In this document: positions 1 through 64,000 of the stretch, one piece after another
Layout: every line of letters begins with the position of its first letter
How positions within the stretch are numbered: the first letter of the stretch is position 1
Source: Phallusia mammillata
Lineage: Eukaryota
Length of the DNA: 64,000 nt
NCBI GenBank assembly: GCA_965637545.1
Contig: OZ281494.1
Span: 3,534,001 to 3,598,000 of the forward strand
Direction: 5' to 3'
Position numbers and translations under genes: made by a program
The notes under the pieces: generated by a model
Told to the model about the DNA's origin: nothing
What the model saw: the letters and a program-made list of their open reading frames with translations, nothing else
Database searches by the model: none

Positions 1-280
1 GTAGTCGACTACAACCGAAACAGTTTCGGTTTGTTCTGTGGAAAGAAAATGAAAAACAGTTTGCAGCATAGGTATACGACGAAGCTATGTCGAGCTTTGT
101 TGTCCAGAAAGTTTGATTGATTTTGTAGTAAACAAGCTGTTTATTTTTTCATGTTTAGCATTTTAAAATCTCTCTAGTAGACCAATGTTACACAACTATG
201 TGTAAAGTTTAATGAAAAGGAAGGATTGTTGTTAATTGCTATTTTCATATCTAGGTTGTTTGTTTTCTGATTTTCAAATG

Positions 281-295
281 TATATAAATTGACCA
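281..295 (+). promoter_or_regulatory. TATA-like TATATAAA overlapping an AAATTGACCA motif upstream of DUF1294 paralog A
   Basis: AAATTGACCA starts 62 nt before the ATG. The same 10-mer starts 63 nt before the ATG of paralog C (4346-4355) and paralog A' (63357-63348, minus). Confidence 0.55.
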
Positions 296-347
296 GATTA
301 TATCACAGCTTGTTTATTGAACAAGCACTGACAACTATCACATCAAA

Positions 348-954
348 ATGGTATTTAAATATTATTAAGAACAATTTTTGGCAATAAGAAATGTGAAATG
401 CAAAATAGGTATTCAACATGAACAGTGACACTGCTGCTGGAAAGTTAGTAGTTAGATTGCCTTTTGGATAGAATGGAATTTCATGAAAATATTTCTGCTT
501 GAGCATCATACTAGAAATACTTGCTATTGATCAAAAGTTCTGAAAGTTAATTTTTAAAGAAGCGCGACATTGTTTTTTTTAATTCACATTTAATGCTGTT
601 CTTGCTGTTTAGGTCGAGAGAAACGAATTAGAAAAGTGTTACCTGGATGGATGGATTGCTTTCAAAATGGAAATTTTCTTTTGTACTTTTGTCTTTGTTG
701 TTTTTGGTGATCATACATGCGGGATTTTTGTTGAATATGTTTTCTTCATTTTGACATCTACTCTCGGTGTAAATATCCTGGACCAAATCTTCACACGTCG
801 TGGATGGCAACATTTACCAGAAAACGACCTACATCTTTTAACGCTGATTGGTGGTGCTCCAGTCACAGATTTTGCTATGAACAGTTACATCCGGCAACAC
901 CGTGGTAATGAGGGATATCAGAAAGTGTTTGTGGACCGTGATACTGTATTATGA
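348..954 (+). CDS. DUF1294/YsdA-like small membrane protein, paralog A; join(348..350,613..954), ~114 aa; C-terminus frameshifted relative to A'
   Basis: PENDLHLLTLIGGAP matches the DUF1294 core (IPExxLHxxxLxGG). ATG|gtattt donor at 351 and tgtttag acceptor at 611-612, phase 0, in frame with the ORF-track ORF. The 5' UTR and coding exon align to the 62644-63294 paralog. Confidence 0.75.
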
Positions 955-2145
955 ACTTATAAGCTGGTTGCGGAAATGAGATAATCACAATTTTGTTTGA
1001 TTTATGATTGTAACTACCATGGTATAACAGATATTCCTTTGCTTTCTCCTATTGTACATTTTGAGCACCAGGTAGTTGAATTCTATCGCACTTGTAACAT
1101 AATAGAAATTACAGAAAAACGTATGTAATGTATTATTATTTTGAGAGGCCACACATTTTTGGTGTGGAGGGGGGAGGAACAAAAGTGTTATGGCTCTATA
1201 CGGGCAAGTTCAAAACACCGAGCTCTGGGACCAAAATAGCACATTATGCAAATTGTGGAGGCATGACCCGATGACCCTATGAGCACCCGTGGCTACGTCA
1301 ATACAGGACGTTGTGACAGTGCTTCATTTATCTATCACGCGCAAAATCAGTTGGTGTTATCCAAAGGGTTGAGCTATTAAAGTATTGTTTAATCGATTTT
1401 TTTACACGTGAAAGGAAAGTTCGTGAAAGAAAAGAATAAAGAGTTTTACGTCGGATGGTTTAGCACGACATACCAATAATATAACAGTTAACATGCAAAG
1501 TAGTATTTCAGCAAAGTTGTCGAAAATTAGGCGTTAATACCAAGTTTTCATCCGGGGTCATTTTCAACACAGTAATGTGATTTTAATGTTTAGGAGTACA
1601 GGGTCAACTGACTACGACTAAGTTATATTTGCTAGTTTAAATGTCATAAAACTATGCGTTTTTTAGACAAAAACTAACTAACACGACACCCAAAGCGAAA
1701 ATATAAACCAACAATACAGTAGGTTTGAGTCTATATAATCATAATCAAATAAAAGCGAATGGTCAGACACAAACATTTAAAGGGAAAAACAAAACAACAG
1801 TTAAAGTAAGTTCACAATGGAGAGTAATGATATTGAAACCACAAATAAAGCCGCATCCTTTGTGTTCAGTTGAACAGTTGGTTATAAGAGTAAATATTGT
1901 TTTCCCAAATTGGGGAATCAGTTTCCAATTCGAACATTGAACGACTGAGAAACTTTTACATTTTTAACAAGTCTTAATCTTAAGAAAGGTGAGTTAGGGA
2001 ATAAAAATTGTTTATCATAATAACTTATAGGTTAGTTTGGTTTTTAAATTTGATATGATTTTTAAAACAATCAGTTTTGGTTGATTCTCAAGTTAGTCTT
2101 TGCAAGTTTGAACGTTTTTTATTTTTTTATTGTGTTTTCAGAACA

Positions 2146-2379
2146 ATGACATGCAACTTCCATGACGATCCGGGTACAACCATTTTAGCATTCATTGGTA
2201 TACTTGGTTGTTTTGTCAACACAGTAGCTTTTCTTTTCACATTTACTTCTCAAAATGGACGTCGGGGTTTTGGAACCCGCATGTATCTTGCGTTGGGTGG
2301 TTCAGCTGGAATATCAGCAGCAGAAAAGCTGAAGGCAATGGGTTGCAGAAATGTTAAAAACAAAAATGGTCCGATGTAG
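2146..2379 (+). CDS. Short divergent DUF1294-like membrane protein, paralog B (77 aa, MTCNFHDDPG...)
   Basis: VNTVAFLF...RR...LALGGSAGISAAEKL resembles the DUF1294 NxxAFxxY...LxLxGGxxG motif. Acceptor ttttcag ends 4 nt before the ATG, and a candidate 5'-UTR donor aag|gtgagt lies at 1989. Close paralog at 60982-61221. Confidence 0.6.
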   Translation: MTCNFHDDPGTTILAFIGILGCFVNTVAFLFTFTSQNGRRGFGTRMYLALGGSAGISAAEKLKAMGCRNVKNKNGPM

Positions 2380-2669
2380 CAAGATATATTTTGCTTTTGA
2401 TCCTTAATAGTGTTATAAAATAAGTTATTACCTAATAAACGTTCTGAACTAATATTTTATTATCCTTCTTATCATCATCATTTATTATTGCAGCTTTCAC
2501 GATATAACATTTGAACGCAAAATTTTAAAGGCAACGCTAATTTTTATTAATAAAATATGTAACACAACAGCTGCGCTTTACGTGCAACATAACATCTCTG
2601 AATTGGGGGATAGTCACAGCTGTAGCTCACGATCTAAGCTTATGATGCACATAAATGTGTGGCTACGGC

Positions 2670-3510
2670 CTGTACATCTAATGTTGCCCATCTAATGTGG
2701 TCCTCAGTGTACTTAGGGAAGTTGTAGGTATACCAAGACACATGAAAATACAGGCAATGTAACATAACTGTACGCCAGATTCATTTTTCTGGTCAACAAT
2801 ATTACCTCTACACTGCCCTCTTGTGGATTACTCGTTTATTCTCTATGTACAATAATGTCCGCATTGCTCCAAGCAAGTGTGTGACCCCACACGCACATCG
2901 AATGAGACTCACAGGTACTCAGTGGTTGGGGTAAGCTTGTGTGTATTTGCAGACACATAAAAATGCAACACAAAAACTGGTGTTTGGTTAAAACGTACAT
3001 CAGAGTAAGCAGGCCCAAAATTCGAGCACAAACCCGAATCCTATATTTTTTAAGAAGTTCCTTTAGTAGGCCCAACAGGCCTCACATAAAAATCCTACAA
3101 AATGTACTAAACTCTACAGAATATGATTGAAAACGGCGTTTTAGGGACGGTGGAAACTAAGTTCAGCAACTAGCTACTGAGTTGGGTAATTTTATCTAAA
3201 AAAAACGAACACCGAATTCAAAGTCAGACACCCACTCAAGCCCATTTGTTTAACAAGACCTAAGGCTGAACCCGACCCGAACCCGAAATGGACCCGAAAA
3301 GCCCTGCCCGACTTACAACAGGCGTGCACATCTAATGTTGCTTATAGTGTCTTTCGGTATACTTCAGAAGCTTGAGTGTATGCACAGACACGTGAAAATC
3401 GATTATGCACATGAACTGGCGTGTGGTATTTGCGTTGACATCTTATGTTGCTTACATTTGCTCCTCGGTACACTTAGATACGTTTAGGTGTGCCCAGGCA
3501 CCTAACAAAT
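2670..3510 (+). repeat. Degenerate ~90-100 bp repeat units (ACATCTAATGTTGC...) downstream of paralog B
   Basis: Related units near 2675, 2880-2980, 3328 and 3438. An inverted homolog lies at ~62150-62450. Confidence 0.55.
3150..3320 (+). mobile_element. Partial copy of the CAGAGTTGTAA-type hAT MITE (ACCCGAACCCG-rich)
   Basis: Ends in CCCGACTTACAAC like the full copy at 12505-12742. The left end is missing. Confidence 0.55.
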
Positions 3511-4408
3511 TAAGTAAAACATAGTTGTTGAAAATTTTATACGCGTCTTTTCTTGGCTTATACATCTTTTACAGATGTGAATGTTCCAAATAAATATACT
3601 CACCATCAAGTTCATAAAACTGTTCTGGCAAGTATTTTTATTCCGACGTTCTGACGTCCTATACAGGTCGCCTTAATCAGGGTAAATTAGGTGAAGTTGA
3701 GCAATTATAGATACTTAGTTCGGTAATTTTATCTGATAAAAAACGAACAAACAATACACATACCATGCTACGCAATTAAAAACTGTTTGATGACGCATAA
3801 CGTTAATAGCTGCAACGTCATTTCCTTTAGGTTAAACAACAACGTAGCGTAGAGGTGGAATTGTTTGTCACAAACAGATAGACAGTTTAAAATCAGTAGA
3901 TGAGCTTGTGGGTGGCCTTCTGCAAAACCTGATTGAAAACTGCATGATGTAAGTAATAAGATGAAAAATAACGGACCTACGCTGAACTCAGCCAATTTGA
4001 AAACAGTGATAAGGTCGTTAGTTTGTTCGTTTGTTTTTTGATTGACTGAAAAAAAATATTTAGCTTTGTGTTAACGACACACCTTTTGGTGAAGGGTTGG
4101 GCCTTTCAAAACGGGGATTATAGTAGGTTGTTGTACAGCATGAACAGATTGCTATAACTTAACAGAGAATGTAGCGCTAAACTCGCTGTATAAACAGCAA
4201 TTGATCTATATTGCTTTACAAGTTCATATGAGCTGTTGAATTGTTTTTAGAAATCGCCTTTTCACACTTTATTGTTCAGAGAGTAATTTGTTGCTGTTTT
4301 TAGATTATTTAGGTTGTTTTTCGGATATATTAAACATCCACACCTAAATTGACCATTACATCGACAAGTTTTTATCATCCGACAAGCAACATCTTCAATT
4401 GACCCAGA

Positions 4409-5517
4409 ATGGTATTTATTATTGTAACTTTGAAGTTGTTGTAAATTACAAAACGTTGGTATATTTAGCTATTGGGCAAAAATATGGAAAAACGGAACGT
4501 TCAAAAAGCAAATGTTATAGCAGAGGCTCGGATACACCTGCGGCCACGGTGGTATATAATGTCATAATGTCACCAGAAATTTTAAAGTAATAATGTCACC
4601 AGAATTATTCGTTGTGATGATTTAAAACAATGCACACCCTGCTCTGAAGTACAAACCCGGAACCGACCCAAAGGTTAGCCCTAAAGCGGGTGTTGAATTT
4701 CTTCTGGGTTAAGAAGCAAAACAAGAAAATATAACCTGCTTAAATCGGTCATAGTATTTCAGGCCTATGCAAGGCGTTTTACCGAATCAGCCGGTCTCTG
4801 ATTCGGTATAACGATTTTTATAGGGCTTGCGTACTATAATTTATCGATAAGTATGCCGCAATTGCTGGTCTGCATCGACGCTTCAGGACTGATCCCAGTA
4901 TGAATTTGTTCATCTTAGCTGCTTAAAACTAATTACAGCGAAAAAAAAATTACTTGTGATTTTACAAAGCTTATTTGAAAAATGATTATTTTCTGTGCAA
5001 CGACCTAGTTGTGTTTATTGTTTAGGAGTGGAGTAATTCCAACCGATATCATTCACGATTTGAGATGCAAGCTGCCAACAGGAAACGTTTAGACGAATGC
5101 TATGGCGCTGGAACTAAAGTGTTTACTCTTGAGTGTGTTTTATGCGTGATTATGTATTATGCTGTTGGTAAGTTTGCATGCATCGTATGCGCGGCATATT
5201 TTGTTGGTATTTTAAGTCTTACTTTGTTTTTAAATGTGTTTGACAAATGTCTTGCACGTAGTGGCTCCAGCGAGCGCATTCCAGAAGATATGCTGCATTT
5301 TTTCACACTGATTGGTGGTGCTCCGGCCACAGCATTATCCATGCATGATCCCATTCGACACAAATGCAGTAAAGTTTCATATCAAGAGACGTTTGTTTTT
5401 TGGGCATCTCTTTGTTACATTTTGCTGATGTCTTGTGCTGTCCTCACACTATTTTATAGACGAGAACTTCAAAATCTGATGGCAAAAGTAGAATGGCTAA
5501 AAGGGCGTATCAATTAA
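4409..5517 (+). CDS. DUF1294/YsdA-like membrane protein, paralog C; join(4409..4411,5026..5517), ~164 aa
   Basis: Best family match in the window: FDKCLARSGSSERIPEDMLHFFTLIGGAPATALSMHDPIRHKCSK against DUF1294 DKxxAxxxxWRIPExxLxxxxLxGGxxGxxxxMxxFRHKTxK. ATG|gtattt donor at 4412, tttattgtttag acceptor at 5024-5025, phase 0, open frame. Confidence 0.8.
4775..4813. repeat. Inverted repeat (16-bp arms, 15/16 paired, 7-nt loop) in the intron of paralog C
   Basis: CGTTTTACCGAATCAG-ccggtct-CTGATTCGGTATAACG. The left arm and loop recur at ~59410-59427. Confidence 0.7.
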
Positions 5518-6983
5518 ATGTGTTTCTTCAAAGATGTAACACGTATTTATAACGAACTCTTTGTATAGTATGTTCAGTGCTCTTTACTGGTATATTGTAC
5601 GCGCTGACAAATATATTCAAAACAAGAAAGTAATGTTCAACTTAAAACTGTTTTAAAAACTTAGTCAGCAATATTAGTTATGGTTGTCGACCTTTGTAGC
5701 ACACTACAAAACTTGATTTGATGTCATGTTTGCCCAGACAAAAACATTTAAGGAATAGGGTTGGGACCCCTGGAAATTCTAATCCCGGGACTGCAGCCAA
5801 GCTGGATATTACACTTAATAGGTTTTTTTTACAATTTTTGTCGCGGAATATCATGCTAAAGTTATTGCGTGGTCTCCTACATTTTCTACTGGGATTCTAC
5901 TGAGACGTGCTCATTTATTTGCGGATGAATAATATTATGAACGAATAAATGTTCGTGTTGCCATTACAGATAGACAGTATAAGATGATATTTGCAGAATA
6001 CAGCTTCACATTAAGCATTACGGAAACCTAAAGGAATAATAAAACAGCGATGCTGGTTGCAATGCTGTCTGCTAACATTGCATTAAATCGTCTGAAATTT
6101 GCGCAAAACACGAAAATCAACCTGCTCGTTTCAGTTTGGAAAGAACAATTATATATCTTTCTTAAATATGCTTCGCTAAGAATCGTACAAAACAATGCGT
6201 GAAATGCCACGTATCTAATCCCGAGAAACCGCGGATTGAAAAGTGAAAGCCCCGGGAAATTACATGCCAAATACTAAATTGAAGAGTAGTTTAGGCAAAA
6301 CTGTTTCAATCATAATATGTAGCTTTGGCGACATCTTCTGTTCACTTTTTACTTTATTCATTCAAACTATTACCAAATCCTAGTTTACACAAATCACTTT
6401 GCTGATCCTCATTTGAAAGAAAACCGAACACTGGTGTATAATATTTCTTAAAATAAATCTTTAGTTTGGCTTATTTGAACAGTTTTCTTACGGAAAATAG
6501 TACCACAGGTTTTTTCGGTCTTTGGTTCATCTGATTTTTAATATTTTGGATCAACTCCTTGCATGCACCGGCTGTTGCTTTCGCATTCCATAAACTGTGC
6601 TGCGTTTTCTCACAGAGTTTGGTGGTGCCCCGGGAGTTTTGGTGATTCCTACTTTATGCATCACATTGTTGTACATTTTATCAACATTATCAAATATTTG
6701 CAACAGAAAACAAATTGGGCATTGACAAATTATAAAGTACAATGCCCTTCCAGTTAAAACACGTTGTTTTGATGTAACCTTACAAACGGTACATACAATT
6801 TTCTATAATTTTTACGTTTGTAAATTGTAGTGAATCTTTTTATTGTGTTTTAATACAAAACAAAAACAGCCTTGAAATGCTTGCAGCCATTGTTGTAAGA
6901 AAATTTGATGATATTTGCAGTTACAGGTATCAAGTTGGTACGCAATTTGACAGGTAACACTCAACTCTAAAGGTGTTGTAATG

Positions 6984-7050
6984 CAGTGGTCGGCAACCGC
7001 CGGGCCGCGGCCCGGTACCGGTCCGCGAGGGGTTAGTTACCGGGCCGTAT
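6984..7050 (+). mobile_element. Left terminus of a Charlie/hAT-like non-autonomous element
   Basis: CAGTGGTCGGCAACC followed by GC-rich GGGCCGCGGCCCGG subterminal motifs. Confidence 0.45.
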
Positions 7051-7687
7051 AATTTTTCAGGTTGACGCTTTGAACATTTTGCCCTTTTATGCACGAACAT
7101 GGCGATCAACAGTGTGCACGAGTTTGACAAATCACGGACACATGTTTTCTTAAGTTGTACTAACTCTGTGAATTGTTTATGTACTAAAACACATGGATTT
7201 TCATTCAAATACCTTTTGTATTTTACGTCTTACTAGATGGCATCGTTGTATTGCCACCAGGTATAGTGTTTAGTCGACTAAAGCATTTAAATTAACAATT
7301 GTTAACAAACGTAGCATGAAGCATAAAGATTCCATTTTTTTTCGAGGTCTTGAGTTGTATATTTTTTAAAGACTAAATTTATAACACAAACATCGTTGAC
7401 TTGTCCAATGCTGACCAACATTTTTGTAAAAACATAGAGCTTTTTTTTTATTTTTCGTCTATGCCTTTGCTTACTGTGTTTAATGCAATGTTATCTGCGG
7501 TATGCGTTAACAGACTGGAAACGTATTTTGACCATGAATTTTGCTCTGTAAATACTCTTGACTTACATTCTTTATTCATTAAACGGGGGTAATGAAGGTA
7601 TGTTGCTTTTTATATTGGTAATTTCGTAGCAGTACAGCGTATCGGGGTAGCTGTTTTTGTTACCCTGAACAGCAAATCAACCTAGAA

Positions 7688-8038
7688 CAGTGGTTCTCAA
7701 ACTTTAAAACTGTCTCTTTGCCATTGGTTCGAGGGCTTGCGGTCCTTAATCCTGAATGTGTATTTTTAGAAAAAGCAAAATCGCGCATGACAATGATCCA
7801 ACGACCGATTGTGACACCACAGATAACACAAAAACATTACCATTGTATGCGAAAGGCTATTGTTTAGCAATAGAGACAGTCGATTCTCAATTATACTTTG
7901 ATTTAAACTGATTCAGTGGCACACACTGACGCCAAATAAGATTATAGAAGTACTTCAAACTTCAAACCTTTTCGCACCCCCCCCCCCCTCAAATTGCTTC
8001 ACGGACCCCATAAGGCCCGCGGAACCTAGTTTGAGAAC
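7688..8038 (+). mobile_element. hAT-type MITE (CAGTGGTTCTCAAA termini; right end eroded)
   Basis: Left TIR CAGTGGTTCTCAAACT and right AGTTTGAGAACC. CTAGAAC occurs at both ends, consistent with a TCTAGA-like Charlie target. Confidence 0.6.
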
Positions 8039-8529
8039 CTAGAACGTTATACAGCAGGCGCAATTAACTTGGTAAAACCATTTCAAGCAGAAGTACTGCG
8101 TCGCAAAATAAAATATACTTCACTGGGGTTAACGACTGAGCTGAGTTAAGGTAATGTAGACATTCCGACAAAGCATTTGACGAAACAAGCTTTACAGTTC
8201 TTCAGTCAATTTTCCGCGTGCAATACGAATTAAAGCCAGGACAAATTTGATCTTATTTTGGAAACAGAGTTAATAAATCTAGCAATTCTAAATGTATATT
8301 GATTTGCATTTATTATTTCAACTGTATATCACGAGATTTACACTGGAGTTGGACCGAACAAACGCGTAAACAAAGGAATAAAAATCTGCAAAACAGAATA
8401 TGCAACGTTACGTGGTTGTTTTCTTTGCTGACGAGACTAGTATATCAGTGTGTCTAATATGCAATGAAACACTAGCTAACAACAAAAAGTCGAATGTCAT
8501 AAGACTAAAAACGTTTTGCATTTTATTTT

Positions 8530-8624
8530 AAATTTTAAAACGGCTTTGTGGCTCCCAGTGTTTTTTTTTACTACGTGAAACTGGTCCGAGTGGCTCTTTG
8601 AGTAGTAAAGGTTGGCGACCCCTG
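8530..8624 (+). mobile_element. Right terminus of a Charlie/hAT-like MITE
   Basis: GTGGCTC motifs then GGTTGGCGACCCCTG, followed by TTCTAGGG. Confidence 0.45.
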
Positions 8625-9946
8625 TTCTAGGGTATCGCAACAAATACCAATGGCTATGCAAACGGCTAAAAGATTCTATCGCCTGACGTTTTTGACACAC
8701 TACTTTGCGAAGTTTATTGCAATATCTTCGTATGTTTGAGACGTTTGCTGTTTGCTTCTGGGAACATATGATACGTGTCGGAAATGATTTACCGAATCAG
8801 CAATATTCCCAACAGTTCAGTATGTAAGAATTACAAAACACAACAAAAATGTGTTTAACTTGTTAAGCAATGGCTACTTTGCGCTGCAAGTAATTGGACC
8901 TTAACTGAGGTTAGGATCTAATTTAAGCCAATACGAGGCTTTACAAACGGACACTAAACAATGCCTATTGCAAATCTGCACAAAAACATCTAAAAATCGC
9001 TACAAGCAACACACCTTAGATTCTTTCAAGTTGACCCAAGGAATTTCTTAACAAACGTATTTAGTATGTAGTTAATTACTTTTTGATAACAGTTTTGCCT
9101 TGTCCCATACAATACGGGCAGACCCAGATTGAAAGCTTTGTATCGGGCCAACCTTGATTTTTACGTCAAAAGTTTTCACAGCATTGCTGTTACATCGCAA
9201 TGTACCATATTTCAACACTTTGAAATTATTGTGATGCAACTACAATGAGATAAAGTATTTGTAAATCAATCACATTGTCAGGCATGGATTCGATGATAAG
9301 GCAAATGCCGAGTGTTAACTAATCTTAAAAAAGCAAAACCTTTTACCTAAAAATGGCAAAAAAAATCATGTGGCTTTTAGCAGAAAAAAAAAACATTTCA
9401 AGCCCGTACACAATATAACATCACAGTCAGCAGTTGGCTTTAAATAACGTTTGGTAAGATATCCATTATATAACGGTCAGAAACTAAAATCAAATGGTCT
9501 TAAATCAGCCCAAATGGAGATATGGGTTGATGTAAAGGACACACATGTATTTTGTTCGATTTTCAACCAAGGGAAAATGCTATTCAGATCAACCGGTAAT
9601 GACCCTCAAATTTATAAAATCACGTTCTAAGGACGCAATAATAGCATGAATCAAATTTCGGAATAGCAGTGTCATGCGGTTAAATAAATTTCCAAAGCCA
9701 TTTTGAAGATCGCATTTTGACCGAATGAACCCACGGCGCGGTTTAGCTATAGGTTGAGGCATTGTAATTCCATCGAAAGGGTAGTCTTGAAATAAAAACC
9801 ATTATCTATTCTTGTCGTGTTGCTGTCAGATTATTCTTAAAACAGCGGACATGGCAAAATTAAAAAAAATGTTGGTACTAAGAAACCTTTCATATCAATT
9901 TCATATAAATTTTTGTTCTGCGGTTTACATATATCCGTCAGGACTG

Positions 9947-10013
9947 TATATAAGAGTACCAACTGTGAGCTACAAATTACAAGCAGAAGAGTCATCAAAC
10001 AAAAGAATTTAAA
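9947..10013 (+). promoter_or_regulatory. Candidate TATA box and non-coding first exon of protease gene 1
   Basis: TATATAAG at 9947-9954, donor aaa|gtaagt at 10014, acceptor tttttag at 10432-10433, 14 nt before the ATG. Confidence 0.45.
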
Positions 10014-10447
10014 GTAAGTAAATTATTGCTTTATTGTTCTCGGATTAACGAAATAGTGTAATTTTGATTTATGGTCATGGTTCATATTACAGATTCTTTT
10101 GCAGAACCGTTAATTTTGATGGTTATGTAATTGCTGTACATAAATACCGCCAGGGTTTAAGACATAATGTCACCACTTTGTTATATTTTATCGAAAAGCC
10201 CTATTTGCTGCATGTTTGCATATTTTTTGTCATGCGTAATCAAATGAAAAAATGTTATTTGTGCAGTTCAGAAAACATGTTAACGTTACCCGTTCCTATT
10301 TGATTTAATTATTCTGGCGGCGCTGTTCAAGTAAAATAACTTTATCCACGAAACAATAGAAGAATACGATTTAGTGTTTTTTATTTACTGCAATATATTT
10401 TCATGAAATGCAAGTACTTCTGCTCATTTTTAGATATAACGTCCAAG

Positions 10448-13400
10448 ATGAAACTACAAACCATTACTTTAGTCTTGCCCTTCATTGTGGCTGTCAGTCA
10501 GTCCTTTCCCTATGAAAGCACGTATCTGAGGTGAGCATGTTACAAAACGGTTGTTTTTATCACTGATTATAACACAAGCATTTGCCGAACGTTATGTAAA
10601 TAAAGCATGTCGCTTTTTAAGTTTGTTTGGGTCGTTAATTTTCTCATTGAACTTATGAACATATCCGTGTATAGTGTTCCACGCTTGTGGTTTTATCGGA
10701 AAAAATATCTGATGCTATTTAGAAAAAGTGAAAGTTCAATACTGCAAAAATACCCATAAAACCACTCAATAACCATTTACATTTGTCAGGGACTTCCGTT
10801 CGTATATTTACAAGAACAAACGGTCTACTTGCCCAATAGGTGAGAAACTTTCCATTGTCGCCGACTATTTGTCTTACAAAGAAAATTAAAATCGCATGCT
10901 GACAAAATATAACAAAGGTTTTTAATTCAAAAACTTTTTTGTATAATTTCAAAAAGTAAATAATTTCTTCGGATGAAAGAAAATTTCAGTTAAAAGTATC
11001 ATAATACGGTACATCTAGGCGTCACAAGAATTTTAACATGGTAAGACGTAGGCTAGCAAAACCTAGCCTGCTGTGGATTTCGAACAGCACAGGATTCTTT
11101 CCGGCACTCGCAGTGTACCAAATGAGATACACAGGCCCAGAGCTTAGGGCGCCGAAAGTCGAATTACAAGAACTGTTTGCTTGCCCCGTATGCTGCAAAT
11201 TTTAGCTTTGTGTAGTAGGGGCTCGGCATGTTGACCAGTAATCGGTTAAAATGAACAGAAATTCATAACTGCGATCATCCTTGTTTATTGCGGCATTTTT
11301 AGTTAAAACAGGCATACCAACATCACTCAATTTGTTTTACTATTTAAAAATACAAGAATAGGGTCAAATGGTAGGAATAGTGTTAATAAAAGCCTAAAAG
11401 AACCTAGAACCATTTTCGTTGGATCAGAGCCATGTGTATCTGATATGCGAATAGACAGTCGCTCCACTAGGTGGGGTCCTTACCCTTTTGTCAGCCAAAC
11501 TCAAGGCTGCTAGCTACTTAGCATTGTAACCACGATCTATAATATGATTACGCTTTTAAAAGCCAAATCTCTCTGTTCAGACGTAAGCAAGTTATCCATT
11601 TAATTTGGTTTTTCAGATCCACCTAATTTTTTTTCCTAAAAATCGATACCCACCGCATAATCTTATAGAAGATAACAAGTTATTTTTCCTTAAAGGTTAC
11701 CTTCCGTCCACGCGCTTTACTGCAAGATATTTACAAGGTGCCACATCCAAATGCATATCCTGCGGACAGACCTGCTGCAAGAAAAAACAATACAGTGACG
11801 ATGAACAGTTTGCCAAGAGAATCAGTAAGTAATTCAGTTGGTTTACTGCTGCAAACCAAACAAACGGCATAAGATGTTTGACGGAACTTTTGAAAGGCAT
11901 TTGTCTCTTTGGCAACACCAGTAAAACGCAACATACAATAAAGCACCACTCTAATAAAGGGGTTGCCTAAATTTAAATTATTATCATATACATTGCAAGG
12001 TGAAGCTAAACATTTGCTCTCACAGCATTCAATTACATTTGTAATTGGTTTTTATTTCATGTTAAAACGCTTACGTTGTAAACAACCGCATTTCCAAATT
12101 CCCAACCTATTGTGCAGGAAATGGAAGAAAAACAAAAATAGGTCAGTTTCCATGGTCAGTAGCCATTTTTAAAAGATCTCCCATTGGTTGGAAATTTCAT
12201 TGCGGTGGAGTGTTGCTCAGTGACAACAAAATTGCTACCTCCGCTCATTGCATGTAAGTAACTGCAATTTGGTTAACACAATATAAGCTTAGTAATCATA
12301 CAGTTTGGTTGATGAACAAAAGCGGATTTATATTGTAATCTGAATTTGACTCGAAATTTCCGGCTCTTACGATGATATTCATGAACCTACTTAACATAGA
12401 AACACTAACTTGCAAAATGGATTGTACTTTTCGATACATTGTAGTTTTTATCTACCTTGTCTGTAGGATATTCAACGCTTCTGGGCTGTTGCCGATAATG
12501 AATACAGAGTTGTAAACGGTCCTGAAACTGCAACCCGACACGAACCCGAATGGTTTTCAGAAGGTCCGACATTAGGTCAGGACCAGCAACTGGCTACTTA
12601 GCTAGCTCAATTTATTAAAAAAAAATGCTGACACAACGTGTACATTCAGGCCCGAAACGAGTCCGTTTTTTTTAAGAAACCCTAGTCCAAACCCGGCCCT
12701 GATACCAGTCGGAACCCGAACTTGGCCCGACTTACAACTCTGAATCAATATATCTTGCCTGTAGGTTATGTTAATCCGAACATGAATATTAATAAAAGTA
12801 AACTTTTCACTGAATATTACTCATAAACAAAAGACAATGCTAACACGTTTTGCCGTCGTTTGATGCGCATTACGATGCACACAACAAAGATTGCAATATC
12901 AAAACAACAAAAGTACTTTTGGCACCAAATCAACTTTCTGCAAATTTTAATTTTAGCCCAGACGAAACGACGAACGATATCGACAACACCTTACGAGTAA
13001 CAATCGGGGAAAATAACATTCACGTGGATAGGGAAACAGGATTAAGAAAACGCAGATTACATCTTTTGAGGGATCTCAGTGTAGATGGTAGTCACATATT
13101 GGTGAAGCCTACGTTAAATCTACGTGGCAACAAAATCGGAAACATCAGAGGGTAATTAATGATTCATTATTACAAATAACAATTTGCTGGAGATGTACGC
13201 GTTTTGTATAAACGTTTGGTTCATTGAATTGCCCCTACATATTTAATGAAAATTAGATATCGCTTTACAAAATAAAAAAAATGGCAAAAAATAGTAAACT
13301 GTTTAGCACTTAAAAATACATTGAAACATTTGTCTCGTTATATGCAGCAGTCTTGTGTAACTAACGCGAAATAACGTTTGTAGGGATGATCTCGCCATAC

Positions 13401-15142
13401 TTCAACTTGCGGAGTCAGTGAACAAACCTAGAATCTGTATTCGAAGCGCAAAAACCTGGCCGAGGGAACCTGTATGTTATGGAATCGGTCATGGGTATAC
13501 AGGGACAGGTAGTATTATCAGTTTTATTTGTTTGCTTTTTTCCCAGCGTGCAAATCTTGTTGAATTCCATCCTTAGTGGATTTTTGACTGTTAAATCATA
13601 ATCACAGCGCAGAGATTTTGCTGTTGTTTTATTAATTCGAGAAAAACTAACCTTAACAAAACACAATTGATGCGTTAGCCGCTGCTGACAGGGACCTATT
13701 TTCGACCTACACAAATAGACCGAAGTATGGGCGCCGCCACGTAGGGGCAAGAGGGGGCACTTGCCCCCCCTGGAATTTCACTGTACCTCAATTTAACATA
13801 TTTTGCAGCAAACCTAATTAAAGTGGCAGCGTGGGGATTTGTTACATCGTTAAATGCTTTAACTCTTAGGCAACTCAATAGTGAAGTACACGATGTATGG
13901 CTTCATATGTAACAAATTCTTGATGCGGTAAAGTATCAGCCAAAATTTGCCCCCTCTTGCAAAATTTTCTGGCGGCGCCCATGGACCGAAGTACATAAGC
14001 TTAACTATCTTGTAATGGCTTCATGCTTTTACACAGATAATATACCGTTTTTAAAGACAATCTAAACTGTTTTGGCTTTCCTTTGCAATTACACATGTGT
14101 TTAACTTACTAGGATCAAAGTATTAAATAATATTGTTGTTTAGAACCAAACATATCAAGTAGACTGCGATTCACCAGGGTAGAGTTAGACTTTAGTAACA
14201 GTTGCATTGAAATATCCAATGGCCACATGTTGTGTGCCACAGGACCTGAAGAAAGAACCGCCAGTTGCCAAGTATGTATTTACCAAAATGTGGCTTAAAT
14301 AGCAACAAATCAATAACCGTTCAAGTTTGCTAAATCAACTTTTTATGTTATCAAAAAATTGTGGTCGGTAAGGAACTTGTCCGAATGGTCTGGCGCGCCT
14401 GACCCATATACAGACATAAAAAAAACTGATCGGGATCCGTCCTGGGAGTGTCCTGGGCTCGAACCCCGTGAAAAAAAAAGTTGTGATCGGGCACGAACTT
14501 GGCCAAATGGTCCGGCGCGCCTGACCCAGATGCAGATATTACACCCTGATCGGGATTCGTCCCCGGGAGTGTCCTGGGTTTGAACCTCGTGAAACGTAAG
14601 TTGTGGTCACGCCATTTGTGCGTTTCATGTGTACTCAACAAATCATGTAACTTTGGAATACAAGACGTAACCACAACTTATTAGATTGAACGTTATTCCA
14701 CCTAGGCATAAGACTGTATTTTTTTTCTTGGATATGCACCATATAACGAAGTAGGGCAGGGCATTATAACAGTCATTTAAAAACTTCTAATTTAAAGCGA
14801 TTGTTTTGCTCAATACTGACAAGTTTGAGGGCAATGTTTAATGTACGGTCTGGTTATCATTTTGACCGGTTTGCATTAATTTAGATGGATAGCGGGAGCC
14901 CAGTGGTTTGCCGAATCGACCCTGGAGATGAATGCTCAAGCTTCTTTCTTGCTGGTATATTTTCCTTCAAGCCAATATCGTACAATGGTTATTGCAATGG
15001 AAATTTTTCGGTGCTCACTAACTTATTAAATAACGCTATCGAGGAGCAAACTATTCAACATAGCGTATTCTCTGCATCTAAACTAGATTACTTTCAGCAA
15101 GCAGATGAGAATGGGGTAATGAAGAGTGCACATCGGTGTTAG
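10448..15142 (+). CDS. Secreted S1 (chymotrypsin-fold) serine protease 1, ~357 aa; join(10448..10530,11563..11582,11696..11824,12118..12253,12957..13151,13384..13508,14144..14271,14885..15142)
   Basis: Signal peptide MKLQTITLVLPFIVAVSQS, activation site KR|IRNG, GQFPW, CGGVLL, TSAHC (His57), DDLAILQL (Asp102), SCQMDSGSP (Ser195). All exon phases are compatible. The 20-nt exon 2 is tentative. Confidence 0.85.
12505..12742 (+). mobile_element. hAT MITE (238 bp) in an intron of protease 1
   Basis: TIRs CAGAGTTGTAA / TTACAACTCTG and a near-perfect 8-bp TSD (AATGAATA / AATCAATA). Family members at 3150, 18170 and 63551. Confidence 0.8.
13726..13983 (+). mobile_element. MITE with (C)ATGGGCGCCGCCA termini in an intron of protease 1, probably hAT
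   Basis: ATGGGCGCCGCCA ... TGGCGGCGCCCATG, flanked by the direct repeat GACCGAAG(T) at 13718 and 13984 (8-9 bp TSD). Confidence 0.8.
14353..14615 (-). repeat. ~123-bp tandem repeat (about 2.1 units) with B-box-like motifs on the minus strand; possibly tRNA/SINE-derived
   Basis: Units start near 14353, 14476 and 14598. Minus-strand GGTTCGAGCCC (14455-14465) and GGTTCAAACCC (14576-14586). Confidence 0.55.
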
Positions 15143-17579
15143 ATAAATATAGGCACATGTTACAATAAGTTTGTTGTTTATTTCAATGCGTGTGGTGTAT
15201 TGTTTCAAATCACGTCTTTTCAGTCGAACAAAAAACTGACGTTTACAATGCACTTTTCAAGCAGTCATGACTTTCCTTGTTTTCTGCACGTGTTTGCAGT
15301 ATTTTCACACCAAGTTGAAAACCTTCGTGATCTACAAATTATCGTGTATCATATCCTAATACTAAATACCCACGACCGCCTATGATTTAATGTTTTATGC
15401 CATATCTTAGTGTTGTTGTACTTTATTATTTTCGTTGTGCAATGCTTTATCGGACCGGAAACGTATTTGACCATGATTACCGCCTTGTACATATTTTTGG
15501 TTTAGTTTGTCTTTACATTACACGGAATGAATTTATTGTCTTTGCAGCTTCTGCAGCATGTAATCACAAAGAAGAGACATGGTAGTGCTGCTGGCGTTTG
15601 TACTGTTGGTTTATTCTGAAACACTTAAGTTGCCCTTGGAAAAGATCAGATTTTGTAGCTAACAATGCTACTGTACATATTTAACACACCTTAGCACAAA
15701 ACAACAATACATGCCTTTAATGAATAGAAACAATATCAATAAAACCACATCACTTTTTCCACAATCACATAGAAATATGATACCTTAGTTATCTAACGTT
15801 TGAAGATGTTTAAAACGTTCCATCGTATTACAATAAGATAAATTGAAATATATTTATAATGGTGAACGCATTAGTTTTGACACTTGCTATTTTGTTTTTC
15901 TTTAATGAAAATATAAACTAGATTTGTTAGACGAAAGTCACATATTGGAATTTTACACCAAATCAAACTAAGATGGGTACACTATTCTTGTTACGCCTAC
16001 TAGAAGGTGAATTGTGGTTTATGAGAACCGCAGCGCGATTTTATGAAGAGCAAAATGTCAGCAGGTCAGTAAATGTAAATCAGCCACAGACTTGGGTTGG
16101 TTTTGTGGTTGGTAAATCATTTAAATTCTTCTTAAACGAGATCGTAGCGGTACATTTTAGGCACCTTGTATTTCCTGTAGTGGTTGGATGGTATTTTGTT
16201 CTTGGCCTAATTCCTCATACTTGCTCGTTGAAACAGAAAATCCTTAGGTCATTGCTGGTTCTGTGCTGCACATTTAGTGGTAAAATTATGTGTTACAAAG
16301 ACATTAAGACAGTAAATACCAACTGTTCGCGGGCAACTGCTCTATGGCCACTAATAAAAACGATACAAACACAAATGACACATTCTTTCAACTGAACAAT
16401 TTAACGAATACAAAACACTGATATATATGTTAATTATTGTAGTAGCTTGCCCAAATCAGAAACACAAACAGTTTGTTACAACAGACAGTATACCTAAACC
16501 CAATAAAGCTTACCCTCAACAAGAAGTTGAAACGGTACTTTAAAATAAATCACATTTGTAGTTTTAGTACGTCAAAATTGAAACTAATAAACATGAACTA
16601 ATATTTGTGGTAAGGTTTGGTTTTGCGTTGAAATGCGACGAGCTTGATTCGAGCATTACTTTACACTCGGCATCATTTTTGACTCATTTTTTCCAGCTTG
16701 GTTTCGGTTCGAGTTTTGTACGGTTGAGTTTGACCGAGTTCGAGTCCCAATTTCATGCTCAATTACCACTCTGACTTGATCAAGCCTATTCGATAACAAC
16801 GTTGGAAGAAGCATGAAAAAGATTTGGCTTTACCAGATCAAATTATAATAAAAGCTATAATACAAGCTACAAGCTATAATACAAAATCAATAAAACGCAT
16901 TTACAAAAATGTATTTGGACATCAATAATAATTCAAAAAGAGTTGATGCTCTGTTTATGGGAGGTTCGTCGTATGCGCTTTTTATCAGCAAAAAGTTTGA
17001 TAAAATAGAAAAACAACACTGTGAAACCAAACTTGTTTGTAAATTTTTAAACGCATTTGCCCAAGCATATTGGTACTCATCTGCATTGACCTATGAAACA
17101 AGCCACAAACGAAACACGCGGCAGAGGAAACCAAGATGTTACCATAAGGTATCAACCGAATTAATTGTGGTCATGTTTACCTGGTTCAATTTCCTGTTGT
17201 GTCAGTATATATTCAGGTTGATTTGGTGGAATATCGATAAAACATCAAAAAGTGTGGACAGAAGAGAATTCTTGAAAGGTAAAGTAGTTGTGTTGTAATG
17301 ACGGTTATTCGGAAGCCCATGCTCCGATTATAGATTTGTAACGTAGTTAAAACTATAGTCTTTCCTCTTTTAATGTTACTGTAGGTTCCCTCTGTCAGTG
17401 ACACTTTTTGCGAGTTTGTCAAATAACGATGTATATTAACACCGACAAGTTCACGCCCAAAAGCGAACCTTCGTTAACTAAAACGTGTGTCCTGAAGTTT
17501 CGGCCTGAACGTCACTCTATATATTTTTAGTTTGCCTACCTCATGGTAAATTTGTATTTTTTTACTAGGGGAATCAAGA

Positions 17580-20500
17580 ATGGTTCGAATTGAATTGTTT
17601 GCCTTGGTGTTTGTCAATATTCTTCTTTTCGTTGAACCAAAGTCGGGAATATGGCCAAACATACGGTAAGCAATAAACTTGTATGATGCAACAAACTGGG
17701 CAGGTCTAGCTAGCATTTGCAAAACAAAGGATCATGTAGTTGTAACATAACATTGATTAAAAAAACTTGAGAAATGCCAAGTAATGGACATGGTTGTACA
17801 CATTTGTACAAACCTGTCTTGCCAAAATTTTTGCGGTTAATAATAGATATAGCTCTTGTCAAGTTCAATGAAACTAATTATTTATGTTGGTTATAAAAAT
17901 TCTAATTTCGTTATAATTCAGAAGTTCGGGTGACGAAAAACTTATTGCTTCAACATGCGTAAAGTTACCTTGTTTATTTGATTCTTTCTTTTCAACAATA
18001 CGTTTTTTAGATCTCAGAATGCCAAACGAAGTGTTTGTTCACGAGGTTAGTTAACCTACCGACACTTAATACAAATATTAAAATATTTGGATTTATAAAC
18101 ATATGGACAAAATTCCTTGAAAACACCCGTTATACTTGCTGGGTGCGTTTATTTTGTTTTCTTGTAAACCGGGTCCAAACTTGATTTGAAAAAGGTGTTA
18201 TTAAGCCCAGATTATTTCGAACAATTGGATTTACTTTGTAAAGTATGACCCAAACATCTACGTTTTATTCAAACTGAATCCCAAATCCACGCTGACTTAC
18301 AACTTTGTAATCCCACAAAGTTTCCAAGTTACCACGTTGCTTGCAGGTTATTACCCGTCAACAGCATTTACAATGAGCTACGACTTTGAGTGCATTTCTT
18401 GTGGGCAAACCTGCTGCAAGAGGAAAAGGCGGGTAAAAAATTGGAACGAAGAGCTCCTCGACAAGCGAATAAGTAAGCGATGCGTTTTTTTACGTTTGAA
18501 ATCAACAAACGATACAAAATAACGACCACAAAACAAATTGGTTATAAATGCAACAAGCAAAATTCCTTCTTTCAAACTGTATGCATTGAGAATGAAGACA
18601 ACAATATATAAACGAGCAGAAAGTCATACCAAAAAAATAAGAAAAACAAGCCATTTCCTGACATGTTAATATTCAATTAAGTTGTTAATCTGGGCTGTGG
18701 ATAAATATTTGGGCTTGAAATCGATCCAAGTCTGGCATAATTTGGGGAATCAGCCTGCAGTAAAATACTAAATTTTGCTGTACCTGTATTGTTTATACGT
18801 CACCTGGCAACAAATCCTTCATGGATCGGTACTTGACTGCTGCGTTGCTCATTGGTTCCTCGCTTAGAGGCGCCACAGAGCTTCAGTTATCTTTAATAAT
18901 GTTCTAAAACAATTCAGGACATAAAAAGTTTATTTTATCGTTTACAAATACAAATATTTTTTGTCAGTTAACCAGCATTAAAACCACTGCTATTCCCGTT
19001 AACATACCAGTGCAATGTGACCTCAAATTGCATCAGTACGCTTCCTCTAAGACGCTTAATTTCACGAGAAAATTTTAACGTACACACAAAAATTACAACT
19101 TGGGACACTTTAATGTGTGCGACAGACACAGGCACAATCTTATGTCGCAAATAAATCTTGCTTAAGTTTTTTACATGTAGATGATTTTTTTCAGGGAATG
19201 GAAAAAATGCACGACGTGGACAGTTTCCTTGGTCAGTGGCCATTTTCCAAAAAAAATTTGTAGGTAATTTTATGAAATGGAAATACATCTGCGGCGGCGT
19301 TCTTCTAAGCGGGAGTGTCATCGCTACAGCTGGACATTGTATACAGTAAGTTTCATCTGATTAAATACTATGGCAGTTAAATATTTGATCCAAGGGCAGT
19401 GTCACATGTTTTTTGCAAGTCACTGAGTGATCTACGCTTATATTTTCAAACAAGATAAAAACGAAAATATTTTGTCTTGTATGTCGAAAAATATGAGCAG
19501 TGGACCCCTATTTCTTTCAGGTGTTATATTTTATGTTGCCAAAACGATTTGTAATTGCTTATAAAAACACATCAAAAATCTATATTATTACCTATTTCGC
19601 AGTAACAAAACTTTTGTTGAAAATCTACGCGTGACGGTTGGTGAGGTGGATATCGAAATTGATAGAAACGGAATAAGGCAACGTAACGTTACCGAGCTGA
19701 AACGTCTCATACCCTCCAAAACGAAAATAGAAAAGGATGATCAAAAGCCCGATAGAAAAGATAAATGGACTGGACCGCGTATTAGAAGGTTAGTTTAGGC
19801 ACGTGCAAATTTGTTATCTTTGCGGTAACTGTTAAAAAGTTTGTTGATGATAATTTGAAACTAAAAAGTTTGCTGAGCTTTAAACGTTTTTTGTTCGATT
19901 GTTGCACCTTTACCTACGATTTTATCGTTAATTACGAAGGTTATTGTGTAGCTAAGCATAGGCGCCGGCAGAAAACGTACATACTTGTACATAAATTTGT
20001 ACATATAGGTATAAATTATATGCAGTAGATTGGCGCTCCCTAAAGCGTGAAACTATCTACGATGTAAAAAAAATAATTGTAGCATCGATCACGTGGACCA
20101 TTTTGTAACGTTAACGAGAAACGGCATTAACAAAAATCTGACGGACATCGTTCAAATCGCTTGTTCATACGTGCACTGACTGTCTCTCCTTTACTTCTTT
20201 CGAACATGTTACATTTTAAATCGTCCTTTTTAGGCACAATATCTTAATTTTGAGATACATTAAAATTCCAACTGCTAGATAGATTTACATTATTGTGAAA
20301 TGTCACAGAAGGGATTTAGCCTTGTTGATTCTGGAAGAAGAAGTGACAAATCCACGCATCTGTCTTCGAAATAAACATATTCGTCAGAATGATCCCGTCT
20401 GTTATGGCATCGGACATGGAAAGAATGAACAAGGTGCATAATGTTGGTAGAGCTATTAACACCATACCTCACGGGAGACCCACATTTAGCTAACTTTTGA

Positions 20501-21957
20501 TAGGTGACGTAAAGAGCTGAATTATTTATTTAGCGGCTAAAGATGGGTTGGATTGGGAAATAAGTTTTTAAAATTTTACATAACTCACTAAGTTTTTTGC
20601 TTTTTAATTGAATTTCAAATGTTAATACCTTACCCCGACCCTAATAGCTCTAACCGAAAACATTATTAGAAATATAACGTTTCAAATGTAAAAAGTGTTC
20701 TTTTCGCCACCTATCGAAAATTAGCCAATTTTTTTATGTAGTTAGTAGATTTTCCCATAATGTTTTTTCAATGTACTGACTCGAGTGACATTAATTTTTG
20801 TTTCAAATTCTGGAGAATACCAGTTATGTGCCCGAAAAACTGCCGTTGAAAAACGGATTGAAAACTCGACCTCTTATATATCACAAAAAGTGGACTGGCC
20901 ATGGCAATGGTTCTCAAACTATGTTAATAAGGGTAAAAAAATCCAGAAACTTTTTAGCGTTTTATTATCAAAATTGCGTTAAAAATAAAATTAAAAAAAA
21001 TAAAATTAAAAAAAATAAAATTTTAATAACTTCCCTAGGCAGCATGTCAAGTCGGTTGCAATGGGCAAAAATTGAACTTGACTATAACAACGCCTGCTTG
21101 CAAGGTAAACTTCACAACCCGGAAAACATGCTTTGTGCAAGCAATGGTAACTTTCAAACCGTCAGTTGTAAGGTAAGTTAACGCTAAAAATATAGCCTTG
21201 AAAGAGCTTTTGCTAGCATAAAAGAGCTAACATAGTGCGCAAAATCTGAAAAACTAGAAACTTGATAGTTCAGTACGCCAGATCTATTTAAGGCGCCATG
21301 TCGTATCAAGCCGATTGGCCAAGCATTTACATATGCCAAAACTAGAGTAAAATCTGAGGTAGATTTTAAAGCCACGTTACGGCTAGCGCTCTACCAATTG
21401 AGCAGCGCAGGCTGAGTGGTATCAAGCTGAAAGTCGAATTATATCGAAGCTTTGTATGTATGTTTAAAGGCTAAGTTACAACTTTATATTCATTTTTACG
21501 ATTTGTAAGACCGATTAGAGCCAATGTTTAAGATATCGGCGAATACAAGTATAAACGAAATTTTCATCCAGCTTATTTTTTTTCAAACAATAGCTTAAAA
21601 TAAATTGACAAGCACAGCATTAGTTACCTTAACGGACAAGTATAAACTAAGTTTTTATCTAGTTATTTACCAGCAAACATTATTTTGCAGTTTGACAGCG
21701 GGAGTCCCGTGTTTTGCAAGCTTGAAAAGGGTCTTGACTGTTCAAGCTATTACTTGGCAGGCATATTCTCATTTAATCACCATCCAACTGAATATGGTTG
21801 CAATGGAAATTTTACGGTGCTGGCTGATTTAACAACCACGAAAAACAGCGCATTGGTACATATTGCCGCAGATGCTGTGTTACACGACAGCCTTCAAGAA
21901 TCCTATATGTTTGATCCTGGCGCGACTCTCTGTTCCTCAATGACCAGAAATTACTAA
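17580..21957 (+). CDS. Secreted S1 serine protease 2 (tandem paralog), ~369 aa; join(17580..17665,18011..18045,18347..18472,19195..19345,19603..19788,20309..20433,21039..21172,21691..21957)
   Basis: Signal peptide MVRIELFALVFVNILLF, CISCGQTCCK pro-segment shared with paralog 1, KR|IRNG, TAGHC, RDLALLIL, SCKFDSGSP. Intron phases are identical to gene 1 and all frames are open. Confidence 0.85.
18170..18305 (+). mobile_element. Degenerate partial copy of the CAGAGTTGTAA-type MITE
   Basis: Ends GACTTACAACTTTG. Confidence 0.35.
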
Positions 21958-23313
21958 CCGGGAAATTTGTCACGAAGCAGTAATTAGAACCAGTAAATGA
22001 ATTCACAACACATTAAGGCGTAGTTGACACTTATTTTGTAGTTTAGTCAAATCTCTAACCAAAATTGTCTAGTTTACTTTACAGTAAGATTGTAAAAAAT
22101 CAATTGGAAACTATCCCTCATTCCACTAATGTAAAAATAATAACTAAAATTAATGAACTTGTTAACGGACTGGAACGAATTACCGATCACGATATTGTCT
22201 TGTATATATGTTTCTTTTTTCTTATATTCACACCTGTAATAAAAACAATCAATACATTAAAGAATTCAAACTTATGGCAAAATCAGCACGAAACAGTTAG
22301 TCTTAGTCTGCACTTTCACTTTATTTATTTTTTGATTTCTCAAAACACCACAGACGCAGAACAAATACAAGGCTTATCAAGTGTAGTGATTTGAGTTTGA
22401 GTTGAGTTTATTTCGCTTGGCGAAAGAAAACAAAAAACAAAAAACAAAAAACAGTAGCACTAAAATACCAACCTGAAAAAAGCTGCTTTGAGGGTTAGAC
22501 AGGAAGACAAACCACCGGAAGTATCCCTGTCGAATAGATTCAAGCGCCAGAAGAAAGAACACATATAAAACGGTGATTACATATCAATACTAAGTTTGGA
22601 TTATTATTACATTAGTAATTAAGAAATTCGTATGAAAATAGGTCATTCACATTAAATAATGGCGAAGGCAATAGATTAAAGGGACAAATAATTAAAACAG
22701 CTTAACGATAAACAACAGATGAATAAATAAACAAATCCACAAATAAATAAACAAAACGGAAAAGAACAATACATGCACGGCCTGAAGATCGATTGATAGT
22801 CTTCGTGATGTATTTCAATCGCGCTTCCATCTAAAGATAACCATGTATAACGATAAAGACAAACAGCAGCAGGTGACCAGTTCCACGACGAAATATGCAA
22901 AATCTACCCAACAGCTCAAGTCTTTGTTAAATAAAAAAACACATTGTGTAAACGCAGAAAACTCATAGGTGATATTTTAGTGTTATGGTTATTGCATTAA
23001 GCCATTCATTAAAATGTGTGAAGACTTATAGCGGCGTGACCGCAAGGTTTAGAGCCACCGAATGTGTAATGAAAAACAACAAACGACAAATGTGCAATCG
23101 GTGGTGCGTCGGCGGCTTCAGTAACGAAAACCAAACTGAATTGATTGATTGAAGCGCTTGGGTAAAAATAGTGAATGGTGCTTGTGATGTATGTATTTAC
23201 CGCTAGATGTCGTCCCTGAGTTATGACGTCACCTTTCGTATATAACCGTGTACCGCGTCTTAAACGTGGCAGTCAATACAGGTAACCGCTTAAAGGTGTG
23301 TGCGTTCATGACA

Positions 23314-23328
23314 TGGTGTCAGAAGTGG
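23314..23328 (+). other. Primer-binding site complementary to the tRNA-Leu 3' end
   Basis: TGGTGTCAGAAGTGG directly follows the 5' LTR and is the complement of ...CCACTTCTGACACCA. Confidence 0.75.
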
Positions 23329-23341
23329 TATTTCAAATAAA

Positions 23342-24243
23342 ATGGAAGGTTCGTTCTCACTGCCGGAAGCTATGCAATGGAGTGGCAATGTGTCACAAAA
23401 CTGGGTTAAGTTTATTAGGGGATTTAGGCTTTATTTGACAGCTGTTGGTTATGACGGAAAGGCTGCAAAAGTTAAAACATCTATGTTGCTCCACGTGTTG
23501 GGAGAGCAAGGTCAAACCATCCACTCAACATTTAAATTTGAAGAAGGACAAGAAATGCACTTTCAAACTGTGGTCAATGCCTTCGAAAGGTACTGTTGTC
23601 CGAGGAAGAATATCACCAAGGAGCGATACAGGTTTTTTTTCCAGAAATCAAAATGATGGTGAAAGAATAGATGTTTTTATAACCGATTTAAAAAAACTGT
23701 CTAAAAGCTGTGATTTCGGTGAACTTTGCGACTCATTAATCCGAGACAAAATTATTATTGGTATCAAGTGTGATCAACTTCGTCAAAGTTTGCTGCGGGA
23801 AGAGGAACTAACGCTTGAAAAAGCTATTAAATGTCCATAACAAACGAAACAGTAAGATCGCCAATGACAATGATTCGATCAACAAATTCTACAAGTTTTA
23901 GCTTGGATGCTGTTCAACGCGAACCACGTGGTAATCAATTACCAGCGCCTCGAGTTTGCAGATTCTGTGCCTTGCGACATGACGTCAGAGCGTGTCCTGC
24001 CTGGGAAAGGCGATGCTTGAAGTGTGGTGGAAGAAACCACTTCGCTCGATGTTGCAGTGCAGCTAATCACCCGCAAGCGCAACGCGCGGATACAATTCAG
24101 ACGTACTACAACATGCAATCTGTAAGTACTACTAGTTCACCAAAAGATTGGCTTGTTGACATTTTTGTGCTTTCATGTACACTTCGTTTTAAGATAGACA
24201 CGGGAGCCCAAGTAAATATTCATTTACTCTACCATTTGTTGTT
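23342..24243 (+). pseudogene. gag: Broken gag-protease region of the Mag-like element
   Basis: Gag is split over three frames (breaks at the T8 run 23633-23640 and near 23835). Zinc-knuckle region CRFC...RCLKCGGRNHFARCC. Protease KIDTGAQVN is joined almost directly to TLPFVVVE...LPIIG in another frame, implying an internal deletion near 24220. Confidence 0.8.
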
Positions 24244-26919
24244 GTGGAGATTAATGCATTGCCTATTATAGGATTAAATGGAGCAGTAACTCTTGGCCTA
24301 ATAAATAAACTGGAACCGGTTGTCAGTGACGAACAAAATTTGCTGTCCAGCTTTTCAGATTTATTTCAAGGGTTGGGTTGTGTTCCAGGTTGTCACCGAA
24401 TAAAGACCGATAGCAGAGTTTGTCCCGTAGTCCGTCCCAGCAGAAAAATTCCATTTGCACTCAAAAACAAACTACAACAGGAGCTACAAAGAATGGAAAG
24501 CATGCAAGTAATCAAAAGAATAGAAGAACCAACTAAGTGGGTGAACTCTCTTGTAATAGTAGAAAAGAAAAACGGAAAACTAAGAGTTTGCTTAGATCCG
24601 CGAGATTTAAATAAAGCAATTTTGCGTGAGCATTTCTGTCTTCCGACTAGAGAAGAAATTATTAGTCAATTTTCAAATGCTAAAGTATTTTCTAAACTCG
24701 ACGCTTTGTCTGGGTTTTGGCAAGTAAAGTTGGATGAAGATAGTTCTGAGCTTTGTACGTTTAACACTCCGTTTGGACGGTATAGATTTTTGCGCATGCC
24801 GTTCGGCATTTGTTCTGCGCCAGAAGTGTTTCACAAGTTGGTGTACATGATGTTTGAACACATGAACGGCGTTGTAACGTTTATGGACGATATTGTGGTT
24901 TGGGGTTCAACTAAGCAAGAACATGACATGAGGCTTAAAAATGTGTTAACGGTTTTGCAACGCAATAATCTGAAACTCAATAAGGAAAAATGTGTGTTCG
25001 GTGTAGACAAGATTACTTTTCTTGGTGAAGTTGTTAGTGCTTCAGGTGTTCAACCTGATCCAAATAAAGTTCATGCAATAGAGCAACTAAAGCGTCCTCA
25101 GTCTATGGGCAACTTGCTGAAATTTTTGGGAATGGTCACGTACCTAGGTCGTTTTATTTCCGACTTGTCTACTAAAACATCTTCTTTGCGTTTGTTATTG
25201 CATAAACGGAGCAACTGGGAGTGGACGCAAGCACACGAAATGGAATGGAGGAATTTAAAACGGCTGGTCACAACTGCCCCAGTACTTCGGTTTTTCGACC
25301 CCAAGAAATCCATCAAAATTTCGGCAGACGCATCTAAACATGGACTTGGAGCTGTAATTTTGCAACAGCATGACAACATGTGGCAGCCAGTGGCGTATGC
25401 GGCAAGAGCTTTAACAACCGCTGAAACAAGGTATGCACAAATTGAAAAGGAATTGCTTGCTATCACCTTTGCATGTGAAAGATTTTATCAGTATGTTTAT
25501 GGTCAGAAATTTGTGGTAGAAACTGATCACAAACCTCTCATAGCGTTGTTTCTCAAGGAGTTAAATAACTGTCCGTTGCGCATTCAACGTCTAATGATCC
25601 GGTTGCAAAGATTTCATTTCACCGCAGAGTTTACTCCAGGTAAATTCATGCACACAGCTGATTTGTTATCAAGATGTGTGGAGAACAGTGTGTCCGTTCA
25701 ATCGCTTTCTTGTCATAGTGTATGTGAATATGTAGATCTAATTATATCCGCTATTGCTTGTATGCCATTAGTTAAACAAAAGTTACAAAGTAAAACCATA
25801 TGTGACGAACAGTTGCAAATTGTAATGCGTCTTGTAAATAATGGTTGGCCTTTACATAAACGTGCTTGTCCTGTTTTAGCAAAACCCTTTTGGGATGTCA
25901 AAAATGAACTTTCTGTTGTTGACGGTATTTTGTTTCGTGGATCTCGAATAGTTGTTCCAATGTCTATGCGCAGTTATTTTTTAGAACGTGTGCATGAAGG
26001 CCATTTGGGTGAAGTAAAATGCAAAGGACGAGCTCGGGAAAGTATATATTGGCCTGGGTTATCCAACGACATATCTGGTTTGGTTTCTTCCTGTGCCATT
26101 TGTGCAAAATTCAGGTCACAGCAACAACGCCAACCGTTAGAACCTCACCAAGCCCCTTCGTATCCGTTTCAGAAAGTGGCAACTGACCTGTTCTATTGGA
26201 ACCGAAAAATGTTTTTGGTAACAGTGGACTACTACTCCGGATATCCAGAAGTAACCCCGTTGACTACAACTTCTGCGGCGTCTGTTATAAGTGGTTTGAA
26301 AACTATTTTTTCCAGGTTTGGAATTCCCGAAACTGTTATTAGTGATAACGGTCTTCAGTTTTCTAGTGAGGAGTTTGCAAAATTCGCCGAGGAATGGGGC
26401 TTTGTTCATTTAACCTCGAGTCCACATTATCCACGATCTAACGGACTGGCTGAGAGGAGTGTCCAGACAACGAAGCAACTACTTAAAAAAGCTCACGCCA
26501 GTGTACAGGATTTTAACAAAAGTTTGTTAATATTTAGAAGTGCTCCTCTCCTTTGCGGAAAATCACCTGCACAGCTTCTCATGGGTCGGCAAATCAGTCC
26601 CACGATGCCCCTGGATATCAAAACGTTAAAAAGTTCAACTTGCCGTCCGTTTGGAAAAGAAAGAAAACAACAAAAGAAGTATTATGACAGGGGAACAAGA
26701 AACATGCTGCAATTACAAGTGAACACTCCTGTAAAACTGTACAATACTCAAAACAAATTATGGGATCAACAAGGAACTATAGAAAAACAGTTATCTCATC
26801 GCTCTTATCTTGTAAAAACTAGTGATGGTGTATTGTATCGGCGTAATCGTGTTCATTTACGTCCATTGAATGTTATTGTGAATCCTTACCCTTCGAGACG
26901 TCAGTTAAGTTCAATTTAA
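24244..26919 (+). CDS. pol: Pol (RT, RNase H, integrase) of the Mag-like element, open frame of 891 aa
   Basis: LRVCLDPRDLN, FMDD, ADASKHGLGA, HHCC motif HEGHLG...CAIC, ATDLF, SDNG, ERSV. Confidence 0.9.
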   Translation: MEINALPIIGLNGAVTLGLINKLEPVVSDEQNLLSSFSDLFQGLGCVPGCHRIKTDSRVCPVVRPSRKIPFALKNKLQQELQRMESMQVIKRIEEPTKWVNSLVIVEKKNGKLRVCLDPRDLNKAILREHFCLPTREEIISQFSNAKVFSKLDALSGFWQVKLDEDSSELCTFNTPFGRYRFLRMPFGICSAPEVFHKLVYMMFEHMNGVVTFMDDIVVWGSTKQEHDMRLKNVLTVLQRNNLKLNKEKCVFGVDKITFLGEVVSASGVQPDPNKVHAIEQLKRPQSMGNLLKFLGMVTYLGRFISDLSTKTSSLRLLLHKRSNWEWTQAHEMEWRNLKRLVTTAPVLRFFDPKKSIKISADASKHGLGAVILQQHDNMWQPVAYAARALTTAETRYAQIEKELLAITFACERFYQYVYGQKFVVETDHKPLIALFLKELNNCPLRIQRLMIRLQRFHFTAEFTPGKFMHTADLLSRCVENSVSVQSLSCHSVCEYVDLIISAIACMPLVKQKLQSKTICDEQLQIVMRLVNNGWPLHKRACPVLAKPFWDVKNELSVVDGILFRGSRIVVPMSMRSYFLERVHEGHLGEVKCKGRARESIYWPGLSNDISGLVSSCAICAKFRSQQQRQPLEPHQAPSYPFQKVATDLFYWNRKMFLVTVDYYSGYPEVTPLTTTSAASVISGLKTIFSRFGIPETVISDNGLQFSSEEFAKFAEEWGFVHLTSSPHYPRSNGLAERSVQTTKQLLKKAHASVQDFNKSLLIFRSAPLLCGKSPAQLLMGRQISPTMPLDIKTLKSSTCRPFGKERKQQKKYYDRGTRNMLQLQVNTPVKLYNTQNKLWDQQGTIEKQLSHRSYLVKTSDGVLYRRNRVHLRPLNVIVNPYPSRRQLSSI

Positions 26920-27002
26920 ACGAAGGGAAGTTGTGATGTATGTATTTACCGCTAGATGTCGTCCCTGAGTTATGACGTCACGTTTCGTATATAACCGTGT
27001 AC

Positions 27003-28154
27003 CAGAGGAGTACGGAGTCAAAATTTTTAGACTCCGACTCCAATCCGACTCCGTAAAAATTAACTCCGACTCCAATCCTGCTCCTGATGAAAGGCCTAAA
27101 ATCAGACTCCGACTCCTGATAATACTCCGGTGTCACAAACAATTCCTGTTCCTACTTTTTAAGTTAATATTACCAATAAGACCTGCAAATAAATGAACAT
27201 AAACTGAACAGAAAGAAGGAATAACACTTGTTGCAAAGGTAATTAAAGGTTAAATCACTGTGATAGTATCCAAGCAAAACAAAACAGTTATGACAAAAAC
27301 TTTTCTTTTCTTTTAAGTTATTAATACCAATAAGACTGAACAAAAAGAAGGAACAACACTCATTGTAAAATGTTTTGCAATTGAAACTAGAAAAACAACT
27401 CCAGTATTGTGAAAAAAAAACATTCCTGACAAAAATCCTGGTTCATATGATAACAGTGTAAATGGTAAGTAAACATTGGCAGTGGCAATGACAGGACAGT
27501 ACATTCACAGCTTTGTAAGACATTCATAGAAAGAAAAGAAAAAACATGCATAATGAGGATAATAAAAAAACTTACTGGGGTAGCACTTTCATTTACAATA
27601 TTGTTTTACAGATATGTGTATAACTACTTTAGGCACTAATTTTTCACTGCATAGATCTTTTTTACTATTTAATACTATTCACTTGATTCACTCCATAAGC
27701 CATGTTTTCAATATTTAACAACAGTGACAAATTCACCAAACTTCACTTTGTGGACCATCGTTCTGTTTATCCACCATTTTATTTTTGCTCATTAATTCTG
27801 TTAATTTTTCACATCAATATTCATGGTTGCTCACTCTAAACTGTGATGCTGCACTGTACACTGACACTCCAAACTGTAGTCCTGTCAAAACAATTGTGTG
27901 AAAACATAAGGCAATGTATTTGGACTATTTGCAATGCGATAGCAAGGTTAAAGGTCAAATACATATATCCTATGAGGGCAAATAAAAACATCAAAAAATC
28001 ACCAAGACATTGATGAAAGTAAAATAGAATCCGGCTCCGACTCCTGCTCCGGCTGATCTGAAATAACATAAACTCCGGCTCCGTATAGACTCCGGCAAAT
28101 TTTAGTAAACTCCGGCTCCGGACACTCCGGTACTCCGGATTGTGTACACCTCTG
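27003..28154 (+). mobile_element. Non-autonomous hAT element (1152 bp) inserted in the 3' LTR
   Basis: Termini CAGAGGAGTAC / GTACACCTCTG, perfect 8-bp TSD CCGTGTAC (26995-27002, 28155-28162), dense ACTCCG/CTCCGG subterminal repeats at both ends, no transposase ORF. Confidence 0.9.
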
Positions 28155-28299
28155 CCGTGTACCGCGTCTTAGACGTGGCAGTCAATACAGGTAACCGCTT
28201 AAAGGTGTGTGCGTTCATGACAGTGCTCTAGGATCGCAACCGACCGCATTGCCTCGCGGGGTACAGTCAATCACATCAAGCAGTAGTTGATCCCGCAGG

Positions 28300-30080
28300 T
28301 TCTGTTGGTCAAATGAAACGCGCCCAAAAGAAACATTAATGCAGTTTCTCAGGAAATTTCCTGTGATCCGTTAGACAGACTCAAGTGTCCCAAAGACAGT
28401 CATTCAAGTTGGGACACAGGTGGTCCGACAGCATCAGCCGAACATCGCCTCATCTGTTTTTGTTAGTTTAAACTGGTCACATGAAAAACCTTATTGACGG
28501 ATAAAATACTTCAAACAAGCAGAAGTTAAATGTTAGAGATCATCAGTGTACCCAGTGGAATTTGGAAAGATATAGCTGTTGTTCCAAAATCCAAAAGATC
28601 TATTCAGACTTTCTACCCGCTATATCAATGGTAGGTTTGTAGCTGCACCTTTTTGTCCAACCTCCGTAAGTGTACCAACCGCGTGTATCAACCGCGTGAA
28701 GTGTGCCACTGGCCAACACAATTTTTGGTGTCTTTAATGTTAAAACTGATATTGACTAATTTTGGGGTGCTGATTTCAAAAATCATTACGGTTTTCTTCA
28801 ATCAGGTAAACTTTTTAAGTTATTTACAAAATCAAAATTTCTGACCATATTGATTCGATGACTTTGAAATCACGCTTTTATGTGTTTGTTAAAGTTTTGT
28901 TACATTATACACATCAATTTCCTACAGTGCAGTCAGTTTCATAGCATGAATACGTGTTCTATGCTTATGCTCTGTCTGAAAATAGTTGGTGCAGGCTAGT
29001 GGCAACTTTAAACTATACTTGTTTTATGGAGTGATTTTCAGACTAGTAAAGCAAGGTGGTAAAACTAAAATTAATAGTGGCTAGGTCATCTATAAGGTGT
29101 TGCATGAATTACCAAAATGTTTTATGCTACATTACTGGTGAATACCCATACAACACAACTAAAAAGAAAAGAAAAAAAGATCTGTATCAAATGTGCATAT
29201 CTTGCACACTTCGATGTGGCTTTAGGGGTTTAGGACAAGCAATGGGCTCTACCTAATATTGATTGAAATATTGCAGTAATGGACAAAAACAGTAGAAAGG
29301 GACTGAACTTATTAGAAAAAGTGCATAATTAAGTTATTAAGCGGTCTAAAAAAATCGGTCCGAAAATGGGTATAAAGCTACACTTCCCTTAAAACGTAGG
29401 TGATATAAATGATGAGAATTAAGCTGAAGGTTCCAACAGGATATTAGTAAAACAAAACGTGTAAGGGAAAAGGGAATAATGTGGTCCTGGCTAACTGCTG
29501 TTGGTCAATTAAACTTGACGATATTGGTGCCAGTCAGTTCCGAAAGGTACCAAAGTACATGTGTACAGGCCTATACCTGATGTACAGGCCTATACCTGAT
29601 GACTTACAAATTTGAAACCTTTTTTTTGTTGAATTTTATTTGTTAGGAGTGTCCACCTGTTACATTTAAAATTAAATTTGAAATTTTGTTCTTGCAATAA
29701 CGATAATTCCAAAAAAATACTCAAAACCAGTTTCACTATAGTGTATATCATATAGATTGTTTTTCAAACGTGGATGTACCATAACAGTAAAACTAGACGT
29801 GATTCAGATAAACCGATTGCATTTTTGAAATCAGGGCACTAGAATTAGTCAAAATCAGTTAAAACATTACAGACATCAGAAAAAAAAATATTTTGTTGTT
29901 GCTTGGATTATAATCTAAGCAGAATATTGTGTGGACAATAAGCGCTACCTGTGGTGGGTTGCTTTACAAAAACAAGCAAGCAAAAATACATTAACATTGT
30001 CAAGGTTTGGAGTAGCCTAACAATGCCTTTAAAATGTTTCAGTGAGGATTGACGTGACGTGATTCCGGTTCGTATCGATT
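28300..30080 (-). repeat. Old decayed repeat, copy 1 (28300-28705 plus 29920-30080), split by a TIR element; homologous to 40430-40945
   Basis: Colinear blocks are shared with copy 2: TTCTGTTGGTCAAATGA, GACAGTCATTCAAG, ATCAACC..GTGA, GTGGA..ATAAG, GACGTGACGT.ATT.CGGTTCG. Confidence 0.6.
28707..29905 (+). mobile_element. Degenerate DNA transposon with long imperfect TIRs and a decayed transposase N-terminus (superfamily not assigned; possibly Sola-like)
   Basis: 28738-28785 is an inverted match to 29821-29866. Interrupted CMNYQNVLCYITGEY...KCAYLAHFDVALG.*DKQWA at 29101-29250 resembles the CYICGEY...GDQDKxWAP motif of invertebrate transposases. Removing the element restores colinearity with 40430-40945. 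Confidence 0.55.
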
Positions 30081-30354
30081 GGCATAAACAGACATGGCCA
30101 CGTCACGATAGCTGATCATAACATCGCTTCTACCCAGACAAAAACATGTCTATTTGCGAGAAAATAAACGCGACCGGATGTTGTGTCTGTCTTTACTGAC
30201 TCCAACGCCATGTTGTACGTTTGATCTTGTCTGAGCGCATTGAGTACGTGGCGAATTGTCAACGCTTAATTTTAGAAGAAAAGAAGTTTGGAGCCGCAGA
30301 ATATAATAGCACTGTAGTCCGATCTCCTCTAGCAGTCTTTGTAAAGCATGTGAG

Positions 30355-30845
30355 CAGTGGTTCTCAACCTTTTTTCTTTCGTGGCCCACTTTCAATGCAC
30401 AAAAATTCTGTGGCCCAGTATCAACAACAAAATAGGTTCAAACCAAAAAAAAAATGCAGAACATATTTTAAACAGATTATAAGTTAAAAATAACTTAATG
30501 CAAAAAAAATCATAAAACAGCACTTTCCCTTCTTTAATCAAGCACTTTCAGTTATGACCGAGTAATTGGACAATGGATATACTGCTATTATCTGGCTTTA
30601 TTGTAGACACAAAGTAGTTTATTACATCATAAACATAAAGCATTGCAGAAATTCAAAGTAACTTTGTACTGTAAATAGAATAATTCAAATAATTTACATT
30701 CCTTCTCAATTCCTTCCAAGCCATTATTCTTGTAAAATTAAGTGTAGTGACACAAATAAAAGTAAATTCGTAAAAAAAGCTTTCCTATTGATTGGTCTGT
30801 GGCCCAATCCAAATGTTTCCATGGCCCACTGGTTGAGAACCGCTG
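30355..30845 (+). mobile_element. hAT/Charlie-type MITE (491 bp) just upstream of the LCCL-FReD gene
   Basis: TIRs CAGTGGTTCTCAACC / GGTTGAGAACCGCTG, internal GGCCCA motifs, eroded TSD (ATGT-GAG / ATGTAGAG). Confidence 0.75.
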
Positions 30846-30956
30846 ATGTAGAGGAAAGCAGATTTGCCTACATTGCAAACGTCAAACTGCTTTTATGCCA
30901 ACAGTGATTCACAACTACTTTTGGGATACAGGAAATCATAGGGGTATAAAAGTAAA

Positions 30957-33900
30957 ATGTTGATTAAAAACTTTCGAGTCATTACTATCATCGTTTCAAT
31001 CGTTCTGCGAAAAACACGGGGATTTGAAGGTTTGTATATTTTACCTGTTAATGTTAGATTTTAACATATAAAACTAGTTCATATAAAGTTGTTTAATAAT
31101 TTAAAAACAAAAAAATGATTCAAACAACAGTTGTTTTGTCCAAAAGCCTTGTATTTTAGCCAAAAGAGCAGTTAAGTAACTCCCCGTTAATCGTTTAAAA
31201 ATTACAGATTAGAGTAAAACATATATGACTGATCTGTTTTTTTATACTTTTTGCAAATAGTGAAAATCAATTCATTTTTCTAGTTTAAACTAAAGAGCAA
31301 AACCATCTCAAACATTACTGTCGAAAAGATTACTGCAAAACACTTTACAGTGACTTGTGACACGGAGTTTTCCGATGTGAAACATTCCATCACCAATGTT
31401 CTCTGCCCAGCCAACTGTTGGAGGCAATACTCGAACTTATGCGGCGACAGGATTTACTCCAGGGGCCCAATATGTCTAGCTGCTATGCAGGATCAATGGA
31501 TTGATGGTATAGTTTCGACTTTTAGACTTGGTTGTTTTACTGTTATTTTCAACATTGACGATTTATTGTTCTTAAAAACCACATTTATTTAATGCTGGCT
31601 CACTAATTAACAACAAACACACATTTTCAGTAAAAATAAGAGAAAGAACTAATTTGCGCATTTTAGGTGGTTGATATACACTTAAATAAGAACTTGCTCA
31701 AATTTAAGTGTATGCATTTTAATATAAATATTAATCACAAACCAAATAGCTTATTAAACCAATGCATTACGCTAGTTTTTAAAAAACGTCATAGCATTGC
31801 TCGATGCAAAAATGCTTAACTCATATTACAGTTTTTGTCTATTGTTTACGTACCTTATTTTGAGATTAATTCTGCAAAAATAGGGTCGGTATAAACTAGA
31901 TCGGGACGCATGAACTTTATAAACTTAAACTAAATATCATCCCTTAAACTTAAAACATGACCATTATTGATTTTCTAAACGGTGACTATTAGGCACCATT
32001 ATCAACTTCAAGACTAATCAAGTGAGCAAGGTTTCAATTTGTTTTCATAGGCGGCGGTGGGCCAGTGGTTGTTTACCGCAGCCCGGGAAAACGCGGTAAT
32101 CACTACAGCGGAGGAAACCGCAACGCTGTGAAAAGTGAATCTTGTTCAGTTGATGGGGATTCCTATTCATTTGAAAGTGAGTAAGGTTTAGCGCCACTTT
32201 TTTCGGGTATGTCCTAAATTTATGGATGTTATGTTTTGAGTTTGTTTGAACATTGCCCACCAAGTTGTCAATATTTGCAATTTTATTTCTGGTGCGCAAT
32301 TCAGAATTAGCACGTGTCAAAAAAGTCATTTGCAGGTTTCTTTCCAAACTACAATTCGTTTCTCAACTTATTTACAACAATGCTGTTAAAGAACTATTAT
32401 TAGAAGTAAAAAATATGACACCAAATTAATAAGAAAGATATTATTTTATGCAGTGACATGCTCAACACAGGCAGACTCGTCAACACTGGTCACCCAGGTT
32501 GACTGTCCAGCTTATTGCAGAGGAGAAGCGGTGTACGGGTCAGGAATCTACAGCGACAAGTCATCTGTGTGCAGAGCTGCTGTACATGCAGGAGCTTTAC
32601 CAGGTCAACGCCAATGTTTGAAAGCGAAATCACGTAAACAAGTTGATTTGAGAGAGTTCGGAGATTTGATTGACTTTATATAGAAATTTATATATATTCA
32701 TGCATATAACATTTTCATGAGTATTTGATGGGGCACCTACAGTATAACTATAGCCGCTAGTATAATAAATGTTTGTGATGTCGGTTTAGATAAAGGAGGA
32801 ATGGTGATATTTTACACCACCTTGGGTCAAAGTTCATACACTGGATCCACGTCACACGGCGTCACAAGCAAGTCAGCTTCAGCATCTTTAGCACATCGAG
32901 CCTTTGCCTTCACAAGTAAGTCACACTGTGCCGTGACGTTTTCATACATACATATACACAAACCGGTTTTGGATAGTTACAACTCTGGTATCGGCAGTAA
33001 ATTTGTTCTATTTATAACATGCAGCAACTAAAACTTAAGTGCGACACAAATGCATTTACTAACGATTTTATTTCTGCTGTGACAAACGATGGTTACACCG
33101 TTGCAAAACAAATGAAGACATGATAAGAATTTCCATGGAAACGGCGAATTAGGCGTCTTGCGTATTGTTTTCGTTTAGATATCAACGAATGTGTCAACAA
33201 TGCTTGTGAACACGGAAGTACTTGTGTGGATGGGATAGCAGAATATTTCTGTGTATGTTTACCAGGATACAATGGAAAGTACTGCGAAAAAGGTAATGTA
33301 ACTGTTTGTAGAACACTGCCTAGGTCTTTACACAAAAACAATAAACCAATATTTTATGATTTGTACGTTTTCAGGTCCGCACTGAAATGATATTAGATTT
33401 TTATTTTTGACCAAACAACATTGAAACAACTGCATTTTTTTGTAAAATAAATACCTGATACACTTACAATCCTTAGTGAGGGTGAGCTATTTAATAACTA
33501 GGATCCGCTTTCAAGAATGGCCAAGTGTGCCTGCAGCTGCAGACTAATGGTTTCAACGCTTATTTCAAATGTTTACCCTTAACCCATCAAAGTTTCTGCA
33601 CCCCAATTGTTAGTCTTAGCAACTATTCATGTTTTCATAAAACAATTCGGCAATGCAAATTGCGACCCTAACACGTTTTTAAGCCCTCCAAAACCGCCTT
33701 AATTTATAACTATAGTAAACTATAGTTATGTTTGCCAGAGTTCACTCATTGCTGGAACGGAAATTTAACTGGAAATTTTATTATGAAATCTGGAGTTGAA
33801 GTTGTTTGTAACAAAGGGTGGTTGGTAAGAAAATGTTGTTCATAAGTTTGCACACATTCAAGTGTGTACATACTAATAAACAGGAGTGAAGAAATCAAAT

Positions 33901-36900
33901 TTTTAAGACATTTTTACATCGCGAAAAAAAATAGGTTTTCAAAAAAACTTGAACAAAGGTCTTTTAAAGCCACACTTGTTTCAAACACAATTGTCCCACT
34001 GCCGTTTTGCAGGTCTTCCAACGTCGGTTTGACGGCAGCGTGGATTTTCAAGTCTACTGGTCAGACTACAGATACGGATTTGGATGTTTAAATGGCGAGT
34101 TTTGGTGGGGTGAGTATACAAATTATAATACTTTGCAAAACAGTGGTCTTTGCGACAGTAACAAACTATGAAAAAGCATGAAATGTATTTAAACAAATAG
34201 GACGCACCCACTTTGGTAAAGAGGTATAGACTTTCGCAAAGATGCCTGACGAAGTAACAATACATTTTCACAAAGTTATTTGTAAATATATTTCAAGAAG
34301 GCGTTCAATTTAAACCAATCCTATTCATTGACGTAGTCGGAAGTACATGCACAGATTACTTGTTTTTATCACGGGATAGGGCTTCAAAACATTCACGAAG
34401 CGACAAAAGCTTTTCAGTGTAAACAATGTCGACTTCGTGTTGACCTCAATGACATCGACGAAGAAACAAGTTACGCAGAATACAGGTACATTAATTCATA
34501 AAATGCTTTAGGTACAAACCTTTGAAAATACTCTAAAGGCATACCAAGTGGTAAAAAACCAAGTGTTTTCATTTTTTCCCTAAAACAAATTCCTTTTTAT
34601 TTTGATTACTTACAATGCATCTACAACCAACAGCTATTAATCTCTAGTAAGTTTGGTGTGGGTCCGGAAAGCAATGACTATCAACTCTGTGTGGGAGGAT
34701 ACACTGGAACGGCAGGGGACAGCATCACATATTCCAAATACCTCAATTCAAACGGAGCAAAATTCAGCACCAGAGATCGTGATAACGATTTTGCGGCGTC
34801 GTAAGTTGTTGATCCAAATTGCAATATAAGACAAGCTTAAGTTTCACCTTATATTAGATTTAAAACGAGAGCACGCAGTAAGTTTTAAGAAATATTAAAA
34901 GCGGTATTTTTTAACAAATGCATTCCGTTGGGATGTATATCCAGTGCGTGACATTCTTACCAAATATCCGAGGTGTGTGGTGAATGTTATTTCTATGTTG
35001 TGTTCCGGTTTACCTTGATCCGTTTTCCTTTCCGTTACGTCCCGTTACTTCCTTCCGGTCATTAGTGTTTTGTTTCGTTAGCGGTAGGATGTCTAGTTTT
35101 CTCTTGCATTTGGGCTTATTTGTTTTCTACATTTCCTGAGTCATTTATTGTTTGTGTTGCAGATACATTGCTGTATTTTTACTTTAATAAAGCCAGAGTT
35201 AATTTAACTCCTCAATGGTCATCACAATTTTTTAAAGTAAATTAAATTTTTATCATGGAAAAGCAGCAACTTTCCAGACCGAAGGAACTCACAATAGACA
35301 CAACGGATCCTGAAGCTTCAAAAATATTTACATATTGGCTAAGGACCGTTAAAGACTATATTGCATATCTTGAAGAAGGCAGAAGTGGTTCCTCTCCGGC
35401 CGTTAACAAAACTCGAGTAATTATAAGTTGTCTTTCACCATCTGTGTACCCACTAGTGGAAGACGTCGAATCTTATGACGATATTGTGGCAACTCTGCAA
35501 ACCGCGTACGTAAAGAAAAAGAACAACGTGTATGCTCGTCATCTTCTTGTCAGCCGCCATCAACAAATGGATGAGGCCGTAACAGAATTCGCACAAGCTT
35601 TAAAATCTTTGGCTAAAGATTGCACTTTTAAAGCTGTATCGGCAAGCGAGTACAGGGATGAATTAACCAGAGATGCATTTATAAATGGTCTCGTTTCGCC
35701 ATTTATACGACAACGAATACTGGAAAAAGACGAGCTGACACTTCTCCAAACGGTAGAACTTGCTGATAGCCTCGATCGCGCACAGAAGCAGGCGGCAAGC
35801 ATGGGCAGAAGCCAGTTAGCTGTATCTGCTGTGCCTGGTGCTCAATCAGCGGAACAACACTCACCAGTTTCACGAGAAGATAATTTAGTATCGTCAGAAC
35901 TGTTGGCCGCATTCAAAAGTGGAAAAGCGCGCAAAAGATGTTATTTTTGTGGTGGTGGCTTGCACACCAGCCGACGTTTATGTCCTGCACGCAATGCAAT
36001 GTGCCACTATTGCAACAAACGTGGCCATTTTGCAAAGGTTTGTTTAGCGAAACCACCTGAGGCCAACAGCGCGGTATCAGTAGCTTCTGCTTCAGGCGCT
36101 CTTGCTTCTTTGGGCTTGTTTGCCGATAACGCGCACTGTTCATCAGGAATAATTGCGTCTGCCCCAAGCGGGCTCGGTCCCGCAGTTGCCAAAGGAAACG
36201 TTAAAGGCCGGATTGTTGACGTGTTGATAGACACAGGTGCATCAGAAAACTTTATCAACAAGAATGCTGCCGGGCGATTGCAACTTACAGGACGCGGGGA
36301 CTCGGAACAAATTTCGTTGGCAATGCACAAAATGGAGGCCAAAATTGAAGGAAGAACAGAAGCTAATATCACATTGTTGGGTCGTGAATATTCCAATTTG
36401 CAACTCGGTGTAATGCCAGATCTCTGCGCTGATGTAATCTTGGGACAGAATTTTCTTAAACTACATTCGGAAGTTATTTTCCAGTACGGCGGACCTAAAC
36501 AACCGTTAAAAATACCTCTTGTTAAGACTCGCCCAGTGCTTAATGTTTCAGCTGCCAAACTGAAACCTTCGAGAATATTTCAGTTCTTAGATCCGAGCTG
36601 CAAACCTATTGCCACAAAGTCACGCCGATATAGCCCTGATGTCGGAAATTATTTTCCGATCGAATCGGAAATTAAACGTCTGCAGGCGGCAGGAATCGTA
36701 GAACCAGCAAAATCACCTTGGCGAGCCCAAGTGTTGGTAGTGGAACAACACGGAGGAAAGAAGCGTCTTTGCATCGACTATTCAGTAACTATTAATAAAT
36801 TCACTTACCTAGATGCTTATCCTTTGCCTCGAATCGAAGACTTAGTGAACAAGATCGCAAATGACGCTGTATACAGTTCATTGGATATGAAGTCCGCTTA

Positions 36901-39650
36901 CCATCAAATTCCACTGTTTCCTGAAGAGAGACCAATGACCGCATTTGAAGCCAATGGGAGGCTGTATCAATATCGCCGACTGCCCTTTGGTGTAACTAAT
37001 GGAGTTGCAGCATTTCAGCGAGTTATGGACGAATTTATACAGCGCCATAGATTAATTAAAGTGTATGCGTATCTTGACGACTTGACTGTAACTGGTGCTA
37101 CCGAAAAAGAGCACAAAGAAAATCTTGATCGTTTGCTGGCGGCTGCCAGAACTGACGGTTTGACTTTTAATGAAGCAAAGTCAAAAATTGGTGTGAGAAG
37201 TTTGGACCTACTTGGATATCTTGTGTCCCACGGGGAAGTACGTCCTGATCCAAGCCGTTTGCAACCGTTACTCGATATGCGCCCGCCAACTTCTGCCAAA
37301 GAACTGAAACGGGTGAATGGATTATTTGCATACTACGCGAAATGGATTGTAGATTTCTCGAAAAAGGCTCTACCCCTATTGTCAGCTACTGAATTTCCTC
37401 TGCAAGGTAAGCCTCTTGAAGCTTTTAATGTCTTGAAATCTGATCTTGGAAAAGCAAGCTTAGGGGCAATTAAAGACAACGTTCCGTTTGAAGTAGAAAC
37501 CGATGTATCTGATTATGCCGTAGCAGCGATATTGTCACAAGATGGTCGACCCGTGGCGTACATGTCCCGTACGCTCAACAAATGCGAGCGAAATTATCCT
37601 GCTGTTGAAAAAGAAGCTTCGGCTATCATCGAAGCCTCTCGTAAGTGGTCTCAATTTCTCAAAGGCAGGCATTTTACTTTAATCACAGATCAACGTTCCG
37701 TTAGCTTTATGTTCGATAAGAAAAATCGAGGAAAAATTAAGAATACAAAAATACTTGCATGGCGCCTTGAACTTGGTCAGTTTAGTTACTCTATTCGTCA
37801 CAGACCAGGAATTCAAAACGTTGCACCCGATGCCATGTCTCGCATTTGTGCTTCCGTCACATCAACCAAAACCTTACGTGCGATTCACGAACAGCTGGGT
37901 CATCCAGGTTTTGCCAGACTGTATCACTTTATCCGGACCCATAATCTTTCATATACAAGTGAAGAAGCGAAAAGCGTCGGGCAGCAGTGTCAGACTTGCG
38001 CAGAAATTAAGCCTCGGTTCTTTCAACCTGTTTCCCAATCCCTAGTCCAATCAACTAAACCGTGGGACCGATTGTCAATTGATTTCAAAGGACCTGTGAG
38101 AGGACCAAATCCATACTTACTTGTAGTTATCGATGAATATAGCAGATTCCCTTTTGTCTTTCCGTGTTCTGCGATGACATCTAAAACAGTAGTTAGTTGT
38201 CTAAATACTCTTTTCTGTCTCTTCGGTTTTCCTGCTTACATACATAGTGACCGAGGTCTATCGTTTATGAGTCGCGAAGTTAAACAATTTCTTTCAGAAC
38301 GAGGCATTGCAACAAGCAAATCTTCTCCATACCACCCAACAGGTAATAGCCAATGCGAACGCGCAAATCAAACTATTTGGCGCACCATTAAACTTCTGTT
38401 ACACAGCAAAGGTTTGTCAGAAGAAAAATGGGAAAGTGTTCTAAATGAAGCTCTCCATGCAATTAGGACATTAGTTTGTACAGCAGTGAATGAAACGCCA
38501 CATGAAAGAATGTTTCGTTTCCGAAGAAGAGCTATGTTCGGAGCATCGATGCCAACTTGGTTGTTATCAGAGGGCCCCGTTCTCTTGCGGCGCCACGTTT
38601 CGAAACATTATGCGATGAAATATATCTAGTCGATGCGAATCCATCATACGCATTAATTCGCCATTCTAACGGAAGGGAGGACACGGTATCCACATCGGAT
38701 CTCGCCCCGTGTCCGCATTCTGGTATGGACAACATAAGTCCGTCGATTGAAGCTGCCGAAGAAGAAGATGTTTATGCAACGACACCCGATAATGTAGCTG
38801 AGCCTTCATCTCCTAGTGTTGACGAAAGTGAAGAAACGATGTTGGAGGAGAACGCTCCAATAGCACCAACTCCAACCCCACGGAGATCACACCGAGACCG
38901 CAGGCCCCCTAATAGATTTGGGGAATGGACAGCTGCGATTTTTCAATCATGAACATTTGTTTCCTGTTTGCTCCCTATTTTTCTGTGGGGGAGATTGTGG
39001 TGAATGTTATTTCTATGTTGTGTTCCGGTTTACCTTGATCCGTTTTCCTTTCCGTTACGACCCGTTACTTCCTTCCGGTCATTAGTGTTTTGTTTCGTTA
39101 GCGGTAGGATGTCTAGTTTTCTCTTGCATTTGGGCTTATTTGTTTTCTACATTTCCTGAGTCATTTATTGTTTGTGTTGCCGATACATTGCTGTATTTTT
39201 ACTTTAATAAAGCCAGAGTTAATTTAACTCCTCAATGGTCATCACAAGGTGCAAATTGATTCCTGGTTAAAATAGAATTCTATTATTCCTGGTTTTAAAT
39301 TAAGACTTCAATCGCTGGTGATAGAAGTTAGGCATAAATTTTAATCATAGATAAACTTAACAATATTTTGCGCTAATTATTTATTATTCTCCATATTTTG
39401 TTGCAATACCGTCTATTGTAACCTGTTCCATTTATGATTGTTTTATTTTTTCAGTGTACACTGTGCTGACTACACGCGCCGGAATGGTGGCTGGTGGATT
39501 AACGCTTGTGCCTTTGCTACTCCCAACGGGGGTTGGAATACTTATCCTGGATGCCCTTCGCAGATAAAATACCCATGCCACATTTACTGGGGTACTTGGA
39601 AAAACAGTATAAGGCTCATAGGCACTGAACTGAAAATTCGATGTGTTTAA
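30957..39650 (+). CDS. Secreted LCCL-LCCL-EGF(Ca)-fibrinogen C-terminal (FReD) protein, ~460 aa; join(30957..31029,31351..31506,32051..32176,32454..32603,32790..32915,33179..33292,33739..33824,34013..34109,34380..34485,34648..34800,39455..39650)
   Basis: LCCL CPANC...ICLAA and CPAYC...[59 protein letters not shown]. FRe[13 protein letters not shown]...YRYGFG...[23 protein letters not shown]. All 10 introns are GT-AG with compatible phases. The first exon is the least certain. Confidence 0.85.
34976..39246 (+). mobile_element. Young Ty3/Gypsy LTR retrotransposon (4271 bp) in intron 10 of the LCCL-FReD gene, same orientation as the gene
   Basis: 251-bp TG...CA LTRs (34976-35226, 38996-39246) differing at 2 positions, 5-bp TSD AGGTG (34971-34975, 39247-39251), purine tract GGGGGAGA at 38987-38994, no TGG-type PBS. 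Confidence 0.95.
35255..38952 (+). CDS. gag-pol: Single gag-pol ORF (1124 aa to 38629) with a frameshift near 38600; the integrase tail continues in another frame to 38952
   Basis: Zinc-knuckle region CYFC...[30 protein letters not shown], RNase H ETDVS, IN HEQLGH...CQTC, SIDFKG, HSDRG. The tail [18 protein letters not shown]...[11 protein letters not shown] is out of frame. Confidence 0.9.
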
Positions 39651-40429
39651 AGTATCTAATACAGCACAAGCCTTAAGTTTTGCAATAAGTTATGACAATC
39701 GCTTTCTAAATCCAAGATACCGTTTTGACAATGGGTTGAATCCAAATTATTTCCAAACGTTATTTTTTGTCCTTTTTTGGATATATCTACAACCACTTCT
39801 TGAAACTTTCTCTTTCTTTATTATTTTTTGAAATACTTTATTGATCGTTTATCGTCTTCCACCTTCTGGCACAAAAACAGGATTTTCTCAACATGGAATT
39901 ACACACATGAACATTAATATTTAAATGAGTGATATTCATTTGTTGAGTTCAATTGAAGCAAGAGGAACATTCCAATGCCAAAATGCTCTCTATTCGTCAA
40001 TAACAAAAAATTATCAAGGGTAAAATTTCCTACTCATTAATTTGCATTAATTGAAGCTGGTAACTGACTTGACAATACATTATCAAGGCGTAGAAGGACA
40101 TTTATTATCGCGGTTTAAATTAAATTCAGATTGAAACTAAAGTATCCTACTGTGGTAATAACATTCAGTAACATTTTTAAGCTTGTTGTCGGACTGGACT
40201 GGTTTACCGACCACGATTTTCGTATTGTAAATATGTTTTTTTTTATCTGATTTTCATATTTGCAATAAAAAAGAAAGAAAAATAATGAATTTAAATTTAT
40301 AATAGAATCAGCACGAAATAGTCAGGCTATTGTTTTTAATTTGCATTGTCACTTCATCAACTTTCTCACAGTTGATTTTATAAAATACCGTATTACTTGA
40401 CGGCACAAATCTTAAAATGGTGGACCCGG

Positions 40430-40945
40430 AAATTCTGTTGGTCAAATGAGTTCCGTCTAAACTAAAACGCTTGCGCGGTACCTCATAAAGTTCTCTGTGA
40501 TCCATTAGGCACACTCGAGTGTTCTGGAGACAGTCATTCAAGGCGAGGCACAGATGGTCCTATCATCATCTCCTTTGATCTTGTGACTCATATCTGGTCA
40601 TTTACAAAACATTATTCACTAATGAAAAACTTCAAATCAGCCGAATGTTACAAAATGCAGCTATTTGAAATGTTGCTTTTGTTGCCAAACTCAAAGAAAT
40701 AATTCAGGTATTATGCTTGCTAAATAAATAATAGCTGCGCAACGGCGCCTTGTTACCCAATACCTTCGTAAAACAGTCATCAACCACCGTGAGGTTCGTT
40801 TAGGGAGAATAACAAATATCAAGTTTTGAAAACGTGTGGAACATAAGTGTCCCATGTTGTGGTTCGCCTAATAACAAAAGGAATCCAGCAAAATTAAATA
40901 CACACATTATTCGATCCGGTATAGACGTGACGTAATTCGGTTCGA
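40430..40945 (-). repeat. Old decayed repeat, copy 2, with an SGNH-esterase-like remnant (LNDCL...CLMDH...SLDGTHL)
   Basis: Colinear with 28300-30080 once the TIR element is removed. DGxHL resembles SGNH block V as seen in some LINE ORF1 proteins (weak). Confidence 0.5.
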
Positions 40946-40954
40946 CGTGAAGTA

Positions 40955-41760
40955 ATAAATTTGGTCATCGAATATTAGTCCCAGGCACTTGGTTGTGCTG
41001 GTTCTTGCAATTATATGGTTATTAATGGTATTATTTGGGGATATGGTTGACAAGTTTAGTAAAAAATCACGTAACTGGTTTTTGTGTAATTAAGTATCAG
41101 TTTGTTCTCGTTCATATATTAGCTTGTACAATGCCATTTTGCATTTTCGTTAGGTTACTGCCGTGTGGAAATCATCTACATAAACTTGAAACAGGGTTAC
41201 AAAATAGAAAATACTGCCGTGAGGTAAGCTGGAGTGGATGTTTAGTTTTTTTTTTAATTTTTTGTGTTGTTTTCAGTTTGTGATGAAACTGTTTGTCAAT
41301 TCAAGTGGTCCACCTCTAATGTCATAATGTTGTAGTTTTTATTTCAAAGTTTGATGATCAATGGTGTGGAAAGCTTTGGAAAGATCCATAAATATAATGC
41401 TTTGGTGTTTTTGGTGATCAAAGCTATGTAAAACGTTTTCGTATAAATCAGCTGTGAGAAATTATGTTGGATATTTTTGTTGTAATCCAAAGTGGTGTTG
41501 TAAAGTGGTATTATTTTTGTTTATAAATTTTAGTATCTATTTACCGAATATGCGGGTTGTGGATATTGGTTTGAAATCAGAACATGTGGGTAGAATTTTT
41601 ATCTTTGGTATTGGTCTGATGTGACTTATAAATTTGTTAACTGATTGGAACGTGGAATGTTGTTATGCATTTAGTGTAGAGATTTACCAAACATGGATTT
41701 GCTACTTTACTGGTCTGTAATTTTACATTAAATCCGCTTATAGGAGCCAGTTTTTTTTTT
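40955..41760 (-). mobile_element. Decayed CR1/L2-type LINE reverse-transcriptase remnant
   Basis: Minus-strand fragments in RT order: HFGLQQKYPT, FMDLSKAFHTIDHQTL, LPHGSI..LFQVYVDD, NKLILNYTKTSYVIF, TKCLGLIFDDQ, with stops and frameshifts. Confidence 0.7.
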
Positions 41761-44700
41761 AATTTGTGCGAAAGGAATGTGTGAGTTTGCAATTCATTGC
41801 AACAAACTGCTACATCGCTGTCTATTGGCTGTAAGAACTGATCATTTATCAGCTATTGCAAGATAGGTTACAAGCAGGGATTAATGAGTCATTATGATTT
41901 AACTTTTTATGGTTTACAGCCCCAAAAAGTTTTCTGTAACCTGGAACGCCTACCCCTAAATATTAAATTCTGTGGACTACAGTGGTTCTATGTACCCCCG
42001 GTTGGAGGAGCCACTGGGCTAGTTGTTTGGTGCAATTAACACAGTGGCAAATGTCCACTGTAGTCCATAATAAATCAAACTTTTTCGTAGGTTGTTCGCA
42101 AAAACGAAACATATTTCCATAACGTAAAAAGTGTTTAAATAAGCGCGAAATTACAGCCTATGTGAAGAGCGGCGTTTGATGTTTCATACTTGAAGTATTT
42201 GTTAATTTATGTGCATTTGTTTCTAACTCAGCTTCACTTTCTCAATAATAAATGCATTTCGTGCTGGTTGGAAGGAATGTAGTACGCTTTACCTTTTCAT
42301 GAATTAATGTGTTTAGAATATGATAGTTTTCTGATGCCAATTTCTAATTCATGTGTGTCGAATAACAATGTTTATTTGTAGCATTATTATTTTTTCACTG
42401 TTGATGACAACTGATTTTGTAGAAACGTTTGCTTAATGAAATGTCAACGTTTGCTACATCGCTGGCATTTTTGTTTTAATAAATCTTTCTTTTCAGTGGG
42501 AGTTTCATGCTTGTTTCTCTGAAAGAAGACTTCTAGCCAGGATATGAAGCTATCATTCATTTGTAAATCGTTTTTGCTGTAGGCTATTTCAAATGTCAGC
42601 CGTCTGACAAATCTTGACACGGAATCTTACAAGGAATTTTCTCGGAAGAGGTTTGGAAAATGCTCCTCGGGCGCCAAAGCATACCCACAACTCCAAAAAT
42701 GTTTGAGGATATAGCCTAAACATTTTATCAAAACCCACCGCCATGCCAGCAACAGGCCTTAAGTTGAACCTCCTGGCCTTTAACATGGCAGTTGGCCGCT
42801 TTAATTTAAATCATGGGTCACAAAGTAGTCACTTTGAACCTGGATAACTGTTGCCAAAAGTGAAAAACTAAACCAAAACCATTCGATTTGTTTTCAGAAA
42901 TGTCGTTGAACTTATTCTACACAGACATGACGTTGCCATCATCCGATTTATAATAAAAGATTTTAGCCCAAGTCCAGACAAGTGCATGCAGTCACACAAC
43001 TTATTTGTGCTCTAGCTAGTAAGCAATACAGATCAATACAAATTCAGAATGGAAACTACTATCTATTAAATTTCAACACTGTACCGATAAACTAACTTAT
43101 ATATAATCGGGCGGGGTGAATTGTGTTCATTTTAGCATACGATTTTATCGTCTAGCCACTTGTTTGTTTTTTTGAAAAAGATATATACGACTTGTTTTAT
43201 CCCAACCTAACCGTTAACCGATTCAATTAGTAGTAAACATCACATTTAATGTTAGAATATAGCATGTTCATCACTTTAGGTAAGCTGCAAACAGTGCACT
43301 GCACTGTTTCGACCTTTGAGGTCTCATCAGTGCAACTGACTCAAGACATTGGCGGTTTGAGCTAGTGTACCACCTCAGGGCACAGTTTGTTTGCAATAAC
43401 AGACTATAGACCACCAAATCTGTTCGGTGCCACTCCAGGGCATAAACCGCAGTGTGCACTGTCTGCGGCTTAAATGTCACGTAATGACTAGATGCTATTG
43501 CCACATCTGTTGTTAGAACATTATTTTTGTCAAATTGGCAGTTCAAATTTGCACACAATTAATACACTAAAACCGTCGTATTAAAATTCCGGAAGTCTAA
43601 GGACAATATTCAAAATGTACACCATCAGATAATACGGGATGAATAACCGTTTGCCACCTCAACAACCTTGTTGTTTATGAGTTCTTATTTCAGTAGCGTT
43701 TCGCCTCAAGCAGTATATGATGTGCTAGTCTAATCCCTTGCTGTGTGGCTGTGTCGGTGCCGTGTCAGCCTACCAGTCTTAAGTAGCGTGCTACGAGTCT
43801 TAATTAGCGTGATACTAGAACCGTAGGCAAAACAATTGTTTTTTGTTTGATGGGTGAATCAATTAGGTTTAGGTCAACTGAGATGAATTTTTAAACTGAA
43901 AAACTGTCCTTATTAGATGGAACGTTTTTACTTTAAAAATTAATTGTATTCTCAAGCAATCCACTTGGTACATGTCCCTCCAAACCGTCTGTAATTGTTG
44001 TTTGTTTATGTCCCTCGGAATCCCTAAACTCTCCAGGAAAGAATCCTGGAAACCTATTAATATAGGAGGGATCCTATTATAGGTATGTTGACATTATCTA
44101 GTTTAAAAATGAAACCGAAAAAAACACATTAATGAACTAAAACGATCAAGGGCGTATGAAAGCAATCTTTTACTTAGCGCAAATTAAAGCGACACCGATG
44201 TCAAATCTGGACTGCAATAATCATTCATGGGTTCAATTTCTGAAAACTTTTGTTGTTTGTTTTAAAAACACAGGTTCATGCACTTGTGCATGAAAATAAG
44301 CTTACATGCAATCACTAACCCCTGCAGATTCAAGGTTTGATTCATGCACACGCATTCAAGGAATTGGAACAACCAGTTATAAAGCACTCAAGGCTTTGAA
44401 TAAGCCAATTGGCCACCAAATTTTCTGGGCCAGAGGTATGAGTGTGAATGGCACCCACTACTTTAGCAAATGACAAGAAGAATGTGTTTTTGACCCGAAT
44501 GAAAAACAATATCTGCCATCTGTGCTTTTACGGGAGACCCGTTGAAAATGATGCATGACCATGGACACAAATGAGCTAAAAATCTCGAGCTTATATCAAC
44601 CCCATTTGATTAAAAATTTGACACCAGATCACAGATCAACCTTAGATATTCTTTTTTCTTTGATTGGTCCACAGACAGTTTCTCTTTTTTTTTCTCTGTT

Positions 44701-47149
44701 AAGTTTTGCTTTTTTGTGGTTAGGTTTATCTGTCAACTTTCACCTACATAGTTATGGGCAGCACGACTACACTGCGCTCTGCGATTAACATCAAATGTGG
44801 TGCTGCAACCTTTTATTTGTTTAGTGCATAACGTTTACTAGATTTGCAGCATTGACATTTTAGCAAATTCAAGTACATACTACAAAGAGCTGAGGGTATC
44901 AATTAAACAATAAATTGAACTGCCCAATATGGTTATCTCTATCTAACTGGTTTTGTTCATGCAGAATTAACAAAATAAACTTAAAAGGTTGCATTATGTT
45001 TTTTTTTTCTGAAAGCGTTTTCAAAAAAAGTAAAGAAACAGCTTCAACCAGGATTTATTTTACTATGTTTTAGGAACAGAAGTGTAACTTAACCTATTTG
45101 AGTTTATACAAACAATAATTCTTACCCACTAACAGAAAAGCTTCATATACTGTCCGCAAGATATACTTTGGCTAAAAGATCCAGTTAATTTGATTTCCTT
45201 GCATTTCTTCCGCCATTCCACATCGAAACTTTGATAAACAAGTCACATTACAATTGTGAGCATTTTTTAAATGGGCTGAATGTTCTAGCTCGTTAGTGTC
45301 CAACTAACCCAGTTTCCTGCAGGTAACAATAAGGGCCACTTCAAAAATATTGCGTATTACTAAAAACCTTGGTCGAGTTTCAGGCCAAAGTATGATGGTT
45401 GTAGATATCAAATCAAACCAATCAGACTCTTTCCTGCTTTGCTTCAGTCAATATGTTCAAATTATCAACATCATAAACTTTAGGACATGTGAATTTTAAT
45501 ATGAGGGACTATATATAGCTATATCCACAATGAATAAACATGCGCTTAAAACAATCATCAAAAAAGCTAAATGAAAAATCTCATTTCAAAAACTTTCTAT
45601 TTGGACTTTCTTAAAGAAAGCAAAAAAATATTTGTTTAGAGTCACCTTTATTATGATAGGCACTTTAGAAAACGGCATCAAATTCTTGGATCTTTTGTTT
45701 GTTTTTCTAAATTAATTAATTCTTTAATTAAATAATAATGACCCGCTTACTTATATACATGAAAATTTTTTATATTTACAACAAGAGTTTTCTATTTTTT
45801 GTCACCAAAATATTTCTAAAATTAGAAAAAGTTGTAACCAAACAGTTGTAAATTTAGATTACTCGTAGCAAATCATTGTAAGTGGGTAAAAAACATTTTC
45901 TACATTAAACATAGGCAATAGTCCATGTTTCTATCCTGGTCTTGATACTTCAGTATGTTACAGCAATAAGTGACGATAAAATGAAAACCTTTCGATCTAA
46001 GATAAGCCTTTTTATCAACAATGCATCTGCTGAGATTTTGCATGTCGTTTTTCCTCGAAAACAATTTGATGCATTATCTAGCCTTATAAGTTTCTTCTGT
46101 ACATATGCTGAAACAAGAGCAATGCCCTACACCAAACAAGGTTGCTTTAAATTTGCTGCAGATTTTTAATTATTTTTTATTTGTGATTTTTTACCGGCGT
46201 CCTGTCAGTCAACAGATACGACACTCATAAACATGCTAAGTTATATGTTACTCAAGTCTTGCAAAGGTTTAAAATAGTATTGCAAAGTTACTTACTAGCA
46301 TTACTTACAGGCAATGTTTTTATAGCCGAAAAAAGCTTTTCCTAAATAACTATTGTAGCAAAGTCATCTGCCATGACTAACCTGTGCCGTGACCACTAAA
46401 GCTGCTTACATGTAATCTTTTTGAGTTTGCATGTAATGCGTTGGCTTTTGTTTCACGGCTTTGGAACAAGAAACAGCTTATAGCTAGTCTAATAGAATTA
46501 ATTTGCATTTACCACCATTTTATTTTTGTCATAATTACCGGTTCTTTTTTAGCACAGAAAAAAAGCACGAAACCGAAAAATTGCACCATAATAAACTGCC
46601 GTTTTTTACATCTTAATTTAAAGCAAAGATTTTTTTTTTAATGTTTGAAACAACATGCATTTACAAAATACAAACGAGATCTGCATATGTCATTTAAATT
46701 CAACTTACAACTGACGTGCTATCTTCTGACCAAAACATCCAAGTGCTCACAGAGCAGTAAAACATACACATGCGTACTTGTAACCTTGTTTTTATCGCAC
46801 TATACTGTAGATACCAATTGACATTATTAGTCGGCCATTTTAGTTTATAGCTACTAACAATAAAAAAATACTAATTATTTTGCCCGAAAAAAATACTTAC
46901 AAAATGTAAACTGCTACCACTGTGAAGAAGTGATGTAGCTGCGGTTTCTTAAACGCCATTTTGGGTGTTATTCGGTTGTCACCAAGTCCAATGCTGGAGT
47001 GTTGTTTTTTTGGCAACGATTTTTCATAAACTGTTTGATGATTTTTTCAGCAGTTTCCCGAAATACTTGTTTTTATACATGTGCTACACAAGAGCAATGC
47101 ACTACACCAATTAAAAAAACATAATATTTACTACAAGCTTTTTTAAAAA

Positions 47150-47313
47150 ATGTACCGGTTCTATCACAAAGGTAATATTTTTTAGTCGGTTCTGTTACAA
47201 AAAGTCATAGTTCCATTGACAGTAACCAGGAATGCTAACCGATTCGCTGATCTCATAACATTTCGTGAGACGGTTCTACAGAACCGGTGCGAACCGGCTG
47301 AATCCCACCACTG
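47150..47313 (+). mobile_element. Right end of a hAT-like MITE
   Basis: GAACCGGTGCGAACCGGCTGAATCCCACCACTG terminus with repeated CGGTTC motifs. No matching left end was found. Confidence 0.5.
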
Positions 47314-48675
47314 GGTACGTTTACAGTGAATTCAATAGATATAACATTTTTACCTATGTAATAATAGATTACTTAAAGTTTTGTTTTGTAAAAAATGATT
47401 TCACAGTTTGTTGTTTAATTCATATGTTGTTACGACTGTAGACAGCCCTTAGTAATAAATTTTAGTAACAATGTCACCTGACTTAAAAAAAAATGGTTTG
47501 TGACCTTTTTTGCTGCCTATATATAGTTTAATAGATGTAATGCATTGACTTCTGTAGTATACTATTTGCGAGCAACAGCCTATGGCCTTTAACAGCTTTA
47601 ATTTTTATTCACCACCAGTCGTTGCTACACAATTAGGGAAACTAATATAAAAAAAAACTAAACGTAAATAGCGCTTTATTAACAAAATTGTAGACATTAA
47701 GCCATGCGGTTTATCTCGCATCAATACGACATTTTAACTTTACAGTCCACTTTTGTTATTTCCCATTTAAACGGTTCATTTCTATTGAAAGCCAAGCGAT
47801 AACCGACGTTTAAAGAAAGTTTGTCGGCTCTTTTTTTATGACAGAAAAAATGCACAAATGAGACCTAAACACTACAGCATAACAAGCTACCTGTTTTTAC
47901 ATCTCAATTTAAAGCACGCACGATTTCATGTGAACATTCCTCCAAAAAAATAAAAAAAATAAAAAAAATAATATATTTTTTAAGTGATTGCTTAAAATCC
48001 TACAACAACATAAATCTACAAAAAACAAAACAAGTTAGGTCTGTGTGTTGCGTTATTTTGACAAATACAACTGCCACATAAATTCAACATAGAACTGACT
48101 TATTGTCTCATAACTAAGTTATCACATCAAAGGTTTCACAAGGCAATAAAAACAAACACTTTCGTGCTGTAACTGAGCTTCTACTGAATTTTACTTATGA
48201 TGTTAGTTGTCATTTGTTTTCAGTTGCAATAACTTGTGCTGTCAACTACAAACATTATAATTTTTTTTGTTAATTTGCCCCTACAATTTACTGTCACATA
48301 CTGGTAAAAAACTTTTATATCTTAATCGATTGGACATTACAAGTTATCATTTTGCCAAAAACTTTCTCGCAAATAGTTTAAAAATTGTTTGGCAATAGCC
48401 CTTGACGGTACTTTCTCTGCATATGCCATAATGTGAAGTTTAAATTTAATATATCAGCTTATCTAGCTTGTAAAACTTAGGTCGAAACTTATCACAAATT
48501 ATACCTAAAAAGTAAAGCCTTTGAGAAGGAAAAAATGTAAAATTAGTAACAAAGTGAATAATTGCCAAAGCCATCTTATTTTTGTAGATAAATAAACATC
48601 GTGCAAGCGCCATTTTGTATGTAAAAAGCATCGATTTTGAAATTGACAGTCACAAATTGGTAGATGTTAATATAA

Positions 48676-49150
48676 GGGCCTAATGTCACCCCTTAAGCAA
48701 CAAAAAGAGTAAAAAATATTTTGTACTTTCGATATTAGATTTGACATTTTTTTTCTGATAGATGTGGTTTTATTTCAATGACACATATGCTAACTACTTG
48801 TGTAAAATGATTATAACACAAACAATACGTTAACATCGAAAAAGCACACAAAAATGACAGCTAAACCGTATTAGAAAACGAGGTGGTAATACATCTTAAT
48901 TGCGTCAAATAAATTGCGTAAATTGCCTAATGATTGCGTAAATGCGTAAAGGCCCAATGTCACTTTTTGGATAAGCACAAAAAAGCGGTAAAAATTACAT
49001 GTACTGCATATTTTTATTTTTTTAAATATGTGTTAATTACTCAAGTAAAAAATAAATAACTGTAGAAAGACGTTAATATCCTAGAAAGTAAAAAAACGTC
49101 AGTTGAACCATAATATGAAACGAGGTGGTGATACACTTAAATTGCGTTGA
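48676..49150 (+). repeat. Diverged ~250-275 bp tandem duplication
   Basis: GGCCTAATGTCAC (48677) / GGCCCAATGTCAC (48951), and AAACGAGGTGGT.ATACA..T.AATTGCGT near 48877 and 49118. Confidence 0.55.
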
Positions 49151-50189
49151 AAAGGGATTAGGACCACAAAAATGAGAAATTAACAAAACCCAAATTGTGA
49201 AAAAAATGTGTATCTTATCTCATTATGTGCATCTTACACTGTTTTTGTTTTTCAATACCAAGTTTAATTTTTTTCACGTTTTCGTGTTTTAGGTAAATTA
49301 GGTTTTTAGCAACTTTTTTTTCAAATAATTAGGCAAAAGTGTGGTATTTATTTTTCTTAGTGTTTTTCAGATTGGCGAAGTTGAAACATGGTTTGGCAAT
49401 CGAGTTGACTCAAAGTGTTGGACTATTTGACTTTTTTGAGAGCTTTGAGACAGCAAGTCAAACTAGCTAACTTTACTTGTGTAAACCAATTGGTAAGCGA
49501 GCAAAATTTGCCCAACTTATAATCGCAATATACAACAAGTCGTAGTTTTCTTTTTATGATTTCTAGGATCAAAACGTTTTTTTAAAACCATTAACACTCT
49601 TAAGTGTAGTGTTTTGTTTTAAATGTTGTCAAACATTTCTTAAAATAGGCCCTACAAGATAACGAATATTCTCATCTGCCCAAGGCACAACAGATTACAT
49701 TCAGATTATGTGGTACGTTTGCTTTCAAAATCTGCAACGGTTTTACAGCAACGAGCTCAACATCATTATTTTTACACAAGCTTTTCAACAAGTCACCACT
49801 CTTGTCAGTACTTCACCGAAGAAGTTAGATGTAACAATTAGTTTGAGAGATATTTAATTGTCGAAAGGAACTTGCAAGATACAACAACTTCGATATTTGG
49901 CGTCGGGTAATTGCAGCAAATTGAGGATTTGTTCCACTGACTGCATGAAAAACGAAGGTCGACCGTCAAACGAAACCCAACGCAAACAATCACAAACAGA
50001 GTCTGAAGAGGGAAACACGATAGACATCTGGCTGTAACAAAGAATACTAATAACTTACGTAATGTAGTCAACCAAGCAATTTGTTTTGAAGGTTTATTTG
50101 ACGCAACTATTTTTTTATTTCTTTAATTTTTCATTTCTTCAATTTTTCATTATTTTTAACGTCTTATTTGTCGCAACTAGTATTTTTTC

Positions 50190-51964
50190 TTTCTTGATTT
50201 CTTGATTTCTTGATTTCTTGATTTCTTGATTTCTTGATTTCTTGATTTCTTGATTTCTTGATTTCTTGATTTCTTGATTTCTTGATTTCTTGATTTCTTG
50301 ATTTCTTGATTTCTTGATTTCTTGATTTCTTGATTTCTTGATTTCTTGATTTCTTGATTTCTTGATTTCTTGATTTCTTGATTTCTTGATTTCTTGATTT
50401 CTTGATTTCTTGATTTCTTGATTTCTTGATTTCTTGATTTCTTGATTTCTTGATTTCTTGATTTCTTGATTTCTTGATTTCTTGATTTCTTGATTTCTTG
50501 ATTTCTTGATTTCTTGATTTCTTGATTTCTTGATTTCTTGATTTCTTGATTTCTTGATTTCTTGATTTCTTGATTTCTTGATTTCTTGATTTCTTGATTT
50601 CTTGATTTCTTGATTTCTTGATTTCTTGATTTCTTGATTTCTTGATTTCTTGATTTCTTGATTTCTTGATTTCTTGATTTCTTGATTTCTTGATTTCTTG
50701 ATTTCTTGATTTCTTGATTTCTTGATTTCTTGATTTCTTGATTTCTTGATTTCTTGATTTCTTGATTTCTTGATTTCTTGATTTCTTGATTTCTTGATTT
50801 CTTGATTTCTTGATTTCTTGATTTCTTGATTTCTTGATTTCTTGATTTCTTGATTTCTTGATTTCTTGATTTCTTGATTTCTTGATTTCTTGATTTCTTG
50901 ATTTCTTGATTTCTTGATTTCTTGATTTCTTGATTTCTTGATTTCTTGATTTCTTGATTTCTTGATTTCTTGATTTCTTGATTTCTTGATTTCTTGATTT
51001 CTTGATTTCTTGATTTCTTGATTTCTTGATTTCTTGATTTCTTGATTTCTTGATTTCTTGATTTCTTGATTTCTTGATTTCTTGATTTCTTGATTTCTTG
51101 ATTTCTTGATTTCTTGATTTCTTGATTTCTTGATTTCTTGATTTCTTGATTTCTTGATTTCTTGATTTCTTGATTTCTTGATTTCTTGATTTCTTGATTT
51201 CTTGATTTCTTGATTTCTTGATTTCTTGATTTCTTGATTTCTTGATTTCTTGATTTCTTGATTTCTTGATTTCTTGATTTCTTGATTTCTTGATTTCTTG
51301 ATTTCTTGATTTCTTGATTTCTTGATTTCTTGATTTCTTGATTTCTTGATTTCTTGATTTCTTGATTTCTTGATTTCTTGATTTCTTGATTTCTTGATTT
51401 CTTGATTTCTTGATTTCTTGATTTCTTGATTTCTTGATTTCTTGATTTCTTGATTTCTTGATTTCTTGATTTCTTGATTTCTTGATTTCTTGATTTCTTG
51501 ATTTCTTGATTTCTTGATTTCTTGATTTCTTGATTTCTTGATTTCTTGATTTCTTGATTTCTTGATTTCTTGATTTCTTGATTTCTTGATTTCTTGATTT
51601 CTTGATTTCTTGATTTCTTGATTTCTTGATTTCTTGATTTCTTGATTTCTTGATTTCTTGATTTCTTGATTTCTTGATTTCTTGATTTCTTGATTTCTTG
51701 ATTTCTTGATTTCTTGATTTCTTGATTTCTTGATTTCTTGATTTCTTTATTTCTTTATTTCTTGATTTCTTGATTTCTTGATTTCTTGATTTCTTGATTT
51801 CTTGATTTCTTGATTTCTTGATTTCTTGATTTCTTGATTTCTTGATTTCTTGATTTCTTGATTTCTTGATTTCTTGATTTCTTGATTTCTTGATTTCTTG
51901 ATTTCTTGATTTCTTGATTTCTTGATTTCTTGATTTCTTGATTTCTTGATTTCTTTATTTCTTT
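50190..51964 (+). repeat. (TTTCTTGA)n octamer array, about 220 units, with a few TTTCTTTA variants near the right end
   Basis: Read directly from the sequence. The array runs into the assembly gap. Confidence 0.98.
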
Positions 51965-52448
51965 NNNNNNNNNNNNNNNNNNNNNNNNNNNNNNNNNNNN
52001 NNNNNNNNNNNNNNNNNNNNNNNNNNNNNNNNNNNNNNNNNNNNNNNNNNNNNNNNNNNNNNNNNNNNNNNNNNNNNNNNNNNNNNNNNNNNNNNNNNNN
52101 NNNNNNNNNNNNNNNNNNNNNNNNNNNNNNNNNNNNNNNNNNNNNNNNNNNNNNNNNNNNNNNNNNNNNNNNNNNNNNNNNNNNNNNNNNNNNNNNNNNN
52201 NNNNNNNNNNNNNNNNNNNNNNNNNNNNNNNNNNNNNNNNNNNNNNNNNNNNNNNNNNNNNNNNNNNNNNNNNNNNNNNNNNNNNNNNNNNNNNNNNNNN
52301 NNNNNNNNNNNNNNNNNNNNNNNNNNNNNNNNNNNNNNNNNNNNNNNNNNNNNNNNNNNNNNNNNNNNNNNNNNNNNNNNNNNNNNNNNNNNNNNNNNNN
52401 NNNNNNNNNNNNNNNNNNNNNNNNNNNNNNNNNNNNNNNNNNNNNNNN
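51965..52448. other. Assembly gap (484 N)
   Basis: Run of N. Confidence 1.
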
Positions 52449-55400
52449 CTAGAAACTTTCAATAAAATTACAGAACTTTCTGCTGACGGCCTGAAGCATT
52501 TTGTGTGGTGTTCCACTGAGTAAAAAGAATGTGGCGCGGACTAGACGAAAGTTCAGATGCAATGAAAATGACATGTGTTGATGTTATGTAATAATCCTAA
52601 TGCAAAAGAAAAAAGAAACTAACTATAAAACGTTTTAACCAGTTTCATTCAAGCAAGGTATTGTATTTGCACGGATTGAAGTTTTGTGGATACAATATGG
52701 CAAGGTGAATGCAAAATTGTGAAAAAGTGTCTTTAACATTCGGAAAAGGATAGTTCCTTGCCGGCTAAGCTATTTGCTGTAAAGGTAGCTGTTGCAAAGT
52801 AATACCAAACGCTATTAGCACTGCAAAAATAGCATGTTCTAAACCCTTAACAACATCATGCTTTTTGTTACATGTTTTGGTCAACGTCAGAAGCACACAA
52901 CCACGTATAAAGACTGGAGGTTGGACGTTCCTAAGTACTTTACTGAGTTCTTGTATTATAGTACTATGTGTCAAATTACTACTGTAAACGGCGTGTTGAC
53001 TGTTAATTTCATGTAATTTACATTGATAAGACAAATGTATTCATAAATTTAATATATTTTAATATTATAATGGGTCACTAGTTGACTATGATGGACGTGT
53101 TTGCAAATGTTTAATAAAATTCTTTTTTTGGCAAATTGCACGAATTTCACGCAATTTTAACTGACATTTACTTGTAGTGATCATCGTTTTCCTGGGTATT
53201 GCATGTTTAGAAGTGGCGGGATCTGTGGATGCAAAACAGAGGCGGTTTGCTGCAGCGCTTCATGAGAGCTTAAATATGTTGTGCAACACATACTCTGTAC
53301 GTATTATTACAACAGTTTTGTGAGTATTTTAACGTGTCCGTCTATTTTAATATGGATTTTTTTAAATTGTACCCTCAAAACGACAGTTTAAGTTTGAGAT
53401 TTTAGACATATAATTTTATCAGAGAAGTCAAAACCGCAATTTTTGTTCTTGAACAAATAGTACTGCCAAGGCAAAGTTAATGACTTAAATCGCACTTTTC
53501 ACATAAATACAAAATAAAAACATTTTTATGTAGGTCGAATCTCAAGCTGTTTGCAAGTCTGTTTCACAATTGAATTGGATTCCACATCCAAGAAATATTA
53601 GAGACGTAGGTTTCTCGTTGTCCATTTGTATTAAAACAATACTCTGACGATTGTTTGTTTAGATGAAGTGCGACTCAAATCGTATGCAACCGGTAATTGA
53701 AAAATTACGTCAAACATGCGTTAAAATTTGCCAAATCAAGGCTTCACGAGTCCCACCCCAGGACAGCATTTTAAGGTATGCAGGCAAAATTAGATACTAA
53801 AACAAAAATTTTATTTTATTTAATTATTTCTAAAACTATTTTATTTTTGGCCGACCCTGGCAACGTAAAATCTAAAATCCGCAATGAAAAAAGATATTAT
53901 ATGTTTTTGAATAAATATTCCTATGGGTTACATATATTATGTAGAACAACTTATGTTATCTTACCCTAATTTGTAAACTTTTAATTTAGATATATACATT
54001 TTTTATCACACCTTTAGAACAACCCACCTTGCATTCTGGGCCAACATTACAATGGTTTGCGAACATCATCTTTCCCCCAATGTCATTCAATTTTGCTTGG
54101 TAAGAGCATCTCAAGATGCAACCAGTGTTTAAGGATCACAATTTGTTTCTGAAAAAATGAATTTATTTAGAAAAACGAAACGGAATTGCACTGCGACCAA
54201 CTGGCAACGAATGGCACTCGTAGAAACGATGAAATAGCTTTGGTGGGTTTCGATTAAATGGAGTATGTATGAGTTGTAGTGTGTTTAAACTCTTTCGTGG
54301 CGTCGATATTTAGAGAACGTGCGTCCTTCTTTACCCCAAGCGGCTATATTTAGACGGAAAATAAAATCGCCATAACAACGAGAACACAAACTGTAACCGC
54401 ACAAAACTGCCTTTAGTGAAATGCAATTGGATAGAAAACAAATTCTCCTGCAAAAAAAGAAATGAAATTTACTAAAAAAAGTAGGCATTTTTGCCCTTTT
54501 TACCTGTAGCGCTATTAACACAGGAACTCAAAGTACGCCGGTTTGGCAATTTCTGATAAGTGGTTCAACGAAGCATAGGTGTATACTATACTTTGACAAT
54601 AATTGCTGAGTCAGCATTTTGCTAAATTCTATGTTTATACCTCTACCATTTTTAACATGTCATTTGCAATCCAGCCAGTAAAACGCCCTAAAATTAGGTT
54701 ATAAGTATTTCATTTTCAACCACACCTCAAAGTAGACATTTTGCCATAAGCAAACTAAAATTGCCTGCTGAGTTTGCGATTTGTGTGTATATTTAGATTT
54801 TCCTAGAATTTTGTTTATAATTCTCAGGAAGAAGTTCAACCAGTTCTACAGAAGACTGTTCAACTCATTCATAAAATTCAGTGTCTTTCCCTGACATTCA
54901 GCCACCAGCGTGCAAACCGTCGACAACAACCAATTTGGAACTGAAAACAACCAAATTAATTTACAAAAGCCTGCTATTGCTTTGTTAATACGCTTGTGCT
55001 TTTTCATGGCATAGCCATACCGTATCATTAAAATAAAAAAGTAACGCTATTAAACGAAAGAAACATACAATTACAAATGACTGTATAAAAACGTCGCCAA
55101 ACAAACAAGCTAACACCTTTCAAATGACAGCGACATACCAAATATTTGCTTGACCTAATGTTGGGTCGTGCTCGTTACACAAAGCATGCTTCAAATGCAG
55201 CCTTGTAACTTGCCATGCTTCTTTGCTTTCTGCGTATAGTTGCACAGAAAATTATTCATTGCTCATCAAAAAGTGAAGAGTAAATCTGAATCAAGAATTT
55301 GTTGTGACTAATTTTCAAAATTAATTCCAAGCCACAAAATGAAGTTGTTTTCTCATCTAAATTATAATTTGTCACAAGCTTGGTATTTCCGTAAATACAA

Positions 55401-57361
55401 CATGTGCTGTGTTTTGTGTCAAATACCGTATTGGGACTTTTTAGGTATAAGTAAACCGCTCGTTCTTTTACAATGTATTGCAATGCGTAATGTCATCACA
55501 TTAAATGCATAATATTAACATAAAAGTAAACTTAATAAACTGATGTTGCAATGGACATGTCCGAGAAATTCCTGACGTCTGGTAACCATATGGTGTAAAT
55601 TAAATGAGGCTTTAAAAATGTCAACAAAAACCAGATTTACAAAGCAGTCATCAGGCCTATGGCCAAAATCCATAGAAAACACAAGTTGTGGGGATGAAAA
55701 TGGGCGAAATTAGCGCGAATTTTGCATTGCGCCTTATGGGGCCGATTTATAAAATGATTAATTTGGATACTTTTGCGGTGTTTGATTTTGCAATTTCTGC
55801 AAAATTTTGAATAAAAATATAACTACGCTTAACTTATAATGTTTAAATGGAACTGATGAACATGAAATAGAGTTTAAATTAGGTTTTAGCGGGTAAATTT
55901 TCCAGTAGATATACATGTAGCCTACTTAAGTCCCGAAAGATAAAAAGGTTGTGATGTATATTCATCTAAAATTGGAATAAATAGTTTGACCAAGGTCCTC
56001 TAAGGTCAGAAAAGTCATGACGTAATAGTGACGTCATCGTTTATTTACTGCATTTTGACGCTTTTAGCACATACTGAATTTTGAAAGCTTTTGGTACTAC
56101 CTTTGAAGGTGTTGCACAATCTTTCCCTCTTTTTTTAATTTTTTTGAAAGATATTTCACACTTTTTAGTGATAAAAATATTTATTGCATTAATTAAGGTC
56201 TATATACCATGTTGAATATGTGTACTGTCATATGCAACACAACCACAAGAAAAAATGCAATATAAACAAATACAACTAACATTGATGCATAAAACAACCA
56301 ATATCAACAAAATTGTTAAATCTTCTTGAATCTATTCACCTGTACAGCACAAAAAGTCTCGTGGGAAATTTTGCATCCAAAGTGGCACTTTTTTCATTTA
56401 TTTCAGTTTCAGCTGATACTTCCCACAATACATGTTATGTGAGGATATCACAAAAAATCCAAATGATTTCATTAAGGGCATAAAATAACATGCAAGAATT
56501 ATTAGCATTTTTCAAAATTGGTGATTCCATAAAATCAAAAAAGTCAAAAGTCAAAAAAAAGAGACACACTGCACAGTATGACATGTTTTTTTAAAGCTTC
56601 ATAAACTCAAACACAGTAGTTACATGAAGTCCAATAAATCCTGTGTCAGCCTTCTAAATGTCACAAAATTACATGTAAATCAATGAATGTTATTTGCCTT
56701 TCCATCTTGTTATGCATTACTATTTTATGTCATTATTTGTGTCTGTTTTAATCAAAATTGTTGCAAAATAAAACATTGGCATTTATGTTTTACTTTTTTC
56801 TGAGTCTATATGCCTGTTGGTATTGCAAGCCAGGAGCCATGCCAAACAGCAACTTCTTACACAGGTTTGGTGCCATGGGACACTAGATAATTCTTCTTCA
56901 GTAAGGATACTTTGAAATCAACGGCTTGTTCTTTTAAAAGCCCACCCATCCACCAGTTTCTTCATTATATTGGTGCACTTAACTGGCCACCAAACCACTT
57001 TTTTTACTATTTTAAGTTGCAAGTTTATATATATGAACACTTTATTCATCTTATCATAGAACTGTTAAATGTATTGCAAATTTATGTAGGTTTGCACTTT
57101 TTCCAGTAGCAAAAAAATAAGTATACCGTTAACCTAAATAAAGACTTTAAAAAGTATAACTTTGATAAACAAACTGCTTTGGTTAACACTTATATTTCTA
57201 AGTTTTTGAAATATCTGTACAATCAACATTTTTTATTACTAAAAACGGTCGGGATCATTTATATTTACTACACTTTATTCACAAATTTGCTAGCAAACGA
57301 TGCAGAAAATTTTTTTCGCTAAACTCGTGCCAATAAAACTGCTTTCCTGCAAACATTGTGC

Positions 57362-57385
57362 GTTGCCTGGCAACCAATGACGTCA
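57362..57385. promoter_or_regulatory. Composite RFX X-box / CCAAT / CRE element
   Basis: GTTGCCTGGCAAC (57362-57374), CCAAT (57374-57378) and TGACGTCA (57378-57385) overlap in tandem within a locally CpG-richer stretch. Confidence 0.5.
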
Positions 57386-58550
57386 TTTTTACGTCACGCA
57401 TAAATTTTCTTGTCAGCAAGGCAATTTAGAAATAAAAAATATTTAGTCGTTAAGCCAGGTTATTGAAAAAAACATCCAAAACCCTATCCTTTGCGTTGTT
57501 AAAAGCGTGCAAAGTCGCCCCTTTTCACGCTCCATGAATTCTCGTGCGACAACTTGTGTTTGATAGATAGACTTTGGCTATGGCGACACCAAAGTTTCGA
57601 ACATGGGTAATTCCCAAGTGCGCAAGACGAGTTTCTTTCCAGGCAATAGAAAATAGCTGAAGCGTTAACTCGTTTCATTGAAATGATTAGAATTTTTTGT
57701 TTTGGCCGTCCGACTGAACAATTCTTATCATAGTTGTTATCGCTTTAGTGAATAAGAACGATCTCAAATTGAGTTCTGAATAATACATGTAACAGAACTG
57801 ATATATAATTATTTCCTGTGATATGCTCTCTATAAATATATGTTACAAACAGTTTGTGCTGTTTAACGAAGTTATGACCATAACACAGTGATTCTTAAAC
57901 TGTGTGCTGCAGAATATTCGAGTACATGTCTCATTTCATGTCATTGCAGGGGTGACTGTTTGTGAGTGTGCATGACGATCTTATAAAACTATTTTTAAGA
58001 GTTTGCTTCTAAAAACAAACTCATACATCGCATCGCAGTGGCAAAGAATTTTTGTAAACAATGATTATGACGTCAGTGGCGAATCAAGCAGAAACTTTTT
58101 AAAAAGGCAGGGTTTTGTTTGTACTTTTATTATTTTGGGGAGGGGGTGGAAGAGGTGTGAGTTATGGGGTCGAATACGAGCTTCACACAATTAGAAGGGG
58201 AGCCTTTAAGCTACTTCACTGCTTGGGGTTGTGACACTTCTTAATTCATTTGTTGTTGATTGTGTACAATTGAATAAATCGGTTGCTGTTATAGTTATAC
58301 AGATCTTCAAGCCTGGTCAAATCAGTGGTTCTTAACTTTGTTAAATTAGCAAAACATCAGGATTGTAGGCACCACTTTAAAATTCCTCATGTGCTCTCTT
58401 CTTTAAGCAATAGTTTAATTTTAGTATGATTTTTTAAAGGTGTACAAGTTAATTTAGGATCTTGCATATGTGTAAAATTACCAACTTTTCTACTCATCTT
58501 GTACAGACCCAAAATACTTTTTTTGCTTTATAATACTGAAGGTAATTCAA

Positions 58551-59288
58551 ATGGTAAGTGATACGCAAAACGAAGGCTAGCTTTTTACTTATTGACAAAT
58601 GTTTTAGCTCAGACAACTTGTTATCTGTAATTGTCTCAGAGAAATAAACTCGTACCACGTATATGATCAGATAGGTTCCTATCGTGGGTTTGAGCTAGAT
58701 TTTTTTAACCTATCTCTTATTATATGGGAATTATTGATATTTTTGATAACACTTTATGTATGTACCATGTCATCATTAATTTGTATTACGCTTAATTTTG
58801 GTCAATCATGGGTTACTTATGACATAATATTCGTTCAGAAATGGAAACGACGCAAAAGTAAATCCTATTTCAATCGCTTGGATGGAAAAGAAGATCTGCA
58901 TGAATGTTTTAAATACGGAACAGTTGTACTTGTATTTGAAATAATTATTTGCGTTTTAAACTACTTGTTCGGATTCCGAGCGTATGTGCTACTGTATTTT
59001 GTTGTTGTTTTGATTTTTACTTTTTTCTTAAATCTTGCAGACAAGTGCATTGCTTGCAACTATTGTTGTCATTCCTGTTGGCAAGTGCCAGAAAAGGTGT
59101 TGCACTTTTTCACACTGATTGATAGGGCACCTTCAACTGCTCTTGCGATGCACGATCGTTGTTTTCGACATAAATGCAGTAAACTGGAGTATCAGGTTGT
59201 TTTTGTAAAAGTTGCAAAACTATGTGTTTGCGTTTTGTGCAGTGTAATTATGATGTTTATCTTGTGTTTTTATTTGAGTAATCGTTGA
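58551..59288 (+). CDS. DUF1294/YsdA-like membrane protein, paralog C'; join(58551..58553,58839..59288), ~150 aa
   Basis: ADKCIAC...WQVPEKVLHFFTLIDRAPSTALAMHDRCFRHKCSK. ATG|gtaagt at 58554, ttcgttcag acceptor at 58837-58838, phase 0. The exon starts KW, like EW in paralog C. The ORF-track start at 58734 probably lies in the intron. Confidence 0.75.
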
Positions 59289-60981
59289 AAACACCAATAA
59301 AGCTTATTTCTACGAAACTGACTTGGTCTAATACGAAGATAATTTTTAATTTACCCGCTTTGTTGATGCAACCGAAGCACCATAGTACGCCAGGCCCATT
59401 GAAGGCGCCATACCGAATCAGCCGGTCACCAAGCATTCACCACCATATGGCAAGGCGTAGGCTAGAAAAATATATCGAACGGCGATGTGGTCTATTAGAT
59501 TTTCTTTTGGGAATTTAGCGCCCACCAAAAATGGTTTACATCTGTGTTTACCAATCAAAGCAGCAACTTTAGAATTTGTAGAATTACCCACTTACAGCAA
59601 AGGCGAAATCAGTCAGGCGTGGAGGGTAGCTAAGGAAAGCGCAAACACCTGAAAAGTCCCGCGCTCGAAACCGTGGTATGATGGTTGCCACAAGAATGAT
59701 ATTAGCTTTTTAGCAAAGAAACATCTACTTGGGGCCGACACTTGTTCATAATCTGCTGCAACACGATGTGATAGTCTAGTTTACAGTACTATATTAACAA
59801 ACTTTTGTAAACGTATTTTTTTCGTAAGGTCACAAACATATTTTTCCTGTTACGTTCACATAAAAAACCACCAATCAAAAACATGCTTATTTGTGATCCA
59901 AACAACATTAAAGTAATGGATCAAACCCACAATCATCAGGGCTTCAACTGAAGATCACTATACTTTACTTTTTTAACTATGAAACAGTAACCGACGACTA
60001 AATCATTAAATAGAACAGAATCGGTCAGTTTTAGGTAAGTTAACATATATTTTGCCTACATATACTATACACCTAGATTTTAGATAGATTTCCCCTAGAT
60101 AGATTCTTTCCTTGGATAACTATAACTTGTGTTTTGTAACATGTACGTCATTCCAACACGTGATAGGAGAAACATTTGCATTCCTACGTTACCCACCGCG
60201 CGTCGTTTTAATTTTCGCGCAATCTACTAAAATGTTCTGTGTTTGTTAAAAATGTGCCACGCCAACAATAAACTAACATAAAAACACTGATACTTATTGT
60301 GAATCTATACGAACAAGAGACAATGCTAATGAGAATAAAATATTATAGGTTTATTTTATAAATTGTGTTGACTGATTTTAAAACACAGCTGCAGATTGCA
60401 ATGCTCCATCGCTGTTGTTAAAATACAACCACAAATTCATAATCTAGTACGGATTAGAACTAACACACAAAAAAACATATAGCCAGTCACTCCAGTTTGT
60501 GGTGAGCAACAGGGTACAACCCCATACATCACCCAGTCTGTGCGATGCCACAACTGGGCATACAGCACAAATGAAACTGGCTCACAGTGGCCAAGCAACT
60601 GCTTGGGAACCACAGTGAAGTCGGCTTAGTGTCACAGTATCAATGTAAAAGCAAGTAAATATTGTTTTCCCAAATTGCTTTTACAGAGTAAATATTGTTT
60701 TCCCAAATTGGAGAACCAGTTTCCAATTGAGGTCTGAACACTGAACAACTGAGAGGTTTGGACAATTTCAACAGGTATTTACGAAGGCAAATCTACAATA
60801 AAGGTACGTGAACTCAGCTCAAAATTGTACTTGGTTTATGTAATCTACAGTTTGTATAGGTTTTTAATTGTAGCTAAGTTTAAAATTAATTTTGACATAC
60901 ATTTTTTGGTTGGTGCTCAAATGAGTCTTCACAAGTTTGAAAGTTTTTTATTAATATTGCATACTTTGTGTTTTCAGAACA

Positions 60982-61221
60982 ATGTCGTGCAACTTCACTG
61001 ACGATCCGGCTCCAATTATTTTAGCATTCATTGGGATATTTTGTTGTTTTGTCAACGCAACAGCCTTTCTTTTCACACTTCGCAGCAACACTCCACAAAA
61101 TGAACGTCGGAGTTTTGGAATCCGTGTGTATCGTGTACTGGGTGGATCTGGAATAGCAGCGGCAGAAATGCTGAAGGCAATGGGTTGCAGAAATGTTGAA
61201 AACAAAAATGGCCAAATGTAG
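60982..61221 (+). CDS. Short divergent DUF1294-like membrane protein, paralog B' (79 aa)
   Basis: Close paralog of 2146-2379, with the same ttttcag|aacaATG junction and homologous upstream (TAAATATTGTTTTCCCAAATTGG) and downstream flanks. Confidence 0.6.
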   Translation: MSCNFTDDPAPIILAFIGIFCCFVNATAFLFTLRSNTPQNERRSFGIRVYRVLGGSGIAAAEMLKAMGCRNVENKNGQM

Positions 61222-62149
61222 CAAGATAAATTTTGCTTTTGATCCTTCGTAGTGGTATAAAATATTACCTAATAAACGTTGTGAAATGCTCAATTGTAAT
61301 GTATGGTTTAAATTTGGTCATAAACTATAATTTTATCGAGTTTAGCTTTTTAAGTTGGGTTGGGTTTTATTTCGCTCGGTAAAAACATCGCAGTAACACA
61401 ATTGCACTAAAATATTCATCTTGCCAGAGATAGCTGCGCAACGTTGAGACGTCAGAGAGCTCGACAAAGTAGAGGGTATAGTTGGTGGGGATATGGTAAA
61501 CGCGCTGCAGCTACACCGTTATTATAAGCGTTATGTTGCGGGGAGGATTTTGCGTTGAGTTGAACAACATTAATTCACAACTACAAAATAGCAGAGAAGG
61601 TAAACCATTTTTATTGTCAACATTGAGGGCTTTGTTTCGACGTTGGACAAAAGCATTCGTTACCAGAAGCTCAGCGCGAAAGAATCATGTTTCCATTGAA
61701 TGTACATTGCACAATCAGGTGGTGTATATATATTTTCACAAAGGCGTCAGTCTTCTTCAGAAGGCGTCAGTCTTCTTTGGCGCGGTGTTAATAGAAAATT
61801 ATATACACAACAACTTTCCCAGAGAAAGTTTTTGCCTATCATCTATCGATTTTGCATCAAACCATGTCTAAACATTATTTTTTGTCAAAACAAATTCGGC
61901 AGTTAAAGTGTTTGTTTATGGCGCAACTGAAACAAAATAACACAAAAGACGGGAGTGAAGGAGTGAAGCGTATCAGAAACAACCAGTCAGTCCGGCGTTA
62001 AGCTGAGAGGGAAAATCTTTTTAACGGGACTATAGTTCCCACTGTCACGTGACCGAAACAAAAAATGGCAATTTTTATCTCAAAAACCAGTCTTACGTAA
62101 ATCTTTGTTGGTGCTTTCGGAGGCCACGTTAACTCAAAGCTATGCATGG

Positions 62150-62450
62150 ACGTGTGGTGTTTGTTTCGCTTTAATTAAAGAACAAGCTCACTGAGAACCA
62201 CTGTAAGCAACATGTGCATGCTGTGAAAACACATAAGTTCGTGTGCAGCATAGATTTTTATGTATCTGGACATACACACAAGTCTCCTTAGTACACTGAG
62301 AAACACTGTAGGCCAAATTAGATGTGTACGTTGTTACACAAACTATCTGTGGTCACACACTAGCTTGGAGCAACACGGACATTATTGTGCACAGGAAATA
62401 AACGCGCATTCCGCAAGAGGGCAGTGTAGAGGGAATATTGTTGACCGGAA
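62150..62450 (-). repeat. Inverted homolog of the 2670-3510 repeat block
   Basis: The reverse complement contains ACAATAATGTCCG..TTGCTCCAAGC.AGTGTGTGACC and ACATCTAAT, as at 2830-2980. Confidence 0.6.
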
Positions 62451-62643
62451 AACCTTTAAAGAAACTGACGTTGAGGTATGTTACGTTTGCCTGAATATTC
62501 GTGTGCGTGTAATTTTTATTATTTAACTTGTGCGATTGCGTTAAAATATATGATTTATAACATGTACAATAGTGAGAAGCAAAGGAATATCTGTTATATC
62601 GTGGCAGCTACAATTATAAATAATGCTAAATATTGTTAGCATC

Positions 62644-63294
62644 CTACTTCAGCAACTGGTTTAAAAGCCTATAAAACAGTGCGAGGGCTGTACATCTTCC
62701 CAGCAAACGACAAGAGAAAATAGCACGTTCCATGAACACTTTCTGATATGCCTCGTTACTACGGTTTTGCCGGATGTAGTTGTTCATAGCAAAAGCTGTA
62801 GCTGGTGCACCACCAATCAGTGTGAAAAGGTGAAGATGATCTTGTGTCCAACATTTCCAGCCAAAATTTTGGTCCCACACATTTACACCGAGAGTAACGA
62901 TCAAAATGATCACAAAATATCGAACAAAAATCACGCATGTAGCTTCACCAAAAACAGAAAACACACAAATACAAACAACAATTTCTATGATGAAGACAGC
63001 GAGTCCTGTCAGGTAACACTGTTTCAATTGGTTTCTCTGATCCTAAACAATAAAAACGAAATAAATGTCTATGCTAGAAATTTTGTATTACGTTGTCAAG
63101 CTTCTTTAAAATTAACTTTCAGAGCTTTTAATCAATAGCAAGTATGACTAGTATGATTCATTCAAGAAGAAATATTTTAAAAAATAGACAATCAAAGTAC
63201 CAACTTTTCATCATAGGTGTCATTTATGTTAGGCCTAAATACCTATTTTTTATTTTTTGCCAAACCTAAATTAAGAATTTTGAATAGCTACCAT
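62644..63294 (-). CDS. DUF1294/YsdA-like membrane protein, paralog A'; complement(join(62644..63042,63292..63294)), ~133 aa
   Basis: HLHLFTLIGGAPATAFAMNNYIRQ. Minus-strand ATG|gtagc donor and tgtttag acceptor, phase 0. The 5' UTR aligns to that of paralog A. Confidence 0.75.
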
Positions 63295-63550
63295 TTTTGA
63301 TATGATAGTTGTCTGTGTTTGTTCAATGAACAAAGTTGGTTGTAATCTGGTCAATTTTTAATCCTTTCGGTGTAAAATTTGTGGTGAAAACAACCTGGAG
63401 AAGGATATACCAATTAACAACTTTCCTACCTATTCATTAAATTTCACGGTATAGTTAACATTAGTGCACTTGCGATTTAAAAATGCTAAACATGAAAAAA
63501 TTACCAGTTTGTTTTGCGTTAAAATCAATTAAACTTTTTGGACAACAAGC

Positions 63551-63868
63551 CAGAGTTGTAAACGGGCCTGAAATTGGAGCCCGAACCCGGCCCAAACCCA
63601 AACGAAACAAGCCTGAAACCCGGCCCGAATCTGAATCGTTTTTGAGAGGCCCGTTAAGGCCCAAAAGTTTGATTGGCAGGCGTATAAGCCTCAGGAAAGA
63701 CCGAGACAACCAACACAATAGAATAGACAAAAGGTCTTGAACAAGGCGCTGTTTGACATTACGTCCGGTCCAGAAACTGGCTACTTAGCTAGTTAATTTT
63801 GTTCAAAAAAATACTGACACTGAGTGTAAAGTCAGGTCCAAATCAGGGCCGTTTTTTTTTCAACTCTG
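63551..63868 (+). mobile_element. hAT MITE (318 bp), CAGAGTTG family
   Basis: CAGAGTTG / CAACTCTG termini and a perfect 8-bp TSD CAACAAGC (63543-63550, 63869-63876). Confidence 0.85.
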
Positions 63869-64000
63869 CAACAAGCCTCGATTTACCTTGAACGTTTCGG
63901 TCGTTCATATTCTGCAAACTGTTTTCCATCGATTACCATGAAACGCTTCTCCTGTTATACTCCACCCTTTAAACAAACGGTTCACCAAACCTCAATAACA

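What the first reader, a model, noticed from the sequence alone, without database searches (positions are those of the whole stretch)
348..63294. Six-member, intron-containing DUF1294/YsdA-like gene family in an animal genome
Seen: six small Cys-rich hydrophobic proteins in three subtypes (A/A', B/B', C/C'). A, A', C and C' carry the ExxLHxxxLIGG-type core, and C/C' also carry DK...RHK; B and B' are short divergent forms. All have eukaryotic splice signals. Established: DUF1294 (Bacillus YsdA-like) is a family of unknown function described mainly from bacteria and archaea, often fused to a cold-shock domain. Inference: this may be a horizontally acquired or rarely retained membrane-protein family that gained introns, expanded and diverged into three classes in this lineage. 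It is the strongest candidate here for an undescribed system, for example a hetero-oligomeric membrane complex.
Basis: partly seen in the sequence, partly recalled or inferred. Interest (0 to 1): 0.78.

Follow-up and report, generated by a model that had tools for sequence, protein, structure and literature searches.

The report
Tunicate DUF1294 membrane-protein gene array
The six small genes are real, but they are a sample of a much larger tandem array of about 30-45 DUF1294-family membrane-protein genes in what looks like a tunicate genome; relatives exist in Ciona, there is no sign of recent transfer from bacteria, and the function is still unknown.

Summary
All six ORFs are at the stated places. 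A, A', C and C' are relatives of DUF1294 (PF06961). C and C' pass Pfam's cut-off. A and A' are joined through clear paralogy to C (BLASTP 1e-29). B and B' belong to a separate family of 11 short genes found only in or beside this array. Their link to DUF1294 is only suggestive (hhalign E 0.003).

"Six-member" is an effect of the window. The genome has at least 31 Pfam-level matches and about 45 ORF pieces in C1:3.52-3.80 Mb. First readers of neighbouring windows already noted this array.

Nearly every copy has a first coding exon that is only ATG, followed by GT, with the ORF starting right after a TTTAG acceptor. Likely RNA contigs cover gene A only.

The genome carries a cellulose-synthase match beside a GH6 match, which marks tunicates. 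The only named close relatives are from Ciona intestinalis and C. savignyi. In two trees all eukaryote-like sequences separate from the bacterial-like ones (support 97 and 92). This argues against a recent transfer. An ancient transfer or patchy retention stays open.

Window 7,083-64,000 is about 99% identical to a block about 120 kb downstream, so it is either a recent duplication or a retained haplotype. The assembly gap touches no gene. I found no support for an A/B/C complex.

The parts
348..350 (+). Gene A: start codon, the last three bases of exon 1, followed by the GT donor at 351
   Evidence: Sequence. An ATG|GTA with similar context lies 100-790 nt upstream of nearly every array copy.
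351..612 (+). Gene A: phase-0 intron (GT...TTTAG)
   Evidence: Sequence. The ORF opens exactly after the acceptor, whose TAG is an in-frame stop.
613..954 (+). Gene A: exon 2 coding part with stop. A-type DUF1294 paralog, cut short at the C-terminus by a 41-nt deletion relative to A'
   Evidence: Pfam 17.1 bits. Own-family HMM 169.9 bits. Deletion shown.
699..1071 (+). Stretch of gene A (coding end plus 3' UTR) covered by contigs of two likely RNA runs with no mismatches
   Evidence: records 1 and 17. The rest of the 5.3 kb laid stretch is uncovered except for two short repeats.
1878..1988 (+). Gene B: likely non-coding first exon, conserved with B', ending at an AAG|GTGAGT donor
   Evidence: 75% identity with the B' upstream region; sequence. 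No RNA support.
2146..2379 (+). Gene B: coding sequence of 77 aa; the ATG lies 4 nt after the acceptor at 2141
   Evidence: No Pfam hit.
4409..4411 (+). Gene C: ATG-only coding part of exon 1; intron 4412-5025
5026..5517 (+). Gene C: exon 2 coding part with stop. It has the full DUF1294 motif set
   Evidence: Pfam 41.1 bits. AF2 model pLDDT 81.9. Best structural match is a bacterial DUF1294 model.
58551..58553 (+). Gene C': candidate ATG-only first coding exon (AAATG|GTAAGT)
58839..59288 (+). Gene C': exon 2 in the short model (acceptor TTCGTTCAG ending at 58838). An in-frame alternative acceptor at 58607 would add 77 residues. The GG of the core reads DR
   Evidence: Pfam 25.5 bits. Which acceptor is used is not known.
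60982..61221 (+). Gene B': coding sequence of 79 aa; acceptor ends at 60977
62644..63042 (-). Gene A': exon 2 coding part with stop; full-length A type
   Evidence: BLASTP to C 1e-29.
63292..63294 (-). Gene A': ATG-only coding part of exon 1; intron 63043-63291
50190..52448 (.). Microsatellite (TTTCTTGA) x 222, followed by the assembly gap 51965-52448. Intergenic
   Evidence: No family ORF lies within 6 kb.
7083..64000 (.). Part of the window that is 97-99.7% identical to a block about 117-133 kb downstream on the same contig. It contains C', B' and A', but not A, B or C

Best explanation
The six genes are a sample of a large tandem array on contig C1 (about 3.50-3.80 Mb) of a tunicate-like genome. 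The array encodes small Cys-rich integral membrane proteins of the DUF1294 (YsdA) family.

Shown:
- A, A', C and C' are paralogs of one family.
- The predicted fold is two N-terminal helices, a short helix-GG-helix hairpin and a last long helix. Residues 49-141 of the model superpose on a bacterial DUF1294 model.
- All array subtypes share a gene structure with an ATG-only first coding exon, which points to one founder gene.
- Copies evolve under moderate constraint (dN/dS 0.16-0.67), and several are broken.
- Named relatives occur in two Ciona species.
- Eukaryote-like and bacterial-like sequences split cleanly in the trees.

Inferred:
- The array arose by repeated tandem and segmental duplication within a tunicate lineage, from a gene older than this species. 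It is not a recent bacterial import.
- B-type genes are most likely a cut-down, fast-evolving offshoot of the same family (about 55%). They keep one membrane helix and the LGGxPG hairpin.
- Mechanism (about 35%): the conserved polar residues are N..DK at the end of helix 2, R-I/V-P-E, LH, GGAP and RHK. They would lie at the cytoplasmic face of the membrane and form a small binding or catalytic pocket. Two membrane helices separate the positively charged N-terminus from this pocket, and the outward-facing loops are only 2-3 residues long.
- The juxtamembrane Cys clusters are candidates for acylation or metal binding.
- Copies that lost DK/RHK (A type) or GG (C') would be inactive or regulatory variants.
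For: - Family membership.
- Size and layout of the array.
- Conserved ATG|GT ... TTTAG|GA structure.
- A transcript-like contig from a related species reads M directly followed by the conserved N-terminal region.
- Expression of A.
- Constraint.
- Fold and match to a bacterial DUF1294 model (TM 0.69 by that model, rmsd 2.6 over 92 residues).
- Tunicate signature: Cellulose_synt and GH6 matches 2.8 kb apart on one strand. That this pairing marks tunicates is established knowledge, restated in PMC13390645 and PMC10334666.
- Ciona relatives.
- Split from bacterial-like sequences, including the cold-shock-domain fusions: SH-like 97, SH-aLRT 92.
- B genes occur only in or next to the array: 11 of 11.
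- B aligns on the GG hairpin.
Against: - Only two of the six genes pass Pfam's cut-off on their own.
- B and B' have no significant link to any family. The hhalign probability is 10.6%.
- RNA support covers one exon of one gene. The runs are only guessed to be RNA, and no splice junction was seen.
- Most close relatives are unnamed contigs, so the range of the eukaryote-like clade among animals is unknown.
- The trees rest on about 110-135 columns and on the 150 hits most similar to the query.
- Copy number may be inflated by a retained haplotype.
- No experiment on any DUF1294 protein was found. The mechanism is inference from motif position only.
Confidence: 0.72

Rival explanations
1. Ancient horizontal transfer: a bacterial DUF1294 gene entered the tunicate stem lineage, as cellulose synthase did. 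It then gained an extra N-terminal helix and introns, and expanded.
For: - The only named members of the eukaryote-like clade are tunicates.
- The family is overwhelmingly bacterial.
- A published screen for transferred genes in Ciona used an E-value threshold of 1e-25, which proteins this short could not reach, so its silence is uninformative.
- DUF1294 was listed among candidate transferred genes in Dictyostelium.
Against: - Pfam counts report DUF1294 in gene models of five medusozoan cnidarians.
- An Atlas cluster is half eukaryotic, mostly Mucoromycota.
- The clade does not nest within a bacterial group in the sample of 150.
- Unnamed relatives only 31-49% identical to any copy here lie on long eukaryote-like contigs whose organisms are unknown.
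Confidence: 0.3
2. Recent horizontal acquisition by this species or genus, or bacterial contamination of the assembly.
For: The family is mainly bacterial.
Against: - The genes lie on a 36-Mb contig among retrotransposons and animal-type genes.
- They have introns.
- They have relatives in Ciona and in a related species' run at 71-79% nucleotide identity.
- They sit on the far side of a long branch from the bacterial-like sequences.
Confidence: 0.03
3. A, B and C types are subunits of one hetero-oligomeric membrane complex.
For: - B genes occur only in or beside the array.
- A-B-C and C'-B'-A' neighbourhoods occur twice in the window.
Against: - The counts do not match: 11 B genes against about 45 DUF1294 pieces.
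- Five B genes sit together at the left edge, without A or C beside them.
- There is no fixed A-B-C unit along the array.
- Co-expression was not seen: only A had contigs.
Confidence: 0.1
4. Much of what is seen is decay and assembly redundancy. Several of the six are expressed pseudogenes or allelic copies, not distinct working genes.
For: - A lost its last helix through a 41-nt deletion. A second A-type copy is cut short by a different lesion.
- C' lost the GG motif, while its 99% twin keeps one G.
- Many array copies are split by stops or frameshifts.
- Window 7,083-64,000 is 97-99.7% identical to a downstream block, a level that would fit two haplotypes.
Against: - dN/dS is below 1 for nearly all pairs.
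- Most copies keep open frames and splice signals.
- The two blocks differ by insertions, including an extra B copy. This fits either reading.
Confidence: 0.35

Closest known systems
DUF1294 / YsdA family (Pfam PF06961), bacterial and archaeal small membrane proteins, often fused to a cold-shock domain
   Same: C and C' pass the Pfam cut-off. The motif order is shared: DK, R-I/V-P-E, LH, GG-x-P, RHK. The model of C superposes on a bacterial DUF1294 model over its whole 92 residues.
   Different: The proteins here have an extra N-terminal membrane helix with a conserved C-Y..G lead-in. They have no cold-shock domain. They hold several times more cysteine. Their genes have introns and form a large array. 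No function is known for either group.
Ciona intestinalis LOC113474161 (XP_026689846.1) and Ciona savignyi H2ZMI3 / H2ZMI4, uncharacterized proteins
   Same: They fall in the same eukaryote-like clade and share the four-helix layout.
   Different: They are only about 29-53% identical to copies here. The Ciona intestinalis model holds two domains in one 287-aa protein. No large array has been reported for Ciona. They group with the non-array type, though that placement is weakly resolved.
Array-type transcripts or contigs of a related species (run DRR090687: P0001 and P0021)
   Same: They are the best hits (E 4e-43 for P0001) and fall inside the array subclade. They share the CC.CC cluster before R-V-P-E.
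   Different: Nucleotide identity is 71-79%, so this is another species. In P0021's contig the ATG lies just after an acceptor-like site rather than before the intron.

Membership tests
DUF1294 (PF06961) | Score at or above Pfam's gathering cut-off of 25 bits | tested here: met
   C 41.1 bits and C' 25.5 bits. Not met by A (17.1 bits) or A' (no hit) on their own.
DUF1294 (PF06961) | Homology of A and A' to a member that passes the cut-off | tested here: met
   A' against C: 41% identity over 128 residues, E 1e-29. A and A' score 169.9 and 216.1 bits on the family HMM built here, though they were among its four training sequences.
DUF1294 (PF06961) | Conserved polar motifs DK, R-I/V-P-E, GG, RHK | tested here: inconclusive
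   All are present in C. C' lacks GG (it reads DR). A and A' have DQ, altered RIPE, and RQH or RQN.
DUF1294 (PF06961) | Fold: membrane helix, helix-GG-helix hairpin, membrane helix | tested here: met
   AF2 model of C, pLDDT 81.9. Atlas best match is a bacterial DUF1294 cluster: TM 0.69 by that model, rmsd 2.6 over 92 residues. Both sides are predictions. No solved structure matches.
DUF1294 (PF06961), for B and B' | Any significant sequence or profile match to the family | tested here: inconclusive
   No Pfam hit up to E 10 for 10 B-type members. No BLASTP alignment. hhalign of the B profile against the DUF1294 profile: E 0.0029, probability 10.6%, 24 columns on the GG hairpin. The AF2 model of B has low confidence, pLDDT 59.
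Horizontally transferred gene | Recipient sequences nest within a donor clade | tested here: not met
   Eukaryote-like and bacterial-like sequences fall on opposite sides of one branch: 97 SH-like, 92 SH-aLRT. The sample is limited to the 150 best hits, most of them unnamed.
Horizontally transferred gene | Absence from sister lineages of the recipient | not testable with these tools
   Named close relatives are only from Ciona. Published Pfam counts list cnidarian members. No labelled animal-wide protein set could be searched.
Tunicate genome | Cellulose synthase gene joined to a GH6 domain | tested here: met
   PF03552 at C3:28483830-28484297 and PF01341 at C3:28480812-28481030, same strand. 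These are exon-level scores only (29.2 and 26.7 bits).

The most novel reading that the evidence does not exclude
The array is a rapidly diversifying tunicate-specific set of Cys-rich membrane proteins. It would have been built on a domain once acquired from bacteria. Degenerate A-type and cut-down B-type copies would act as partners or regulators of the intact C-type copies. The system would serve a tunicate-specific cell function, for example metal handling in blood cells or a membrane step in the immune-type gene neighbourhood where it sits.
Probability: 0.1. Interest if true: 0.75.

Novelty: new variant of a known kind. Interest (0 to 1): 0.45.

Why it matters
DUF1294 is a large, widespread family with no known function. 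I found no study of it in animals. A genome in which it has grown to dozens of tandem copies gives natural variation to work with: intact forms, forms without the motifs, and truncated forms. Because relatives exist in the experimentally tractable Ciona, the function of the domain can be tested there. It also adds a candidate to the short list of tunicate genes whose origin, by transfer or by patchy retention, is worth resolving.

Tried and rejected
- Word-based protein searches with C alone, with the array profile and with a 40-sequence eukaryote-like profile gave no named relatives.
- Foldseek against the PDB gave nothing at E 0.001 or better.
- The complex prediction of C with B gave 'no answer'. 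It is not evidence for or against binding.
- B-type proteins gave no Pfam hit, no Atlas hit and no BLASTP alignment to an array copy.
- The 2026 survey of transferred genes in Ciona (PMC13390645) does not list this family. Its supplements are not held.
- Searches for YsdA, PF06961 and IPR010718 found no functional study.
I therefore did not read the copies on C4 and C7, the array beyond 3.778 Mb, or the second C1:4.97 Mb copy in full.
- I considered that the acceptor at each ORF start could be a trans-splice site. I rejected this because the conserved N-terminal coding region would then lack a start codon, and a conserved ATG|GT lies upstream of nearly every copy.
Full report
**The observation**

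The window is G000:C1:3534001-3598000 of a 240-Mb assembly. All six ORFs are present at the places given:

| Gene | Coding part | Strand |
|---|---|---|
| A | 613-954 | + |
| B | 2146-2379 | + |
| C | 5026-5517 | + |
| C' | ends at 59288 | + |
| B' | 60982-61221 | + |
| A' | 62644-63042 | - |

Against Pfam, C scores 41.1 bits and C' 25.5 bits on DUF1294, whose cut-off is 25. A scores 17.1 bits. A', B and B' score nothing. A' is nevertheless 41% identical to C over 128 residues (E 1e-29). A and A' therefore belong to the family by paralogy.

The core LH...LIGGAP is present in A, A' and C. C' reads LIDRAP. DK and RHK are kept in C and C' but have changed to DQ and RQH or RQN in A and A'.

Cysteine makes up 2.7-9.4% of the six proteins. 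The median is 0.9% in bacterial-like relatives.

**The assembly gap**

The gap (51965-52448) directly follows 222 copies of an 8-base unit at 50190-51963. It is intergenic, and the nearest family gene starts about 6 kb away. Sequence on both sides of the gap is collinear with a near-identical block further along the contig. This supports the order of the two flanks.

**Size of the family**

Six is not the size of the family.

- A six-frame search of the genome with PF06961 gave 31 matches over the cut-off. Of these, 26 lie in C1:3.524-3.797 Mb. The rest lie at C1:4.955 and 4.975 Mb, on C7 and on C4.
- An HMM built from the four window proteins found 45 ORF pieces in the 264 kb I could read. 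Several are split by stops or frameshifts.
- Subtypes do not repeat as A-B-C units. At least eight subtypes are interspersed.
- First readers of neighbouring windows noted the same array.

**A large near-identical block**

Window 7,083-64,000 is 97-99.7% identical to a block about 117-133 kb downstream. C', B' and A' therefore have near-identical twins, while A, B and C do not. This is either a very recent duplication of about 100 kb or a second haplotype kept in the assembly. I could not measure read depth to decide. Counted once, the array has roughly 30 genes.

**Gene structure**

In nearly every copy the ORF opens immediately after a pyrimidine-rich TTTAG acceptor, usually with a Asp or Glu codon. 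An ATG|GTA with a conserved context lies 100-790 nt upstream. The first coding exon is therefore the start codon alone.

| Gene | ATG | Intron |
|---|---|---|
| A | 348-350 | 351-612 |
| C | 4409-4411 | 4412-5025 |
| A' | 63292-63294 (minus strand) | 63043-63291 |
| C' | 58551-58553 | two in-frame acceptors possible (exon 2 from 58608 or 58839) |

For C', the shorter model matches the length of the other copies. Which acceptor is used is unknown.

B-type genes differ. A conserved non-coding first exon ends at a GTGAGT donor, and the ATG lies 4 nt after the acceptor.

A 918-nt transcript-like contig from a related species (run DRR090687) reads M followed directly by the conserved N-terminal region. 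This fits the model.

**Expression**

Contigs of four runs of the same species label were laid on 300-5600. Two runs gave contigs of 320 and 318 nt with no mismatch over 699-1071, the end of gene A and its 3' UTR. Apart from two short repeats, nothing else was covered.

The runs are only guessed to be RNA. The empty intergenic DNA beside the covered exon speaks for RNA. No junction was seen, and B and C had no contigs.

The covered transcript encodes the shortened A. Gene A lacks 41 nt relative to A' and loses the last helix. Another A-type copy is truncated by a different lesion.

**Constraint**

Pairwise dN/dS is 0.16-0.67 for most pairs, including A/A' at 0.52 and B/B' at 0.48. This fits a fast-evolving family that is still under constraint.

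**Fold**

The AlphaFold2 model of C (pLDDT 81.9) has helices at 5-46, 49-78, 87-97, 99-106 and 117-162. The best match among ESM Atlas models is a 92-residue bacterial DUF1294 protein. It aligns over its whole length to residues 49-141 (TM 0.69 by that model, rmsd 2.6). The proteins here therefore add one N-terminal membrane helix and a C-terminal helix to the bacterial core. No solved structure matches.

**B-type genes**

- The genome holds 11 of them, all between C1:3.499 and 3.717 Mb. Five form a cluster at the left edge of the array.
- They have no Pfam, Atlas or BLASTP link to anything.
- A profile of ten B proteins aligns with the DUF1294 profile only on the GG hairpin (24 columns, E 0.0029, probability 10.6%).
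- The model of B has low confidence.

I read B as a probable cut-down offshoot (about 55%), but this is not shown.

**Organism**

A Cellulose_synt match and a GH6 match lie 2.8 kb apart on one strand of C3. A cellulose synthase joined to GH6 is known only from tunicates among animals. This is established knowledge, restated in PMC13390645 and PMC10334666. The scores are exon-level and modest, so I call the genome tunicate-like.

**Relatives and origin**

The exhaustive profile search found 2885 proteins at E 0.001 or better, and 79 at 1e-10 or better.

- The best hits share the four-helix layout.
- Of the 30 top hits looked up, the named ones were Ciona intestinalis XP_026689846.1 and Ciona savignyi H2ZMI3; 28 carried no name.
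- Three of the unnamed hits were traced to contigs of 0.9-2.2 Mb with sparse genes and hAT or ZBED-type elements; others lie on contigs from 1 kb to about 1.7 Mb.
- These are only 31-49% identical to any copy here.
- From about rank 34 the hits look bacterial, including cold-shock-domain fusions.

In a FastTree tree of 170 rows, all own copies, Ciona and 42 other eukaryote-like rows lie on one side of a branch (SH-like 97). In that tree the array copies plus two proteins from run DRR090687 form one subclade (support 88). An IQ-TREE mixture-model tree of 99 rows keeps the bacterial-like rows on one side (SH-aLRT 92), but the array copies do not form a single group there. The place of the non-array copy at C1:4.955 Mb is unstable between the two trees.

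From the literature:
- DUF1294 is counted in gene models of five medusozoan cnidarians (PMC7642931).
- It is listed among candidate transferred genes in Dictyostelium (PMC3188802).
- An Atlas cluster is half eukaryotic, mostly Mucoromycota.

A recent transfer is therefore very unlikely. An ancient one, or patchy retention, cannot be told apart with unlabelled sequences.

**How it may work**

No functional study of DUF1294 was found, so what follows is inference.

- The N-terminus is positively charged, and two membrane helices precede the DK...RIPE loop. In bacterial fusions the cytoplasmic cold-shock domain is likewise followed by two helices.
- This places the DK, RIPE, LH, GGAP and RHK residues at the cytoplasmic face, around a hairpin that dips into the membrane.
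- Outward-facing loops are 2-3 residues long, so a role as a surface receptor is unlikely.
- I favour a small cytoplasm-facing binding or catalytic pocket (about 35%). The Cys clusters would be acylation or metal sites.
- Copies lacking the motifs would be inactive or regulatory.

The proposed A/B/C complex has no support. The single complex job gave no verdict.

**Verdict**

This is a new variant of a known but uncharacterized family: a eukaryote-type, Cys-rich, intron-bearing DUF1294 expanded into a large array in a tunicate-like genome. Interest is moderate.

Noticed in passing
window 7083-64000 and G000:C1:3658368-3765977: A block of about 100 kb is repeated in direct orientation at 97-99.7% identity, with indels including an extra B-type copy. 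It is either a very recent segmental duplication or a retained haplotype.
   Followed up: partly
window 50190-51963: An 8-base microsatellite (TTTCTTGA) of about 222 copies runs straight into the assembly gap.
   Followed up: yes
window 24244-26919 and 35255-38629: Two long open reading frames of Ty3/Gypsy-type retrotransposons. Both have reverse transcriptase, RNase H and integrase; the second also has an aspartyl protease.
   Followed up: partly
window 31350-31592 and 32453-32683: Two exon-like ORFs with LCCL domains (Pfam 27.7 and 48.7 bits). They probably belong to one multi-exon gene between the protease genes and the second retrotransposon.
   Followed up: no
window 3632-3687 and 4829-4905: Two short repeats are present at high depth in contigs of all four likely RNA runs, with unrelated flanks. 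They are probably pieces of a dispersed, transcribed repeat family.
   Followed up: no
G000:C1:3499401-3511759: A cluster of five B-type short genes, two of them with an internal stop, lies just left of the first DUF1294 copy.
   Followed up: partly
G000:C3:28480812-28484297: Cellulose synthase and GH6 matches lie side by side on one strand. This is the tunicate cellulose synthase signature. A second Cellulose_synt match lies at C6:17812787.
   Followed up: partly
G000:C1:4955103 and 4975129; C4:13407204 and 13441051; C7:22506114: DUF1294 copies lie outside the array. The C1:4.955 Mb copy has its ATG within the single coding exon, unlike the array copies.
   Followed up: partly
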